Source of the DNA: Cenarchaeum sp.
GTDB taxonomy: Archaea; Thermoproteota; Nitrososphaeria; Nitrososphaerales; Nitrosopumilaceae
Assembly (NCBI GenBank): GCA_965242695.1
Contig: CBDESU010000001.1
Span: forward strand, 1,184,001-1,248,000
Length of the DNA: 64,000 nucleotides
Reading direction: 5' to 3'
Shown: positions 1 through 64,000 of the stretch, piece by piece
Layout of the letters: each line of letters begins with the position of its first letter
Position numbering within the stretch: the stretch's first letter is position 1
Notes under the pieces: model-generated
What the model saw: the letters and a program-made list of their open reading frames with translations, nothing else
The model's database searches: none
What the model was told of the DNA's origin: nothing
Program-made: the position numbers and the translations under genes

Positions 1-1
1 C

Positions 2-820
2 GAGGAGGCGATCGAGTCGTTCGGAGAGGCCGCCCGGCGCGACCCGTCGAGCGCCGATGCCCGGGTGGGGCTCGGCAACGCGCTAGGGGGGGGGGCCGGC
101 CTCGGCGACGAGGCGCTTGCGGCGTACGACAAGGCGCTGCGGGTCGACCCCGGCCACACGGCGGCGCACACGGCAAGGGGCCGGGCGCTGCTCGGGATGG
201 GCAGGAACGAAGAGGCGCTTGCGGCGTTCACGAGCGCAGCCCGGCTCGATCCCGGGCTGGCAGAGGCGCACGCCGGGAGGGGCCGCGCGCTGATCGGGAG
301 GGACATGCACAAGAGGGCGCTTGCGGCGTTCAAGAGGGCGGCCCGGCTCGATCCCGGAATGTACGAGGCGCGCGAGGGCATGGGCCGCGCGCTGCTCGGG
401 ATGGGCGTGGACAGGAGGGCGCTTGCGGCGTTCAAGAGGGCGGCCCGGATCGAGCCGAGGCGGCCGGATGCCCACATCGGGTGGGGCTATGCGCTGATCG
501 GGCTGAACTGGAACAAGAGGGCGCTTGCGGTGTTTTCAAGGGCCGTGGCGGCGGCCCCCGGCAACGGGCAGGCCCACTGCGGGCGCGCCGCGGCGCTGTA
601 CTTTCTCGGCCGGCACAAGATGGCTCTCGCATCCATCGACATGGCGGTCAGCCTGGATCCGGGCTCGGCCGCCGCGCACCTTGGGCGCGGCCGGATACTG
701 CATGCCCTGGGGCGGCGCGACGAGGGCGACGCCGAGATCGAGGAGGCAAAGAGGCGCCGAGCAGCATGGGGCGGGGCAGGCGGGAGCGCAGCGGGCAAGG
801 GGGCGGAGGGGCAGGCATAG
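2..820 (+). CDS. TPR-repeat protein, 5' truncated by window edge
   Basis: Open frame from position 2 (EEAIESFGEAARRDPSSADARVGLG) continuing into 34-aa ALAAF.RA.RLDP..A.AH.GRG.AL repeats; paralog of 1089 and 4268. Confidence 0.9.
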   Translation, partial: EEAIESFGEAARRDPSSADARVGLGNALGGGAGLGDEALAAYDKALRVDPGHTAAHTARGRALLGMGRNEEALAAFTSAARLDPGLAEAHAGRGRALIGRDMHKRALAAFKRAARLDPGMYEAREGMGRALLGMGVDRRALAAFKRAARIEPRRPDAHIGWGYALIGLNWNKRALAVFSRAVAAAPGNGQAHCGRAAALYFLGRHKMALASIDMAVSLDPGSAAAHLGRGRILHALGRRDEGDAEIEEAKRRRAAWGGAGGSAAGKGAEGQA

Positions 821-1059
821 CGGCGGCGGCATGGAGGACTTCCGGCGGATCAGGCCCGGCGCCGGCGGCAGGGCACGGGCGGCGCCCGCCGGCGCGTGCA
901 GGAACAACCCGCGGCGCCGAGAGAGGCCCGCTTCGGCGCATTTGATTCCCGGGCACCACGGCCGCGGGACGAGGGCGCCGGCAGGGCGGCACCACTGGTC
1001 TGCGCATCGCGCGCATACTCCCCTCGCGCCTGCCGCCCTCCGCCGGCCCTCCGCACCCC

Positions 1060-1065
1060 ATAAAT
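1060..1065 (+). promoter_or_regulatory. TATA box (GCACCCC-ATAAAT-CC)
   Basis: 29 nt before in-frame ATG 1089; motif recurs before most TPR genes. Confidence 0.75.
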
Positions 1066-1088
1066 CCGCCCCGCCCGGCGGCGGGCGC

Positions 1089-2177
1089 ATGGGCGCGGCA
1101 AGGAAGAGGGGCGCGGCAAGGGCGGGCGGAGCGCGGAAGGGAGGCGGCTCTGGGAAGGGAGGCGGCAATGACGGCGGCCCGCGCGTGATCGTAGCGTTCG
1201 GCACCGACATGGATCACCCGCCGCGGATCGGCGGAAGGAGGCGCGGCCCGGACGGCATTGCCGCATGCGAAGAGGCCGTCCGGCGCGACCCGGACGGCGC
1301 CGGCGCCCGCATGGATCTGGCCATAACCCTGGCCGCCGCCGGGCGCATCGAAGAGGCGGTCGGCGCGCTCGACGATGCCGATCGGCTCGACGGCCCCCGC
1401 CACGAGGCGCACGCCATGCGCGGTACGATTCTCACGAGCGCGTCGCGGCACGCCGAGGCCGTCGCAGCGTTCGAGGCGGCCGTCGCATCGGACCCGGGCT
1501 ACACCATGGGCCGCATCGCACTCGGAATGGAGCTCTTGCGCCTCGGCCGGCACGGGGATGCGATCGAGGCGTTCTGGGAGGCCGCCCGGCGCGACCCGTC
1601 GAGCGTGGACGCGCGGATCGGGCTCGGCAGCGCGCTCTCCGATGCCGGCCGCGGGGACGAGGCGGCCGCGGCGTTCGGCGAGGCCGCCCGGCTCGAACCC
1701 GGCAGCGCCGCGGTCCACATGTCGGCGGGCAGATCAATGCGCGGGGTGGAGAGGCACGAAGAGGCCCTTGCGTCGTACTCGAGGGCCGCGAGGATCGAAC
1801 CGACGCTGGCCGCGGCCCACTCCGGAAGGGGCCGCGCGCTGCTCGAGATGGAAGAGTACAAGAGGGCAGAGGCGGCGTTCAAGAGGGCCCTGGCCCTGGA
1901 TCCGGGCCGCGTCGGCGACCACCGCGGGCGGGCCATGGCGCTCCAGTTCCTCGGCCACTCCAAGAGGGCGCTCGAGGCCGTCGACGGGGCCGTCGCCGCA
2001 GATCCGCGCGACGTGGACGCGCATCTTGTGCGCTACGCGGTGCTCGTCAGCCTGGGGCGGCTCGGGGAGGCCAACGCCGAGATCAGGGAGGCCAAGAGGC
2101 TCGATCCCGACAGCAAGAACGTCGCGGTTGTCATGGAGGCGGTTCGAAGCGAGGCCGGGCGCACGGGCGGCAAGTGA
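1089..2177 (+). CDS. TPR-repeat protein
   Basis: About 8 TPR units; start moved from ORF-track 525 to ATG 1089 using TATA spacing. Confidence 0.9.
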   Translation: MGAARKRGAARAGGARKGGGSGKGGGNDGGPRVIVAFGTDMDHPPRIGGRRRGPDGIAACEEAVRRDPDGAGARMDLAITLAAAGRIEEAVGALDDADRLDGPRHEAHAMRGTILTSASRHAEAVAAFEAAVASDPGYTMGRIALGMELLRLGRHGDAIEAFWEAARRDPSSVDARIGLGSALSDAGRGDEAAAAFGEAARLEPGSAAVHMSAGRSMRGVERHEEALASYSRAARIEPTLAAAHSGRGRALLEMEEYKRAEAAFKRALALDPGRVGDHRGRAMALQFLGHSKRALEAVDGAVAADPRDVDAHLVRYAVLVSLGRLGEANAEIREAKRLDPDSKNVAVVMEAVRSEAGRTGGK

Positions 2178-2305
2178 TCCGGCGCGGCGCGCTGCGGGGA
2201 CGGGATCGGGGACGAAGTCGATGGCCGCCGGCCTGCGCTCACATTCCCCCGCAGGGCCCCGACGGCCCGAGCCAGCCCGGGCCGATCCCTGCCGCCCGCC
2301 CTCCT

Positions 2306-2560
2306 ACGGGGTGGCCGGCGCCGGTGCCGGGGGCGGCGGAACAGGCTCCGGCAGGGGCGGAACACGCTCCGCCTAGTAGTCAATACTCTGCACGAGTGCA
2401 ACTTCAGGCAGGCCGTCGCAGGGCGTCTGGCTGGGCCTGAACGACAGCAGCGCATAGCCGCCCGACTCGAGCCCCTCAAGGACGGCCGTCCCGCCGCTGC
2501 CATCGTCGTAGTCGGCAAGCGCCTCATGCAAATCCCCGCCTCCCGGAAAAGCCGCCCCGG
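2306..2560 (-). pseudogene. Remnant of a surface-protein C-terminal domain
   Basis: GTAVLEGLESGGYALLSFRPSQTPCDGLPEVALVQSIDY resembles GTAVARGLGGGDDATLWFRLNLEPYDAAPGGAISQSVTY at the C-terminus of 14552..19399; no start, TAG at 2373-2375 followed by Pro-rich tail. Confidence 0.5.
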
Positions 2561-2609
2561 CGGGGCCAGTGCCGATCTCGGAGCGGGCCCTGCTACGGCA
2601 GCGCACCCC

Positions 2610-2615
2610 ATAAAT
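2610..2615 (+). promoter_or_regulatory. TATA box ATAAAT
   Basis: 28 nt before ATG 2638. Confidence 0.75.
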
Positions 2616-2637
2616 CCACCCCGCCCCGCCGCGCGGC

Positions 2638-4188
2638 ATGGGCCAGGAGGCCGAGGGCGGAAAGTGCAATAGTCAAAAGGCGGCCGCGGCCGCGGATCCT
2701 CCCGCCGCCGGCAGCGGGCGGCACAGGGACGGCCTTGCCGAGCACGACGAGGCCGTGCGCCGGAACCCGAAGGATGCCGGCGCGCATGCGGGGCGCGGCA
2801 AGGCCCTGATCGGCCTAGAGCGGCCCGAGGACGCGCTGGATGCGTACGGCGAGGCCGCCCGGCTCGAGCCGGGTGCCGCGGCGTGGCATGCGGGGCGCGG
2901 CAAGGCCCTGAGCCTCCTTGATCGCGAGGAAGAGTCCCTTGCCGCGTACGGCGAGGCCGTGCGGCTGGATCCAAGGGACGCCGGCGCGCACACAGGGCGC
3001 GGCGAGGCGCTGCTCTGCCTCGGCCGCCTCGAGGATGCGCTGGCCGCATGCGACGAGGCCGTGCGGCTCGAGCCCGACGGCGCGCCGGCCCTAGTCATGC
3101 GCGGCTGCGTCCTGCTCGAGATGTCGCGGCCCGGCAGGGCCGCGCGCGACTTCAAGGCGGCCTCGGCGGCCGATCCCGGCGATGTCGAGGCGCACCTGAT
3201 GCTCGGGGCCGCATACGAGGGCCTCGGCAGGTACGGGAGGATGATCGCATCGGTGAAGAGGGCCATACGGATCGAGCCCTCAAACGCCGCCGCGCATGTA
3301 ATGCACGGCAGGGCCCTGCTCCTGGCCGGCCGCGCCCGCAGATCCCTTGCCGCGTGCGACGAAGCCGTCCGGCTTGACGGCGCCATGTCCGCCGCCCACG
3401 AGTGGAGGGGCTGGGCGCTGGCCGCGATGGGCAGGGACAAGGGGGCGGTGGCCGCGTTCAAGGAGGCCGTGAGGCTCGAGCCCGGCAGCGCAGACGCCCA
3501 TCTTGGAATGGGGCTTTCGCTGCACGCGGCCGGCAGGCCAGGCAGGGCCCTGGCCGCGTACAGGGAGGCCGTGCGGCTAGAGCCCGACGGCGCGCATGCG
3601 CACAGGGCAATGGGCAAGGCGCTGCTCGAGACGGGCAGGCACAAGGGGGCGCTGGCGGCATACGGCAGGGCCGTGCGGCTCGAGCCGGGCTCGTGGGAGG
3701 GCCACTGCGGGAGGGGCGAGGCCCTCAGGGAGCTCGGCCGCCACAGGGAGGCGCTGGCCGCGCACAGCAAGGCCGCATCGCTCGAGCCCGACAGGGCAGA
3801 GGTCCACGTTCTGCGCGGCCTGACCCTCTCCGCCATGAAGCGCCACAAGAAGGCGCTGGCCTCGTACGACAGGGCTGCGCGGCTCGAGCCGGGCCTGGCG
3901 CTGACCCACCTCCGGCGCGGCTCGGAGCTGGGCAGCCTTGGCAGGCACGAGGAGGCGCTGGCCGCCCTTGACGAGGCCGAGCGGCTCGGCCTCGAGGCCG
4001 GGCGGCTCGGCCTTGAAGAGGCTGGCCTGTGCCTCGCCCGCGCCCGCGCGCTCTTCGGGCTCGGCCGCCCGAAAGAGGCCCGCGCGGCAATTGACAAGGC
4101 CGATCGCCTCGGGCCGGGCGGCAAGGGAATTGCAGGGCTGCGCGCGCTGATGGGCGGCCCTGCTGGGGCGGAGGGCGGCGGGGCGTAG
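2638..4188 (+). CDS. TPR-repeat protein (SRPGRAARDF subfamily)
   Basis: About 13 consecutive 34-aa TPR units. Confidence 0.92.
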   Translation: MGQEAEGGKCNSQKAAAAADPPAAGSGRHRDGLAEHDEAVRRNPKDAGAHAGRGKALIGLERPEDALDAYGEAARLEPGAAAWHAGRGKALSLLDREEESLAAYGEAVRLDPRDAGAHTGRGEALLCLGRLEDALAACDEAVRLEPDGAPALVMRGCVLLEMSRPGRAARDFKAASAADPGDVEAHLMLGAAYEGLGRYGRMIASVKRAIRIEPSNAAAHVMHGRALLLAGRARRSLAACDEAVRLDGAMSAAHEWRGWALAAMGRDKGAVAAFKEAVRLEPGSADAHLGMGLSLHAAGRPGRALAAYREAVRLEPDGAHAHRAMGKALLETGRHKGALAAYGRAVRLEPGSWEGHCGRGEALRELGRHREALAAHSKAASLEPDRAEVHVLRGLTLSAMKRHKKALASYDRAARLEPGLALTHLRRGSELGSLGRHEEALAALDEAERLGLEAGRLGLEEAGLCLARARALFGLGRPKEARAAIDKADRLGPGGKGIAGLRALMGGPAGAEGGGA

Positions 4189-4239
4189 AAAAAGAGGGCC
4201 GAGAGGGCGCGCCGCGCCCGTCCGGCTACCTCGCACCGC

Positions 4240-4245
4240 ATAAAT
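4240..4245 (+). promoter_or_regulatory. TATA box ATAAAT
   Basis: 28 nt before ATG 4268. Confidence 0.75.
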
Positions 4246-4267
4246 CATCCCGCCCCAGCCGGCCCGC

Positions 4268-5461
4268 ATGGGCGGCCCCGAGGGGAAAGGGGATGACGGA
4301 TTCAGCATAGACATCGAGATCGGCGGCGCAGACGGCCCTGCGGGGGCGACAGGGGAGCCGATCGTGCACGATCTTGCCGCCTGCGAGGACGCCGTCCGGC
4401 GCGACCCCGGCAGCTTTGGGGCCCGCATGGAACTGGCAGCCGCCCTGGCAGGCGCAGGGCGCACCGACGGCGCGCTCGCCGAGCTCGACATGGCGGCCAG
4501 GCTCGACGGCCCCCGCCACGATGCGATCGCCATGCGCGGCGCCGTGCTTATGGGCGCCTCGCGCCTCGACGAGGCCGTGCGCGCGTTCGAGTCGGCCATC
4601 AAGTCCGACCCGGACCACGTGGTGTTCCACATGGGGCGCGGGGTCGCATGCGCCGAGCTCGGCAGGCACGGGGATGCCGCCGAGTCGTTCGGCGAGGCGG
4701 CGCGGCTCAGCCCGTCGAGCGCGGACGCGCGGGTCGGGCTCGGCAACGCCCTGGGCAATGCCGGCCGCCCCGCCGAGGCCATTGCGGCGTACGACGAGGC
4801 GCTGCGGATCAACTCCGGCCACCCGGTGGCGCATTCAATGAAGGGGCGCGCGCTGCTCGGGATGGGCAGGAACGAAGAGGCGCTTGCGGCGTTCGCGAGG
4901 GCGGTGCGGATCGAGCCGAGGCTGACCGAGGCCCACGTCGGGAGGGGGCATGCGCTGCTCGGGATGGGCAGGAAGAAAAAGGCGCTCGGCGCGTTCGCGA
5001 GGGCCGCGCGGCTCAGCCCGAGGTATGCCGAGGCCCACGTCGGGAGGGGGCTGGCGCTGCTCGGGATGGGCAGGAAGAAAAAGGCGCTCGGCGCGTTCGC
5101 GAGGGCCGCTCGGATCGAGCCAGGGATGGCCAAGGCCCACCTCTGGAGGGGGCATGTCCTGCTCGGGATGGAGAGGTACAAGAAGGCGCTCGGCGCGTTC
5201 GCGAGGGCCGCATCCCTGCATCCGGGCAGCGAGGCGGCCCACTGCGGGCGCGCCGCGGCCCTCCATTTGCTGGGCAGGGATGAAAAGGCGCTCGCCGCCG
5301 CCGACAGGGCCGCAACCGTCGATCCGCGCTCGGCGGGCGCCCACAAGATGCGCGGCATCATACTGCAGGCCATGGGGCGGCACGGCGAGGGGGATGCCGC
5401 GCTCAAAGAGGCCGCAAGGTGCAAGTCCGGCGGCTCGGAGGGGCGGGCGCAGGCCCGCTGA
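4268..5461 (+). CDS. TPR-repeat protein
   Basis: About 10 TPR units, including near-identical GRKKKALGAFARAARL units. Confidence 0.92.
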   Translation: MGGPEGKGDDGFSIDIEIGGADGPAGATGEPIVHDLAACEDAVRRDPGSFGARMELAAALAGAGRTDGALAELDMAARLDGPRHDAIAMRGAVLMGASRLDEAVRAFESAIKSDPDHVVFHMGRGVACAELGRHGDAAESFGEAARLSPSSADARVGLGNALGNAGRPAEAIAAYDEALRINSGHPVAHSMKGRALLGMGRNEEALAAFARAVRIEPRLTEAHVGRGHALLGMGRKKKALGAFARAARLSPRYAEAHVGRGLALLGMGRKKKALGAFARAARIEPGMAKAHLWRGHVLLGMERYKKALGAFARAASLHPGSEAAHCGRAAALHLLGRDEKALAAADRAATVDPRSAGAHKMRGIILQAMGRHGEGDAALKEAARCKSGGSEGRAQAR

Positions 5462-5693
5462 ACTGCAGCCGGCGCGGCGCCGTGCCCGCCTTTTGCGCTG
5501 CGAAAAAGGCAGCGGCGCCCCTGCCATGCCCGCGATCCTCCCGCGCCCGCCACCACTTGCGCGCGGCGGCACAGCCTGCCCCGTCCCATAACCGTCAGGA
5601 GGGCATGCCGCCGGCATCGGGCATTGAAAAGGCCCCTCCCCCTCCCCGTCCGGATCCGCCGTGCAAAGTTGCGATTCCGCACCCAAAGTCGCA

Positions 5694-5713
5694 CCCCCCC
5701 CCCCCCCCCCCCC
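5694..5713. repeat. C20 homopolymer tract
   Basis: Direct count, intergenic. Confidence 0.85.
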
Positions 5714-6253
5714 GCCTCCGTCCAAAGGCGGCTAGGCACCTCGCGCTGCGGCCCGCAGGGCCTTCGTCGGCGCCGTGCCGGCCGTTCCCGTGTGGAACCC
5801 CGAGACTGTGGCTAGTGGGCATGGAATCGCCGTTTTTGTGCACGGCGCAGGCTACGCGCGGCAGGGCCGCGGCACCGAGCCACGCCACGGAGATACGCCT
5901 CGCAACAGGACAAAAATCAATATACGCCGGAGGCCAAGGGGCGTCCCCATGCAAGCAGTGACCAGCGCACCTCCCAGCGACGTGACAACCAGTCCGCCGC
6001 AACGCGTAGGCACGGCGCACCTGGTCGCCCGATCCTGCGGACGGCATCAACGTCTGGACTCCAGTCGCCGGCACATCCCGCCCTCGATGCAGATCCGGCC
6101 TTCGCAAGGGATCTTGCCGGCTGCAAATGCCAGCACCCTAGCGGGCCGTGCAGCTCTACGTCCGGCCCAGCGCCGCCGCACCAAGGCGACGCCGCGGTAC
6201 GCGATCACTGCACCGTGTCCGGGCCAGGGGATCGAGCGGGGGAGGACCGGCGC

Positions 6254-7012
6254 ATGAACCGCCAGCCGATCGACTTGGGGTTCATACTCCGGCAGTTTCC
6301 AAGGTTCGAGTTTTCAATGGCCAGCTTTGAGGACAGGCTCAGGGTGCAGAAGTTTGTCTACCTGCTGGAGTCGTTTGACGTCTACCTGGGGTACGAATAT
6401 TCGTGGTACCTGCGCGGGCCCTACTGCTCGACGCTGGCCGCGTCGGGGTTCGCGCTGGACGGATTCTACGCGCGAATACCGGAGAACCCCAACATGCACT
6501 TTTCAAAGCCCTCGGTGCACGAGCGTTTTGAGGGATTTAAGAGGTTCATAAGCGGCCGCGAGGCCGACATCGATTTCCTAGAAATGGCCGCGTCACTTCA
6601 CTTTCTGGAAAAAAGCGGCGGCCTCCCGCGCGCCCAGATCTTTGAGAGAGTCCTCAACAAGCGGCGGCCCAGATTTACCGAATCAGAGTGCCGCGAAGTG
6701 CAGGGATGCCTCGAGCAGTGGAAGCTTATAGGGGGTTCGGGCAACGAAGTGTCCAAGCCCGAATCGTGGTGTGCGTACGGAGACAAGCCGGGCGAGGAGT
6801 GGTTTGCCGAGGCGCCCGCTGTTCCAGAATCTATGGATCTCAGGCCCTTCGACAAGGGTCTCTACCACATGCTGCTAGACTCGAAGGAGGGGAACGAAAA
6901 GATCGTCCTGGTCGGAAGGGGCGTATTCAGGCCGGATCAGAGGCGCCCGCTCGTCGACGAGATTACTGTGGAGGACAAGCGCCTGCTAGTAGATCTAATC
7001 GAGCGAGGATGA
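6254..7012 (+). CDS. YwgA/SocA(Panacea, DUF4065)-like antitoxin-type protein with C-terminal extension
   Basis: RLRVQKFVYLL...GYEYSWYLRGPYCSTL...LEMAASLHFL matches the QKxxY / GPY / LE..AS pattern; ATG 6254 in an ATGA overlap; lower GC. Confidence 0.7.
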   Translation: MNRQPIDLGFILRQFPRFEFSMASFEDRLRVQKFVYLLESFDVYLGYEYSWYLRGPYCSTLAASGFALDGFYARIPENPNMHFSKPSVHERFEGFKRFISGREADIDFLEMAASLHFLEKSGGLPRAQIFERVLNKRRPRFTESECREVQGCLEQWKLIGGSGNEVSKPESWCAYGDKPGEEWFAEAPAVPESMDLRPFDKGLYHMLLDSKEGNEKIVLVGRGVFRPDQRRPLVDEITVEDKRLLVDLIERG

Positions 7013-7264
7013 CGGCGGCACGAACCACACACTGCCCGCCCATGGCGGCGCCGCGACGGCAACGGGTGCGCTTCGGTGCGGGGCCAGGCTGGCAGGCGGC
7101 GGGCCCGCGGGCCGCGGACGATCCCGCGCGGCGCGCCGCAGGGACGGGCGCGCCGGCCCTGCCCCGTCCCGCCCCCGCCCGCCGCCCGCGCCATGCAGCC
7201 CCGGCCCACCACTCCCGCACGGCAGCGTCGCGGGAGTATGATGCAGGCGAGTCCAAGAATGGGC

Positions 7265-7270
7265 TTAAGA
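7265..7270 (+). promoter_or_regulatory. TATA-like TTAAGA
   Basis: 29 nt before in-frame ATG 7294. Confidence 0.55.
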
Positions 7271-7293
7271 GGAGGGCGCATCCGGCAGGCGGC

Positions 7294-9374
7294 ATGGGGA
7301 AAAGCGGCCGGAAGGCCAGCATGCGGGCCGGCTCGGCGGCAAGGCGCGCGAAAGTGCCGCGCCCGGCGCCCCCGGAAACTCGATCGCGCCGGGCGCAGAG
7401 GGCAATGGCAGAGGGGGCGATGGCAGGGTATAGCCTCGCCATGGGCCCGAACGACCTAAGCCACCTGGGCGTCAACCTGCACAGCGGCATACCGGCCGTC
7501 CTGTCCGAGGCGGTCGCCAACGCCTGGGATGCGGACGCCGAGCGCGTCACCATAACCACGCAGCGGCGGCCCAGGCGCATCACAATAGAGGACGACGGAG
7601 AGGGCATGAGCGTGGACGACGCAAACAGCAAGTACCTGCACGTCGGGTACGAGCGCAGGGCCGCGGGAGGCACTACGGAAAAGGGCAGGCTTCCAATGGG
7701 GCGCAAGGGAATAGGCAAGCTCTCCCTCTTCTCGATAGCAGACACGGTGACCGTGCACACCGTCAGGGGAAGCGACCGGCACGGGTTCAGGATGGACGTG
7801 GAGGATATCAAAAAGGCCGTAAAGGGCGGAGAGGGCAAGTACTGCCCCACTCCCGTCGGCCCCGCCCCCGACCTTAAGAGCGGGACGAGGCTGACGCTCA
7901 CCGGCATCAGGCCCCAGATACGCAAGACGGGCGCGCTCAGGCGCAGGCTAGCCCGCAGGTTCAGCATCATAGGGAGCGAGCACGAGTTTGCCGTGTCCGT
8001 CGACGGGGAGGCCATAACGGCCCGGGACCGCGGATACCACGACAGGCTCGAGCATATATGGGCGTACGGCAGGTACGGCAGGAGCGTTGCCGACAATGCA
8101 TCTCTCAAGCCCGGCAGCCTGAACCCCCGCCTCAAGATAGGCGGGCGGCCGGCGGTCGTGGACGGCTGGATAGGGACGGCAAGGTCGCCCGGGCAGCTGA
8201 GGGATCCCGAGACAAGGGAGAGCATAAACAAGATATCCGTCATGGTCAGGGGAAAGATGGCCCAGGAGGACGTGCTCGGCGAGCTGGGGGAGGGAGGGGC
8301 GTACGGCAAGTACGTCGTCGGGGAGATATGCGCAGAATTCCTGGACGACGACGGGAGGGAGGAAAGCGCCACGACGAGCAGGCAGAGGATCGTAGAGGAC
8401 GACCCGCGGTACATGGCGCTGGTGAAAAAGGTCGCGGCCGACCTGAGGGAGGTCGAGCGCAGCTGGGCGGGCCTCAGGAACGAGGCCGGCGAAAAAAAGG
8501 CGCTGGAGATACCGCAGATAAGGGAATGGTTCGACCGGCTTGACGACGACCGCAAAAAGGCCGCCAAGAGCCTGTTCGGCCGCATCAACGGCCTGGCCGT
8601 CGACGACGAGGACGACCTGAGGCAGCTGTTCATAGGCGGCATACTCGCGTTCGAGAGCCTCCGGTTCCGCGACCTCTTGGACAAGATGGACAGGGTAAAC
8701 CTGAACAGCCTGGCCATGCTCAAGGACGTGTTCGTGCAGCTCGGCGACATAGAGGCGGCCGCATTCTACCAGATCACGCGCCACCGCCTTGACGTCATCA
8801 ACAGGCTGGAGGCGGCAGTCGGCAAGAACAGGCGCGAGAGGGCAATCCAAGAGATCATCTTTGACACCTCTGGCTGATAGATCCCGCATGGGAGAGGGTG
8901 CCCGGCACGGAGAGGATGGAAAGGCGCATCGCGTCCGAGTTCAAGAAGTCTAGCAGCCGGCTTACGGACGGCGAGAAGAGGTCGAGGCAGGACATCCGGT
9001 ACGTGTCCGCCAGCGGCATGAATATAGTCGTGGAGCTCAAGAGGCCCGGCAGGAGCGTGACCATTGGTGAGTTGATAGTTCAAATTGGGAAATACCACGC
9101 GGCGCTGTCCAAAATCCTCGAGGCGCAGGGCAGGTCGGACGAGCCCATATCGATCGTCTGCATCGTTGGGCGCCGGCCTAGCGGCATCAACAGGATGCGC
9201 CAAGGCATGCTTGACGCCGCATCCGCAAAGATAATCACGTACGACGAGCTGGTCGAGGGGGCCTATCGCGCCTACAGCGAGTACACAAAAAAGAGGGGAG
9301 AGGTGTCCGCGCTGACCGAGCTGGTCAGGAGCATCGACAGGGGCGACCGCGCGGCGCTGAGGCCGGCGGGCTAG
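7294..9374 (+). pseudogene. GHKL/MORC ATPase fused to PD-(D/E)xK nuclease (HgiDII/BbrUII-like), frameshifted near 8866
   Basis: EAVANAWDADA, IEDDGEGM, GRKGIGK, GTRLTL GHKL motifs; adding one C at 8866 gives IFDHLWLIDPAWER and joins the downstream frame with DIRY...IVVELKRP. Confidence 0.8.
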
Positions 9375-9501
9375 AGTGGCGCGGCCGCGCCGGAGCCGCC
9401 GCGGGCAATCCCCCGCCGCCGCGCCTTCAGCCGCCGCCGCCGCGATCTACGCCTGCACGGACATCGTCGGACTGCACGGTTCACTCCCGGTGGAGTGGCC
9501 A

Positions 9502-10159
9502 ATATGGGCGCATGCGGCACCGTGCTCGTGCGCGCGTCCCGGCATGCCAAGGCCGCGCGCGCATTCGAGGCCGCCGCCGAGCCGGGCCCGGGCAGCGCAG
9601 CGGCCCATGCCGGGCGCGCGGTGGCATGCACCGTGCTCGGCCGGCACGCCGAGGCGGCCGAGTCGTTCGGCAGGGCGGCCCGGCTCGACCCGTCCAACCC
9701 AGACCCGCACATGGGGCGAGGTAACGCCATGATGGAGTCGGCCGAGCCGCCGATGTCCTCGAGTCGTACAGCGAGGCGGCCAGGATCGCTCCCGGCAGCG
9801 CCATTGCCCGCATCGGCAGGGGCCGCGCGCTGCTCGGGCTAGATAGGCACGGAAGGGCACTTGCCGCGTTCACAAAGGCCGCATCCCTGGCGCCCGGCAT
9901 CGCGGCAGCCCACTGGGAGCGCAGCGAGGCCCTCCGGCACCTCGGCCTGCACAAGAGGGCGCTGGCCGCAGTCGACAGGGCGGCGGCCATCGACCCGCTC
10001 ATCGTAGGCACCCACCTCACGCGCGGCGCCATACTCTACGCCCTTGGACGGAACGGCGAGGCCCGCGCCGCGCACAAAGAGGCCCTGCGCCTCGCGCCAG
10101 GCGGCGGAACCGTCGCGGCAGAGGTCGACTCGATGCGGCGCGAGGCCGGGCTCCCGTAG
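9502..10159 (+). pseudogene. Degenerate TPR gene
   Basis: TPR fragments (GRHAEAAESFGRAARLDP; HKRALAAVDRAAAIDP) in different frames with stops. Confidence 0.75.
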
Positions 10160-10508
10160 CGCCTCCCGCCGCGGGCAGGCCCGCATGCCCCGCATCGCAG
10201 GCGCCTGCCGATGCGTCGGCGCCGTGCTGCCGCCGGGCCGGCCCGGCATCGCGGCAGCCCCCTCCGCCGGGCCGGCTCGCTCCCCCCGCCCCGCCCTCCC
10301 GGCGAGGCCGCCGCCGCGGCCGGCAGTGCACCCATGCAGGCACCCAATATATTTGCTATTTATTGCTGTTTTTTTGTCATACTGCCGCCCAAAATTGCCA
10401 CGTGTTGATGCCAACAGGAACCTTTGACCAAAAAATCGACATGCGGCGCGCCATGGACGGCGGAGGCCATGGCAAAGACAAATAGGGGATTTTTTAGGGG
10501 GCAGGCCC

Positions 10509-11666
10509 ATGAAAAAGTTCACCATGAGCCTAGAACCGAGCGTTGTAAAGTGGGTCATCGACAGCAGTGGCATGGACCACGACACGGTAGCGCAAAAGAC
10601 GGGCGTCGACAAGGCGCTCGTCGACAGGTGGGCCGACACTGGTGTGATGGAATACTCCAAGATGTGCCTCCTGGCAGACTGCGTGAAGCGTCCCGAGGCC
10701 ATACTCTTCCTAAAGTCGCCGCCGGACGACGAGGAGCTGACCGACTACAGGATGGCGCAGGCTACGGGGCAGGCAGGCCTGAGCCCAAAGGACAGGGTTA
10801 CGATTCGCAAGGCTCGCTATGCCCAGTCCATGGCGAGGGAAATGATGGAAGACGGGGGAGACTCGACCAGGCCCCGCATCAGGGGAGGCGTCGCCGTCGG
10901 CGATTCGGCGGAAGATATAGCGGAGTGGGAGCGCGGCAGGCTGCGTGCAAGGGCATCCACGGAGAAGAGCGGGAGTGGCGGCACCTACCGTGGCCTCAGA
11001 GGTGCGATCGAGTCACTCAACATACTCGTATTCCAGCACCCAATGGACGTCCGCAGGGTGCGGGGCCTGACCCTGACAGGCAAGACGCCGTACGCCATAC
11101 TTGTCAACTCCAAGGATCCGGAAGCGGCAAGGGCGTTTACGATTCTCCACGAGTACGGCCATGTCCTGCTTCGAAACGGGGGCATTTGCGACGAGCGGTC
11201 CGACACCGCAGTCCCAAATATTGTGAGCCAGAGAACCGAGTCGTGGTGCAACCAGTTTGCCACCTCGTTTCTGATGCCAAAGGGCGAGTTCGTGGCGGAG
11301 CGTCGCAGGTTCGAAGAAAGCCTGCGCGATCCGGACAAGGTCGTCGAAGAGCTTGCCAAGAAGTTCAGGACCAGCAGATACGCAGCTGCCGTGAGGGCCG
11401 CGAGCCTCCCAGGCACCCGCCTCAGGGGCGACTACGAGTGCCTGCTTCGACTGGCGGCCAACAGCTACAGACCTGCCGTCAAAAAAAGCAAAGGCGGCCC
11501 CGCATTCGTCGACGTGCGCGCAGCACAAATGGGGCACAAGTTCATAAAGCTTGTGCTGTCGTCGTATGACAAGGGCCTGATCAACGCCCGAAATGCGATC
11601 GATTACCTAGACATGGACGCACGTCACTTTGACGGACTTCGAGCAAGGGTGCACGTAGATGAGTAA
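10509..11666 (+). CDS. HTH + ImmA/IrrE-family Zn metallopeptidase
   Basis: N-terminal XRE-like HTH, RAFTILHEYGH (HExxH), ESWCNQFATSFLMP. Confidence 0.88.
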   Translation: MKKFTMSLEPSVVKWVIDSSGMDHDTVAQKTGVDKALVDRWADTGVMEYSKMCLLADCVKRPEAILFLKSPPDDEELTDYRMAQATGQAGLSPKDRVTIRKARYAQSMAREMMEDGGDSTRPRIRGGVAVGDSAEDIAEWERGRLRARASTEKSGSGGTYRGLRGAIESLNILVFQHPMDVRRVRGLTLTGKTPYAILVNSKDPEAARAFTILHEYGHVLLRNGGICDERSDTAVPNIVSQRTESWCNQFATSFLMPKGEFVAERRRFEESLRDPDKVVEELAKKFRTSRYAAAVRAASLPGTRLRGDYECLLRLAANSYRPAVKKSKGGPAFVDVRAAQMGHKFIKLVLSSYDKGLINARNAIDYLDMDARHFDGLRARVHVDE

Positions 11667-12131
11667 CGCATACGTGGCAGATACGAGTTCGCTAATAGGC
11701 CTGAACCTGGCATGTCCGATCAAAAAACGGCGGGACATGTGGGACGGGATATAGAGGCGCTGGCGTCCTCGGGTCGAATCACGGCGCCGTACAGCGTGTA
11801 CAAGGAAATAGACCCCCGCAACACAGATCTTCACTCGTGGGCCAAAAGCCACATGGAGGTTTTTGCCGTGCAAGGCCAAGAGGTGGCCAAGCTGGCGCAA
11901 AAAATCGCCGCCAACAACCGGTCACTCCCAAGCCACGACAGGAGCAGGCCCAATGCAGACCCCTATGCGATAGCGCTGGCCAAGCTGCAACAGGGACGAC
12001 TGGCAGGTCGCCGCCAGGTCATAGTCACGGAAGAGCGCGACAAGCCGGGCATGATACCAGATGTCGCAAGGCGGTACGGCATAGAATGCATCAATCTGGA
12101 GGGCATGATCAGGGAAGAGGGATGGGCCTAG
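11659..12131 (+). pseudogene. DUF4411-like PIN-domain protein, frameshifted near 11745-11752
   Basis: ATG 11659 gives MSNAYVADTSSLI...MWDGI* ; other frame continues IEALASSGRITAPYSVYKEI...ADPYAIALA...IVTEE...IPDVA; usual partner of ImmA/IrrE genes. Confidence 0.78.
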
Positions 12132-12486
12132 CCGGCCGCCAGGTCCGGCCCGCTGCCGCCCTGCGGGGCTCTGGACTGCGTTTGCCGGCGCGTGCAGGAA
12201 TAGCTGCACATCTCCAAGCTCGGCACCACGGCGGCCCGAGACGGGCACAATGGGATGCCAGCCCACCGCAGGCGCGCAGGGATGCTCGGGCATCTCGGCC
12301 CGCACAAGAAGGCGGCGCCAGGCATCGGCAGGCCGCACCCGCGCATCTGCGCGCGCGGATATCCGAGGTCGGCGCAGTGCAACCCGCAGCGGACAGGGCG
12401 CAGGAGGGCGCGCGTACGAACCGGCAGAGCGCGGGCGCCCCCTATCCCCCCTTCCCTCGGCGGCGCAGATCCGTCCCCCGCACCGC

Positions 12487-12492
12487 ATAAAT
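12487..12492 (+). promoter_or_regulatory. TATA box ATAAAT
   Basis: 28 nt before ATG 12515. Confidence 0.75.
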
Positions 12493-12514
12493 CCGCCCCG
12501 TCCCGCCCGCCCGC

Positions 12515-13576
12515 ATGGGCGGTGCAAAGAGGGGCAGTGCAGGGGCTGGCGGCGGGGGCGCCCCCGGCACGCCCAGGGGCATCGACCCCAAGCTCCTGGC
12601 AGAGGCGGTGGGCGGCGGGGGAGAGTGCCCCGACCTCGCATCCTGCGACGAGTCCGTGCGAAAGAACCCCGGCAGCGCCGCCGCCCACATGAACAGGGGC
12701 CTGGCCCTGGCAGGGGCCGGGCGCATCGACGATGCGCTCGATGCGTTCGGCGAGGCCGTCAAGATCGACCCGTCCATCGCCTCGGCGCACGCAATGCGCG
12801 GCATCCTGTTCATGTTCTCTTCCAGGAACGCCGAGGCCGCCGGCGCGTTCGAGTCGGCCGTCGCGGCGGACCCGGACTACGCGATGGCCCACAAGGGGCT
12901 TGCATCGGCGAGCATGCAGGCCGGCAGGTACAAGGCCGCCGTCAAGTCGCTCGGCGAGGCCGTCCGGCTCGAGCCGTCCAGCGCCGAGGCGCGCATCAGC
13001 CTCGGCAACGCGCTGGCCGAGTCGGGGCGCGACGTAGAGGCCCTCGCATCGTGCGAAGAGGCCGTCCGGCTCGAGCCCCGCAGCCACGAGGCGCGCATGG
13101 CGGCCGGCGGCGCGCTGCTCAACCTGCGCAGGTACAAGAGGGCGCTAGCAGAGTTCACGGCGGCCGCCAGGCTCAGGCCCAAGGAGTCCGAGGCCCACGT
13201 GTGCAGGGGGCGCGCGCTGCTCGGGATGGGAAAGAGCAGGAGGGCGGCCGCGGCGTTCGGCAGGGCCGCAAGGCTGGATCCCGGCAGCGGGCCCGCCCGC
13301 TACGGCCGCGCCCAGGCCTTCCACCGCCTCGGCCTGGAGGAGAGGGCGCTTGCGGCCATCGACAGGGCCGCGGCCATCGGGCCGGACAGCGCGGACATGC
13401 ACCTGCTGCGCGCCGACATACTCTGCGGCCTCGGCAGGGAGGGCGATGCGATCACAGAGTGCGAAGAGGCCGAGAGGATCGACCCCGGCAACTCGATGGC
13501 CACAATGGCGCTAGATGCGCTGCGGGCAGAGGCCGAGCAGGCAATGTCCAAGCGGGCAGGGGGCAGGCGCGCATAG
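12515..13576 (+). CDS. TPR-repeat protein
   Basis: About 8 TPR units. Confidence 0.92.
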   Translation: MGGAKRGSAGAGGGGAPGTPRGIDPKLLAEAVGGGGECPDLASCDESVRKNPGSAAAHMNRGLALAGAGRIDDALDAFGEAVKIDPSIASAHAMRGILFMFSSRNAEAAGAFESAVAADPDYAMAHKGLASASMQAGRYKAAVKSLGEAVRLEPSSAEARISLGNALAESGRDVEALASCEEAVRLEPRSHEARMAAGGALLNLRRYKRALAEFTAAARLRPKESEAHVCRGRALLGMGKSRRAAAAFGRAARLDPGSGPARYGRAQAFHRLGLEERALAAIDRAAAIGPDSADMHLLRADILCGLGREGDAITECEEAERIDPGNSMATMALDALRAEAEQAMSKRAGGRRA

Positions 13577-13645
13577 GCCGGCGGCGCGGGCGGGCGGGCG
13601 GGCCGAGGGCAAACGGCATAAAGGGACGCATTCGGCCCGGCCGGC

Positions 13646-14458
13646 ATGGCCGGCGGCGGCTCGGGAGGCGGCGCAGAGGCGGCGGCCGCGCGCGTGTGGG
13701 CCGCGGCGGCGGCGGCGCGGGAGTGCGCCGCGGCGGCGCACATGCTCGCAGCACGGACCGCGTGCCTGCAGGCGCGGGAGGCCATGGCAGAGGCGGCGGC
13801 GGCCGGCATCGACACGGCCGGCGCAGGCGGCAAGATAGTGGGGAGGGACCGCCGAATAAGGCTATCGGCGCTCAAGGATACCGTGGCGGTGCTCGACAGG
13901 GCCGTATGCGCGCAGCGGCGCGCAAGGGCTGCGTTCAGGGAGGCCGCGCGGCGGGCGCGGTCGGCGGCGGCCGAGATGGGGCGCGGCGCCGAGGCGCATG
14001 CGGCGGCAGGGGACGCGCGGCGGGCGCGGACGCTGCGCAGGAGGGCCGTGCGGGCGCGCAGGATGGCCCGAACCGCCTCTGGGCATGCCCGGCTGGCGGC
14101 CAAGGATGCGAGGACGACCCGAAGGGCATCCAAGGGGTGGGCCGCATGCGCTGCCGAGTGGGACGACGGGGGAGAGTGGCCCGGCGACAGGTCGTCGTGG
14201 ACGGGCATGGAGGCCAGTGTGCGGGCAGGCGCCGAGCGCGAGCGGGCATTGTGGCTGGGCAGGGCCGAGAAGGCGGCTGCGGCGCGCGACGCGGCCGCCG
14301 GCGGCATGGAAAGGGCCCTTGCGGCGGCCAAAAATGCCGCCGCCGAGGCCGGGCGGATGCGGCCGCTGCCCTCGGTCGCCAAGGATGCGGCCGCCGCGCT
14401 GGCCGAGGCCACGGATGCGGCCGAGAAGGCGGCAGAGACGTTGCAGGCCTTCGAGTGA
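13646..14458 (+). CDS. Ala/Arg-rich helical hypothetical protein
   Basis: GGC-ATAAAG 28 nt upstream (13618); coiled-coil-like with Trp-containing core. Confidence 0.6.
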   Translation: MAGGGSGGGAEAAAARVWAAAAAARECAAAAHMLAARTACLQAREAMAEAAAAGIDTAGAGGKIVGRDRRIRLSALKDTVAVLDRAVCAQRRARAAFREAARRARSAAAEMGRGAEAHAAAGDARRARTLRRRAVRARRMARTASGHARLAAKDARTTRRASKGWAACAAEWDDGGEWPGDRSSWTGMEASVRAGAERERALWLGRAEKAAAARDAAAGGMERALAAAKNAAAEAGRMRPLPSVAKDAAAALAEATDAAEKAAETLQAFE

Positions 14459-14551
14459 TCCCGTCCCGCGCGGCGCGCGGGCGGCTGCGGTCCGTCCGGC
14501 CGCGCAGGGCGGGCCGCATGCCCGGGCAGGCGCCGCCCGGGACCCGGCCGG

Positions 14552-17500
14552 CTACGGCCCGGCGCACAGGACGCTGTACGTGACGCTCTGAGAGATTGCG
14601 CCGCCGGGCGCCGCATCGTACGGCTCTAGGTTGAGCCTGAACCACAGCGTTGCATCGTCCCCGCCGCCGAGCCCGCGCGCCACCGCCGTCCCGTCTCCGA
14701 CCGCGGCGTACTCGCCGTCCCTGCCGTCCTCGCTCACCTCGGATGCGGATGCCGGCAGGCCCGCATGGATGCGCGCGACAAGGGCGGCCGACGCCCTGCC
14801 CTCGCCCCCTCCGGACGCGGGGGCCGGCAGGGACGGGTATCCGGCGCCCGGCGGGGGGCCGGCGTCCGAGGCGGCCCGCCACGGGGACGCCTCGATCTCC
14901 ACGCGCGCAAACGGCGCCGATCCAGAGTTGATCAGAACCTGCTCGACGGGATCCGAGGTGCTGCCGGGCCTCGCAGCGCCGATATCCAGGGTCTGCGACC
15001 CGAGTCCGACCGAGCACGTGTAGCGCGCCGGCGGCGGCGCGCCATTCCCGGACACGACGGTGCCGAACCGCGTCAGGTGGTACGTGTAGATCACCATATC
15101 CTCGCCGTCGTCCGAGTCGATCCGGCACTCGCCCGAGCCGCCGAGGTGGCGGTGGACCCTTTCCGTGTCGTCGGCCGCGCATGCGTCGTCGATCGGCCTC
15201 GGCGCGCCGCCGGCGCCGCCGTCGATGTAGAACGCGCGGCCGCCGGCCTGGCCCTCTAGCGATATGCGGACGGGCTTGCTGAATAGAACGCGGCCGTCCT
15301 CGTCGCCGACCTCTACGATGCTCCGCAGGACGACCGCGCCCGGGCCGCCGTATGCGAGATCCTGTATGGAAGAGTTCGAAGGCGGGCCGTCAGATGCGGC
15401 GACAACGTGCAGTGCGAGCAGGCCGTCGGGCGGAACCGACGTCGCCGTCGCCCCCGGCGGGAACGACACGGATGCGAACGACGTCGACACGACGGCGCCG
15501 CCGGGCGGAAACTGCACGGCTCCGTCCCCGTCGCCGGCTCTCGCCAGGCCCGTCACGTTGATCGTGACGCGGACGTCGTCCCCGCTGTTGGCGAGGTCGC
15601 TCTGGACTGCCACATCGCCCGTCCCGAACACGACCGTTGCGGTGTTTTCGGTGCCATTGCTGCCACCGTCGCCGCTGCCGCCGTTCCCGCCGCCGTTCCC
15701 GCCGTTCCCGCCGTTCCCGCCGCCGTTCCCGCCGCCGTTCCCGCCGCCATCACCACCGTCGCCGCTGCCGCCGTTCCCGCCGTTCCCGCCGCCGTTCCCG
15801 CCGTTCCCGCCGCCATCACCACCGTCGCCGCTGCCGCCGTTCCCGCCGTTCCCGCCGCCGTTCCCGCCGTTCCCGCCGCCATCACCACCGTCGCCGCTGC
15901 CGCCGTTCCCGCCGTTCCCGCCGCCATCACCACCGTCGCCGCTGCCGCCGCTGCTACCGCCGTTCCCGCCGCCTGCGCCGGTGCTGATTGTTATGGAACT
16001 GCCGTACAGCGACGTTTCAGAGCCCGTGTCGGGAAGATCCAGGTCGGCCGGGTTCATGGCCTCGTCCCCGACAGAGCCGCCTCCGGCAGACAGGGCATCC
16101 GTGCCGGTATAGTCCAGGCGGCCCGTGGCGTCGCCTTCCTGCACCGCGTACACGAACGTCAGCCTGCCGGTGCCGCTGCCCGTCGCATAGTGGGCGTTCC
16201 GGTCGATCCTGCCCGTCTCCAGCTCGAGTACTGGGGCGCCCGCCACGTAGACCTCTTCGCTGAACTCGACGGCAACGTGGATCTCGTCCCCGAGGGCGTA
16301 CGTGCCGCTGCCGTTTGGCGACGAGACGGACAGCACGGTCGGCGGCCGGGTGTCGATTCGTATGGCCCCTTGGCTGCCGAGCAGCCCGCCCGCGGCCGGG
16401 TCGGGCAGGGACAGGCTCGCGGCAGGGTTGCCGGCCAGGTCCGTGATCGTGCTGCCGCCGTCGGACAGGGCCCCTGTGCCGGCATATCCAAGGTCGGCCG
16501 CATTGTCGCCCTCTTCCACCGTGTAGGCAAACGACAGGTTTCTGCCGGCGCTGCCGGCCCTGTCGTACTTGGCGGCACGGTCGCCGGCCGCCTCGTCGAG
16601 CCTCAGTGCGATCGACGGCGCATCGGCGCCGGCGTCGACGACCACATCCTCGTCGAACGAGACCGTGATTTGGATGACCGAGCCTGGGCCGTACGCGCCG
16701 CTCGCGTTCGGCGACGAGACGGACTCGGCGGCCGGGGCGACGGTATCCGGTACAATGGCCCTTGCGTGCGAGAGCGAGCCGGGGGCGCGGGGCTCGGGCA
16801 GCCCCAGGTCGACGGCGTTTCCCTGCATGTCGGTTACGGCACCCCTCGAGATCAGGGCGCCTGCGTGCGCGTACTCTAGGACGCCGGCGCTGGAGGCGGG
16901 GGCCGAGTCGCCCGGCATTACCGTGTAGTTGAAGACGAGTGCGTCCGTGCCGTTCCCCGACAGGTACGGCGCGGTCCTGTTCTCGCCATCCAAGGACAGC
17001 AGGAGCGACGGCGGATTCTGCGGATCCTGCAGCACAACGCGCTCGTCGAACGCAACCGTGACGTTGATCGTCGCTCCGGCGGGGTACGAGCCGTTACGTA
17101 TCGGCGAGGACACGCCGGCGACGGACGCCGGCGAGAGCCTGACGAGCTGGACGGCGTCGTCCACCTGCGCGGCGACGAGCGCGTACGTGCGGCCGCCGGC
17201 CTCTAGGACGGCGACGCCCTCTGCGTTGTCAAGGGCGTCGAACCCTCCCCTTTCGTCCCTGGCCGACGCCTCGGCGGCAAGCGTTCCGTCCGCGTTGATG
17301 CGGGCCAGCTGGATGCCGTCGTCCGTGTACGAGGCCACAAGGGCGTACGTCCACCCTCCCATCGCGAACACGGCGGCGTCCGAGGCGCCGCCGAGCGCGT
17401 CAAAGCCGGCGGTTCCGTTGGCAGCCGATCCCGCGTCGACAATGGTGCCGTTTGGCAAGATGTCGACGAGCTGTAGGGCGTGGCCGCCATACGACGGCAC

Positions 17501-19399
17501 GGCGGCGCGCGTGCGGCCGTCCATGTCGAATACGGTGGCACCGGTGGGGCCGAGCATCGAGTCGAATCCGCCCGTGCCGCGCGTGGCCGAGCCGTTGTGC
17601 AGTATTGTTCCGTTCGCAAGTATGCTGACGAGCTGGAGGCTGTCGGCGTCGTGCGAGGCCACGAGGGCGCGGGGCGGGCTGCCTGGGCCGGCGCCGGCCG
17701 CGGCGGCAGACGAGGCGCCGAGCGCATCGACGGCGGCGGCGCCGGCGAGCCTGAACTGGCCGCCGTGCACGGCCGTTCCGTTGCCCGCAAGGGTGCCGTT
17801 CGAGAGGATACTGACGAGCTGGAGGCCGCCGGCGCCGCCGCGCGCGGTCACTAGGATCCTGGCCAGGCCGTCTCCTCCTCCGGCAGGCATGGGCACCGCG
17901 GACGCGCCCGATGCGCGAGCGAGCGCCGGAAGCGCCGCGCTGGTCGCAGAGCCGTTTGCAGAGAGGGTGCCGTTCGGGAGGATGTCGACGAGCTGGATGC
18001 TGTTGCCGTCCTGCGAGGATACGAGGGCGCGCACCATGCCGCCGGCCTCGAACAGGGCGATATCCAAGGGGCGAAACAGGGAAAACCCGCCCCCGTCCGT
18101 GGCCCATCCGCCGGCCGAGAGCGTGCCGTTCGGGTCGATGCGGATCAGCTGGATGCCGTGGTCCGCAGGCGCCGAGCTGCCGGCAGCGGCAACCAGCGCG
18201 TACGCGCTGCCGTTCATGTAGAAAGATGCGACGTCGCTCGCCCCCCTTAGCATGTCGAATCCGTCCCCGTGGACGGCCGAGCCGTTTGCCCTCAGGACCG
18301 GAATGGGCCCTCCCAGCACGCCGATCGAGCTGGAGGCGGCAAGCGATCCCGGATCTCCGGGCTCGGGCAGGGGCAGGGCGTCCGCGGCGATGCCGTTGTC
18401 CGCGTTGGCAATCGTTCCGCCTTCTAGTGATAGGGAGCTTGCACTGGCATAGTCCAGTTGCTCTGCCTCGTCGCCGGGCCGCACCGTGTACAGGAACGAC
18501 AGGCTCGCCGTCCCGTTGCCGCCCGCGTACGTAGCATTCCGCGGCGGATCTGTGTTCAGCATCAGGCGCGGCTCGGCCGTGATCACGGCCGGCTTTTCAA
18601 GGGACACCGTAACGTTGACGATTCGGCCCGTGCCGTACGTCCCGTTCCCGTCGGGCGAGTCCACCGATCGCACGGCCGGCGGCGCGGCGTCGACGACCAC
18701 GTCGGACTCGTACCGGAGGGATCCCGGCGTTCCAGGCGTAGGTAAGTTGCAGGTTACAACGTTGCCCTCCGATCGCAAGGAGGGAGCATGCAGGCTATCC
18801 CAGGCGAGATATCCAAGATCCTGCGAGATGTCGCCGGACAGCACGGTGTAACGGTAGTACAGCACGTCGCCGCCCGTCTTGTTGAGAAACTCGGCCGACC
18901 TGTCAGGTATGCTCATAGCTAGGTAGGTGTGGTTCAAGGGGCCAGCACTGGTGGGGTTGAAATGGACAGTCAGATGAGACAAGTTTACGGCCACGTTGTC
19001 GGGACGGTAAAAGGAGATGCGTATATCTATGTTGTCGCCCAACCCGTACGTTCCGTTGGGCACATCAAACCGTATTTCCTGGACACGGCCATTCGAGGTC
19101 GGTGTGAATATACCCGCGATAGAGCCGCAGGACTCAAGGTGATCTGCATACGCATCCTTCAATGCGGGAGGGTACCACGTTGGCATCCACAGGGGCGGCT
19201 CCGCTATAGATCCGGTACGAACCACCTGTTGCAGTGACCCCGCCTCGCCATGCGGCGGCGCCTGCGCCAGTGCAACCGCCAGTACGATCGCAACAGACAG
19301 GGAGACAGCTAGCGGCGCCAGTCGGCTACTGCTCCGGCCGGCAGAGGTCGGACGGAGCCCGGCCGCGCCATTCCGTAACCGGCTCCCCCCCCCCCGCAT
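14552..19399 (-). CDS. Giant secreted/surface protein: Ig-like repeats, beta-propeller-like repeats, Gly/Asn linker
   Basis: Hydrophobic signal LAPLAVSLSVAIVLAVALAQA; five ...F.YTV..GD...L.Y Ig-like units; ALVA...D..QLV.I..NGTL blades; 1615 aa. Confidence 0.85.
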   Translation of the reverse strand: MRGGGSRLRNGAAGLRPTSAGRSSSRLAPLAVSLSVAIVLAVALAQAPPHGEAGSLQQVVRTGSIAEPPLWMPTWYPPALKDAYADHLESCGSIAGIFTPTSNGRVQEIRFDVPNGTYGLGDNIDIRISFYRPDNVAVNLSHLTVHFNPTSAGPLNHTYLAMSIPDRSAEFLNKTGGDVLYYRYTVLSGDISQDLGYLAWDSLHAPSLRSEGNVVTCNLPTPGTPGSLRYESDVVVDAAPPAVRSVDSPDGNGTYGTGRIVNVTVSLEKPAVITAEPRLMLNTDPPRNATYAGGNGTASLSFLYTVRPGDEAEQLDYASASSLSLEGGTIANADNGIAADALPLPEPGDPGSLAASSSIGVLGGPIPVLRANGSAVHGDGFDMLRGASDVASFYMNGSAYALVAAAGSSAPADHGIQLIRIDPNGTLSAGGWATDGGGFSLFRPLDIALFEAGGMVRALVSSQDGNSIQLVDILPNGTLSANGSATSAALPALARASGASAVPMPAGGGDGLARILVTARGGAGGLQLVSILSNGTLAGNGTAVHGGQFRLAGAAAVDALGASSAAAAGAGPGSPPRALVASHDADSLQLVSILANGTILHNGSATRGTGGFDSMLGPTGATVFDMDGRTRAAVPSYGGHALQLVDILPNGTIVDAGSAANGTAGFDALGGASDAAVFAMGGWTYALVASYTDDGIQLARINADGTLAAEASARDERGGFDALDNAEGVAVLEAGGRTYALVAAQVDDAVQLVRLSPASVAGVSSPIRNGSYPAGATINVTVAFDERVVLQDPQNPPSLLLSLDGENRTAPYLSGNGTDALVFNYTVMPGDSAPASSAGVLEYAHAGALISRGAVTDMQGNAVDLGLPEPRAPGSLSHARAIVPDTVAPAAESVSSPNASGAYGPGSVIQITVSFDEDVVVDAGADAPSIALRLDEAAGDRAAKYDRAGSAGRNLSFAYTVEEGDNAADLGYAGTGALSDGGSTITDLAGNPAASLSLPDPAAGGLLGSQGAIRIDTRPPTVLSVSSPNGSGTYALGDEIHVAVEFSEEVYVAGAPVLELETGRIDRNAHYATGSGTGRLTFVYAVQEGDATGRLDYTGTDALSAGGGSVGDEAMNPADLDLPDTGSETSLYGSSITISTGAGGGNGGSSGGSGDGGDGGGNGGNGGSGDGGDGGGNGGNGGGNGGNGGSGDGGDGGGNGGNGGGNGGNGGSGDGGDGGGNGGGNGGGNGGNGGNGGGNGGSGDGGSNGTENTATVVFGTGDVAVQSDLANSGDDVRVTINVTGLARAGDGDGAVQFPPGGAVVSTSFASVSFPPGATATSVPPDGLLALHVVAASDGPPSNSSIQDLAYGGPGAVVLRSIVEVGDEDGRVLFSKPVRISLEGQAGGRAFYIDGGAGGAPRPIDDACAADDTERVHRHLGGSGECRIDSDDGEDMVIYTYHLTRFGTVVSGNGAPPPARYTCSVGLGSQTLDIGAARPGSTSDPVEQVLINSGSAPFARVEIEASPWRAASDAGPPPGAGYPSLPAPASGGGEGRASAALVARIHAGLPASASEVSEDGRDGEYAAVGDGTAVARGLGGGDDATLWFRLNLEPYDAAPGGAISQSVTYSVLCAGP
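15660..15970 (-). repeat. GGNGGNGGSGDGGD-coding tandem repeats
   Basis: Repeated ccgttcccgccg / ccatcaccaccgtcgccgctg blocks. Confidence 0.9.
19385..19395 (-). repeat. G11 tract at the 5' end of the surface protein gene
   Basis: ATG-C-G11-AGC on the minus strand, upstream of the signal peptide codons. Confidence 0.85.
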
Positions 19400-19518
19400 T
19401 GCGCCGCAGGGGGCACGCGGCCGTCCTGCCTGCGGTCGGCGCCTTCACGATCACGGCTTGGCGCCCGGCGCCACGATAATAAAGATGACGCCCGGCGCCT
19501 CCGCCTCCCGCACACCGC

Positions 19519-19524
19519 ATAAAT
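19519..19524 (+). promoter_or_regulatory. TATA box ATAAAT
   Basis: 29 nt before in-frame GTG 19548. Confidence 0.7.
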
Positions 19525-19547
19525 CCGGCCCGGCCCGCGCCGGACAG

Positions 19548-20942
19548 GTGGGCGGCGCGGAATCGGGCGGCAGCGGGGAGGATGCGCCCGAGGGACAGGC
19601 CCCGGCCGATGCCGGCGGCGGCGCGGAATCGGGCGGCGCGGCTGTGGGTACAGGGGATGCCGCCGCCCGCGACAGGCGCGGCTGGGAGCTGCTCGAGGCG
19701 GGCCGCGACGACGAGGCGTTCGCCGAGTTTGGCGAGGCCGTCCGCCTGGATCCCGGCAGCACGAAGAGGCGCGTGGACCTCGCCAAGCTGCTGCACGTCA
19801 GGGGGCGCAGCGAAGAGGCGCTGGCCGTGCTCGCCGACGCCGCCCGGCTCGAGGGCGCCGGCACAGAGGCCCTGCTCCACCGCGGCTATATCCTCATGGA
19901 GATGTCGCTGCACGGCAGGGCCGTGCGCGACTTCAAGGCGGCCATAGGGCGCAGGCCCGGCGGCGCCGACGCCCACGTGTGGCTTGGGGTCGCGTACGGG
20001 CACATGGGCCGCCGCAAGAGCGCCGCCGCCTCGATAGAGAGGGGCCTGCGGCTGGACCCGCGCAACCCGCACGCGCACGTGGCGCACGGCAGGGTGCTGT
20101 TCGGGGCCGGCCGCGCCGCCGATGCCATCGCCGCCTACGACAGGGCGATCCGCATCGACTCCTCCCTGCCCGACGCCCACGACGGGAGGGGCCACGCGCT
20201 GTACATGGACGGGCAGGTCAAAAGTGCGCTCGCCGCGTTCAGGAGGGCCGTGCGGCTCGATCCCGGCATGGCCACCGCGCACCTTGGAATGGGGTACGCG
20301 CTGTACACGACGGGGCGGGGCAGGAGGGCGCTCGCCGCGTTCAAGAAGGCCGCGCGCCTCGATCCCGGCAGATCCGCCGCGCACCTTGGAATGGGCAAGG
20401 CGCTGCTCGGCCTTGGCAGGGACAGGAGGGCGCTCGCGGCGTTCAGGAGGGCCGCCAGGATCGAGCCGCGCCTGGCCGCCGCGCACCTTGGAATGGGCAG
20501 GGCGCTGCTCGGCCTTGGCAGGGACAGGAGGGCGCTCGCCGTCCTGGGCAGGGCCGCGGCCCTGGATCCGGACGGCAGGGACGCGCGGCTCCTGCTCGGC
20601 GGGGCCCTTGCGGACGAGGGGCGGCACAGGGAGGCGCTCGCCGAGTTTGGCGAGGCCGTGCGGATCGACCCGGGGAGCGCGGCGGCGCACTGCGGGCGCA
20701 GCGGCGGCCTGGCCGCCCTTGGCAGGCACGCAGAGGCGCTTGCGGCGGCCGACGAGGCCGCGCGGATCGCCCCTGGGAGCGCGCGCGTTCACGCGGCCCG
20801 CGCCATCGCGCTGGCAGGGACGGGACGTGCGGAAGAGGCCCGCGCGGCCCTCGGCGAGGCGGAGCGGCTGGACCCGGACGGCGGCGATGCGGCAAAGGCG
20901 CGCAGGGTGTTGGACGAGGCGGCCGTGTCGGGCCGGTCCTAG
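19548..20942 (+). CDS. TPR-repeat protein
   Basis: About 12 TPR units; start re-assigned to GTG 19548 (MGGAES). Confidence 0.9.
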   Translation: MGGAESGGSGEDAPEGQAPADAGGGAESGGAAVGTGDAAARDRRGWELLEAGRDDEAFAEFGEAVRLDPGSTKRRVDLAKLLHVRGRSEEALAVLADAARLEGAGTEALLHRGYILMEMSLHGRAVRDFKAAIGRRPGGADAHVWLGVAYGHMGRRKSAAASIERGLRLDPRNPHAHVAHGRVLFGAGRAADAIAAYDRAIRIDSSLPDAHDGRGHALYMDGQVKSALAAFRRAVRLDPGMATAHLGMGYALYTTGRGRRALAAFKKAARLDPGRSAAHLGMGKALLGLGRDRRALAAFRRAARIEPRLAAAHLGMGRALLGLGRDRRALAVLGRAAALDPDGRDARLLLGGALADEGRHREALAEFGEAVRIDPGSAAAHCGRSGGLAALGRHAEALAAADEAARIAPGSARVHAARAIALAGTGRAEEARAALGEAERLDPDGGDAAKARRVLDEAAVSGRS

Positions 20943-21128
20943 GGGCCGGCGGCCGTGGGAGGCTGCCGGAAGGCTGTGCAGTGCGGCAGGAGTGCAGGGC
21001 GCGGCATCCGGGGCGATCCGGCGCAGGGGCGCCATGGCAACGCCCTTTGTCCGGGATGCGTTCCGCCCGACGGGCAGGGACAGGCCGCGGCCGCGTGCGG
21101 CCCCTCCGGCGCCTCCCCGCCGCACGGC

Positions 21129-21134
21129 ATAAAT
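21129..21134 (+). promoter_or_regulatory. TATA box ATAAAT
   Basis: 28 nt before ATG 21157. Confidence 0.75.
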
Positions 21135-21156
21135 CCCGCTCGCATGGCCCGATCGC

Positions 21157-23391
21157 ATGGGCGGCAAGGCGGCAGGGGAGGAGTCGGGCGCCGGAACGGC
21201 TCGAGGGCCAGCCAAGAGGGGCGCGGATGCAATGGCACGGGGCGCGCACAAAGAGGCGCTGGCCGCGTACGAAGAGGCCGTGCGGACAGACCCCGGCGAT
21301 GCCAGGGGGCATGAGGGGCGCGGCGCGGCGCTGCTCGGCCTCGACCGCGGCAAAAAGTCGCTGGCCGCGTACGAAGAGGCCGTGCGGCTGGATCCAAAGA
21401 GCGCCGCGGCCCATGCCGGGCGCGGCGCGGCCCTCCTCAGGACCGGCCGCAAAAAGGAGGCGCTGGCCGCGTACGAAGAGGCGGCGCGGCTGGACCCCGG
21501 GGACGCCGACGTGCACGGGCGCCGCGGCACGATCCTGGACATCATGGGCCGCGGCAAAGAGGCCGCCGAGGCGTACGGCGAGGCGGCGCGGCTGGACCCG
21601 AACGACGCCGACCGGCATGCGAACCACGGCTACGCCCTGTCCGAGATGGATCGGCACGAAGAGGCGCTCGCCGCGTACGACAGGGCGCTGCGGCTGGACC
21701 CCGGCAACCCCGACAGGATCGAGGCGCGCGGCGCATCCCTGTTCGACCTGGGCCGCGCCGACGAGGCCGTCGAGTCGTTCGAGGAGGCAAGGAGGCTGGA
21801 CCCCGAAAGCGCGGCCAGGCATGTCGGGCGCGCCGAGACCATGGCGATGTACGGCCGCCGCGAAGAGGCCGTCGAGGCGTACGGCGAGGCGGCGCGGCTA
21901 GAGCCCGACGACGCCGAGAGGCACTCGGATCTGGGCGGGGCGCTGCTCGAGGCCGGCCGCCACGAAGAGGCGCTCGCCGCGTACGAAGAGGCCGTGCGGA
22001 TCGACCCCGGCAGCGCCCATGCGCATACCGAGCGCGGCGCGGCGCTGTCGTGGCTCGGCCGCGACGAAGAGTCGCTCGCCGCGTACGAAGAGGCCGTGCG
22101 GATCGACCCAAAGGGGTACGCAGGCCACGAGGGCCGCGGCGCGGCCCTCTCCAAGCTTGGCAGGGAAAAAAAGGCGCTCGCCGCGCTCGACAGGGCGCTG
22201 CGGCTCAACCCGGACAGCGCCGTGTGCCACGAGGAGCGCGGAGGGGCGCTGCACAGCCTCGGCCGCAAAAAAGAGGCGCTCGCCGCATTCGACAGGGCGG
22301 TCAAGCTGCCCGGCTGCCGCCCCTCGGCCCGCCTGCTGCGCGGCACCGTCCTCCTGTCCCTTGGGAGGCACGCCGAGGCCGCGCGAGACCTAGAGGCGGC
22401 CGCATCGGCCGAGCCAGGCGATGCAAAGGCCCGCCTGCTGCTCGGGATCGCGTACAAGGGGGGCGGCCGCGGCAAAAAGGCGCTCGCCGCGCTCGGCGAG
22501 GCGGTCCGGCTTGATCCGCGCGACGCCCACGCAAGGATTGCGCGGGGAAAGTCGCTGCTCGATGCGGGCAGGCACAAGAGGGCGCTTGCCGAGTACTCCG
22601 AGGCCGCGCGCCTAGGCGGCTCGGATGCGGCGGCCCACGAGGGAAGGGGCCGCGCGCTGCTCGCCGCCGGCAGGCACAAGAGGGCGCTTGCCGCATTCGA
22701 CAGGGCGGTGCGGCTTGATCCCGAGATGGCCCAGGCCCACGGCGGAAGGGGAATGGCGCTGTTTGCAGCCGGCAGGTACAAGAGGGCGCTTGCCGCATTC
22801 GACAGGGCGGTGCGGCTTGATCCAAGTATGGCCCAGGCCCACGGCGGAAGGGGGGCCGCGCTGCTCGCCGCCGGCAGGAACAAGAGGGCGCTTGCCGCGC
22901 TCGACAGGGCAGAGTCGCTGGATCCCGGGATCGCCGACGTCCACTTCATGCGCGCCACGGCCCTTACAGGGCTGGATCGCTACGAAGAGGCGCTCGCGGC
23001 GCTCGACAGGGCAGAGTCGCTGGATCCCGGCATCGATGGAATGCGCCTTGCCAGGGCGTCCGTCCTCAGCGGCATGGGCCGGCACGGGGAGGCGCTCGCG
23101 GCGCTCGACGCCATGCTGCGGGCGGACGGGGACGACGCGGCGGCCCACTACCAGCGCGGCATGACCCTCCTCGAGATTGGCAGGGGGGACGAGGCGCTAG
23201 CGGCGCTCGACGAGTCCGAGAGGATCAAGCCCGGTATTGGGCAGGTGGCCTGCGGGCGCGCCCTGGCCCTTGAAAGCCTCGGCCGGCACGGGGAGGCCCT
23301 GGCAGAGGTCGAGAGGGCCGCGCGGATCGATCCCGACGACGGGACGATCGCGGCGGTTCGCGGCGGGCTGGAGAGGCGGCGCGGCGGCTGA
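21157..23391 (+). CDS. Long TPR-repeat protein
   Basis: About 21 TPR units, 744 aa. Confidence 0.93.
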   Translation: MGGKAAGEESGAGTARGPAKRGADAMARGAHKEALAAYEEAVRTDPGDARGHEGRGAALLGLDRGKKSLAAYEEAVRLDPKSAAAHAGRGAALLRTGRKKEALAAYEEAARLDPGDADVHGRRGTILDIMGRGKEAAEAYGEAARLDPNDADRHANHGYALSEMDRHEEALAAYDRALRLDPGNPDRIEARGASLFDLGRADEAVESFEEARRLDPESAARHVGRAETMAMYGRREEAVEAYGEAARLEPDDAERHSDLGGALLEAGRHEEALAAYEEAVRIDPGSAHAHTERGAALSWLGRDEESLAAYEEAVRIDPKGYAGHEGRGAALSKLGREKKALAALDRALRLNPDSAVCHEERGGALHSLGRKKEALAAFDRAVKLPGCRPSARLLRGTVLLSLGRHAEAARDLEAAASAEPGDAKARLLLGIAYKGGGRGKKALAALGEAVRLDPRDAHARIARGKSLLDAGRHKRALAEYSEAARLGGSDAAAHEGRGRALLAAGRHKRALAAFDRAVRLDPEMAQAHGGRGMALFAAGRYKRALAAFDRAVRLDPSMAQAHGGRGAALLAAGRNKRALAALDRAESLDPGIADVHFMRATALTGLDRYEEALAALDRAESLDPGIDGMRLARASVLSGMGRHGEALAALDAMLRADGDDAAAHYQRGMTLLEIGRGDEALAALDESERIKPGIGQVACGRALALESLGRHGEALAEVERAARIDPDDGTIAAVRGGLERRRGG

Positions 23392-23399
23392 CCGTGCGG

Positions 23400-23690
23400 G
23401 GTTGCGCGCGCGGCGCCGCGGCGGGCCAGGCAGGGCGGCCCGGGTCCCGCAGGATGCTGTCGCGCATTGCGCGCCCGGCGGCGCCCTCGGGCCCGGGCTG
23501 GACGGGCTCGCCGGCAGCTGCAAGCGCATCCTCGAGGCGCCCCATGGTCCGCAGGATGCTTGCGCGCATTCCGTGGCCCGTGGAATCTTCGGGTTCGAGG
23601 AGGACCGACTCGGCGGCCGCTGCAAGGGCCTCGTCGTTGCGGCCCGGGGCGCGCGGCGCGGCGCGGCGCATCCGGCAGGCCGCGCGGCGG
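23400..23690 (-). pseudogene. TPR gene remnant
   Basis: GRNDEALAAAAESVLLEPEDSTGHGMRASILRTMGRLEDALAA on the minus strand, no clear start. Confidence 0.55.
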
Positions 23691-23882
23691 GACCCAGCAT
23701 TCCCGGCCCGCCGCATTCCGCGTGCATCCGGCAGGGAGCTGTAGATGCGAGGGGGTGGGGGGCGCATGCGGCACGGCCGGCGCTGCCGCCCTCCCTTCCG
23801 CGCCCTGCCCCCCCCCCCCCCCCCGTCCCCCGCCCGCCATGGGCGGATATCGCAGCAGCCTGAAACTCCCGCCAGCCGCCCG

Positions 23883-24163
23883 CCCGCACTGCATAAATCC
23901 CGACGCGCGGGCCGCGCGTGCATGGGAGGCGGGGCCAAGAAGGGCCGGGGCGGCGGGGATCCAAAGAGATCCCCCCTCCGAGAGGGCCTTCGCGCAGGTC
24001 GGGGGCGCGGATCCCCTTCCCGCGCCGGGCGGCGGCAGCGCCCATGACCGCATGAGGCGGGGAGCGGCCCTGCTCGCCCGCGGCAGGTTCGAGGAGTCGC
24101 TCGCCGAGTGCGACGAGGCCGTGCGGCTGGATCCCCGCGGCTGCAAGGCCCACGGGGTGCGCG
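23883..24163 (+). pseudogene. Truncated duplicate of the promoter and 5' end of TPR gene 26293
   Basis: About 280 bp near-identical to 26254..26533, including ATAAAT and ATG 23922; C6 instead of C5 frameshift; breaks off next to the REase gene end. Confidence 0.88.
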
Positions 24164-24223
24164 TAGAGGGAATGGAGATCGACGGCGAGGCGGCAGTGCT
24201 GGCAGTGAGCGGGCACGGCAAGC

Positions 24224-24733
24224 CTAGTGCGCAGGCGGCATGTTTGCGGCCATCCACCGCGGCAGGTTCTCGATGGGCTCGAGATCGTCCATGTGCTTTG
24301 TCATCTTGTGTGTTATGCCCTGCCCCCTAGCCATTCGCACTAAGCGGCCGGCAGCGCCGGACTCCACAACGCGCTTGGGCCATACGCCAAAGCGCAGGGA
24401 TTCGGGCGACACAGCCAACGCTAGCAGGTAGTCATATCCCACATCTAGGCGTATATGATTGAACTGGAAGCTGCGGTTGCGTCCCTCCGATGCGGTCTTC
24501 ACCTCGAATTTTTTTCCTCCAACTTCTATGTCATACACGCTAGAGCGCGAGCCCATACGGCTCGCCTCGATTCCGTGTCGGCAGAGATAGCGGATCAAAA
24601 ATTGCTCTCCTACCGTGCCCCGTGTCGTATTGTGGAGGTTTCGAAACGCTTCCAACGTTGCTCCTTCCCACATGCCGGTTTTTTCTCTGTACTCCACGAT
24701 GACGTCCAGCATCATGTCGACGGCGTCAGTCAT
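24224..24733 (-). CDS. PD-(D/E)xK restriction endonuclease-like protein
   Basis: GTVGEQF...YDIEVGGKKFEVKTAS...FQFNHIR; 4-nt overlap with the MTase; lower GC. Confidence 0.75.
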   Translation of the reverse strand: MTDAVDMMLDVIVEYREKTGMWEGATLEAFRNLHNTTRGTVGEQFLIRYLCRHGIEASRMGSRSSVYDIEVGGKKFEVKTASEGRNRSFQFNHIRLDVGYDYLLALAVSPESLRFGVWPKRVVESGAAGRLVRMARGQGITHKMTKHMDDLEPIENLPRWMAANMPPAH

Positions 24734-25575
24734 GTTTCAGGCCGCCACAAGCTTCCGGCATTCCCGCGCTTCCAGAACACGAGAAAGTACGAGTGGTTCT
24801 TTCTCGCATGCACCTGCCTAACCATCCTGCTCACGCCCGGCCGGTTCCGCCGGACAACCACGAACATGTCCTCGGCGACAAGGCCCATTTTTTCATAGAT
24901 TTTCATAAGCTCCACGTGCGTGAATCGCTGTCTGTTGGCGCACACCTCGTCCTGACACTTTACGATGAATACGCCGTTGTCCCGCAGTACCCTGCACGCC
25001 TCGGCCCCTGCCTCGTCGTACAGGTCGATCACCGCCTGGTGGTACTTTGAGCAGGTCTGGCCTCCCGAGCCGTTGTTTCTGTAGTGGTGCTCAAACGCCG
25101 CGTGGGTTGCGTGCGCCGTCCCGCCGGGCGAGTGCATGTACGGCGGATCAAGGACGACGCAGTCCACCTCCCCGTCCCCGTATGGAAGGCAGCGGCAGTC
25201 GGTGCCGGTAGATATGTCCGTGGCCTTGACATTGTACAGGCCGCGCGGGACGTTCTTCCAGAATACGCCCTTCCCGTACGTCACGTCGGCCACGGTGCAG
25301 CCCGGCCTTACGTAGAGCCGCAGTATGTCGGGAAACACAACGTCGTTGCCGTCGGTGCTTGCGCTGAGCACAAGATCGTTGGAGGGCCTCCCGTTTCTGA
25401 CGACGCGCCTTCGCCTGGCCGCTCCGCCCCGCGCCGCATCGGTGCCGCCGCCCCCCGAGCCTGCCGGCGCCGACGGGCCCAGTTGCGGGCGACGCAAAGA
25501 GGCCGCATGCCGCGCCCGCGGCGCCGCATGAGCCGCCCTGCCCTTGGCTTCACGGCGGTTCTGCGGCGCCTTCAT
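24730..25575 (-). CDS. DNA amino-methyltransferase (N6-A/N4-C)
   Basis: VADVTYGKGVFW SAM motif followed by VVLDPPY; start ATG 25575 chosen from AATATAATA about 29 nt upstream (alternative 25626). Confidence 0.85.
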   Translation of the reverse strand: MKAPQNRREAKGRAAHAAPRARHAASLRRPQLGPSAPAGSGGGGTDAARGGAARRRRVVRNGRPSNDLVLSASTDGNDVVFPDILRLYVRPGCTVADVTYGKGVFWKNVPRGLYNVKATDISTGTDCRCLPYGDGEVDCVVLDPPYMHSPGGTAHATHAAFEHHYRNNGSGGQTCSKYHQAVIDLYDEAGAEACRVLRDNGVFIVKCQDEVCANRQRFTHVELMKIYEKMGLVAEDMFVVVRRNRPGVSRMVRQVHARKNHSYFLVFWKRGNAGSLWRPET

Positions 25576-26263
25576 GCGGCCGCACCCGCCGCTGGCCGTA
25601 TTATATTGCTTGGGCGCAAGATCCATGATGCCGGCTCCACTCGGCCGGCGTTCGGCGCCAAGATGAGGGGCGAGGCACAAGGGCGGCCAGGGCGCGCCAG
25701 ATCGGCGGCGCGCATGGTGACTCCGCCAAGTCGGCACCATCACAGTTGCGCACCACCGCGCCGCATGCGCCTGCGCCGCCATGGCGAGGCAACACGCGTC
25801 CGCTGCTTTTGGTAGGGCTGTCACGGCAGCAAGATGCCAAGGGCGCTGGCTGTGTGCGCATCACGCACACCGCCCGGGGCAGGCTAATACGATCATAGTG
25901 ACGAGGATGCAGGCGGCGCACAGTGCGCTGCAGAACCTGCCCGGCAGCTGAGGGGCAACGCGGCTGGACGCATGCGGTCAGGATCACAGGTTCGCGGCCC
26001 GGCTGGCGGCGCCTGCGCCGCTGCCACACGCGCCACGAGGCCGTCGGCTGGCGGCGGGCATGCCCCAAGTCGATGCCGCCGCACGAGATTTCCGCGCCGC
26101 CCTGCGCGGGTTCGACTCATACTACGCTCCCATGCCACTATGTAGAGCAGTGCACTCACACGGTCTAAACCGTTGTCGGTTCAATCGCGACCGTGCCCCG
26201 TAGACCCCAGCTGTGCGCCCCGGAAGGCTCGCACCATCCTGGCAGATTGCCCACCCGCACTGC

Positions 26264-26269
26264 ATAAAT
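26264..26269 (+). promoter_or_regulatory. TATA box ATAAAT
   Basis: 29 nt before in-frame ATG 26293. Confidence 0.75.
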
Positions 26270-26292
26270 CCCGACGCGCGGGCCGCGCGTGC

Positions 26293-28305
26293 ATGGGAGG
26301 CGGGGCCAAGAAGGGCCGGGGCGGCGGGGATCCAAAGAGATCCCCCTCCGAGAGGGCCTTCGCGCAGGTCGGGGGCGCGGATCCCCTTCCCGCGCCGGGC
26401 GGCGGCAGCGCCCAGGACCGCATGAGGCGAGGAGCGGCGCTGCTCGCCCGCGGCAGGTTCGAGGAGTCGCTCGCCGAGTGCGACGAGGCCGTTCGGCTGG
26501 ATCCCCGCGGCTGCAAGGCCCACGGGGTGCGCGGCGCCGCCCTGCGCAACCTGGGCCGCGTCGACGAGGCCCTTGCATCGTACGACGAGGCCGCGCGGCT
26601 AGAGCCCCGCGGCGCGCCGTGGCACATGGGGAGGGGCAGCGTCCTGCTGGATATGGGCAGGTACGGGGAGGCGCTTGCGGCGTACGGCGAGGGCGCGCGG
26701 CTCGGCCCCGGCATCTCGGCAGGCCACGAGGGGATGGGCAGGGCGCTGCTCGGCCTCGGGCGGTTCGAGGAGGCGCTCGCCGCGTTCGACGAGTCTGCGC
26801 GGCTGGATCCCAAGACTTTTGACAGCTACGAGGGGAGGGGCAGGGCGCTGCTCGGCCTCGGCAGGGCCGATGACGCGCTCGCCGCGTTCGACGAGGCCGT
26901 GCAGCGGGGTCCCCGCAGGCCGGCCTGCCACGAGGGGAGGGGCAGGGCGCTGCTCGGCCTCGGCAGGTCAAAGGGCGCGCTCGCGTCGTTCGACAGGGCC
27001 GCGCGCCTGGACCCGGGCAGCGCCGAGGCGCACGAGGGGCGCGGCCTGGCGCTGCTCGGCCTCGGCAGGCTGGAAGAGGCCCTTGCCGCGTGCAGGGAGG
27101 CGGCGCAGCTAGAGCCGGAAAGCGCCGCGATGCGAAAGGCGCTCGGCGCCGTGCTGCTCGACATGGGGCGCCTCAAGGGGGCGCTGTCCGAGATCAACAG
27201 GGCCGTGCGGCTCGAGCCCGGCGCCGCGGGCGCGCCGGCCCTCGTCCTGCGCGGCAGCATCCTTATGGCCATGTCTCGGTATGGCAGGGCCGCGCGCGAC
27301 TTTAGGAGCGCCGCGAGGCTGGACCCGGGCAGCGCCGAGGCGCACGTGCGGCTCGGGGCGGCGTACGGGATGCTCGGCAGGCACAAGATGGCGATCGCAT
27401 CGATAGGGAGTGGGATTCGCATCGACCCGAAGGACCCGCGCTCGCACGTGGCCCGCGGCAAGGCGCTGCTCTGGGCCGGCCGCGCCGGCAAGTCCCTTGC
27501 CGCGTTCGACGAGGCCGCGCGGCTGGATCCGCAAATGGCCGCCGCCCGCGAGGGGAGGGGGCAGGCGCTGCTCAAGGCAGGCAGGCGTAAGAGGGCGCTC
27601 GCCGCGTTCGACGAGGCGCTGCGGCTCGAGCCCCGCTCCTCGGCGGCCCACCTGGGCAGGGGCCACGCGCTGCTTGCGCTCGGCAGGCGCAAAAAGGCGG
27701 CCGCCGCGCTCAAGGAGGCGGCGCGGCTAGAGCCCCGCGGCGCGCCGGTGCAGCAGATAGTCGGCCGGACGCTGCTCGGGATGAACCGGCACAGGGGGGC
27801 GCTGGCCGCGTTCACAAGGGCCGCATCGCTCGAGCCCGGCTCGTGCGCCAACCACCTGGGCAGGGGCGAGGCGCTGCTTGCGCTCGGCAGGCGCGAAGAG
27901 GCGCTGGATGCTCTCAAGAGGGCCGCATCGCTCGATCCGGACAGTGCCGAGGCGCGGTTCCGGCTCGGCTCGGCCCTCTCCGATGCCGGGCGCCGCGAAG
28001 AGGCGCTTGCCGAGTTTGACGAGGCCGCGCGGATCGAGCCCCGCATCGCGATGGCCCACTATCGGCGCGGCATGGAGCTGATCGGCCTCGGCAGGCACAA
28101 AGAGGCGCTCGCCGCCCTAGACGAGGCGGCCCGACTCGAGCCCGGGGAGGTGAGCATCCGCATATCGCGCGCAACCGCGCTAGTCGGCCTCGGCAGGGTG
28201 CAGGATGCGCGGGGCGCCCTCGACGAGGCGGCACGGATCGATCCTGGCAACGATGAGATAGCCAGGACGCGCAGGGAGCTGGACAGGATTGCGGACGGGC
28301 GGTAG
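26293..28305 (+). CDS. Long TPR-repeat protein
   Basis: About 18 TPR units. Confidence 0.92.
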   Translation: MGGGAKKGRGGGDPKRSPSERAFAQVGGADPLPAPGGGSAQDRMRRGAALLARGRFEESLAECDEAVRLDPRGCKAHGVRGAALRNLGRVDEALASYDEAARLEPRGAPWHMGRGSVLLDMGRYGEALAAYGEGARLGPGISAGHEGMGRALLGLGRFEEALAAFDESARLDPKTFDSYEGRGRALLGLGRADDALAAFDEAVQRGPRRPACHEGRGRALLGLGRSKGALASFDRAARLDPGSAEAHEGRGLALLGLGRLEEALAACREAAQLEPESAAMRKALGAVLLDMGRLKGALSEINRAVRLEPGAAGAPALVLRGSILMAMSRYGRAARDFRSAARLDPGSAEAHVRLGAAYGMLGRHKMAIASIGSGIRIDPKDPRSHVARGKALLWAGRAGKSLAAFDEAARLDPQMAAAREGRGQALLKAGRRKRALAAFDEALRLEPRSSAAHLGRGHALLALGRRKKAAAALKEAARLEPRGAPVQQIVGRTLLGMNRHRGALAAFTRAASLEPGSCANHLGRGEALLALGRREEALDALKRAASLDPDSAEARFRLGSALSDAGRREEALAEFDEAARIEPRIAMAHYRRGMELIGLGRHKEALAALDEAARLEPGEVSIRISRATALVGLGRVQDARGALDEAARIDPGNDEIARTRRELDRIADGR

Positions 28306-28524
28306 GGGCTGCAGGGGCGGCAGCATGCCGCGGCCACTGTGCGCCGCGTCGGGTCGTGGCGGGGAGCAAAGCGGGCCGCGGGCGGCACGCGGCCGCATGC
28401 CGGCCCCCCCCCCTCCCCCTTGCGCCGCGCCAGGCCCGATGCGCGGGCGGGCCGGCGCCGCGCAGCCGTCCCCTCCCCCCTCTCCCCGCCGCACTGTCCG
28501 CGGCACCCCCGAAGTACGACGGAT

Positions 28525-28563
28525 TCATACCGTATGACTAAGTGAAAAATACAACAGTTAAAT
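28525..28563 (+). promoter_or_regulatory. Palindrome TCATAC-C-GTATGA plus TATA box TTAAAT
   Basis: Perfect inverted repeat 28525-28537; TTAAAT at 28558 is 28 nt before GTG 28586. Confidence 0.6.
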
Positions 28564-28585
28564 ACAACTACATGGGCGCCCCTGC

Positions 28586-30868
28586 GTGGGCAGGGACAGG
28601 TACAGGTATCCGATCACGTCGCACATGATCAAGCAGGGCCTGCACGACGCGATCGTGAGGGCCGCCGAGAACAAGAGCGAATCGGGCGGCACGAACCCGC
28701 GCATCAAGAGGAGCATAGTCATCGAATCGATGTCGGTCGCCGAAATGATCATGAAGGATGCGATCGAGGAGTACCGGAGGCGCAGGGGCGGCGACAAGCC
28801 CGTGGACGTGTTCGTAGAGGATGTCGGGGCCGAGGCGTCGGTTCCCCAGGCGCGCATCGATGCGGCGATGCAGGTCCGGATGACCCTAGCCGCCTTCAGG
28901 GACGCGGCAGTCCAGTGCAGGATGCGCCCCATGGTGGAGCTGCTCGACAGCGAGGACGGCTCGCGGGGCGTAAAGTCCATGGCCGACCAGCGGCACGGCT
29001 ACATCCACTCGTTCTCGAGGGATCCCGCCGACGACGGCGCCGCATGCAGGACGGTCGACGCGATGCTCGTCGCCGCGTTCGACGGACGCCCTGCAGAGAT
29101 GGCCGCAACCCGGCTCATAGAGGGCATCCACATGGAGGCGGCGGGGCGCATCGAAGAGGCCATGGCCGCGCACCGGGCGGCCCTGGAGGTATGCCGCGAC
29201 TACCTGGCAGGCGGTGGGAGGGAGGCCTGGGCGCACCTCTGCGCCGGCCATGCGCTGTCCCACCTGGGGCGCGATGACGAGTCCGAGGCGGCGTTCCACA
29301 GGGCCGTTCGGGCGGATCCGAGCGGCCCCGGCGCGCACCTGCAGCTCGGCCACCTGGCGCTGCTCGGCGGCAGGTATCATGATGCCGACAGGATGTATTC
29401 GAGGGCCATCGAGCTGGACCCGTCGTATTCCCCGGCGCGCGTGTTCAGGGGGCATGCGCGGCTCATGGTCAAGGGATCCGACGGCAGGCTCGCGCTGCTG
29501 GAGTACGACCTGGGGCTCGCGCTGGATCCCCACGACATATCGGGGCACGTTGGGCGGGGGCTGTCGCTTGCCAGGCGCGGCCTGCACGGCGAGGCCGCCG
29601 CGCACTTTGAGAGGGCGATAGGCATCGACCCCGACGACGCCGCCTCGTACGTGGCCCTCGGCCACGCAAGGGCCGCAGAGGGCAGGGATGCCGAGGCCGG
29701 CGATGCGTACGGAAAGGCGATAGAGGTCGGCTCCGGGACCGCGGCATGGTTTGCCCTGTCAAGCGTCAGGATCGACCGGGCGGCCCGCATGAGGCACAGG
29801 CTGGGAGGCGTGTCGGCGCACCTTGGAATGGCAGGCGTCCTTTTCAGGGCCGGCCGCCACGAGGAGGCGCTGAAGCACTACAGGGAGGCGGCAGCCCTCG
29901 ACGGCGGCAGCGCCGGCGCGCATGCAGGCGCTGGAAGGATGCTGAGCATTCTCGGGCAGTGGGAGGAGGCCGTCCCGGCGTACCGCGAGGCGATAGGGAT
30001 CGATCCGCGCAACGCGGAGGCGCGGCGGGGGCTGGCCGACTCGCTCTCAAAGTCGGGGCGGTTCGAGGAGGCCGTCCCGGCGTACCGCGAGGCGATAGGG
30101 ATCGATCCGCGCAACGCGGAGGCGCGGCGGGGGCTGGCCGACTCGCTCTCAAAGTCGGGGCGGTTCGAGGAGGCCGTCCCGGCGTACCGCGAGGCGATAG
30201 GGATCGATCCGCGCAACGCGGAGGCGCGGCGGGGGCTGGCCGACTCGCTCTCAAAGTCGGGGCGGTTCGAGGAGGCCGTCCCGGCGTACCGCGAGGCGAT
30301 AGGGATCGATCCGCGCAACGCGGAGGCGCGGCGGGGGCTGGCCGACTCGCTCTCAAAGTCGGGGCGGTTCGAGGAGGCCGTCCCGGCGTACCGCGAGGCG
30401 ATAGGGATCGATCCGCGCAACGCGGAGGCGCGGCGGGGGCTGGCCGACTCGCTCTCAAAGTCGGGGCGGTTCGAGGAGGCCGTCCCGGCGTACCGCGAGG
30501 CGATAGGGATCGATCCGCGCAACGCGGAGGCGCGGCGGGGGCTGGCCGACTCGCTCTCAAAGTCGGGGCGGTTCGAGGAGGCCGTCCCGGCGTACCGCGA
30601 GGCGATAGGGATTGATCCGCGCAACGCGGAGGCGCGGCGGGGGCTGGCCGACTCGCTCTCAAAGTCGGGGCGGTTCGAGGAGGCCGTCCCGGCGTACCGC
30701 GAGGCGATAGGGATCGATCCGCGCAACGCGGAGGCGCGGCGGGGGCTGGCCCACGCGCTGTCCATGACGGGCAGGAGTGCAGAGGCGCGGCGGGAATACG
30801 AGCGCGCCGCGGCGCTCGATCCCGCGGAGCGAGATCGCGCCAGGAGACCCAACGATTGGGGCGCATAG
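28586..30868 (+). CDS. Putative HEPN-domain + TPR-array fusion protein
   Basis: Non-TPR helical N-terminal ~170 aa with SIVIESMSVAE and RHGYIH (Rx4H), then about 16 TPR units; TPR part certain, HEPN inferred. Confidence 0.7.
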   Translation: MGRDRYRYPITSHMIKQGLHDAIVRAAENKSESGGTNPRIKRSIVIESMSVAEMIMKDAIEEYRRRRGGDKPVDVFVEDVGAEASVPQARIDAAMQVRMTLAAFRDAAVQCRMRPMVELLDSEDGSRGVKSMADQRHGYIHSFSRDPADDGAACRTVDAMLVAAFDGRPAEMAATRLIEGIHMEAAGRIEEAMAAHRAALEVCRDYLAGGGREAWAHLCAGHALSHLGRDDESEAAFHRAVRADPSGPGAHLQLGHLALLGGRYHDADRMYSRAIELDPSYSPARVFRGHARLMVKGSDGRLALLEYDLGLALDPHDISGHVGRGLSLARRGLHGEAAAHFERAIGIDPDDAASYVALGHARAAEGRDAEAGDAYGKAIEVGSGTAAWFALSSVRIDRAARMRHRLGGVSAHLGMAGVLFRAGRHEEALKHYREAAALDGGSAGAHAGAGRMLSILGQWEEAVPAYREAIGIDPRNAEARRGLADSLSKSGRFEEAVPAYREAIGIDPRNAEARRGLADSLSKSGRFEEAVPAYREAIGIDPRNAEARRGLADSLSKSGRFEEAVPAYREAIGIDPRNAEARRGLADSLSKSGRFEEAVPAYREAIGIDPRNAEARRGLADSLSKSGRFEEAVPAYREAIGIDPRNAEARRGLADSLSKSGRFEEAVPAYREAIGIDPRNAEARRGLADSLSKSGRFEEAVPAYREAIGIDPRNAEARRGLAHALSMTGRSAEARREYERAAALDPAERDRARRPNDWGA
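29963..30751 (+). repeat. 102-bp tandem repeat x7.7 (one TPR unit)
   Basis: Units at 29963, 30065, 30167, 30269, 30371, 30473, 30575, 30677; only one synonymous difference seen (30613). Confidence 0.97.
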
Positions 30869-31084
30869 CGCCGCAAGCGAGTGACACGCGCGCCGGTGTA
30901 GATCACATCCTCGTGCAACGTGGCAAAAAAAACGCCCCGGTTTTGGCGCTTGTCAGCCCCCCCTCCCTCCCAGAGACCACGCAGTTAATCTTTGCCCAAA
31001 AACCGATTAAATTGGAAGCCTTATCCCAGGTGCCCGAAGTGGGGACAGTGCCAGACTAAAAAACATCAGATGATTCCAATGCAT

Positions 31085-31606
31085 CTAGCAGGATCGGCGG
31101 GTCACCATCTCAATGTACTCGCGTTCAAAGTCCTTGAAGTTGTCCACCATGATCTGCTTGTTCATAGCCTCATCTATGTTGCTCCTGATGCGCTTGTCCA
31201 AGCTCTGATCTATGCGCCTGTTTATGCTCTCGTCAAGGCTCCGATCTATGCGCCTGTTTATGCTCTCGTCAAGGCTCCGATCTATGCGCCTGTTTATGCT
31301 CTCGTCAAGCTTCCGGTCAAAATACTCGGCAATGGTCTCCCCCGTGCGCCGCTCATAGTCCACCCGGGACCGCTCTATATAGTCCTCGCGGCCGTCCTCG
31401 GGCATGTTTTTGAGCCATCCCTCGTACCACTCTAGCCACTCCGTGTCGTTCCTAGCCTTTGCATCAATGCAGAGGATCTCGAGGAAGAAGTCAAACGGCA
31501 CGTCGCACCTCTGCGCCTGCCTCGCCGCCGGCTGCCCCGCAGCGTCCTTTCGCCGCACGGCGGGGCCGCTGCCGCCGGGCGGCGGCTCCTGCCTTGTCAC
31601 GCTCAT
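31085..31606 (-). CDS. Hypothetical coiled-coil protein, copy 1 (three 12-aa repeats)
   Basis: TTATAT about 29 nt upstream; SINRRIDRSLDE x3 (36-bp units, 31203-31309). Confidence 0.75.
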   Translation of the reverse strand: MSVTRQEPPPGGSGPAVRRKDAAGQPAARQAQRCDVPFDFFLEILCIDAKARNDTEWLEWYEGWLKNMPEDGREDYIERSRVDYERRTGETIAEYFDRKLDESINRRIDRSLDESINRRIDRSLDESINRRIDQSLDKRIRSNIDEAMNKQIMVDNFKDFEREYIEMVTRRSC

Positions 31607-32116
31607 CAAACCGCGGCCGCAGGGGTGCCATATAAGTATACATATAGGGCGTAGATCGTGCAGGCAGGGCGGTCCGGCGCGGGCAGGCGCGGCGATGCCC
31701 CGCCAGGCCAGGCGGGCCCCTGCACACCGACTTCATCGGTCTCGTCGCCGGGACGGAAGGCGTTGCATGGCTCAGGGCGAACAGGGTTCGCCACGCCCGG
31801 CATGGCCATGCGGCTCGATCCCGACGCGGCCATACCCGCACGGGAAGGGACGCTGGCCTAGCGCCGCAGGCAGGAGCGGCCGCAACATCCCGTGCATGTG
31901 GCCCGGCTGGAAGCTGCGGCCGCGCCCCTCCGACGCCGTCTTCGCCCCGAATTCGTAAAAAAACGCCCCGGTTTTGGCGCTTGTCAGCCCCCCCCCCCCT
32001 CCCAGAGACCATGCAGCTAATTCTTTGCCCAAAAGCCGATTAAATTGGAAGGCTTGGTCCAGGGGCCCAAAGCGGGGACACGTCTGGCCAAAAGACATCA
32101 GACGATTCCAGTGCAT

Positions 32117-32566
32117 CTAGCAGGATCGGCGGATCGCCATCCCTATGTACTCGCGTTCAAAGTCCCTAAAGTTGTCCACCATGATCTGCTTGTTCATAGC
32201 CTTCTCGATGTTGCTCCTGGCGCACTCGTCCAAGCTCCGATCTATGCGCCTGTTTATGCTCTCGTCAAGCTCACGGTCAAAGTACTCGGCAATGGTCTCC
32301 CCCGTGCGCCTCTCGTAGTCCACCCTAGACCGCTCTATGTAGTCCTCGCGGCCGTCCTCGGGCATGTTTTTGAGCCATCCCTCGTACCACTCCAGCCACT
32401 CCGTGTCGTTCCTAGCCTTTGCATCAATGCAGAGGATCTCGAGGAAGAAGTCAAACGGCACGTCGCACCTCTGCGCCTGCCTCGCCGCCGGCCGCCCCGC
32501 AGCGTCCTTTCGCCGCAAGGCGGGGCCGCTGCCGCCGGGCGGCGGCTCTTGCCTTGTCACGCTCAT
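32117..32566 (-). CDS. Hypothetical coiled-coil protein, copy 2 (one repeat)
   Basis: Paralog of 31085..31606 with the same promoter. Confidence 0.75.
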   Translation of the reverse strand: MSVTRQEPPPGGSGPALRRKDAAGRPAARQAQRCDVPFDFFLEILCIDAKARNDTEWLEWYEGWLKNMPEDGREDYIERSRVDYERRTGETIAEYFDRELDESINRRIDRSLDECARSNIEKAMNKQIMVDNFRDFEREYIGMAIRRSC

Positions 32567-33109
32567 CAAACCGCGGCCGCAGGTGGGCCATATAAGTATA
32601 CTTGGGGGGCGGCGATCGCGCAGGCAGAGCGGTCAGCGCTGGCAGGCGCGGCAATGCCCCGCCAGGCCAGGCGGGTCCCTGCGCACCAACTTCATCGGTC
32701 TCGTCGCCGGGACGGAAGGCGTCGCACGGCTCGGGTCGAACAGGGTTCGCCGTGCTCGGCACGGCCATGCGCCTCGATCCCGACGCGGCCATACCTGCAC
32801 GGGAAGGGACGCTGCGCCTAGCGCCGCAGGCAGGAGCGGCCGCAACATCCCGGGCATGCGGCCAGGCTGGAAGCTGCGGCCGCGCCCCTCCGACGCCGTC
32901 TTCGCCCCGAATTCCCCTGGCCCCTGTGTAGTGCATGCCAGAATGCAGGCAGGTACGGCGCGCCTCGATTCCATGCCGCTGAAAAATAGCGGATCGGAAG
33001 CCGCGCCCCCGCCACGCCCCGCGCTGCGCTGTTGGGCCCTCGAAGCGCCTCCGGCAATGCACCGCCCACACGGCTGTTTTTCCCCCGCACGCCGCTACGA
33101 CGCCCAGCA

Positions 33110-33973
33110 TCATGCCGGCGGCGGTCGTCGCGCCCCAGGCATCCACAGCCCTCCGGCCTTCCCGCACTTCCAGAACACGAGAAAGTACGAGTGGTTCTTT
33201 CTCGCATGCACCTGCCTTACCATCCTGCTCACGCCCGGCCGGTTCCGCCGGACAACCACGAACATGTCCTCGGCGACGAGGCCCATTTTTTCATAGATTT
33301 TCACATGCTCCACGTGCGTGAATCGCTGTCTGTTGGCGCACACCTCGTCCTAGCACTTTACGATGAATACGCCGTTGTCCCGCAACACCCTCCACGCCTC
33401 GGCCCCCGCCTCGTCGTACAGGTCGATCACCGCCTGGTGGTACTTTGAGCAGGTCTGGCATCCCGAGCCGTTGTTTCTGTAGTGCCGCTCAAACGCCGCG
33501 TGGGTTGCGTGCGCCGTCCCGCCGGGCGAGTGCATGTACGGCGGATCAAGGACGACGCAGTCCACCTCCCCGTCCCCGTATGGAAGGCAGCGGCAGTCGG
33601 TGCCGGTAGATATGTCCGTGGCCTTGACATTGTACAGGCCGCGCGGGACGTTCTTCCAGAATACGCCCTTCCCGTACGTCACGTCGGCCACGGTGCAGCC
33701 CGGCCTTACGTAGAGCCGCAGTATGTCGGGAAACACAACGTCGTTGCCGTCGGTGCTTGCGCTGAGCACAAGATCGTTGGAGGGCCTCCCGTTTCTGACG
33801 ACGCGCCTTCGCCTGGCCGCTCCGCCCCGCGCCGCATCGGTGCCGCCGCCCCCCGAGCCTGCCGGCGCCGACGGGCCCAGTTGCGGGCGACGCAAAGAGG
33901 CCGCATGCCGCGCCCGCGGCGCCGCATGAGCCGCCCTGCCCTTGGCTTCACGGCGGTTCTGCGGCGCCTTCAT
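33110..33973 (-). pseudogene. Duplicate DNA methyltransferase with in-frame TAG
   Basis: 33153..34136 near-identical to 24755..25738; CAG replaced by TAG at 33350-33352; TATA altered; no REase downstream. Confidence 0.88.
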
Positions 33974-34199
33974 GCGGCCGCACCCGCCGCGGGCCGCATC
34001 ATATTGCTTGGGCGCGAGATCCATGATGCCGGCTCCACTCGGCCGGCGTTCGGCGCCAAGCTAAGGGGCGCGGCACAAGGCCGGCCAGGGCGCGCCAGAT
34101 CGGCGGCGCGCGTGGTGACTCCGCCAAGTCGGCACCGTCGTAGTTTGGTTCCCGCCGGCCGGCCCGCGCACATAAATCCCGCATGCACGGCCCGCGCGC

Positions 34200-35066
34200 G
34201 TGGGCATCCTCGGAGGCGGCGGCGGAAAAGAGTCCCGCGTGCATGCGGCCAGGGGCGACGAGGCCATGGAAAGGGACGCGTATGCAGAGTGGGTTATAGC
34301 CCGTGACTCGGCGGCACATGCAGATGGCGACGAGGCCATGGAAAGGGACGCGTATGCAGAGGCCCTCGAGTCCTACGACGAGGCCGTGAGGCTGGATCCC
34401 GGCAGCACCTACCTTCACGTGAGGCGCGGAGACGCCCTGGCCGCGCTAGACCGCGACAAAAAGGCCCTCGAATCCTACGACGAGGCCGTGAGGCTGGATC
34501 CAAAGGGCGCCGACGGGCACGGGAGGCGAGGCGAGGTACTGACGTACCTAGACCGCCACGACGAGGCCGTCGCGGCGCACGACGAGGCCGTCAGGCTAGA
34601 GCCGAGGAACGCCGACAGGCACGACATGCGCTGCAGCGCCCTGTGCAAGGCCGACCGCCTTGACGAGGCGCTCGCCGCGATCGCCAAGGCCGTGCGGCTG
34701 GATCCAAAGAGGGCAGAGTTCCGCGTAGGGCGGGGCGAGATACTCGCCCAGCTCGGCCGCGCCGACGAGGCGCGCGCCGCGCTCAAAGAGGCGGTGCGGC
34801 TCAAGCCGGAGGACGCGGACATCCACGGGAGCATGGGCAGGGCGCTCGGTTACCTCTGCCTCTACGAAGAGGCCCTCGCCGCATACGACGAGGCCGCGCG
34901 GCTCGATCCAAAGGATGTCGGCGCGCACGTGGGGCGGGCCCTGTCGCTGCATCGCATGGGCCGCCACAGGGAGGCCCTTGCGTCGGTCGACACGGCAGTC
35001 GGCCTGGACAGGCACGACCCGGGCGCCCGCTCGCTGAGGAGGGAAATTCGCAAGAAACTGGGGTAG
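34200..35066 (+). CDS. TPR-repeat protein
   Basis: ATAAAT at 34172 is 28 nt before GTG; about 7 TPR units; duplicated GDEAMERDAYAE. Confidence 0.9.
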   Translation: MGILGGGGGKESRVHAARGDEAMERDAYAEWVIARDSAAHADGDEAMERDAYAEALESYDEAVRLDPGSTYLHVRRGDALAALDRDKKALESYDEAVRLDPKGADGHGRRGEVLTYLDRHDEAVAAHDEAVRLEPRNADRHDMRCSALCKADRLDEALAAIAKAVRLDPKRAEFRVGRGEILAQLGRADEARAALKEAVRLKPEDADIHGSMGRALGYLCLYEEALAAYDEAARLDPKDVGAHVGRALSLHRMGRHREALASVDTAVGLDRHDPGARSLRREIRKKLG

Positions 35067-35817
35067 TCCAACCTGGGCGGCGCGCAGATGGCAGGCCGCA
35101 TCAAAAGGATGGCGGCCGGTCGGTAAGCGGCCGCAGGCGCAGGGCGCACAAGGAGGTCCTGCGCCCCTGCATTTCGGGTCGGATCGGGCCCCGGCCGCAC
35201 ACTGCTCCGCATCCCAGCCTTGTATTGAGTGCGGACTGGCCGCACGGCGGGGCGGACAGTTCGCTGCCCGTTCCGCAGGCGGCCCGTCCCTAGCCCCGGA
35301 CTCCACGGCGCGCACACTGCCGGCCCCGAGTCCATGTCCACGGGGCCCTGTGATCCTCGCGCAACTGCTTTTTTGCCGCCTTTTCCCTATCCTCGTCTTG
35401 CGCGCCGCCGTTGGCAGGCCCCTGTCGCCATCCTCAAGATCTTCGATCCGGCACTGGCCCCCAACGATCGGCCAGGCAACCCACGATCGGCCAGAAGGCG
35501 CGGCACCGCCCGCACTTGCCGCCGCTGGCGGCCGAAAGCCCCGCCCCATTCACGCCGCGCGTGGATCGCTCGATCGACGAATGCATCGCTCGTGCTCCTG
35601 CCCGTTCTCTCCGCGCGGCGCCGCCCGCAGCGCCCGCCATGCGCGTCCGTCGGTTCCACAGGCGGATGCCGCCAGAGACCCGAATGTCGGCATTCACGCT
35701 GCTATATAAGCAAGATATTTTTATATACCTCGCGCCATGCCCCCCGCTAGGGACTTGCGAGTCGGCAGGACCCGAGGGGCGGCGGCACCTGCGCATCTTG
35801 GCGCAACCGTCGCCCCG

Positions 35818-36567
35818 CTATCTTGGGACCGGGTAGTTCTTGATGCCGAACCCGTTCACCCTGCCCCCGATGCTCCACATGCAGGCCTCGAGGCCGGCGT
35901 ACCAGCTCGCGAACAGCGGATCGCCGTAGCATCGCTTGTGGATCACGTACGCGGCGACGTCGGCCCCCTGTATGAGCGGCTCTCGGCGCGAGTCCTTGAA
36001 TATGACATCCTCCATGACCCTGCTCCTGTACCTTCCGCGCCTCCCGATCCCCGCGTTTACCGCAGCGAGTGCATCCCTGGTTCCCGCCTCGTTTGGCCCG
36101 CCGCTCGAATCCGAGACGATCAGGCCCAGATCCCTGCCGCCCCAGTGGGCCAGGTACGCCTCGAATCGCTCCGCCAAGAGCCTCCACGCAAGCGTCCTTG
36201 TGCGCGGTCCGTCAAAGCCGCCGTGCAGCGGGTTCTTCCACACTACGACGCTGGCAAGCGATGCTCCAGATCCGGCTGTCGCGCCCGCCGTCCTTGAAAA
36301 GGCCTCTTTCTTTTTCCCAAGGTCGAGGCCGCGGCCGGCCCCCGAAAAGTGGCCCCTGTTGTTCCACATGTCGTACGCATGCAGCTCCTTGCCACGGGGA
36401 TTCGATCCCGCAAAGATATCCCGCTTGGCATCGTCGATCGCATCCCTTGCGCCGCCTATGCCGTACTCGTGCACTACAAGGCCGCTCTGTATGTGCACGC
36501 TGACGCCGCCCGCGCCGGTGCGGTGCGGGTGCGTGTTCCCAGAGTCGTCGACAAACATGGCATACAT
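35818..36567 (-). CDS. DUF3800-family (RNase H-like) protein
   Basis: MYAMFVDDSGN...KELHA...LIVSD...DSRREPLIQGADVAAY. Confidence 0.82.
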   Translation of the reverse strand: MYAMFVDDSGNTHPHRTGAGGVSVHIQSGLVVHEYGIGGARDAIDDAKRDIFAGSNPRGKELHAYDMWNNRGHFSGAGRGLDLGKKKEAFSRTAGATAGSGASLASVVVWKNPLHGGFDGPRTRTLAWRLLAERFEAYLAHWGGRDLGLIVSDSSGGPNEAGTRDALAAVNAGIGRRGRYRSRVMEDVIFKDSRREPLIQGADVAAYVIHKRCYGDPLFASWYAGLEACMWSIGGRVNGFGIKNYPVPR

Positions 36568-36820
36568 GGGCGGCCCTCCCATAGTCCACATAAGACCGTA
36601 CCCCGAATACGCTTGCGGAACCAGCTGCCGGCAATCCGCGCCAAGAACGGCCGCGATCCGTGCCGGTGCGCCGTGTGGACGGGCCGCGGCGCCCGGGCCG
36701 CCGGATGCGATCGTCCGGACCATCCAGATTCCGCGGCCGTCCATGCGCCGCCGCTGGCCATACGGCAGAGGCAGGCCGGCCGGCCGCACCGCATAAATCC
36801 CGCGCGCGCGGCGCGCCTGC

Positions 36821-38488
36821 ATGGGCGGTCCCGGGGGCGGCGAGGGCGGGGCCGAGGATGCCGCCGAGCCCGGCGGCAGTGCCGCGCAGCCGGACAAGGC
36901 GGCGGGCCAGGCATCCGTGGAGCGCGGCGCCGGCCTGTACAAGATCGGCCGGTACGAAGAGGCCCTCGAGTCGTACGACGAGGGCATCCGGCTGGACCCC
37001 GGCAATGCAAGGGGGCACTTGGGGCGCGGGTCGGCCCTGTACAGGCTCGGCCGGTACGAAGAGGCCCTCGAGTCGTACGACGAGGGCATCCGGCTGGACC
37101 CCGGCAATGCAAGGGGGCACTTGGGGCGCGGGTCGGCCCTGTACAGGCTCGGCCGGTACAGGGAGGCGCTCGCGGCGTGCAGCAGGGCCGTGCGGCTGGA
37201 CGGATCCGTCCCCGAGTTCCGCGCCATGCGCGGCGAGGCCCTCTTGGCCCTTTCCCGGCCCGGCAGGGCCGCGCGCGACCTCAGGGCGGCGGCCAGGTCG
37301 CTGCCGGACAACGCGGGGCTGCACATGGGCCTGGGGACGGCGTATGCGATGGCAGGGCGCTATCGAAGGGCGATCGCGGCGTTCGGCAGGGCCGCGCGGC
37401 TCGATCCGGCCGATCCGCATGCGCGCGCGGCGCGCGCCCAGGCGCTGCTCGAGTCGGGGCGCGCCGGCGAGGCCCTTGCCGAGTACGACAGGGCGCTGCG
37501 GCTGGACGAAAAGTTCGCCATCGCGCATGCCGGAAGGGGCGGCGCGCTGATCGCGTCCGGAAGGTTCGAGGAGGCGGCGGCCGCATGCGAGAGGGCCGCG
37601 CGGCTCGAGCCCCGCATGGCAGGCGCGCACGCGGCAAGGGGCGATGCGCTGATTGCGCTCGGGCGCGCCGCGGATGCGCTCGCCGCGTACGACGGGGCCG
37701 TGCGGGCCGGCCCCGGCATTGCCGAGGCCCACGCGTCAAGGGGGAGGGCGCTGGTGCTTCTCGGCAGGCACGCCGAGGCGCTCGCCGCATGCGACGAGGC
37801 GGTGCGGCTCGATCCGGGGTCGGCCGACTCTTATTTTGGAAGGGGCGAGGCGCTGGCTGCGCTCGGCCGCCCCGCGGATGCGCTCGCTGCGCTCGGCATG
37901 GCCGCGTCCCTGGACGACGGCATTGCGATGGTCCACAAGAAGCGCGGCGACATCCTCGTCGGGCTCGGCCGCCCCGCCGAGGCGCTCGCCGCCCTGGACA
38001 AGGCCGCATCCCTGGAGCCGGGCGCCTGGACCGTCCACCTTGCGCGCGGCGATGCGCTCCGCATGCTCGGCCGCGCCGCGGATGCGCTCGCCGCGTACGA
38101 CAAGGCGGCATCCCTGCAGCCGAACGCCTGGATGGTGCACCATGCGCGCGGCGATGCGCTCCTGGACACGGAGCGGCCCGGCGAGGCGCTCGTCGCGTTC
38201 GACGAGGCGGTGCGGCTCGAGCCCAGATCCGCGCCGCCGCACTGCAGGCGCGGCGCAGCGCTCGCAGCCCTGGGCAGGCACGCCGATGCGCTCGCCGCGT
38301 ACGACGCGGCGGCCGGGATCGATCCCAAGTCGGGCCGCGCCGCCTGCGGCCGCGCCGCGGCCCTTGCCGAGATGGGCCGAGCCGGGGAGGCCGTCGCCGC
38401 GTGCAACGAGGCGGTGCGGCTCGAGCCCCGCGACAGGGCCGTGGCCGAGGCCTGCGAAAGGGTGCGGCGCACGGTGGCCGGGGCATAG
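36821..38488 (+). CDS. TPR-repeat protein
   Basis: ATAAAT at 36793 (28 nt); about 15 TPR units; identical 102-bp duplication near 36950-37160. Confidence 0.92.
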   Translation: MGGPGGGEGGAEDAAEPGGSAAQPDKAAGQASVERGAGLYKIGRYEEALESYDEGIRLDPGNARGHLGRGSALYRLGRYEEALESYDEGIRLDPGNARGHLGRGSALYRLGRYREALAACSRAVRLDGSVPEFRAMRGEALLALSRPGRAARDLRAAARSLPDNAGLHMGLGTAYAMAGRYRRAIAAFGRAARLDPADPHARAARAQALLESGRAGEALAEYDRALRLDEKFAIAHAGRGGALIASGRFEEAAAACERAARLEPRMAGAHAARGDALIALGRAADALAAYDGAVRAGPGIAEAHASRGRALVLLGRHAEALAACDEAVRLDPGSADSYFGRGEALAALGRPADALAALGMAASLDDGIAMVHKKRGDILVGLGRPAEALAALDKAASLEPGAWTVHLARGDALRMLGRAADALAAYDKAASLQPNAWMVHHARGDALLDTERPGEALVAFDEAVRLEPRSAPPHCRRGAALAALGRHADALAAYDAAAGIDPKSGRAACGRAAALAEMGRAGEAVAACNEAVRLEPRDRAVAEACERVRRTVAGA

Positions 38489-38594
38489 GCGGGGAGCATG
38501 CAGGCGCCCGCGGGGACGGGCGGCGCCCGCGGGCCGGCGCTTCCGGCAGGGTCAATCCCGCGCGACATAAATCCCGCCCGGCGGGGCCGCGCCC

Positions 38595-40142
38595 GTGTGC
38601 GGCTCAGAGGGGCGCGGCGGCGGTGCCGCGGCGCGCAGTCCGGTGGACAGGGGCGACAGTGCGCTGGAAGGGGGCAGGGCCGAGGAGGCGCTCGAGGCGT
38701 ACGACGAGGCGGTCCGGCTGGATCCAAAGAGCTCGGCAGGGCACGCCGGCCGCAGCGCGGCGCTGCTCATGCTCGATCGCAGCGAGGAGGCGCTGGCCGC
38801 GTACGAAGAGGCCGCGAGGCTGGATCCGAACCCCGACGTCCACGAGGGGCGCGCCATGATGCTGGCCCTGGCGGGCCGCCACGAGGAGGCGCTCGCATCG
38901 TTTGACGAGGCGGTGCGGCGGGATCCGGAGAATCCCGACGTCCACGAGGGGCGCGGCACGGTGCTGCACGAGATGAATCGCCACAGGGAGGCCTTGGCCG
39001 CGTTCGACACGGCGGTCGGCCTCGATCGGGGCAGCCATGCGGCCCGCCTCGGGCGCGGGATCGTGCTCGTGGCCATGTCGCGGCCAGGCAGGGCGCTGCG
39101 GGACTTCAAGGCCGCGGCCGCGGCCAGGCCAGGCAGCGCCGAAGCACACGTGTGGATCGGGCTGGCGCACGGGCGTCGCGGCCGCGTCAAAAAGGCCATC
39201 GCCGCGCTCGGCAGGGCGGCGCGCATCGAGCCCCGCAATCCCGACATCAGAATTGCGCTGGGCCAGGCGCTGTTCGACGGCGACCGCGCCGGCGAGGCCC
39301 TTGCCGAGTACGACAAGGCGCTGCGGATCGACGACTCCCTGGTGCCGGCCCACGAGGAAAGGGGCTTTGCGCTGATCGACCTGGGCAGGAACAAGGGGGC
39401 GCTGGCCGCCTTCGACATGGCCGTGCGGCTCGAGCCCGGCAGGGCCATGGCCCACATGGGAAGGGGCATTGCGTTTTCCAGGGCAGGCAGGGTCAAGGGG
39501 GCGCTGGCCGCCCTAAACAGGGCCGTGCGGCTGGATCCCGGCCTGGCCCAGGCCCATGCCGAAAGGGGATCCGCGCTGCTCAGGATGGGCAGGAAGAAGG
39601 GGGCGCTGGCCGCCCTAAACAGGGCCGTGCGGCTGGATCCCGGCGATGCGGACGCGCGCTGGATGCGCGGCGAGGCGCTCGGCGCGCTCGGCCGCCACAA
39701 GCGGGCGCTCGCCGAGATCGACAGGGCAGAGTCGCTCGATCCCGGGTCCGCGGACGTGCACCATGCGCGGGGAATCATCCTCAGGGGCATGGACAGGTCA
39801 AACGAGGCGCTTGCCGCGTTCGACGAGGCGTTGCGGATCAATCCCGGCAGCGGGCAGGCACACTGCGAGCGCGGCAGGGTCCTCGTCGACCTTCGCAGGG
39901 ATGCAGAGGCGCTTGCCGCGTTCGACGAGGCGGCGCGGATCGAGCCCGACTCTGGGCAGGTCGCCGGAGGGCGCGCCATGGCCCTTGCCGACCTGGGCAG
40001 GTTCGGCGAGGCGCTGGCCGAGGCCGAAAGGGCCGCAAGGATCGAGCCGCACGACGAGGACATTGCGGTGATACTCGACACGCTGCGGCAGGTTCCCGCA
40101 TCCGCCCTGCGCGGCCGCCGCAGGGGCGGGCGCCGGGGCTAG
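38595..40142 (+). CDS. TPR-repeat protein
   Basis: ATAAAT at 38567 (28 nt before GTG); about 14 TPR units. Confidence 0.92.
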   Translation: MCGSEGRGGGAAARSPVDRGDSALEGGRAEEALEAYDEAVRLDPKSSAGHAGRSAALLMLDRSEEALAAYEEAARLDPNPDVHEGRAMMLALAGRHEEALASFDEAVRRDPENPDVHEGRGTVLHEMNRHREALAAFDTAVGLDRGSHAARLGRGIVLVAMSRPGRALRDFKAAAAARPGSAEAHVWIGLAHGRRGRVKKAIAALGRAARIEPRNPDIRIALGQALFDGDRAGEALAEYDKALRIDDSLVPAHEERGFALIDLGRNKGALAAFDMAVRLEPGRAMAHMGRGIAFSRAGRVKGALAALNRAVRLDPGLAQAHAERGSALLRMGRKKGALAALNRAVRLDPGDADARWMRGEALGALGRHKRALAEIDRAESLDPGSADVHHARGIILRGMDRSNEALAAFDEALRINPGSGQAHCERGRVLVDLRRDAEALAAFDEAARIEPDSGQVAGGRAMALADLGRFGEALAEAERAARIEPHDEDIAVILDTLRQVPASALRGRRRGGRRG

Positions 40143-40343
40143 GCGGCGCATCTGTGCGAACGATCCTGGCGGCGGCGCGCACAGAGCCCTGCGGAGCGCA
40201 TGCCCGGGCCGCAGGGCGCGCTGGATAACCTGCAGGCATGGCCGCCCGGCTGGCGGCAGGGCGCGCGCGGCCGGTCTCTCCCCCCTTCCGGTCGCCCCGC
40301 AGGAGCGGCGGGCGCGGCCCGATCACGCCCGCGCTAGCCCGCG

Positions 40344-41912
40344 CTAGCCCGCGCGCGCCAACCGCGCGGCATCTTCGAGCTCGGCGCGCGCCCCCCTGCC
40401 GTCGCCCATGATGCGCAGCGTGTTGGCGCGCAGCACGTGCCAGGCAGGCTTGTCCGGCTCGGCCCGAACCGCCTCGTCGCATGCGGCAAGGGTCTCGTCG
40501 TGGCGTCCGAGCAGGCGCAGCGCAATGCAGCGCCCCGCGTGGCTGGCAGCCTTGTTGGGATCCAGGCGGACGGCCTCGTCGAACGCGGCAAGGGCATCGC
40601 CCCTGCGATCAAGTGCGATCAGCACGTATCCGCGCGCCTCGTGCGCGGCGACACTCCTCGGCTTCAGCCGGACGGCCTCGTCCATCGCAGCGAGGGCATC
40701 GTCGTGGCGGCCCAGGTAGAACAGCGTCCGGCCGCGCGCCTCGTGCACGCCCGAGACGCGCGAATCGAGGCGGATCGACTCGTCAAGCGATGCGAGGGCA
40801 TCGTCGTGGCGGCCCAGGTAGAACAGAATCTTGCCGCACCCCTCGCGCCAGTCCGACGAGTCCGGATCCAGACAGACGGCCTCGTCCATCGCAGCGAGGG
40901 CATCGGAGTGGCGGCCCATGGCGAACAGCGCCTCGCCGCGCCCCGCGTGGCCGTGGGGCATGCCCCGCTCCAGCCGGACCGCCTCGTCGAACGCGGCGAG
41001 CGCCTCGTCGTGGCGGCCCAGGGCCAGCAGCGCCCTTCCGCGCCCCTCGTGCCCGATCCATCCCCCGGAATGCAGCCGGACCGCCTCGTCGAACGCGGCG
41101 AGCGCGTCGGCATCGCGGCCCAGGCCCAGCAGCGCCCTTCCGCGCCCCGCGCGCGCCACGGCGTGGCCCGGCTTCAGCCGGGCCGCCTCGTCGAACGCGG
41201 CGAGCGCGTCGGCGTGGCGGCCAAGGTACAGCAGGGAGCTTCCGCGCCCACTGTGCGGCTCGGCGCGGGCGGGGTCCAGCCGGACGGCCTCGTCGAACGC
41301 GGCGAGCGCGTCGGCGTGGCGATCAAGGCTGCGCAGTATCCATCCGCGCTCTCTGTGCCCAGAGGCGGTGCCCGGCTCCAGGCGGATCGCCTCGTCGATC
41401 GCCGCAAGCGCGTCTGCATCGCGGCCAAGCGCCGACAGGGCCACGGCGCGCCCCTCGCGCGCCCCAGCGCGGCCCGGCTCCAGGCGGGCCGCCTCGTCGA
41501 ACGCGGCGAGCGCGTCGGCGTGGCGGCCAAGGTGGCGGAGGGCCCAGCCGCGCCCCTCGTGCCTGGTGTGCACCCCCGCATCAAGGCCTATGGCCTCGTC
41601 GAACGCGGCGAGTGCCTCGGCATCGCGGCTCAGATAGAGCAGGGCCCTGCCGCGTCCGGCGTGGAACTGGGCATCCCTCGGGTCTAGCCGGACTGCCTCG
41701 TCGAACGCGGCGAGGGCATCGGCGTGGCGGCCAAGGGCAAGCAGCGCCATGCCGCGCCCCGTGCGGCCGGCGGCGTCGCCGGCATCCGTGCGGACGGCCT
41801 CTTCGAACGCGGCGAGCGCGTCGGCATATGCGCCCCTTTTGAGCGCCTCGCGCCCCCTGTCGGCGGGTCCGCCGCGCGGCGCGCCGTCTTCGCCCTCCGC
41901 CGCGCCGCCCAT
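40344..41912 (-). CDS. TPR-repeat protein (HADALAAFDEA subfamily)
   Basis: Minus-strand ATAAAT 41940-41935, 28 nt before ATG; about 15 TPR units; paralog of 52500. Confidence 0.92.
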   Translation of the reverse strand: MGGAAEGEDGAPRGGPADRGREALKRGAYADALAAFEEAVRTDAGDAAGRTGRGMALLALGRHADALAAFDEAVRLDPRDAQFHAGRGRALLYLSRDAEALAAFDEAIGLDAGVHTRHEGRGWALRHLGRHADALAAFDEAARLEPGRAGAREGRAVALSALGRDADALAAIDEAIRLEPGTASGHRERGWILRSLDRHADALAAFDEAVRLDPARAEPHSGRGSSLLYLGRHADALAAFDEAARLKPGHAVARAGRGRALLGLGRDADALAAFDEAVRLHSGGWIGHEGRGRALLALGRHDEALAAFDEAVRLERGMPHGHAGRGEALFAMGRHSDALAAMDEAVCLDPDSSDWREGCGKILFYLGRHDDALASLDESIRLDSRVSGVHEARGRTLFYLGRHDDALAAMDEAVRLKPRSVAAHEARGYVLIALDRRGDALAAFDEAVRLDPNKAASHAGRCIALRLLGRHDETLAACDEAVRAEPDKPAWHVLRANTLRIMGDGRGARAELEDAARLARAG

Positions 41913-42225
41913 GCGCGCGGGCCGGGCGGGCGGAATTTATGCCGTGCGGCAAGGGGCTTGCAGTGCGGCATCGGCCCGGCGGGCGGCAGCCAAGGGGCGG
42001 GCACCGCGGCCGGATGCGCCGCCCGGCAGGCGCGGGAGCGGGCACCGGCCGCGTGCAAAGGGCGGCGGATCTCCAGGCGGCCCCCGCCCCTCCCTCTCTC
42101 TCTCCCCCCCTCCCCAGCCGCATCGCAGGCGAGGCGGACGGGCGGCGCCCCGCCCCGCCCCGCCCCCCGTGCAAGAGGGAGCACGCATCGGCGCAGCTTA
42201 AATCAGGAGCGCGCTGGCGGCCCGC

Positions 42226-44163
42226 ATGGAAAGATCGGGTGTGGGAGGCGGCGCCCGGAACGGACGGGAGGATGGATCCGGCGCCGATGCGGGCGGCGCG
42301 GGAGTGGACAAGGATCCCGCAATCGTAAAGGCCTACATGGCCCGCGCCCTGGCAGAGCTGCACTGCGGGCTGATCGAGGACGCCCTCAAGTCGTACGCCA
42401 CGGCGTCGCGGCTGGGCGGCCCGGGCCACAAGGCCTACGCCCTGCACGGGACCCTCCTCATGGACCTCGGGCGGCACGCCGAGGCGGCGCGCGTGTTCGA
42501 GGACGCCGCCGCGGCCGACCCGGGCAGCGCCAACTGGCTCGTGATGCGTGCGAATGCATGCGCACGGCTCGGCCGCGCCGATGATGCGCTCGACTCGCTC
42601 CGCCGCGCTGCGCGCATCGAGCCGCGCCACACGGGTGCGCGCACGGGATACGCCACCGCGCTGAGGGAGGCGGGGCGCTACGACGAGGCCCTCGCCGAGT
42701 ACGTCGAGGCGGCGCGGATCGATGCAGCGGGCCCCGCTCCCCGCATCGGCATGGGCCGCATCCACCTCAAGGCCGGGCGGCACGCCGAGGCGATCGCCTC
42801 CTTTGACGAGGCAGTCCGGCTGGATCCCAAGCTGCCCGAGGCGCATGCATGGAAGGGCCAGGCGCTGGTTGCGGACGGGAGGAACGAGGATGCGATCGCC
42901 GCCCTTGACGAGGCCCTCCGGCTCGATCCCGGAATGGGGGCGGCCTACACGTGGAAGGGCCACGCGCTCCTCGCCGGCGGCAGGGCCGAAGAGGCCGCGG
43001 ATGTGTTCAGGAAGGCCATAGATATCAGCGAGGGCCGCGAGGCGGCGCCCGGCGGCGGAGGCGGCGAGGGAGTGGGAGGGGCGGGCGGCGGGCCAGAAGA
43101 GACCCCGCAGGCGGGCGGCATCGGCGTGGCCGCCGCAACCCGCGGAAGGCATGGGCGCGGCATCGGCGGGGCCATCGCGGCCGTGAAAAGGCTCGCAGGG
43201 CTCGAGCGCGGCGCGCAGGGGCGCCGCCCCGCCGGAGCGGATCCCGCGGCGGGTGCAGGGGGCCGGCGGGACGGGGGCAGGGTCGCGGACCTCGTCGATG
43301 CCGGCCACGGGATGATCCTTGCCAAAATGTACGCAGGGGCGTACGAGGCGTTCGACGAGGCGGCGCGGCTGGAGCCCGAGAACGGCGCAGCGCACACCGG
43401 AAAGGGCCTGGCGCAGCTCGCCGCGGGCAGGCGCAGGGAGTCGCTCGACGCGTTCGACGAGGCGGCGCGGCTGGAGCCCGGAAACGTCGCGGTGCATGTC
43501 GGAAGGACGTACGCGCTGCGGGCGCGCGGCAGGCACAGGGAGGCGCTGGCCGCGGCAAAGGCCGCGCTGCGGCTGGATCCCAAGAACATTGCGGCCCGGA
43601 TAGGAAAGGGCTACGCGCTGCTGGAAACGGGCGCGCCGGACAAGGCGCTTGCCGCGTTCGACAGGGCGGTCCGGCTCGACCCGGGCGAGGCCGCGGCCCA
43701 CGCCGGGAGGGGCGAGGCGCTGCGCGTACAGGGCGACCGCAAGGAGTCGCTTGCCGCGTATGCCGAGGCGGTGCGGCTCGCGCCGGGGGATGCGGCCTCG
43801 CACGTCGGGATGGGCAACTCGCTGCGCGAGGCGGGCAGGCACGACGAGGCGCTGGCCGCGCTAGACAGGGCCCTGTCCATCGAGCCTGGCAGCGCAAGCG
43901 CCCACATCGGGCGAGGCGACATCCTTTGGGAGACCAAGCTCAACTCCGAGGCGCTGGCCGAGTACGAAGAGGCGGCACGGCTCGACCCCGAATCAGCCCA
44001 CGCCCACAGCCGGCGCGGCTCCGCCCTTGCAGACATGGGCCGCACGTCCGAGGCGCTCGACGCGTACGAGGAGGCGGTGCGGCTGCATCCCGACGGCGAG
44101 GACGTCAGGACCCGCGACATGCTGCGGCGCACGGTCGGCAGGGCCGGCAGCGGGAGCGCCTAG
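42226..44163 (+). CDS. TPR protein with two blocks split by a Gly-rich linker
   Basis: TTAAAT at 42198 (28 nt); about 80-aa low-complexity linker near 43030-43280. Confidence 0.9.
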   Translation: MERSGVGGGARNGREDGSGADAGGAGVDKDPAIVKAYMARALAELHCGLIEDALKSYATASRLGGPGHKAYALHGTLLMDLGRHAEAARVFEDAAAADPGSANWLVMRANACARLGRADDALDSLRRAARIEPRHTGARTGYATALREAGRYDEALAEYVEAARIDAAGPAPRIGMGRIHLKAGRHAEAIASFDEAVRLDPKLPEAHAWKGQALVADGRNEDAIAALDEALRLDPGMGAAYTWKGHALLAGGRAEEAADVFRKAIDISEGREAAPGGGGGEGVGGAGGGPEETPQAGGIGVAAATRGRHGRGIGGAIAAVKRLAGLERGAQGRRPAGADPAAGAGGRRDGGRVADLVDAGHGMILAKMYAGAYEAFDEAARLEPENGAAHTGKGLAQLAAGRRRESLDAFDEAARLEPGNVAVHVGRTYALRARGRHREALAAAKAALRLDPKNIAARIGKGYALLETGAPDKALAAFDRAVRLDPGEAAAHAGRGEALRVQGDRKESLAAYAEAVRLAPGDAASHVGMGNSLREAGRHDEALAALDRALSIEPGSASAHIGRGDILWETKLNSEALAEYEEAARLDPESAHAHSRRGSALADMGRTSEALDAYEEAVRLHPDGEDVRTRDMLRRTVGRAGSGSA

Positions 44164-44449
44164 CGGATGCGGGCCGGCCGGCGCGGCGGCGGCTGAGGGC
44201 GCGCGGGGGGAGGGGCCGCATTGCGGCGGCATCCGCACACACGGCGCCCCCGTGGCTCTCAGATCCCCCCCCCCATTCCGATCGCCGACACTCCACGGAG
44301 GCTCTCGCCACCTCCGCGATCCGCCGCGGCCCCGGGCCCTCGGCAGCCCGCCCCGTCAAGCCCGGCGGCCGGCCCGCGCGGTAGATTCCCGACGGCGAGG
44401 GATCTAGTGCGGCAAAAGGCACAAATAGCCTGGCCGCGGCGGCTGCACG

Positions 44450-45850
44450 TTGGCGCAAGAGGTCGAGCAGGAGCGCAGGCAGGCGGCGCCGGACGGCGGG
44501 AGTTCGGCGGCCCTGCACGGGCAGGAGCAGGATATCGAGGATGCGACCTGGCACATCGATCCAGACCTGGTCGACGCCTACGTGTCGGCCCCGCTCGTGG
44601 AGACCGTCCACAGCATACTGGCCTGGCACGACCCAAGGTACGACACAAGGGTCATATCCGTGGGGATCAGGCACGGCGGGTACCGGAGGGCCCTTGAGAA
44701 TCTGCTAAAGGAGCCTCCCCCGCGCCACCCGATGGGGGCACGCGTTATCGACTACCGCGCGCGCATGCTCGAGCGCCTCGGCAGGTACGAGCAGGCCGAG
44801 GCGCTGTACCGCGACGTGGCAGAGGAGATACCCCGGAGTCCGGAGGCTCGCCTCGACATGGCAAGGGTGCTAGAGCACCTCGGCCGCCCCGACGAGTCCG
44901 CCAAGGAGCTCGCCTGCGCAGGCAGTGTCGATCCCGACTACCGCAGGGCGTTCGAGATGGGCATGCATCCGGATCCGCGCCAGCTGGATCCCGCCGCCGT
45001 CCCGCTCCGCCTGATCGTTCCAATGTCGGTGATCTCGGCGGCCGGGATTGTGCGCTCGAGGGCAGAGCTTTCCGCAGCATCGCTGCTCGTGCAGGCCGAG
45101 TGCGGGCTGGACCTGTACCCCCCGGCAGGATCGCGGCTGCCCGGCTGCGCCGGGCTCGGCGCCGACATGGAGAGGTTTTACCACCTTGTAGTGGAGGATG
45201 TTATGCCGCACTGCGGGGGCGACGAGCGGCCGTACTACTACGATCTCACGGATGCGGGAATCGACATGATCGGGAGGCTCGGCGAGCGGCTGGACGGGGC
45301 GGGAGGCCCGGCCGTTGCCCGAATCGCCGAGTCGGCGCGCCGAGTGGCCGGCATCGGCGCGCATGCCGTGCTGGAGGAGGCCTGCGGCCTGGCGGCCCGG
45401 CCCGCGGACGGCGGCGGCCGCGCAGAGGCGCTGGAGGGGCTGCGAGGGACGGCCGGGCGCATAAGGCGCGAGGTCGGCAACGGCATTGCGTTTGGCGACG
45501 CTCATGCCGGCACGCTGGAAACGAGTGCAGAGTACATACCCGGCATGCTCTCGCAGGCGGGCGGCCTGCCCGACGGGCAGTGGGCAGTAGCATACGCCCT
45601 GGGCGCCGACATACTCGGCCTGTGCGCGCGCATCGCGTTCGACCAGAGGCCGCACCCCAGGACCGCCGCGCTGGGGCCTCCGTACCCCGACATCCAGGAC
45701 CTGCACGCGCTGTTCGCCGGGTACTGCGGGGAAAGGGGCGTGGCCGAGCCCAGGGCGGAGCGGCCGAAGATCATGAAGATTGCGCCCGAAGAGACCGAGG
45801 AGATTGCCCGGGCCATGCGCAAGGTGATATCCGAATCATGTAAATCCTAG
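44450..45850 (+). CDS. TPR + winged-helix (YwgA/Panacea-like) putative antitoxin, copy 1
   Basis: RARMLERLGRYEQAEALY TPR pair; LLVQAECG..Y...RPYYYDLTDAG wing motif; overlaps the PIN gene; CAAATA 28 nt before TTG. Confidence 0.65.
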   Translation: MAQEVEQERRQAAPDGGSSAALHGQEQDIEDATWHIDPDLVDAYVSAPLVETVHSILAWHDPRYDTRVISVGIRHGGYRRALENLLKEPPPRHPMGARVIDYRARMLERLGRYEQAEALYRDVAEEIPRSPEARLDMARVLEHLGRPDESAKELACAGSVDPDYRRAFEMGMHPDPRQLDPAAVPLRLIVPMSVISAAGIVRSRAELSAASLLVQAECGLDLYPPAGSRLPGCAGLGADMERFYHLVVEDVMPHCGGDERPYYYDLTDAGIDMIGRLGERLDGAGGPAVARIAESARRVAGIGAHAVLEEACGLAARPADGGGRAEALEGLRGTAGRIRREVGNGIAFGDAHAGTLETSAEYIPGMLSQAGGLPDGQWAVAYALGADILGLCARIAFDQRPHPRTAALGPPYPDIQDLHALFAGYCGERGVAEPRAERPKIMKIAPEETEEIARAMRKVISESCKS

Positions 45851-46449
45851 CAGACACGAACGCATGGTACGCAGGCCTCATGTGCTTTTCGTCGGACAGG
45901 GAGGACGGGCGGCCTGTCCTGGTGCGGCGCCGCAACGGGGACGCGGTCGCCGCCGAGATCGAGGCCGCGATCGCGTCTGGGAATCTCGCAATTTCCGATA
46001 CGGTCGCCAAAGAGGGGATCGACGGCATGGAAAAAGCATTCAGATCAGCAGCCAGGTCGGCCAACGCCAAGCCCGAAGCGGGTGCGGAAGCCGCGCGGGT
46101 TGCGCTGGCAAGGTTCAAGCGCCTGCGCGGCACCTGTGGCATTCCCGACGACCCCGGACGCATGGGGGATGTCGCCCGCATGTACGCCGACATATTGCGC
46201 GACCCGCGCAGGGCCGCCGCGGTGGCCGTGTGGCGCAGCGTCAAGGAAAGGCACGGGAGGGGGGCAGAGTTCCCCTCGCCAGGGACGCATGGGAACGACT
46301 TTATGATACTCTCTACTGCGGCAGACACGGCCGCCCGCGGGATCGCGACAAGGCTGCTCACGTACGACCACGACATTCTGGCGTTCGCAGATATAATCCG
46401 CGACAGGTTCGGCGTCGTCGCGGTCGACTGCGCATCCCTGCGCCGGTGA
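45838..46449 (+). pseudogene. PIN-domain nuclease copy 1, nonsense at codon 2
   Basis: ATG-TAA-ATC-CTA-GCA-GAC-ACG-AAC versus ATG-GAA in copy 2; restart at 45880 would lose the ADTN Asp. Confidence 0.75.
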
Positions 46450-46710
46450 TCCCGGCGCGCGGGCGCAATCGGGCCGCCCGGGGGCGGGGCGAGTGCGCGG
46501 CGCGGGGAGGATGCGGCGCGGGGAGAGAGAGACTAGGCCGCAGGAGGCTGGAAGATGCAATCGTGGCCCTCGGCAAGGACATCGGCATGCTTACGGCGGT
46601 TGAGCGACCCGCGCATGATGGACTGTGCGCCGCTTGTGTCTGGCAGGGTCGAGGTCGCCGAACGTTCAGATGGCAAAAAATACAAATAGGCGGACCCCGG
46701 CCGCGCTGCG

Positions 46711-48111
46711 TTGGCGCAAGAGGTCGAGCAGGAGCGCAGGCAGGCGGCGCCGGACGGCGGGGGCGTAGCGGCCCTGCACGGGCAGGAGCAGGATATCGAG
46801 GATGCGACCTGGTACATCGATCCCGACCTAGTCGACGCCTACGTGTCGGCCCCGCTCGTGAAGACCGTCCACAGCATACTAGCCTGGCACGACCCAAGGT
46901 ACGACACAAGGGTCATATCCGTGGGGATCAGGCACGGCGGGTACCGGAGGGCCCTTGAGAAGCTGCTGAAGGAGCCGCCCCCGCGCCACCCGACGGGAAC
47001 ACGCGTTATCGACTACCGCGCGCGCATGCTCGAGCGCCTCGGCAGGTACGAGCAGGCCGAGGCGCTGTACCGCGACGTGGCAGAGGAGATACCCTGGAGT
47101 CCGGAGGCCCGCCTCGACATGGCAAGGGTGCTAGAGCACCTCGGCCGCCCCGACGAGTCCGCCAAGGAGCTCGCCTGCGTAGGCAGCGTCGCTCCCGACT
47201 ACCGCAGGGCGTTCGAGATGGGCATGCATCCGGATCCGCGCCAGCTGGATCCCGCCGCCGTCCCGCTCCGCCTGATCGTTCCAATGTCGGTGATCTCGGC
47301 GGCCGGGATTGTGCGCTCGAGGGCAGAGCTTTCCGCCGCATCGCTGCTCGTGCAGGCCGAGTGCGGGCTGGACCTGTACCCCCCGGCAGGATCGCGGCTG
47401 CCCGGCTGCGCAGGGCTCGGCGCCGACATGGAGAGGTTTTACCACCTTGTAGTGGAGGATGTTGTGCCGCACTGCGGGGGCGACGAGCGGCCGTACTACT
47501 ACGATCTCACGGATGCGGGAATCGACATGATCGGGAGGCTCGGCGAGCGGCTAGACGGGGCGGGAGGCCCGGCCGCCTCGCGAATCGCCGAGTCGGCGCG
47601 CCGAGTGGCCGGCATCGGCGCGCATGCCGTGCTGGAGGAGGCCTGCGGCCTGGCGGCCCGGCCCGCGGACGGCGGCGGCCGCGCAGAGGCGCTGGAGGGG
47701 CTGCGAGGGACGGCCGGGCGCATAAGGCGCGAGGTCGGCAACGGCATTGCGTTTGGTGGCAACCATGCCGGCACGCTGCTGACCAGCGCCGAGTACATAC
47801 CCGGCATGCTCTCGCAGGCGGGCGGCCTGCCCGACGGGCAGTGGGCAGTAGCATACGCCCTGGGCGCCGACATGCTCGGCCTGTGCGCGCGCATCGCGTT
47901 CGACCAGAGGCCGCACCCCAGGACCGCCGCGCTGGGGCCTCCGTACCCCGACATCCAGGACCTGCACGCGCTGTTCGCCGGGTACTGCGGGGAAAGGGGC
48001 GTGGCCGAGCCCAGGGCGGAGCGGCCGAAGATCATGAAGATTGCGCCCGAGGAGGATGAGGAGATTGCCCGGGCCATGCGCAAGGTGATATCCGAATCAT
48101 GGAAATCCTAG
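46711..48111 (+). CDS. TPR + winged-helix putative antitoxin, copy 2
   Basis: About 96% aa identical to 44450 (about 19 differences by eye); CAAATA 28 nt before TTG. Confidence 0.65.
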   Translation: MAQEVEQERRQAAPDGGGVAALHGQEQDIEDATWYIDPDLVDAYVSAPLVKTVHSILAWHDPRYDTRVISVGIRHGGYRRALEKLLKEPPPRHPTGTRVIDYRARMLERLGRYEQAEALYRDVAEEIPWSPEARLDMARVLEHLGRPDESAKELACVGSVAPDYRRAFEMGMHPDPRQLDPAAVPLRLIVPMSVISAAGIVRSRAELSAASLLVQAECGLDLYPPAGSRLPGCAGLGADMERFYHLVVEDVVPHCGGDERPYYYDLTDAGIDMIGRLGERLDGAGGPAASRIAESARRVAGIGAHAVLEEACGLAARPADGGGRAEALEGLRGTAGRIRREVGNGIAFGGNHAGTLLTSAEYIPGMLSQAGGLPDGQWAVAYALGADMLGLCARIAFDQRPHPRTAALGPPYPDIQDLHALFAGYCGERGVAEPRAERPKIMKIAPEEDEEIARAMRKVISESWKS

Positions 48112-48710
48112 CAGACACGAACGCATGGTACGCAGGCCTCATGTGCTTTTCGTCGGACAGGGAGGACGGGCGGCCTGTCCTGGTGCGGCGCCGCAACGGG
48201 GACGCGGTCGCCGCCGAGATCGAGGCCGCGATCGCGTCTGGGAATCTCGCAATTTCCGATACGGTCGCCAACGAGGTGATCGACGGCATTGAAAATGCGT
48301 TTATGTATGCCGCCCAGTCGGCCAACGCCAAGCCCGAAGCTGGCGTGGAAGCCGCGCGGGTTGCGCTGGCAAGGTTCGAACGCCTGCGCGGCACCTGTGG
48401 CATTCCCGACGACCCCAGATACGTGGAGGATATCGCCCGCATGTACGCCGACATATTGCGCGGCCCGCGCATGGCCGCCGCGGTGGCCCTGTGGCGCGGC
48501 GTCAAGGAAAGGCGTGGGAGGGTGGCAGAGTTCCCCGCGGTCGGGACGCATTTGAACGACTTTATGATAATCTCGACGGCGGCAGGCAGGACTGCACGCG
48601 GAATCGCGACAAGGCTGCTCACGTACGACCACGACATTCTGGCGTTCGCCGATATGATCCGCGACCGGTTCGGCGTCGTCGCGGTCGACTGCGCATCCCT
48701 GCGCCGGTGA
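48099..48710 (+). CDS. PIN-domain (VapC-like) ribonuclease, copy 2
   Basis: ILADTN, ISDTVANE, NDFMIISTA, LLTYDHD acidic PIN motifs. Confidence 0.8.
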   Translation: MEILADTNAWYAGLMCFSSDREDGRPVLVRRRNGDAVAAEIEAAIASGNLAISDTVANEVIDGIENAFMYAAQSANAKPEAGVEAARVALARFERLRGTCGIPDDPRYVEDIARMYADILRGPRMAAAVALWRGVKERRGRVAEFPAVGTHLNDFMIISTAAGRTARGIATRLLTYDHDILAFADMIRDRFGVVAVDCASLRR

Positions 48711-48757
48711 CTCCGGCGGCGGCCGGCTCGCATGCGGCAAAGGCGGCATCCGCAGGC

Positions 48758-48897
48758 GGCGGCGCGCCCGGCTCGGCCCTGTCCCATGCCCGCGCCTGCG
48801 GCCCTTTTCGTTCCGGATGCAGGGCGGCGCGCCCGGCTCGGCCCTGTCCCATGCCCGCGCCTGCGGCCCTTTTCGTTCCGGATGCAGGGCGGCGCGC
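48758..48897. repeat. 65-bp perfect tandem repeat x2.1
   Basis: Units at 48758, 48823 and a partial at 48888; intergenic. Confidence 0.9.
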
Positions 48898-49095
48898 AGC
48901 CCTCCCCCTCCCCGCATCCTTGCGCGCGCATCGGAGCGCCCGTAGCGCGGGTGCAGGGCTGGGGCCCCGCCTGGATGCGCAATCCGCGGCGGCGGCCTGC
49001 GTGCGACATAAATTCCGGCCGGCCGGCCGGCCGCGCGGCGGCCCGGCGGGACGTGCAGGCGGGGCCCCGCAGCGGATTCGGCCGGAGGCAGAGGG

Positions 49096-50670
49096 ATGAA
49101 AGCGGCAGGGAAAAGGGAAGCGCAGGGGGCCGGGGACGCGGCATCCCTTGCCGCGTGCGACGAGGCCGTGCGGCGGGATCCAGGCGACGCCGGCGGCCAC
49201 AGGGGGCGCGCCGCGGCCCTGCTCAGACTGGGCCGCAGGGAAGAGGCACTGGCGGCGCTAGACGAGGCCGTGCGGCTCGACGGCACGGACACCGAGACCC
49301 TCACCGTGCGAGGCAACGTCCTGACGAGCCTTTCTCTGCCGGGAAGGGCGGTGCGCGACTTTAGGGCCGTAGTCAGGGCCGAGCCAGGCAACGCCGCGGC
49401 CCATACGCTCCTCGGTTCGGCGTACGCGCTGGCAGGGCGCCATCAAAGGGCGCTCGCGTCGCTCGATAGGGCCGTGCGGCTCGATCCAGGCGATCCGACT
49501 GCGCGCCTGGCGCGCGCCCAGGCCCTGCTCGAGGTCGGGCGCGACCGCAAGGCCCTTGCCGACTGCGACAAGGCCGTGCGAATTGACGGAACCGTTGCGA
49601 GGGCCCATGCGGGGAGGGGGCTTGCGCTGATCGCGCTGGGCAGGCACGAAGAGGCGCTGGCCGCATGCGGCGAGGCCCTGCGGCTCGAGCCCGGCATGGC
49701 AAAGGCGCACGCTGGAAGCGGCATGGCGCTGATCGCGCTGGGCAGGAACAAGAGGGCGCTGGCCGCGCTGGACGAGGCGGTCCGGCTCGAGCCCGGCATG
49801 GCCGCCGCCCACGCCTGGAGGGGCAGGGCGCTGATCGCGCTGGGCAGGAACAAGAGGGCGCTGGCCGCGCTGGACGAGGCGGTCCGGCTCGAGCCCGGGT
49901 CGATCGACGCGCGCCTGGAAATGGGCAGGGCGCTGATCGCGCTGGGCAGGAACAAGAGGGCGCTGGCCGCATACGGCAGGGCCGCTCGGACGGATCCGGA
50001 AGAGTCGAGGGCCCACGCCGGCAGGGGCACCGCGCTGATCGCGCTGGGCAGGCACGAAGAGGCGCTGGCCGCATGCGACGAGGCCGCGCGGATCGATCCC
50101 GGGTCGATCGATGCGCCCATAGGAAGGGGCAGGGCGCTGATCGCGCTGGGCAGGCACAAAGAGGCGCTCGCTGCGCTCGACAGGGCCGAATCCCTGAACC
50201 CCGACATTGCGCTGGTCCACAAAGAGCGCAGCGTGGCGCTGCGCTGGCTCGGCCGCCCCGAGGAGGCGCTCGCTGCGCTCGACAGGGCCGAATCCCTGTG
50301 CCATGACGAATGGGACGTCCACTTGGCGCGCGGCGAGGCGCTCCAGGACATGGGACGGCACGGCGAGGCCGTCGCCGCATGCGACAAGGCCGTCCGGCTC
50401 AGGCCCGGAGAGGCGAGGGCCCACTGCGTGCGAGGCGTGCCCCTCAGCTGCCTCGGGAGGTTCGGTGAGGCGCTCGCTGCGTGCGAAGAGGCTGCGGGGA
50501 TAAGCCCCGAGTCGGGCCACATTGTATGCGGGCGCGCCACGGCCCTTGCAGGGCTTGGCCGCATGAAGGAGGCGCTCGCTGCGTGCGAAGAGGCCGTCCG
50601 GCTCGAGCCGGACGACAGGTACGTCGCAAAGATCCGCGCGCAGGTGCGGCGCCTGGCCGCCGCATCGTAG
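49096..50670 (+). CDS. TPR-repeat protein
   Basis: About 14 TPR units with repeated ALIALGRNKRALAA; ATAAAT at 49008 but no start codon at the +28 position. Confidence 0.9.
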   Translation: MKAAGKREAQGAGDAASLAACDEAVRRDPGDAGGHRGRAAALLRLGRREEALAALDEAVRLDGTDTETLTVRGNVLTSLSLPGRAVRDFRAVVRAEPGNAAAHTLLGSAYALAGRHQRALASLDRAVRLDPGDPTARLARAQALLEVGRDRKALADCDKAVRIDGTVARAHAGRGLALIALGRHEEALAACGEALRLEPGMAKAHAGSGMALIALGRNKRALAALDEAVRLEPGMAAAHAWRGRALIALGRNKRALAALDEAVRLEPGSIDARLEMGRALIALGRNKRALAAYGRAARTDPEESRAHAGRGTALIALGRHEEALAACDEAARIDPGSIDAPIGRGRALIALGRHKEALAALDRAESLNPDIALVHKERSVALRWLGRPEEALAALDRAESLCHDEWDVHLARGEALQDMGRHGEAVAACDKAVRLRPGEARAHCVRGVPLSCLGRFGEALAACEEAAGISPESGHIVCGRATALAGLGRMKEALAACEEAVRLEPDDRYVAKIRAQVRRLAAAS

Positions 50671-50965
50671 ACCGTGGGGCGGAACGGAAGGGCTGGTGAG
50701 CCCGGCGGCGGGCAGCGGCCGTCCGCTGGCGCCCATGGGGGGAACGCCCGGCGGCGGTCGTCCGCGCCCGGCCGCTCCTGCCCCTGCCGGGCCGCCCGGG
50801 CCCCGTCAGGCATGGCCGCCGCGTCGTCCATCAAGGGATGGCTGGTCTTATTCCGGGCTTATTGTCTTGAATTTTTTGGTGGGTTTGCTCTGGCGCCGGT
50901 GGCCGCCCCTGCCCCTGCCGGGCCGTCCGGGCCGGCCGCTGTCCGGCATGGCCGCCGGTACGGGC

Positions 50966-52237
50966 CGCGGGCTTGAATTTTTTGGCATGTTTGTGCCTGC
51001 GGCTGCCTGCCTATCGAGGGCGCACCCGTTTGCCTGCGCGGGCCGCTCGACGTCCGGCCCGCTCACACGCCCGGCGTCTGGATCCATGTTTGGGTTATAT
51101 ACGGGTGGCTGGCGTCTTTGTTGGCGGATCCTTGGGCAGGTATCGCGATCATCGTTGGGGGTGTTGTGCTTGTCATGGTCGGGTTTGCGTTCTTTGCGAG
51201 GTCTAGTTTGGGGGCTTGGATGCTCGGGATGGCGTTTATGATCATGGGTGCCGTGGTTTCGGCTGCCGGGGCCGTGGTGCTTGCGCTTGGGCGGCGTCGC
51301 TTACCGGGCGCTCTTGTGGGCGCTCCTGTGGGCGCGCCCGCCCTGCCACGTGGTGACGATCGCGGCATCCGGCCCGGTGTTTGGATCGGTATTGTGCAGG
51401 TTGTCGTGGGTGTTGCGATTATGCCACTCTGGTCGTCGTCGACGACTTTCGCTCTGGGTTTGAGTCTTTTTGGTCTGTTCCCATCGGGGGCTATGTTCAT
51501 TGTGTTATTGCGTGCCAAGGGCAGTCGCCTGTCGGCTTTGCGCTATAGGCTGGTCGTGGCGATCGTGGCGTTGGTGTTTGTGCTCGTGGCGCCATTGTTG
51601 CCGTACGCACCGTCAGGGCCCGATCGGGCTGACATGGTGTCGGTGGTGAGTGATGAGTATTCACTGTTGATGTCAGCTGCGGCTGAACGCGGTCGGAGTG
51701 GGCCCGATGCGGAGGCGGTGGCTTCAATGATTGTCGGGGATGCGCGGGTTGAATGTGACATTGTGAAGGAAGAGTATGCAGAGGTGAAAACGAGGGTGGA
51801 TGATGCGATAATGGGAGTCGCATCGGGGGGATCCTACGGAGGAGAGTGGGATGCGGGCGTGACTTTGCTCTACAGTGATGAGTGTCTTGTTGCTTATGTG
51901 AATAAGGATGCTCCGGGTGATCGTAATGTGCCATATCGTATGAATGATATGGTCCGCGCTGGTCTCATGATGTATGGTGCGTTTCCGCTTGATTGTGAGA
52001 TACTTCGGTATGCGCACGGTGATGCTGGCATGACGGTTGATATGGGCAGGCTTGGATTTCCACCGCCGGATTTTATGTCGGATTTGGACGTGGCTCGTGA
52101 TAAAGCGGTATGGAGTTTTTACAAGTCCATGAAGGCCTCTGGCGATTGCTAGTGGTGGGTGGCATCTGGACGGCTGTCGTTCGGGTGCCCCGCCGGACGG
52201 CGCGGGCTTGAGTTTTTTGGCATGTTTGCGCCTGCGG
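50966..52237. repeat. 37-bp direct repeats (50966-51002, 52201-52237) bracketing a low-GC gene
   Basis: cgcgggcttgaRttttttggcatgtttgYgcctgcgg, 35/37 identical. Confidence 0.85.
51118..52152 (+). CDS. Membrane protein (about 5 TM segments + soluble C-terminal domain), atypical codon usage
   Basis: Hydrophobic segments in the first 165 aa; TTATAT at 51095; many T-ending codons, lower GC. Confidence 0.78.
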   Translation: MLADPWAGIAIIVGGVVLVMVGFAFFARSSLGAWMLGMAFMIMGAVVSAAGAVVLALGRRRLPGALVGAPVGAPALPRGDDRGIRPGVWIGIVQVVVGVAIMPLWSSSTTFALGLSLFGLFPSGAMFIVLLRAKGSRLSALRYRLVVAIVALVFVLVAPLLPYAPSGPDRADMVSVVSDEYSLLMSAAAERGRSGPDAEAVASMIVGDARVECDIVKEEYAEVKTRVDDAIMGVASGGSYGGEWDAGVTLLYSDECLVAYVNKDAPGDRNVPYRMNDMVRAGLMMYGAFPLDCEILRYAHGDAGMTVDMGRLGFPPPDFMSDLDVARDKAVWSFYKSMKASGDC

Positions 52238-52499
52238 ACGGTAGCCTCAATGCCACCATGCCAAACGGTCGTCCATGTCCGGCTCATTCGCAGATGACGT
52301 CCGGTCGGATGACGGCCGCCGGCCTGCCGGGCCGTTGGGGCCGGCCGTTCGGCATGGCGTTCGGGCCGGCCGTCCGCGCGTAATACAGTGTATTATCCGA
52401 GGGCCTATCTAGATGGGCGGGCAGCCCGCGGCCGCCGGCTTGCTTGGCTTAAATTTTTGGCGTGTTTCGCGCAGTGTTGAGCGGCGGCAACGGCGGCGT

Positions 52500-54197
52500 C
52501 TAGTCCCCGCCCTGCGCGCCCGGCGACGCCCTACGTCCCGCCAGCCGCGCAGCCTCGCCGAACGCGGCGCGCGCCCCCTGGCTGTCACCCAGAGTCCGCA
52601 GCGTGTTGCCGCGCAGCGTGTGCCAGTCCGGCTTGTCCGGCTCCAGGCGGACGGCCTCGTCGCATGCGGCAAGGGTCTCCGAGTGGCGTCCGAGCAGCCG
52701 CAGCGCAATGCAGCGCCCCGCGTGGCCGCCGGCCCTCTCTGGGCCCAGGCGGACGGCCTCGTCGAACGCGGCAAGTGCGTCGCCTCGGCGGTCCAGCGGA
52801 ACCAGCGCGAATCCGCGCGCCTCGTGCATGGCGGCATTGTCCGGATCGAGTCGGACGGCCTCGTCGAACGCGACAAGGGCGTCGGCGTGGCGGCCCAGGT
52901 AGAACAGCGCCCTGCCGCGCGTCTCGTGCGCGCTCGGTACGCCGGGATCGAGCCGGATCGCCTCGTCCAGCGAGGCAAGGGCGTCGGCGTGGCGGCCCAG
53001 GGCGAACTGGATCCTGCCGCACCCCTCGCGCCAGGCCGGGACGCCTGCATCCAGGCAGACGGCCTCGTCTAGCGCGGCGAGCGCATCCTCGAGTCTCCCC
53101 ATGGCGAACAGCGCCTCGCCGCGGCCCGCGTGGCCGTTCGGTATGCCTCGCTCCAGGCGGACGGCCCCGTCGAATGCGACAAGTGCGTCGGCGTGGCGGC
53201 CCAGGGCCAGCAGCGCCCTGCCGCGGCCCTCGTGCCCGAGCGCGTTGTCCCGATGCAGTCCGACGGCCCCGTCGAATGCGGCAAGTGCGTCGGCGTGGCG
53301 GCCCAGGGCCAGCAGCGCCCTGCCGCGGCCCTCGTGCCCGAGCGTCATTTCCGGGTCCAGTCCGACGGCCTCGTCGAACGCGGCAAGGGCATCGGCGTGG
53401 CGGTCTAGGTAGTGCAGGGACCTGCCGCGGCCCTCGTGCGCCCCGGCGCGCCCCGGGTCCAGGCGGACGGCCTCGTCGAACGCGGCAAGTGCGTCGGCGT
53501 GGCGGCCCAGGCTGCGCAGGGCCCAGCCGCGCTCCTCGTGCATGTCGGCGCCCTCGGGGTCCAGGCGGACGGCCTCGTCGAGCGCTGCCAGGGCATCGGC
53601 GTGTCGCCCGAGCCCGGCCAGGGCCGCGCCGCGGCCCGCGTGGCTGGCAGAGGTGCCGGGGGCAAGGCGGACGGCCTCGTCGAGCGCCTCAAGGGACTCT
53701 GCATCGCGGCCAAGCTGGTGCAGCGTCCAGCCGCGGCCCGCGTGGCCGGCGGCGCCCTCGGGATCCAGGCGGGCGGCCTCGTCGAACGCGGCAAGGGCAT
53801 CGTCGTCGCGGCCGAGGTAGAACATCGCCTTGCCGCGGCCCGCGTGGCTCTTGGAATCGCTCGGATCCAGGCGGACGGCCTCGTCGAACGCGGCAAGGGC
53901 ATCGTCGTGGCGATCGAGGACAAGCAGCGCCGCGCCGCGGCCCGCGTGTCCGGCGGCGCTGCCGGGATCCAGGCCGACGGCCTCGTCGAACGCGGCCAAG
54001 GCATCGTCGTGGCGGCCGAGGCGGTACAGGGCCACGCCGCGGCCCGCGCGGCATTCGGAGTCGCTCGGGGCAAGTCTTGCGGCCTCGTCGAACGCGGCAA
54101 GGGCATCGGCAGGGGCGTCCCTTTTGAGCGCCTCGCGGCCCCCGGCAACAAGCCGGCTGCGCTGCTCGGCGTCCCTGCCGCATTCCGTGCCGTCCAT
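52500..54197 (-). CDS. TPR-repeat protein (HADALAAFDEA subfamily)
   Basis: Minus-strand ATAAAT 54225-54220, 28 nt before ATG; about 16 TPR units. Confidence 0.92.
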   Translation of the reverse strand: MDGTECGRDAEQRSRLVAGGREALKRDAPADALAAFDEAARLAPSDSECRAGRGVALYRLGRHDDALAAFDEAVGLDPGSAAGHAGRGAALLVLDRHDDALAAFDEAVRLDPSDSKSHAGRGKAMFYLGRDDDALAAFDEAARLDPEGAAGHAGRGWTLHQLGRDAESLEALDEAVRLAPGTSASHAGRGAALAGLGRHADALAALDEAVRLDPEGADMHEERGWALRSLGRHADALAAFDEAVRLDPGRAGAHEGRGRSLHYLDRHADALAAFDEAVGLDPEMTLGHEGRGRALLALGRHADALAAFDGAVGLHRDNALGHEGRGRALLALGRHADALVAFDGAVRLERGIPNGHAGRGEALFAMGRLEDALAALDEAVCLDAGVPAWREGCGRIQFALGRHADALASLDEAIRLDPGVPSAHETRGRALFYLGRHADALVAFDEAVRLDPDNAAMHEARGFALVPLDRRGDALAAFDEAVRLGPERAGGHAGRCIALRLLGRHSETLAACDEAVRLEPDKPDWHTLRGNTLRTLGDSQGARAAFGEAARLAGRRASPGAQGGD

Positions 54198-54590
54198 GCG
54201 TGCAGGCCGAACGCGCTGAATTTATGCCGTGCGGCCGGCAGGCAGGTCGTGCAGTCCGCGGCCGCGGGGGAGGCAGGGGGCGCCCTAGCGGGCGCGGCGA
54301 TCGAAGGCATTCCCCCGGCGGGGCGGATCCCGTCCCGGCCGGCTTTGGGAGGGGCATCGCGCCGCCGGCCCGCGCGGGGCCTCGTGCGGCGGCAGGGGCG
54401 CCCAGGGTCGCCCGCAGGGAGGCACGGCTCCGGCCCATTGCGCCCCGCGGGCGCTGCGCGGCTCTTCGCAGGACATCCCGCGGCTCGGCGGCGGACGGGC
54501 CCCGATCACTCCCCCCCCCAGAAAAAATGCCCGCTGCGGGGAGAAAGCCTGGACGGAACGGCATAAATCGAACCCGCCCGGCGCGCCCGC

Positions 54591-56027
54591 ATGGGCGGCG
54601 CTGCGGACGACGGAAGCAAAAGTAATGCCGCCCCGCGCGCGCACGGGGGACTCGGCGGCGCCTCGCCCGAAGAGAAGAGGAGAATGCCCAGCGAGGCGTC
54701 GCCTGCCGCGTTCGAGATCGGGGCGGGCCCCGTCCCCGGCAGCGCCGCGGCGCACAGGGGGCGCGGCGATGCCCTGGCGGGCCTCGGCCGCTACGAGGAG
54801 GCGCTTGCCGCGTTCGACGAGGCCGCAAGGCTCGATCCCGGCAGTTCCGCGGCGCACGCCGGGCGGTGCGGGGCCCTGATCAACCTCAAGCGCTACGAGG
54901 AGGCGCTTGCCGCGTGCGAAGAGGCCGTGCGGCTCGACGGATCCAACCACGCGGCCGCCGTGCTGCGCGGCGCGGCCCTCGTGTCCCTCTTGCGGTTCGA
55001 CGAGGCGGCGCGCGGCCTGGAAGCGGCGGCCAAGGCCGACCCCGGCAGCGCCGACGCGCACCACCTTCTTGGAATGGCGCGCGCCGGCGCCGGCGACCTG
55101 CACGGGGCGCTCGGCTCGTTCGGCAGGGCCGTGCAGTGCAATGCGCGCGATCCGCGCCTGCGCGTCACGTACGGCAACGCGCTGATCAAGGCGGGCCGCG
55201 CCGGCGAGGCCCTCGCCGAGTACGACGAGGCCGCAAGGCTCGACGAATCCTCGGCCGATGCCCATGCCGGAAGGGGCGTCGCGCTGCTCACCGGGGGCAA
55301 ACCGAGGGAGGCGCTCGCCGCGTTCACGAGGGCCGCGCGGCTCGATCCCAGTCTGTTCGAGGCGCACGTCGGGATGGGCCGCATACTCCTCGATGCGGGA
55401 AGGCACCGCAGGGCGCTCGCCGCGTTCACGAGGGCCGCGCGCATAAGCCCCGACGATCCCAACGTCCACGCTGGAAGGGGCGGCGCGCTGCTCGGCGCCG
55501 GAAGGCACCGCAGGGCGCTAGCCGCCCTAAAAAGGGCCGCATCGCTCGATCCCGGCAACTCGGTCATACCGTACAAGATGGGCGAGGCGCTGCGCGCGCT
55601 CGGCCGCGACGGGGAGGCGCTCGCCGCGTTCGAGAGGGCCGTGTCGCTGGAGCCGCGCGCGTTCGAGCCGCACTACGCGCGCAGCGAGGCGCTGCTTCAC
55701 ATGGGGCGCGCCGGCGAGGCCCTCGAGGCGTGCGACGAGGCCGCAAGGCGCGGCCCCCGCATCGGAGCAATCCACAACCTGCGCGGCCTCGTCCTCGGCA
55801 GGCTAGGCAGGCACGGGGAGTCGCTTGCCGCCTACGACGAGGCGGCGCGGCTCGAGCCCAGCTCGGGCCATGTCCTGTGCGGCCGCGGCGCGGCGCTTGC
55901 AAGCCTCGGCCGCCTGGACGAGGCGGCAGCCGCGTTCGACGAGGCGGCGCGGCTCGAGCCGGGCGACAGGTACGTCGCAAAGGCGCGCGCCGGCGTCATG
56001 CGCGCGGCGGCCGGCGGCATGCGATGA
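54591..56027 (+). CDS. TPR-repeat protein
   Basis: ATAAAT at 54563 (28 nt); about 12 TPR units. Confidence 0.92.
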   Translation: MGGAADDGSKSNAAPRAHGGLGGASPEEKRRMPSEASPAAFEIGAGPVPGSAAAHRGRGDALAGLGRYEEALAAFDEAARLDPGSSAAHAGRCGALINLKRYEEALAACEEAVRLDGSNHAAAVLRGAALVSLLRFDEAARGLEAAAKADPGSADAHHLLGMARAGAGDLHGALGSFGRAVQCNARDPRLRVTYGNALIKAGRAGEALAEYDEAARLDESSADAHAGRGVALLTGGKPREALAAFTRAARLDPSLFEAHVGMGRILLDAGRHRRALAAFTRAARISPDDPNVHAGRGGALLGAGRHRRALAALKRAASLDPGNSVIPYKMGEALRALGRDGEALAAFERAVSLEPRAFEPHYARSEALLHMGRAGEALEACDEAARRGPRIGAIHNLRGLVLGRLGRHGESLAAYDEAARLEPSSGHVLCGRGAALASLGRLDEAAAAFDEAARLEPGDRYVAKARAGVMRAAAGGMR

Positions 56028-56079
56028 CGTCCCGCGCCATGGCACGGCATAAATCCGGCGCATGGGCGGGTCGGCACGA

Positions 56080-57066
56080 ATGGGCGCTGTTCAGGACGGC
56101 AGTCGGAATCGGCGCGGGGAGGCGGCCCGCGGGCCGGACCCCGGCATCGGCACTCCCCCAGTGCCCGGCGCGATAGAAAGGGCGGGGGCAGAGCTTGCAG
56201 AGGCCTTCAAGGGCGTCATGGACGCCGGCAGGATGACGGACCGCGCCGGCAGGGCCGTCGATGCGATGGACGAGGCGCTGCGGGTAGAGGGAGAGCATCC
56301 CATAGCCCGCGTCGCGAGGGGCTATGCGAGCCTCATCAGGGGCGACTATGCAGGGGCGCTGGCCATGTTCGACGACATCCTGCGCGCCGATCCCGAAATG
56401 TTCGAGGCGCACGCCGGAAGGGGCGAGGCGCTTCTCAAGGCGGGGCGCCCCAAGAGGGCCCTCGCCGCGTTCAGCAGGGCCGCGCGCATCAATCCCGAAA
56501 TGTTCGAGGCGCACGCCGGAAGGGGCGAGGCGCTTCTCAAGGCGGGGCGCCCCAAGAGGGCGCTCGCCGCGCTCGACAGGGCCGCATCGCTCGCGCCCGG
56601 CGGCTTTGGCATCCACCTCAAGCGGGGCGAGGCGCTGCGCGTGCTCGGCCGCCCCAAGAGGGCGCTCGCCGCGCTCGACAGGGCCGCATCGATTGAGGGG
56701 AACGTGTGGACGGTGCACCTTGAGCGCGGCAGGGCCCTCCAGGACGCCGGGAGGACGGACGAGGCGCTTGCCGCGCTCGACAGGGCAGGATCCCTCGGGC
56801 CGGACCGCCACGAAGTGCCCACCGTGCGCGGCAACGTGCTCCTGAAAGCAAAGAGGTACGGCGAGGCGCTTGCGGCGTACGACGAGGCGGAGCGCCTCGG
56901 CGCCCTTGCGGCCACAGTCCAGATAGGGCGCTCCGCCGCCCTTGTCGGAATGGACCGCCTCGGCGATGCCCTTGCCGTCTTGGACAAGGCGAATCGTCTC
57001 GATCCTGGCGACAAGAAAATTGCCGAGATGCGAAGGCTGGTAGAAATCAGGATGCGGGGCAGGTAG
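56080..57066 (+). CDS. TPR-repeat protein
   Basis: ATAAAT at 56049; ATG 56080 fits the spacing better than ATG 56062; duplicated PEMFEAHAGRGEALLKAGRPKRALAA. Confidence 0.88.
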   Translation: MGAVQDGSRNRRGEAARGPDPGIGTPPVPGAIERAGAELAEAFKGVMDAGRMTDRAGRAVDAMDEALRVEGEHPIARVARGYASLIRGDYAGALAMFDDILRADPEMFEAHAGRGEALLKAGRPKRALAAFSRAARINPEMFEAHAGRGEALLKAGRPKRALAALDRAASLAPGGFGIHLKRGEALRVLGRPKRALAALDRAASIEGNVWTVHLERGRALQDAGRTDEALAALDRAGSLGPDRHEVPTVRGNVLLKAKRYGEALAAYDEAERLGALAATVQIGRSAALVGMDRLGDALAVLDKANRLDPGDKKIAEMRRLVEIRMRGR

Positions 57067-57457
57067 TGCGGCTGCACGAGGGCGGGCGCGGGGCGGCAGG
57101 GTCCGCGGCATGCGGCCGCGCGCCCCGCGGCATGCGATGCGGCGTGCGCCGCGTTCGCGGCCGCACTCCTTGCGCGCGCGAACTCTGCGCCGCCGCGATG
57201 GCCTGGACCGCAGCCGCCGCGGCCGACTGCGCGGCGCGACGGATTCCGGCCGTTCCCTCCCGTTCGCCCGCCTCCCCCCGAGCCCGCCGGGCCGCAGGCA
57301 GGGGCGCGATCCCCGCGCGGTGGCCCCGATGCGACACGGGCAGGAGGGGCCGGAAAAAAGGGAGCGTGCCGGGCGCAGGCGGGGGCTCCGGCGCCCGATC
57401 GCCTGAAGGCGGCGCCGGCAGAGGGTTGCGCCAGGCCCGGCCCCGCAGAACCCACGG

Positions 57458-57730
57458 CTACCGGGCCCGCTCGATGATCTCGACGTCGACGGACTCGATG
57501 CCGTCGCCCCCCTCGGCGCCTGCGCCCCTGCCGGCGCGCCGAACAGTCACCATGCGCGGCCGCTCAAAGTCGTCGGTGCACTCGGGGCACGAGTACGCGA
57601 GGACGCGCCGGCCGTCAGAGGCCCTCGTGCTCGACAGGTGCGGATAGTACAGCATCGCCGCGCCGCAGTCGGGGCAGTGCCGGCCGCGCGATCCGGCCGC
57701 GCCGCGCCGCTTCCCCGCCGCCGCAGCCAT
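57458..57730 (-). CDS. Small Zn-ribbon protein
   Basis: HCPDCG ... YSCPECT. Confidence 0.65.
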   Translation of the reverse strand: MAAAAGKRRGAAGSRGRHCPDCGAAMLYYPHLSSTRASDGRRVLAYSCPECTDDFERPRMVTVRRAGRGAGAEGGDGIESVDVEIIERAR

Positions 57731-57742
57731 AGCGCAAGCACC

Positions 57743-58378
57743 CTATTTTGGCGGGCCACGCAGCAGGATGCCCTCGATGCCTGGACCTGCCGAGTACAGC
57801 GTCGTCTTGATTCCGTCTAGCGGATCGACGGATGCATCCATCGATGCGGTGTTCCGTGCGGGATCGGTCACTTCGACGAAGAAGTTTTGCAGGCCGTCTG
57901 ACGCGGCGCCCCGCGGCAGCCCCGGCGACTCGGCGTATTTTTTTCTGGCCTCGGCCGCCATGGGACTCCCCCCGTAGCAGACGGCCGCGAGCGGGCGGGG
58001 GCCGGCCGGAAACTGAACGTCGTTTGCGGCGCAGACCTTTTGCAGTATTCTGTACAGCAACCGCATGCGCTCCTTGTTTGAAATCAGCCCAGACAGCCTT
58101 TCTACGTCCGACAGTATGCGGGACCTTCCATGGCCGCGGCACTCGGCCAGCAGCAGGCAGTCCCCCTTGACGGCGATTATGTCCGGGGCCCTCGTCGCAG
58201 CCCGCCCCCTGCCACGCGGATCACTCGACGGGCATGGTATGGAAAAAGTGCCCCAGTGTCCAGGCGGGTTGAACGCCACAACGGACCAGCCGTGCCCCAG
58301 CAGCCATTCCTTGACAGCGAACGCGACGTCGTACTCGCTGGGCAGCGGCCTCCCGCGCCGGCCGCCTTGTCCGGTCAT
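57743..58378 (-). CDS. PD-(D/E)xK-fold nuclease-like protein (Hjc/Mrr-like)
   Basis: SEYDVAFAVKEWLLGHGWSV...PDIIAVKGDCLLLAECRG; Arg replaces the ExK Lys. Confidence 0.65.
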   Translation of the reverse strand: MTGQGGRRGRPLPSEYDVAFAVKEWLLGHGWSVVAFNPPGHWGTFSIPCPSSDPRGRGRAATRAPDIIAVKGDCLLLAECRGHGRSRILSDVERLSGLISNKERMRLLYRILQKVCAANDVQFPAGPRPLAAVCYGGSPMAAEARKKYAESPGLPRGAASDGLQNFFVEVTDPARNTASMDASVDPLDGIKTTLYSAGPGIEGILLRGPPK

Positions 58379-59134
58379 GGCGGCCCCGCCCTGGCGCGCA
58401 CGGCGCCGTCGCCAAGACATGCGAGGCCGGCCGCCGGGCGGATTCGCCGCCGGCGGCGGACGGCGGATGGGCGCGCCGCGCGCATGCGCCCAAGCGCGGC
58501 GGCAGGATCGCGCGGCTGCAATTCAGGGCGGCAGCCTCGCATCCATTGCGGCCGGGGCCGCGCGACAAATTGGGGTCGCGGGGCGGCGATCGGCTGCGCG
58601 CCACTCCTCCCCGACTGATTCAACGGCCCGCTGTCGCAAGCTGCGATCCGGTGCAGCGCCTCCATCCCCGGCCCGCCCGGCTCCCCGGACGCCGCTTCCT
58701 CCGAATCTTTGCGGGCTTTGTCGGCCGGGGCCAGGCCGCGCCTCCTGCGATCGGCCCGACCTTCTGCGCCGGATGCGGCGCCCGGCCCTAGAACCAGCAC
58801 GCTGCGCCCCTGCCTTGCTTCTCGCACCACCGCGCGGCCTGCCAGGCCGCCCTTATAATCCCCAACCTGACGTGCAAGATGCGCCGGCCGGGGGCAAGGG
58901 CCACGAATTATGCAATGCCGCACTGCGGCGGCGACTCCTCGCGCCCCGTCCACGAGCGGACAGTGCGGGGCATGCTGCGACGGCTGCCGCCGCCTGCGCC
59001 GGCCTCTTGGCACCGCACGTTTCAGGGGCGCGGCCAAGGGGGAGCCGCCATGTTCCTGCAGGGGCCCGCATGCCCGTCGCGCATCGGCGCCCCGCACGGG
59101 CGGCGGCACCAGCGCGCAGCGCACGTGCCAAAAA

Positions 59135-59211
59135 TGGCGCCGCCCACCAGACTTGAACTGGCGACCAACGGATTAACAGTCCGACGCTCTACCACGCTGA
59201 GCTAGGGCGGC
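59135..59211 (-). tRNA. tRNA-Asn(GTT) with encoded CCA
   Basis: GCCGCCC/GGGCGGC acceptor stem, TAGCTCAG..TGGTAGAGC D arm, CTGTTAA anticodon loop, GTTCAAG T loop; TTAAAT upstream, T5 downstream. Confidence 0.96.
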
Positions 59212-59269
59212 CCGATCAGCGGCGCCGGCCTAGCCGATTTAACCCTTGCGACCTTCCGGCCAAGCCGGC

Positions 59270-59608
59270 CTAGCCCGGCGCCTGCGGCGGCGGCGCCGGC
59301 CCCCCGCCCCCCTCGCCCGGCGTATTGAACCGCGCAAAGAACTCGCGTATGGGCCCCGCGCGCGACTCCACAATCTCGACGATCTCGACGTGCTCGTCCG
59401 GCGTCGGCTCCCGGCGGTGGAACGACTGGAACGCGCCGAGCGCCGAGCCGACCATCTCGCCGACAAAGAACCCGCACAGAAAGTCTCCCGGCCTCTCGGC
59501 CTTCCACACGCCGCCTATGCGCGGCGAGGCGCCGGCCTTGCGGTACAGGTCGAGCGTCTCGTCGACGAGCGCCTCTGTCTTCTTGCGGAAGTCCTTGTCG
59601 AGCGCCAT
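59270..59608 (-). CDS. Conserved thaumarchaeal-type hypothetical protein
   Basis: Globular composition (GDFLCGFFVGEMVGSAL), host-like codon usage, between rpl6 and the tRNA. Confidence 0.75.
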   Translation of the reverse strand: MALDKDFRKKTEALVDETLDLYRKAGASPRIGGVWKAERPGDFLCGFFVGEMVGSALGAFQSFHRREPTPDEHVEIVEIVESRAGPIREFFARFNTPGEGGGGPAPPPQAPG

Positions 59609-59650
59609 GCCGCTGCGCCCCCGCCCGCCCCTCCGCGCCCGGCGCGCGCC

Positions 59651-60289
59651 TCAGGCGCTTCCGGCGGCGGCATCGCCCATGCCGGCGCGCTTTTCGTACA
59701 CGTAGATGCCGTCGAGGAAGACCCGATGGTCCTTGTTCTTTACGCGCGTGTGCTGCTGGAGGTTTGCCGCCGTCTGCGCCACGTCCGTCAGCACCGGCCC
59801 CGTGATCACCACGTCCTCGCCCTGCGGGTCGACCCTGGTGCCGCGCCCGACTATCCGCGCGCGCCTCGCCGACCTCTCGCCCTGGAAGTTCTCGACGAGT
59901 ATCTCGCCGCCGTCGACCCTCACCGTGATCGGAAAGTGCGCGTACACGACCTTCATCCTCACCGTGTACCCCTCCTGCACGCCGCCGACGAGGTTGCGTA
60001 TTATCGAGCATGCCGTGTTCAGCACGGAATAGTCCCTCTTGCGCCGCCCCGTCGCCTTTGCCGTGACTGTCCGCCCGTCGCCGGAGACCTCGATCGCCAC
60101 CGGTATGCGCCTAAAGTCCTTGACGGCGTCCCCGAGCCTCCCCTTCACGCGCATCGTGCCCTTTGCAAACCGCAGCTCGACCCCGTCGGGCACCTCGATG
60201 ACCTGCTCGAGCCGCTCGGCCGGTATCGAGCCGCCGCCGCGGCGCGGCGATGCGCCGCCGGCCGCCGCCGGCTCAGTAGACGTACCCAA
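59651..60289 (-). CDS. rpl6: 50S ribosomal protein uL6
   Basis: VYAHFPITV, ENFQGER, KDHRVFLDGIYVY. Confidence 0.96.
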   Translation of the reverse strand: MGTSTEPAAAGGASPRRGGGSIPAERLEQVIEVPDGVELRFAKGTMRVKGRLGDAVKDFRRIPVAIEVSGDGRTVTAKATGRRKRDYSVLNTACSIIRNLVGGVQEGYTVRMKVVYAHFPITVRVDGGEILVENFQGERSARRARIVGRGTRVDPQGEDVVITGPVLTDVAQTAANLQQHTRVKNKDHRVFLDGIYVYEKRAGMGDAAAGSA

Positions 60290-60665
60290 TCAGGAACCCC
60301 CCTATGCCCTCGCGGACCGCCTCGTTGTGGGACTTTACGCCGCGGCTCGTCGTCACAAGGAGCATGCCGCGGTCGTACGACGGCAGGTACTGCTGCTCCC
60401 AGAACGCGTACTCGTCCTTGCGCACCTTGAAGCGGGGCGATATGGCCCCGCACTTTGTGATGCGCGCCTTTAGCGAGACGCGGAACTTGCCGCCCCGGTG
60501 GTCGTCGATGCGCTCGTAGTCGCCGATGTACCCGTGGTCCTTGAGGACCGCCAGGACGCGCTCGCACAGCGAAGAGGCCGGGTGGACGAGGCACTCGCCG
60601 CGGCGCCGCGCCTCGGTGTTGTACAGCGTGACGAACAGGTTTGCAAGGACGTTTGTTGCCGGCAA
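60273..60665 (-). CDS. rps8: 30S ribosomal protein uS8
   Basis: TTG start after GAGGTGA; PATNVLANL, IDDHRGGKF, CGAISPRF, GGFLIGYVY. Confidence 0.96.
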   Translation of the reverse strand: MPATNVLANLFVTLYNTEARRRGECLVHPASSLCERVLAVLKDHGYIGDYERIDDHRGGKFRVSLKARITKCGAISPRFKVRKDEYAFWEQQYLPSYDRGMLLVTTSRGVKSHNEAVREGIGGFLIGYVY

Positions 60666-60670
60666 TACGG

Positions 60671-60850
60671 TCACCTCAGCTTCCTGAACCCCAGCGAGGC
60701 GGCCACCTCGCGGAAGCACCTCCTGCAGATCATAAGGTTGTACTTTTGTATGACGGCCGTGTAGTCGCCGCACCGCCTGCACCAGCGCGAGCCGCGCCCG
60801 AACTTGTGCCTCTTGCGCCCCGTGGCCTCGTACGAGCGGTCCTTGACCAT
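60671..60850 (-). CDS. rps14: 30S ribosomal protein uS14 (Zn type)
   Basis: Hand translation MVKDRSYEATGRKRHKFGRGSRWCRRCG...ICRRCFREVAASLGFRKLR; absent from the ORF track. Confidence 0.95.
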   Translation of the reverse strand: MVKDRSYEATGRKRHKFGRGSRWCRRCGDYTAVIQKYNLMICRRCFREVAASLGFRKLR

Positions 60851-61626
60851 CAGGCTGCCACCTCGAGTCCAAACTTGCCGGCCACGAACGAGCGCGCCTC
60901 GTCGGCCGTGATGCGGTGGGAGCGGCCCACCCTTGCCTTGTGCTTGCTGCGCTTGCGGATGCCGTACCCCGGCCTTGCAAGGGACACGCAGACGTCGAGG
61001 CCGATGATCCCCACGGTGGGGTCGTACTTTACGCCCGGTATGTCGATGTGCTCGCGTATTCCGAACGAAAAGTTGCCAAAGTCGTCAAACGACCTGCGCG
61101 CCACCGCATTCCCCTTCGCCTCGAACAGGCGCGTTGCAAGCGTCTCGGCCTGCGCGCCGCGCACCGTGACTGCCACGCCGATCGGCTCGCCCTTGCGCAC
61201 CCCAAAGTCGCGCTGCGTGCCGCGCGCGCTGCGCGGGCACGGCTTGCATCCGGATATCTGCTCCAGCGCCTTTTTTGCCGCCTCCAGCGCCGGCCCCGAC
61301 TGGCCGACGCCCATGTTGAGCACGACCTTTTCGAGGCGGATGCGCCGCATCGGGTGGTCCGGCGCCGCATCGGGCGCAGGCTGCCCGGCCGTCGACTCTG
61401 CGGCGGGCGCAGGCTGCCCGGCCGTCGACTCTGCGGCGGGCGCAGGCTGCCCGGCCGTCGACTCTGCGGCGGGCGCAGGCTGCCCGGCCGTCGACTCTGC
61501 GGCGGGCGCAGGCTGCCCGGCCGTCGACTCTGCGGCGGGCGCAGGCTGCCCGGCGGCGGCTACATCCCCCTCGGGCCGCGCCGCATCGCCGTCAATCTGC
61601 ATCTCGGCCGCCTCTGCTGCGCTCAC
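60850..61626 (-). CDS. rpl5: 50S ribosomal protein uL5 with repetitive N-terminal extension
   Basis: PMRRIRLEKVVLNMGVG, FDDFGNFSFGIREHIDIPG. Confidence 0.96.
   Translation of the reverse strand: MSAAEAAEMQIDGDAARPEGDVAAAGQPAPAAESTAGQPAPAAESTAGQPAPAAESTAGQPAPAAESTAGQPAPAAESTAGQPAPDAAPDHPMRRIRLEKVVLNMGVGQSGPALEAAKKALEQISGCKPCPRSARGTQRDFGVRKGEPIGVAVTVRGAQAETLATRLFEAKGNAVARRSFDDFGNFSFGIREHIDIPGVKYDPTVGIIGLDVCVSLARPGYGIRKRSKHKARVGRSHRITADEARSFVAGKFGLEVAA
61371..61554 (-). repeat. 33-bp perfect tandem repeat x5.6 (TAGQPAPAAES)
   Basis: gtcgac at 61391, 61424, 61457, 61490, 61523. Confidence 0.95.
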
Positions 61627-62375
61627 TGCCCGTCGCCCCCTGGAATGCGTATCACGGGCCGCTCCCTGCCGACGGCCATAATAATGCTAGTGGGAATCTC
61701 GATCCGCCTAGTCTCGTCGCCGTCCCGTATGGACAGCGACGCCATGCGCTCTAGGACAAACGTCCCGTCGCGCATCTCGGCGACCTTGCCGACGCGCCCC
61801 GCGTTCGTCCCGCGCGTCACCATCGCAAGGGCCCCCGCCTCGAGCCGGACGATCTCCAGTATCTTTTGGCCCGGGACGGTTACGAGGCACGAGTCGCCCA
61901 CGCGGACCGGCCCCGCGCCATCGTCCAGTATTATCGACCTGCCGTCGTGCAGCCCGATCTGCGTGCGGCCGCCGCGGATGGTCGTCTTTGACGTCACGGC
62001 GCACAGCTTGCGGTCCTTTTCCGAGTCGTCGTCCATGCGGACGGGGCGCAGCAGCGCGCCGCCGGACGGCAGCATGCGGTAGGTGCCGGCGCCCTCTAGC
62101 TCGACCACGTCCATGAGCCCCGCCCCGTGGTGGAGCGACTTGCGCCTCACGCCGTCGACAGCGACGCGCCCCGAGTAGATCGGGGCCTTTGCCTCGCGCA
62201 GGGTGCGCGCAAGCTTTAGCGTGTCGCGCACCAAGACCGCAATCGGTACAGAGGCGCGCTTCGGGTGAGGGCCCGGCCGCACGGTGACGACAAAGCGCTT
62301 GTCCTTGCGCGTTATGCCCCAAAATAGGGGCGCCATTTGACGCTTTAGCTTTTTGCTGCCGGCAATGCTGACCAT
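61623..62375 (-). CDS. rps4e: 30S ribosomal protein eS4
   Basis: KKLKRQMAP, PGPH, QIGLHDGR, GTNAGRVG. Confidence 0.96.
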   Translation of the reverse strand: MVSIAGSKKLKRQMAPLFWGITRKDKRFVVTVRPGPHPKRASVPIAVLVRDTLKLARTLREAKAPIYSGRVAVDGVRRKSLHHGAGLMDVVELEGAGTYRMLPSGGALLRPVRMDDDSEKDRKLCAVTSKTTIRGGRTQIGLHDGRSIILDDGAGPVRVGDSCLVTVPGQKILEIVRLEAGALAMVTRGTNAGRVGKVAEMRDGTFVLERMASLSIRDGDETRRIEIPTSIIMAVGRERPVIRIPGGDGQ

Positions 62376-63481
62376 TACGACCCGCCCTCCTTTGAGCCGC
62401 CGCCCTTGCCATCGTCCAGGTCGTCGTCGTCGTCGTCATCATCGTCCAGGTCGTCGTCGTCGTCGTCATCATCATCGTCCAGGTCGTCGTCGTCGTCGTC
62501 GTCATCATCGTCCAGGTCGTCGTCGTCGTCATCATCGTCCAGGTCGTCGTCGTCGTCGTCGTCATCATCGTCCAGGTCGTCGTCGTCATCATCGTCGTCG
62601 TCGTCCAGGTCGTCGTCGTCATCATCGTCGTCGTCGTCCAGGTCGTCGTCGTCGTCGTCGTCCAGGTCGTCGTCGTCGTCCAGGTCGTCGTCGTCGTCGT
62701 CGTCCAGGTCGTCATCATCGTCCAGGTCGTCGTCGTCGTCGTCGTCATCATCGTCCAGGTCGTCGTCGTCCAGGTCGTCGTCGTCCAGGTCGTCGTCGTC
62801 CAGGTCGTCGTCGTCGTCGTCATCATCATCGTCCAGGTCGTCGTCGTCGTCGTCCAGGTCGTCGTCGTCGTCCAGGTCGTCATCCAGGTCGTCGTCAAAG
62901 TCGTCGTCGTCGTCCTGCCGCGCGGCTCCGGCCGATGCTCCACCTGGCGCAAAGGCTCCCGCCGTCGTGGCCGCGATTGCGGCAGTGGCAGCCGACGACT
63001 GCGGCGCAGTCCGAAGTACGGAGGCGGCCGAGGCCGAGCCGTACGGCGTGCCGGCCGCCGCCGGCTCTTGCGGCTGCTGCCGGGCCGATCCGCGCCGAAC
63101 CAGGCCCTTGCCCTTGCCCTCCCTCGGCGGCTTGCCCTCGATGCGCGCCTGCCGCCAGCCGTCGTCCATGTTGAGCGCCGTGATCACCACGTTTGACGCG
63201 TGTATCTTGACGTCGTACTTTTCGCCCTTTGCCTTTTCCTTTTGCACCCCGTTTATCGAGAGCGTGCCGTCGTGCGTGTTTACGTGCGAGACGCGGCCGT
63301 CGATCTTCTTGAAAGAGCCGCGCACTATCCTGACGGTGTCGCCGACGCACACGCGCACCGAGCGCCGGCCGTACTTGGCGCGCAGCTCTGGCGAGAGGTG
63401 GCCCCCGACCCTGCCGCCGAGCGCGTGCAGGGGGGCGTCCGAGCCGTACTGCCTCTTGCGCATCTTGGAGGGCCTTACCAT
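62375..63481 (-). CDS. rpl24: 50S ribosomal protein uL24 with poly-Asp C-terminal tail
   Basis: LSPELRAKYGRRSVRV..GDTVRIVRG, IHASNVVIT; operon position; stop overlaps the rps4e start. Confidence 0.95.
   Translation of the reverse strand: MVRPSKMRKRQYGSDAPLHALGGRVGGHLSPELRAKYGRRSVRVCVGDTVRIVRGSFKKIDGRVSHVNTHDGTLSINGVQKEKAKGEKYDVKIHASNVVITALNMDDGWRQARIEGKPPREGKGKGLVRRGSARQQPQEPAAAGTPYGSASAASVLRTAPQSSAATAAIAATTAGAFAPGGASAGAARQDDDDDFDDDLDDDLDDDDDLDDDDDDLDDDDDDDDDDLDDDDLDDDDLDDDDLDDDDDDDDDDLDDDDDLDDDDDDDLDDDDDLDDDDDDDLDDDDDDDDDDLDDDDDDDDDDLDDDDDDDDDDLDDDDDDDDLDDDDDDDDDDLDDDDDDDDDDLDDDDDDDDDLDDGKGGGSKEGGS
62411..62914 (-). repeat. (GAC/GAT)n tract punctuated by CTG, 168 codons
   Basis: Asp runs of 2-12 separated by single Leu (one Phe). 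Confidence 0.97.
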
Positions 63482-63485
63482 CTTG

Positions 63486-63920
63486 CTACACCACCATCGA
63501 GGCGAGGTTTGCCAACCTCGGCCACTTCTCGGACGCCTCGGCGGCGACCGGCCCCTTTATGTCCGTGCCCTTCATCTCGCCCTCGGGAGTTGTCAGGACC
63601 GCCGCGTTGTCCTCGAACGACACCCTCACGCCGCTGAGCCTCCGCACGGGGTACTTTTGCCTTACAATCACCGCCCCGTGCACCTGCTTGCGCAGCTCGG
63701 CCGGCCCCTTCTTGACTACGACGTTGACAAAGTCGCCCACGGCCGCGGCCGGCAGGCGCGACGTACGCGTCTTCGTCTTTTGCACCATTACGATCTCCAG
63801 CACCTTTGCACCGCTGTTGTCGGCGCACGATATGCGCGCGCCGATCGGGAGCGCGCGCGTCACGTACGGGCGGAACTCCTCGACGCCCTTTGCCTTGCCC
63901 CTGCTCCTGCCCTGCGACAC
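63486..63920 (-). CDS. rpl14: 50S ribosomal protein uL14
   Basis: CADNSGAK, FEDNAAV, IKGPVAAEA; GTG start overlapping the rps17 stop. Confidence 0.96.
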   Translation of the reverse strand: MSQGRSRGKAKGVEEFRPYVTRALPIGARISCADNSGAKVLEIVMVQKTKTRTSRLPAAAVGDFVNVVVKKGPAELRKQVHGAVIVRQKYPVRRLSGVRVSFEDNAAVLTTPEGEMKGTDIKGPVAAEASEKWPRLANLASMVV

Positions 63921-64000
63921 TAGCCTCGCGCCTCCACTACCACGTACGAGACGGACTTTGCCAGCGGGCGGCACTCGGCGGCGAGCACGCGGCTGCCCTC
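63920..64000 (-). CDS. rps17: 30S ribosomal protein uS17, C-terminal fragment
   Basis: EGSRVLAAECRPLAKSVSYVVVEARG*. Confidence 0.9.
   Translation of the reverse strand, partial: EGSRVLAAECRPLAKSVSYVVVEARG

Follow-up and report, generated by a model that had tools for sequence, protein, structure and literature searches.

TPR genes of the window and their neighbours

The window, meaning the whole stretch of 64,000 nucleotides analysed here (C1:1184001-1248000 of the genome designated G000), contains 17 stand-alone all-TPR genes and three genes in which TPRs are fused to other domains, besides a frameshifted TPR pseudogene and a 5' fragment (Table 1), and our own HMM of the 34-aa unit returns the same counts as an earlier note on this DNA, which had listed 17 TPR-only genes of 7-21 units and three fusions. 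This HMM gives 239 unit matches in the window, 230 of them within 20 genes; these represent 230 of the 925 TPR units of the genome in about 1.65% of its length, a strong clustering that agrees with the note's expectation that the TPR genes are not spread evenly. A lineage-specific island of all-TPR solenoid protein genes reaches its highest density in the window, whose genes belong to a wider TPR-rich region of about 143 kb (343 units in 150 kb, equal to 3.9% of the genome) that stops about 2 kb before a tRNA-Asn gene and a ribosomal-protein operon, and in which 30 of 32 island ORFs share one orientation. The genome contains about 100 TPR ORFs in total, with a genome share of 4.27%. The host, an ammonia-oxidising archaeon that is associated with sponges and stands close to Cenarchaeum, has a 3.9-Mb genome that includes amoA, and two studies contributed runs, labelled sponge metagenome, in which the locus is present. 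Many other families are also amplified in this doubled genome.

In the 17 TPR-only genes the units are tiled end to end without space for a further domain, and neither the unit tiling nor Pfam and NCBIfam revealed an NTPase or effector domain in them; the best partial NCBIfam matches of T10 (LcrH/SycD, PrsT and PilW among them) are below or near the cut-offs and generic for TPRs. The N-domain of fusion F1 occurs in 8 copies in the genome, and the F2 and F3 modules are 94.6% identical over 2055 nt. That the TPR genes carry no signal peptide, as previously claimed, is upheld by a crude Kyte-Doolittle test of the first 60 aa (not a signal-peptide predictor), which finds none of the TPR gene products hydrophobic at the N-terminus: the maximal 15-residue mean is at most 0.97 for the TPR genes versus 2.81 and 2.91 for two secreted/membrane proteins of the window.

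Table 1. Features of the window (positions counted within the window)
Feature	Position	Strand	Remarks
T01, TPR-only	2-820	+	8 units; 5' end and promoter just upstream of window; cassette C1:1183576
T02, TPR-only	1089-2177	+	9 units; TATA motif 1059, start 30 nt on
T03, TPR-only, conserved 3-unit core module	2638-4188	+	14 units; TATA 2609
T04, TPR-only	4268-5461	+	11 units; TATA 4239
265-aa protein, no assigned function, multi-copy family	6215-7012	+	No Pfam/NCBIfam match; ~12 tblastn places in genome
BbrUII/HgiDII-family GHKL restriction enzyme	7420-9374	+	ORFs 7420-8877 and 8898-9374, different frames
Frameshifted TPR pseudogene	9495-10156	+	Two overlapping ORF pieces; 6 unit matches outside called genes
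ImmA/IrrE (Peptidase_M78)	10509-11666	+	Pfam E 3.2e-16; PADLOC capP/RmrA-like
DUF4411, partner of ImmA/IrrE	11712-12131	+	Pfam E 3.6e-17
T05, TPR-only	12515-13576	+	8-9 units; TATA 12486
1615-aa protein	14552-19399	-	Hydrophobic N-terminus (Kyte-Doolittle 2.81); Gly/Asn-rich repeats; no Pfam match
T06, TPR-only, core module	19548-20942	+	11-12 units; TATA 19518
T07, TPR-only, longest	21157-23391	+	21 units; TATA 21128
Copy of T08 promoter and 5' end	23878-24163	+	98% identical to 26249-26533
Small type II R-M pair	24224-25527	-	REase 24224-24733; N4/N6 methyltransferase from 24730
T08, TPR-only, core module	26293-28305	+	18 units; TATA 26263
F1, fusion	28586-30868	+	N-domain of ~210 aa without assigned family, 14-16 TPRs (Pfam TPR)
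Small unassigned protein, two copies	31085-32569	-	31085-31609 and 32117-32569, remnant between; no Pfam match
Decayed R-M module copy	32867-34145	-	Methyltransferase broken (split ORFs); 90% identical to 24464-25747
T09, TPR-only	34200-35066	+	7-8 units; TATA 34171
DUF3800 gene	~35818-36600	-	E 1.3e-7, 32.9 bits vs cut-off 21; start not fixed
Cassette example, T10	36792-36825	+	CATAAATCC, ATGGGCGG 29 nt downstream
T10, TPR-only, core module	36821-38488	+	15 units; recent 2.4-copy unit duplication; NCBIfam matches TPR-only
T11, TPR-only, core module	38595-40142	+	14 units
T12, TPR-only	40344-41912	-	14-15 units; nearest paralogue of T15, colinear with it in C-terminal half
T13, TPR-only	42226-44163	+	13-16 units; two TPR blocks with Gly-rich linker between; Pfam: TPR families only
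F2, fusion, and PIN-like gene	44450-46449	+	Fusion 44450-45850; 2 TPRs and unassigned C-domain; codon 2 of PIN-like gene is a stop
F3, fusion, and intact PIN-like gene	46711-48710	+	Fusion 46711-48111; tandem duplicate of F2 module
T14, TPR-only, core module	49096-50670	+	15 units; TATA motif ~90 nt upstream
Membrane protein, lower G+C	51118-52152	+	No family match
T15, TPR-only	52500-54197	-	16 units; TATA 54226
T16, TPR-only, core module	54591-56027	+	11-13 units; TATA 54562
T17, TPR-only, last in island	56080-57066	+	7-8 units; TATA 56048; alternative ATG 56062
tRNA-Asn	59135-59211	-	Island boundary; sister-species colinearity resumes here

The genes previously listed as mixed in with the TPR genes were confirmed for R-M, ImmA/IrrE, DUF3800 (a gene overlooked by a GC3-based gene caller) and the GHKL restriction enzyme, which is split; the PIN-like genes are weakly supported, Pfam PIN matching two of six paralogues (best E 0.003), and no HEPN was found in the ORFs scanned. 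The two BbrUII/HgiDII ORFs cover positions 1-492 and 508-659 of the NCBIfam profile NF050001, with PADLOC REase_II and HATPase_c_3 matches, and because they lie in different frames this enzyme is regarded as broken, as are one R-M copy and one PIN-like gene. The R-M pair is supported by PADLOC REase_II (E 3.4e-9) and Pfam N6_N4_Mtase (27.6 bits versus a cut-off of 26.7). Judging from its sequence, the 1615-aa protein, whose gene contains tandem repeats at 15663-15973, is probably a secreted or surface protein; an 8081-aa ORF and a repetitive stretch of about 18 kb are also found in the same region. Paralogues of the small proteins at 31085-32569 adjoin two other F1-type genes. No conserved partner gene was found for the TPR genes.

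A duplicated cassette and its variable face

Most TPR genes carry one promoter/start cassette, composed of GCATAAATCC, about 21 nt and ATGGGCGG, and their layout consists of the TATA-like GCATAAATCC 29-30 nt before ATGGGCGG, a short Gly-rich N-terminus, 7-21 uninterrupted 34-residue TPRs and a tail of about 17 residues, which we read as a putative C-terminal capping helix. The TATA motif lies 29-32 nt upstream of the start in 14 of the 16 window stand-alone genes examined (29-30 nt in 13 genes), and the cassette, with this TATA-to-ATG distance, suggests leaderless transcripts of single genes. A looser version of the cassette pattern occurs 19 times in the genome, 18 times at the 5' end of a TPR ORF and once at a TPR 5' fragment, with 17 occurrences inside the island; a stricter one occurs 15 times in G000, 11 times in the sister species G004 and not at all in three other congeners. 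Among the congeners scanned, the cassette occurs outside this genome only in one sister species, in its syntenic island. Every TPR gene stands as a unit of its own, derived from a single duplicated cassette.

Tandem Repeats Finder detects a 102-nt periodicity throughout, and the window unit consensus, AAAHAGRGRALLALGRHKEALAAFDEAARLDPGS, bears out the common framework that had been described. The seven most variable unit positions in the window are 9, 13, 5, 2, 34, 17 and 12, and in G004 the seven are identical (Spearman 0.96 versus the window). Positions 2, 5, 9, 12, 13 and 34 are canonical concave-face TPR positions; six of the seven most variable positions thus belong to the seven that Magliery and Regan assign to the concave face. 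Variability therefore sits at canonical concave-face positions over a fixed scaffold, as the earlier note had proposed, with the mapping resting on canonical TPR numbering and not on a model because two structure predictions reached pLDDT of only 52 and 47. At positions 2, 5, 9, 12 and 13 dN/dS is 1.26 (1.07-1.47), 0.98 (0.69-1.34) or 0.96 (0.85-1.08), according to which pair set is used, versus 0.34-0.40 at the 25 framework positions; loop positions (1, 17, 33 and 34) are also near 1, like the concave sites, and pN/pS between nearest units is 0.65 overall. The scaffold positions are under purifying selection and the concave-face positions change about as fast as synonymous sites, that is, roughly neutrally; relaxed constraint would explain the dN/dS near 1 of the variable sites as well as diversifying selection would.

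Unit-level duplication, claimed previously, is evident from three Tandem Repeats Finder arrays within single genes: 29963-30759 (7.8 copies, 99% identity, about eight near-identical 102-nt units of F1), 36918-37159 (2.4 copies, 95%, T10) and 56390-56585 (1.9 copies, 95%). Besides these, tracts of 60 nt or more with at least 88% identity amount only to four segmental duplications and a copy of one gene's 5' end, which together with the T08 original flanks the R-M pair on both sides. No such tract links two full TPR genes, and unit colinearity between paralogues is limited to two gene pairs; 223 of the 343 units have their closest counterpart in a different gene of the same island. Recent exchange between paralogues, and with it the proposal that the island is diversified by recombination, thus found no support by this search, and instead of the reported five or more TPR remnants we saw one pseudogene, one 5' fragment and two weak single-unit matches. 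Gene birth and death did hold, given the duplications, the pseudogene, the fragment and the clustering of paralogues by species described below: duplication adds both genes and units to the family, and decay removes members from it.

Sister species and other strains

The G004 island (317 units) adjoins the equivalent tRNA-Asn gene and ribosomal-protein operon, and only this operon (80-87% nucleotide identity) and one methyltransferase remnant can be aligned between the two loci; with the exception of that remnant, the nuclease and toxin neighbours are not conserved. When 19 core modules are placed in a tree, no supported terminal clade mixes genomes, and there are two label changes versus 6.4 in shuffles (0 of 500 shuffles as low); as the paralogues cluster by species this points to birth-and-death turnover. 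The TPR family radiated separately in two sister species at an equivalent chromosomal site. One TPR protein used as query has 140 matches in the 3.9-Mb genome, 142 in a 3.7-Mb and 51 in a 3.2-Mb genome, versus 2-25 in the ten other genomes of the family (0.8-2.0 Mb), congeners of 1.8-2.0 Mb having 8. Structural variability among strains, which the earlier note anticipated, was not seen: in the 10 kb compared, other strains proved colinear, and their Logan contigs have an unchanged unit number in the parts covered.

Interpretation of the island

We favour, with a probability of roughly 0.45, the reading that the island is a symbiont's 'eukaryotic-like' protein-binding repertoire, the targets of which would most likely be host (sponge) proteins. 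The TPR products would be soluble protein binders made in the cytoplasm and differing in specificity, and their targets may most likely be sponge proteins, e.g., of the recognition or phagocytic machinery, as suggested by the 'eukaryotic-like protein' paradigm of sponge symbionts. They might reach the sponge by lysis, vesicles or some other export route, any such route being conjecture since neither a secretion signal nor an export system for the TPR proteins is evident, and the R-M, toxin-like and DUF3800 genes would be ordinary cargo of a flexible genome region and not functional partners. Such a repertoire, which the earlier note gave as its alternative, would fit the sponge association and the phyletic pattern. 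Gene expansions of this kind are already known from symbionts, and an immune-system role is not demonstrated.

The earlier note offered, as its other option, receptors acting with shared effectors in trans, i.e., an antiviral library in which stand-alone TPRs bind virus proteins and signal to nucleases or toxins, encoded close by or at other loci, as a split Avs/NLR-like system. A variable face that is the ligand face, a species-specific turnover such as an arms race predicts and the interspersed R-M, ImmA/IrrE-DUF4411, PIN-like and DUF3800 genes would all suit this, as would the fact that four of nine ImmA/IrrE genes outside the island have a TPR ORF no more than 5 kb away and that three TPR proteins elsewhere in the genome are fused to Schlafen/AlbA_2 (one of them also to TIR), owing to which TPRs may also serve defence in this genome. 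Nevertheless, the trans-acting immune-receptor reading is not supported and we consider it unlikely: the 17 genes are without NTPase, effector or other domain and each has its own promoter and no conserved partner, the neighbours are partly broken and, the methyltransferase remnant excepted, missing from the G004 island, other strains retain gene order and unit number in the parts covered, and outside the island the neighbour families are not linked to TPR genes, 7 of 35 copies lying within 5 kb of them versus 16% expected (P=0.33).

It is similarly improbable that the TPR proteins are internal scaffolds or chaperones binding the archaeon's own proteins, for example to escort or assemble giant secreted proteins or other amplified families, because housekeeping would not predict about 100 paralogues, a near-neutral binding face and complete turnover between sister species, and the 1.8-2.0 Mb congeners manage with 8 matches; such a role would nonetheless suit the giant ORFs and repetitive stretch of the region, the partial matches of T10 to TPR chaperones and assembly factors and the lack of signal peptides, which fits a cytoplasmic function. 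Non-adaptive proliferation, in which a self-duplicating cassette spreads by unequal recombination in a symbiont where selection is weak, most of the copies being functionless or nearly so, would account for the overall pN/pS, the variable-site dN/dS of about 1, the pseudogenes and fragments, the co-orientation expected of tandem duplication and the amplification of many other families. This too we doubt, given the constraint at the framework positions, the 17 genes open from cassette to tail versus about two decayed, the cassette kept across two species and the stable unit number in the Logan contigs of other strains.

Dozens to more than 100 repeat-protein genes, often in flexible regions of host-associated genomes, are also seen in Amoebophilus, Legionella and Orientia, where the presumed targets of TPR/SEL1 and ankyrin expansions are proteins of the host; dedicated secretion systems exist in those bacteria, and none is evident in the archaeon for the TPR proteins. 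The host-directed repertoire favoured here has a close parallel in the TPR 'eukaryotic-like proteins' of sponge symbionts, among them those of 'Ca. Cenporiarchaeum stylissum', which, in the available portions of the sources, are likewise a sponge-associated, TPR-only expansion relative to free-living relatives, lie beside R-M and toxin-antitoxin genes and, as here, have a function assigned by analogy only (PMC6697440, PMC7848895). According to the same portions, TPR orthologous groups are enriched in a sponge thaumarchaeon belonging to this clade and were interpreted as host interaction (PMC6697440), and a comparative study saw no ELP pattern shared by sponge Thaumarchaeota (PMC7848895). Those descriptions do not include the scale and organisation seen here, with a ~143-kb island near tRNA-Asn, about 100 TPR ORFs, one cassette and two sister radiations. 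As a counterpoint to the host-directed reading, TPRs also occur in free-living Thaumarchaeota.

TPR sensor arms are found in the Avs/STAND NLR-like antiviral proteins, and the island shares with them TPR arrays with a variable binding face for recognition and a location among defence-type genes; membership was tested and rejected, the island polypeptides having no STAND NTPase, effector domain or conserved operon partner. CTPRs, the designed consensus TPR arrays, resemble the island proteins in their long uninterrupted near-consensus 34-residue arrays with an apparent capping helix at the end, a comparison made by sequence (models of pLDDT 52 and 47), whereas the island genes are natural and vary in a position-specific manner. 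In the brown alga Ectocarpus, the part of the account available describes fast-evolving NB-ARC-TPR candidate receptors, likewise a large TPR-array family with hypervariable repeats and a proposed recognition repertoire, which differ from the island genes, where we found neither an NTPase nor recent exchange between paralogues, in their NB-ARC domain and TPR exon shuffling (PMC3341825).

Anatomy, common cassette and extent of the TPR genes

Genes in the window were called by hand from third-position G+C and repeats were counted with a 34-residue unit HMM built from the genome of the organism itself (G000), which gave 239 unit matches, 230 of them inside 20 genes. These comprise the 17 stand-alone TPR genes with 7–21 units each that the earlier note had proposed (T01–T17) as well as its three fusion genes, F1, in which an N-domain without known family precedes 14–16 TPR units, and F2 and F3, in which two TPRs are followed by a C-domain without known family. 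The TPR-only genes follow a single plan consisting of a Gly-rich N-terminus of about 12–80 residues, an unbroken series of units of 34 residues each and, at the end, some 17 residues (at most 28 aa) that we read as a putative C-terminal capping helix; only in T13 is the series interrupted, by a Gly-rich linker.

The TPR motif is defined by small or hydrophobic residues at positions 8, 11, 20, 24 and 27 and by Pro at 32, and this pattern is carried by the 230 window units (G8 77%, L11 87%, A20 90%, F/Y24, A27 95%, P32 84%) in 102-nt arrays running throughout the genes, with gapless 34-aa tiling and a consensus that agrees with the one framework described earlier. Public libraries were scanned with four of the 20 genes, the remainder being assigned by our own unit HMM: F1 and T13 match TPR_1, TPR_2, TPR_16 and other Pfam families (E 1e-59 to 1e-84), F2 exceeds the cut-off of TPR_19 (Pfam), and the NCBIfam matches of T10 are to TPR families only. 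For T09 a single-sequence AlphaFold2 prediction shows helices throughout, at a poor pLDDT of 52.3. A hydrophobic N-terminus, present in two control proteins of the window, is absent from every TPR gene, in keeping with the reported lack of signal peptides. TPR remnants do occur, but rather than the five or more claimed they amount to one frameshifted pseudogene, one copy of the 5' end of T08 and two weak single-unit matches.

The genes also share a start cassette, in which the motif ..GCAC(C/G)GCATAAATCC.. is followed about 21 nt on by ATGGGCGG. Of the 16 window genes examined, 13 have a TATA-like box that begins 29–30 nt ahead of the start codon, and in T17 the distance is 32 nt; no motif was detected by script for T13 and T14, the latter having one about 90 nt upstream. 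In archaeal promoters such spacing goes with leaderless transcripts, which suggests that the TPR genes may be transcribed as leaderless mRNAs. Genome-wide the cassette was found 19 times, 18 times at the 5' end of a TPR ORF and once at the T08 fragment, and 17 of these lie in the island, the TPR-rich region of about 143 kb of which the window is the densest part. A stricter pattern gave 15 matches in G000, 11 in the nearest sister species, G004 (all at C2:2.228–2.434 Mb), and none in the congeners G001, G002 and G003.

The genome (3,887,671 bp in two contigs, 67–68% G+C) contains an archaeal amoA gene, and compares with 0.8–2.0 Mb for other members of the family and 1.8, 2.0, 3.2 and 3.7 Mb within the genus. 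According to the unit HMM it holds 925 TPR units spread over 135 ORFs (100 with at least three units), and these ORFs sum to 166,197 nt or 4.27% of the genome. The 150 kb at C1:1,098,000–1,248,000 (3.9% of the genome) account for 343 units, with 30 of 32 TPR ORFs on the + strand, and the window (C1:1184001–1248000) for 230. TPR matches number 140–142 in the 3.9- and 3.7-Mb genomes versus 2–25 in ten family genomes of 0.8–2.0 Mb, so that, by match counts compared within the family, there is an expansion over relatives as in the eukaryotic-like protein (ELP) repertoires of sponge symbionts. Residence in sponges, a further mark of such repertoires, is seen in the colinearity of the locus in sponge-metagenome runs at 1–8% divergence; a 10-kb part of it has a share of 0.40–0.61 in runs that two studies deposited under the label sponge metagenome and of 0.61–0.92 in runs of two coded organisms. 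None of the public runs listed for this part is an RNA run.

Features of the window and related loci in G000 (window positions unless a contig is given)
Feature	Position	Strand	Remarks
Frameshifted TPR pseudogene	9495-10156
Copy of T08 promoter and 5' end	23878-24163		286 nt
F1	28586-30868		TPR fusion
F2	44450-45850		TPR fusion
F3	46711-48111		TPR fusion
DUF3800 gene	35818-36600	-	family search
Small type II R-M pair			with decayed second copy; family matches and identity between copies
BbrUII/HgiDII-family GHKL restriction enzyme			broken, its two parts being in different frames
ImmA/IrrE with DUF4411
PIN-like genes			two, one with stop at codon 2
1615-aa protein, probably secreted
Membrane protein
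Several genes without family assignment
tRNA-Asn	59135-59211	-
F2/PIN-like copies, window	44450-48710
F2/PIN-like copies, tandem	C1:1327103-1338325		five
F1-type gene with small-protein pair	28586-32569; C1:590962-594914; C1:1004664-1009080		small proteins of the 31085-31609 family
TPR-Schlafen/AlbA_2 proteins	C2:329535-335207; C2:489005-492574; C2:387344-390604
Tandem family and 8081-aa ORF	C1:1126837-1135546; C1:1147356-1171601		wider island
Repetitive left flank (L024)	C1:1078001-1098000		stretch of about 18 kb

Variable positions, growth and turnover of the family

Across the 230 window units entropy is highest at positions 9, 13, 5, 2, 34, 17 and 12 (3.4–3.9 bits) and lowest at 27, 20, 16, 11, 32, 8 and 15, and the 317 units of G004 have an identical top seven (Spearman 0.96 versus the window). 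Magliery and Regan give TPR positions 2, 5, 9, 12, 13, 33 and 34 as the most variable, all of them on the concave ligand face (PMC1261162). Six of the seven top positions of the window are among these, and the variability pattern is therefore that of TPRs in general. Helix-B positions 22 and 23, at about 1.5 bits in the island versus about 3.0 bits in dispersed genes, are more conserved than in the latter, which fits the island being a younger subfamily.

Selection was estimated from nearest-neighbour pairs of 34-codon units and not from orthologues. For positions 2, 5, 9, 12 and 13 dN/dS was 1.26 in 121 island pairs (95% bootstrap 1.07–1.47), 0.98 in 36 closer pairs (0.69–1.34) and 0.96 in 324 genome-wide pairs (0.85–1.08); the 25 framework positions gave 0.34–0.40, and the loop positions 1, 17, 33 and 34 values like those of the face. 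The ligand face therefore evolves at about the neutral rate, with weak positive selection at most; the value above 1 is unsafe, because the pairs were chosen by identity and codon bias is strong. The expected concentration of variability on the groove is thus borne out in that the canonical face positions vary most, but loop positions behave alike and the pattern is general to TPRs.

Recent duplication events are few. They consist of an array of 7.8 unit copies at 99% in F1, 2.4 copies in T10 and 1.9 in T17 and, beyond single units, the R-M module (90%), the F2-PIN module (94.6% over 2055 nt), the small-protein module and the T08 5' fragment. If the unit repeats of F1 and T10 are set aside, different full TPR genes share no tract with an identity of 88% or higher and a length of 60 nt or more, and neither does the window share one with other parts of the genome. 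The units of any one gene have matches in many different genes at 45–75% identity, with colinearity clear for T12/T15 and T04/T01 only, and the family therefore appears to have grown by duplication and divergence, not by recent exchange. Gene conversion between paralogues was considered and rejected for want of such tracts; the scattered best matches of neighbouring units (45–75%) are indistinguishable from noise, and the recombination-diversified library with mosaic units that had been envisaged is not borne out by these comparisons.

In G004, the nearest species (S4e identity 88%), an island of 317 units in 26 ORFs (260 kb examined) likewise adjoins tRNA-Asn and the ribosomal-protein operon, but as a mirror image. 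Alignments of at least 78% over at least 400 nt between the two regions are limited to the operon (80–87% nucleotide identity) and a methyltransferase remnant (78%). No TPR units were found in the 40 kb beside the ribosomal-protein operons of G001, G002 and G003. For 223 of the 343 island units the nearest unit belongs to a different gene of the island; for 56 it is part of the same gene, for 35 it is a G004 unit and for 29 it is found at other places of G000. In a maximum-likelihood tree of the core module, a conserved three-unit stretch (11 G000 and 8 G004 copies), all supported terminal clades are genome-specific, with two label changes versus 6.4 for shuffled labels (0 of 500 shuffles as low). 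The family has therefore turned over after the split of the two species. Homogenisation of its members within each genome would be the alternative, but recent tracts that would show it were not seen.

Among the strains compared the locus is structurally stable. Logan contigs from four runs were compared over 34000–44400: two of the runs show no difference from the window, a sponge-metagenome run keeps the order at about 1–2% divergence (one of its contigs, at 37130–40590, which includes the greater part of T10, the whole of T11 and the T12 end, has a net length difference of 4 nt), and the fourth differs by about 1–8%. A 102-nt length change was seen in none of these contigs over that part, contrary to the suggestion that the locus varies in structure among strains. 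Among the 12 indels listed of 24, those of 1 nt at 35190–36633 and 44265 lie outside TPR ORFs, and T09 has one in-frame 3-nt deletion. Contig joints were rejected as structural variants, their sides being 20–32 nt long and inside repeats, and are taken as assembly-graph effects. The locus itself is real, since independent short-read assemblies confirm it.

Neighbouring genes and the possible role of the TPR proteins

Of defence genes the window has an intact small R-M pair and an ImmA/IrrE gene with its DUF4411 partner, besides a BbrUII enzyme, another R-M copy and a PIN-like gene that are all disrupted. The putative HEPN gene of the earlier note was not recovered in the ORFs scanned. The DUF3800 gene has atypical codon-position G+C and may be decaying in some strains, because these carry 1-nt indels in and around it (e.g. 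36204). F2 and the PIN-like gene form a two-gene family of 15 copies, ten other places being occupied besides the window and the tandem group, and could be a toxin-antitoxin-like or selfish module; the 56 database relatives of F2 are all at least 59% identical to it. Premature stops occur in three PIN-like copies (the first window copy, L119 and L125). A PDB-sequence profile search with the PIN-like family returned nothing below E 0.078, its ESM Atlas look-alikes are leads only, and a single-sequence AlphaFold2 model of the protein is poor (pLDDT 47.4). The N-domain of F1 has 8 copies in the genome, ImmA/IrrE 10 and the 6215–7012 protein about 12, and F1-type genes with their adjoining pair of small proteins may constitute a conserved module.

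These neighbour families have 35 copies outside the island, of which 7 have a TPR ORF no more than 5 kb away, as against 16% of random points (P=0.33); for ImmA/IrrE alone the figure is 4 of 9. We read the neighbouring genes as cargo, not partners.

No genomic signature of sponge symbiosis is cited more often than the expansion of repeat proteins, and to our knowledge the function of these proteins has hardly been tested, and in archaea never. The reading we favour, with a probability of about 0.45, is a host-interaction repertoire, in which the TPR products would be soluble binders of differing specificities and their targets host proteins. TPR enrichment with a host-interaction reading is already in print for a sponge thaumarchaeon of the same clade (PMC6697440), and another study reports no common ELP pattern in sponge Thaumarchaeota (PMC7848895). 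Neither the island nor its cassette nor the doubled genomes turned up in our literature search, outside which the supplementary tables of both papers fell.

Antiviral sensing in trans, as the earlier note proposed with shared effectors, appears unlikely. TPR-effector fusions exist in the organism, as three long TPR proteins elsewhere in the genome carry Schlafen/AlbA_2 domains, one of them also TIR (TIR_2), and these look like candidate defence proteins of the same TPR flavour, but they are not in the island. The TPR-only genes differ from Avs/NLR-like systems in lacking a STAND NTPase, an effector domain and a conserved operon partner: beyond the TPR units there is room only for an N-terminus of up to 80 aa and the short tail, Pfam and NCBIfam return TPR families only for those scanned, and no nuclease, protease or TIR domain is present. 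Each gene has its own promoter and the neighbours are not kept in G004, which, with the absence of linkage outside the island, speaks against effectors shared in trans. One scan of viral contigs, by a method reaching close relatives only, gave no viral relatives of T12. An internal scaffolding role is to our mind improbable, and there is only a small chance of mostly non-adaptive proliferation, with which a near-neutral face would agree, as against a framework at dN/dS 0.34–0.40.

A more far-reaching reading, which we regard as less likely than not, would be a genuine solenoid-binder repertoire (some 30 genes in the island and 100 genome-wide) under one leaderless cassette, which each species would renew as genes are born and die while only the ligand face changes, and which would recognise non-self, whether host phagocytic or recognition proteins or viruses. 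If true, no innate 'binder library' would have been described in Archaea before it. The closed genome reveals what short-read bins hide, namely that TPR genes take up about 4% of a doubled thaumarchaeal genome and stand in an island with a single cassette and a fixed scaffold. It provides a defined set of candidate natural binders with mapped variable residues for pull-downs of sponge or viral proteins, and a clear archaeal case for studying gene-family birth and death.

Flanks of the island and other repeats

Between the TPR blocks of the wider island lie a second tandem family, of about 430 aa and at least four copies starting MDDRAYE, and an ORF of 8081 aa whose N-terminus is hydrophobic. 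The repetitive left flank, probably one giant gene, has 72% identity to the middle of the G004 island and several matches beside the G002 ribosomal-protein operon. An integrase-borne element at tRNA-Asn was rejected, the single tyrosine-recombinase match of the genome (Phage_integrase, C1:2156197) being far from the island. F2 and PIN-like matches at C1:15920–17931 and C2:1662378–1664368 have identical statistics, and the two contig ends (C1 start, C2 end) may for this reason overlap.

At the right end of the window stands an archaeal ribosomal-protein operon, the names of whose proteins are presumed from our own reading of the translations. One of them (62375–63481, - strand), which we take from its KOW motif to be L24, has a C-terminal tail of about 170 residues, nearly all Asp with scattered Leu (TRF array 62412–62915). 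Another, read as L5 (60850–61626, - strand), has in its N-terminal extension 5.6 perfect 33-nt copies coding STAGQPAPAAE (61371–61554). A perfect 65-nt tandem duplication of 2.2 copies (48758–48897) lies in the spacer that separates T14 from the second PIN-like gene.
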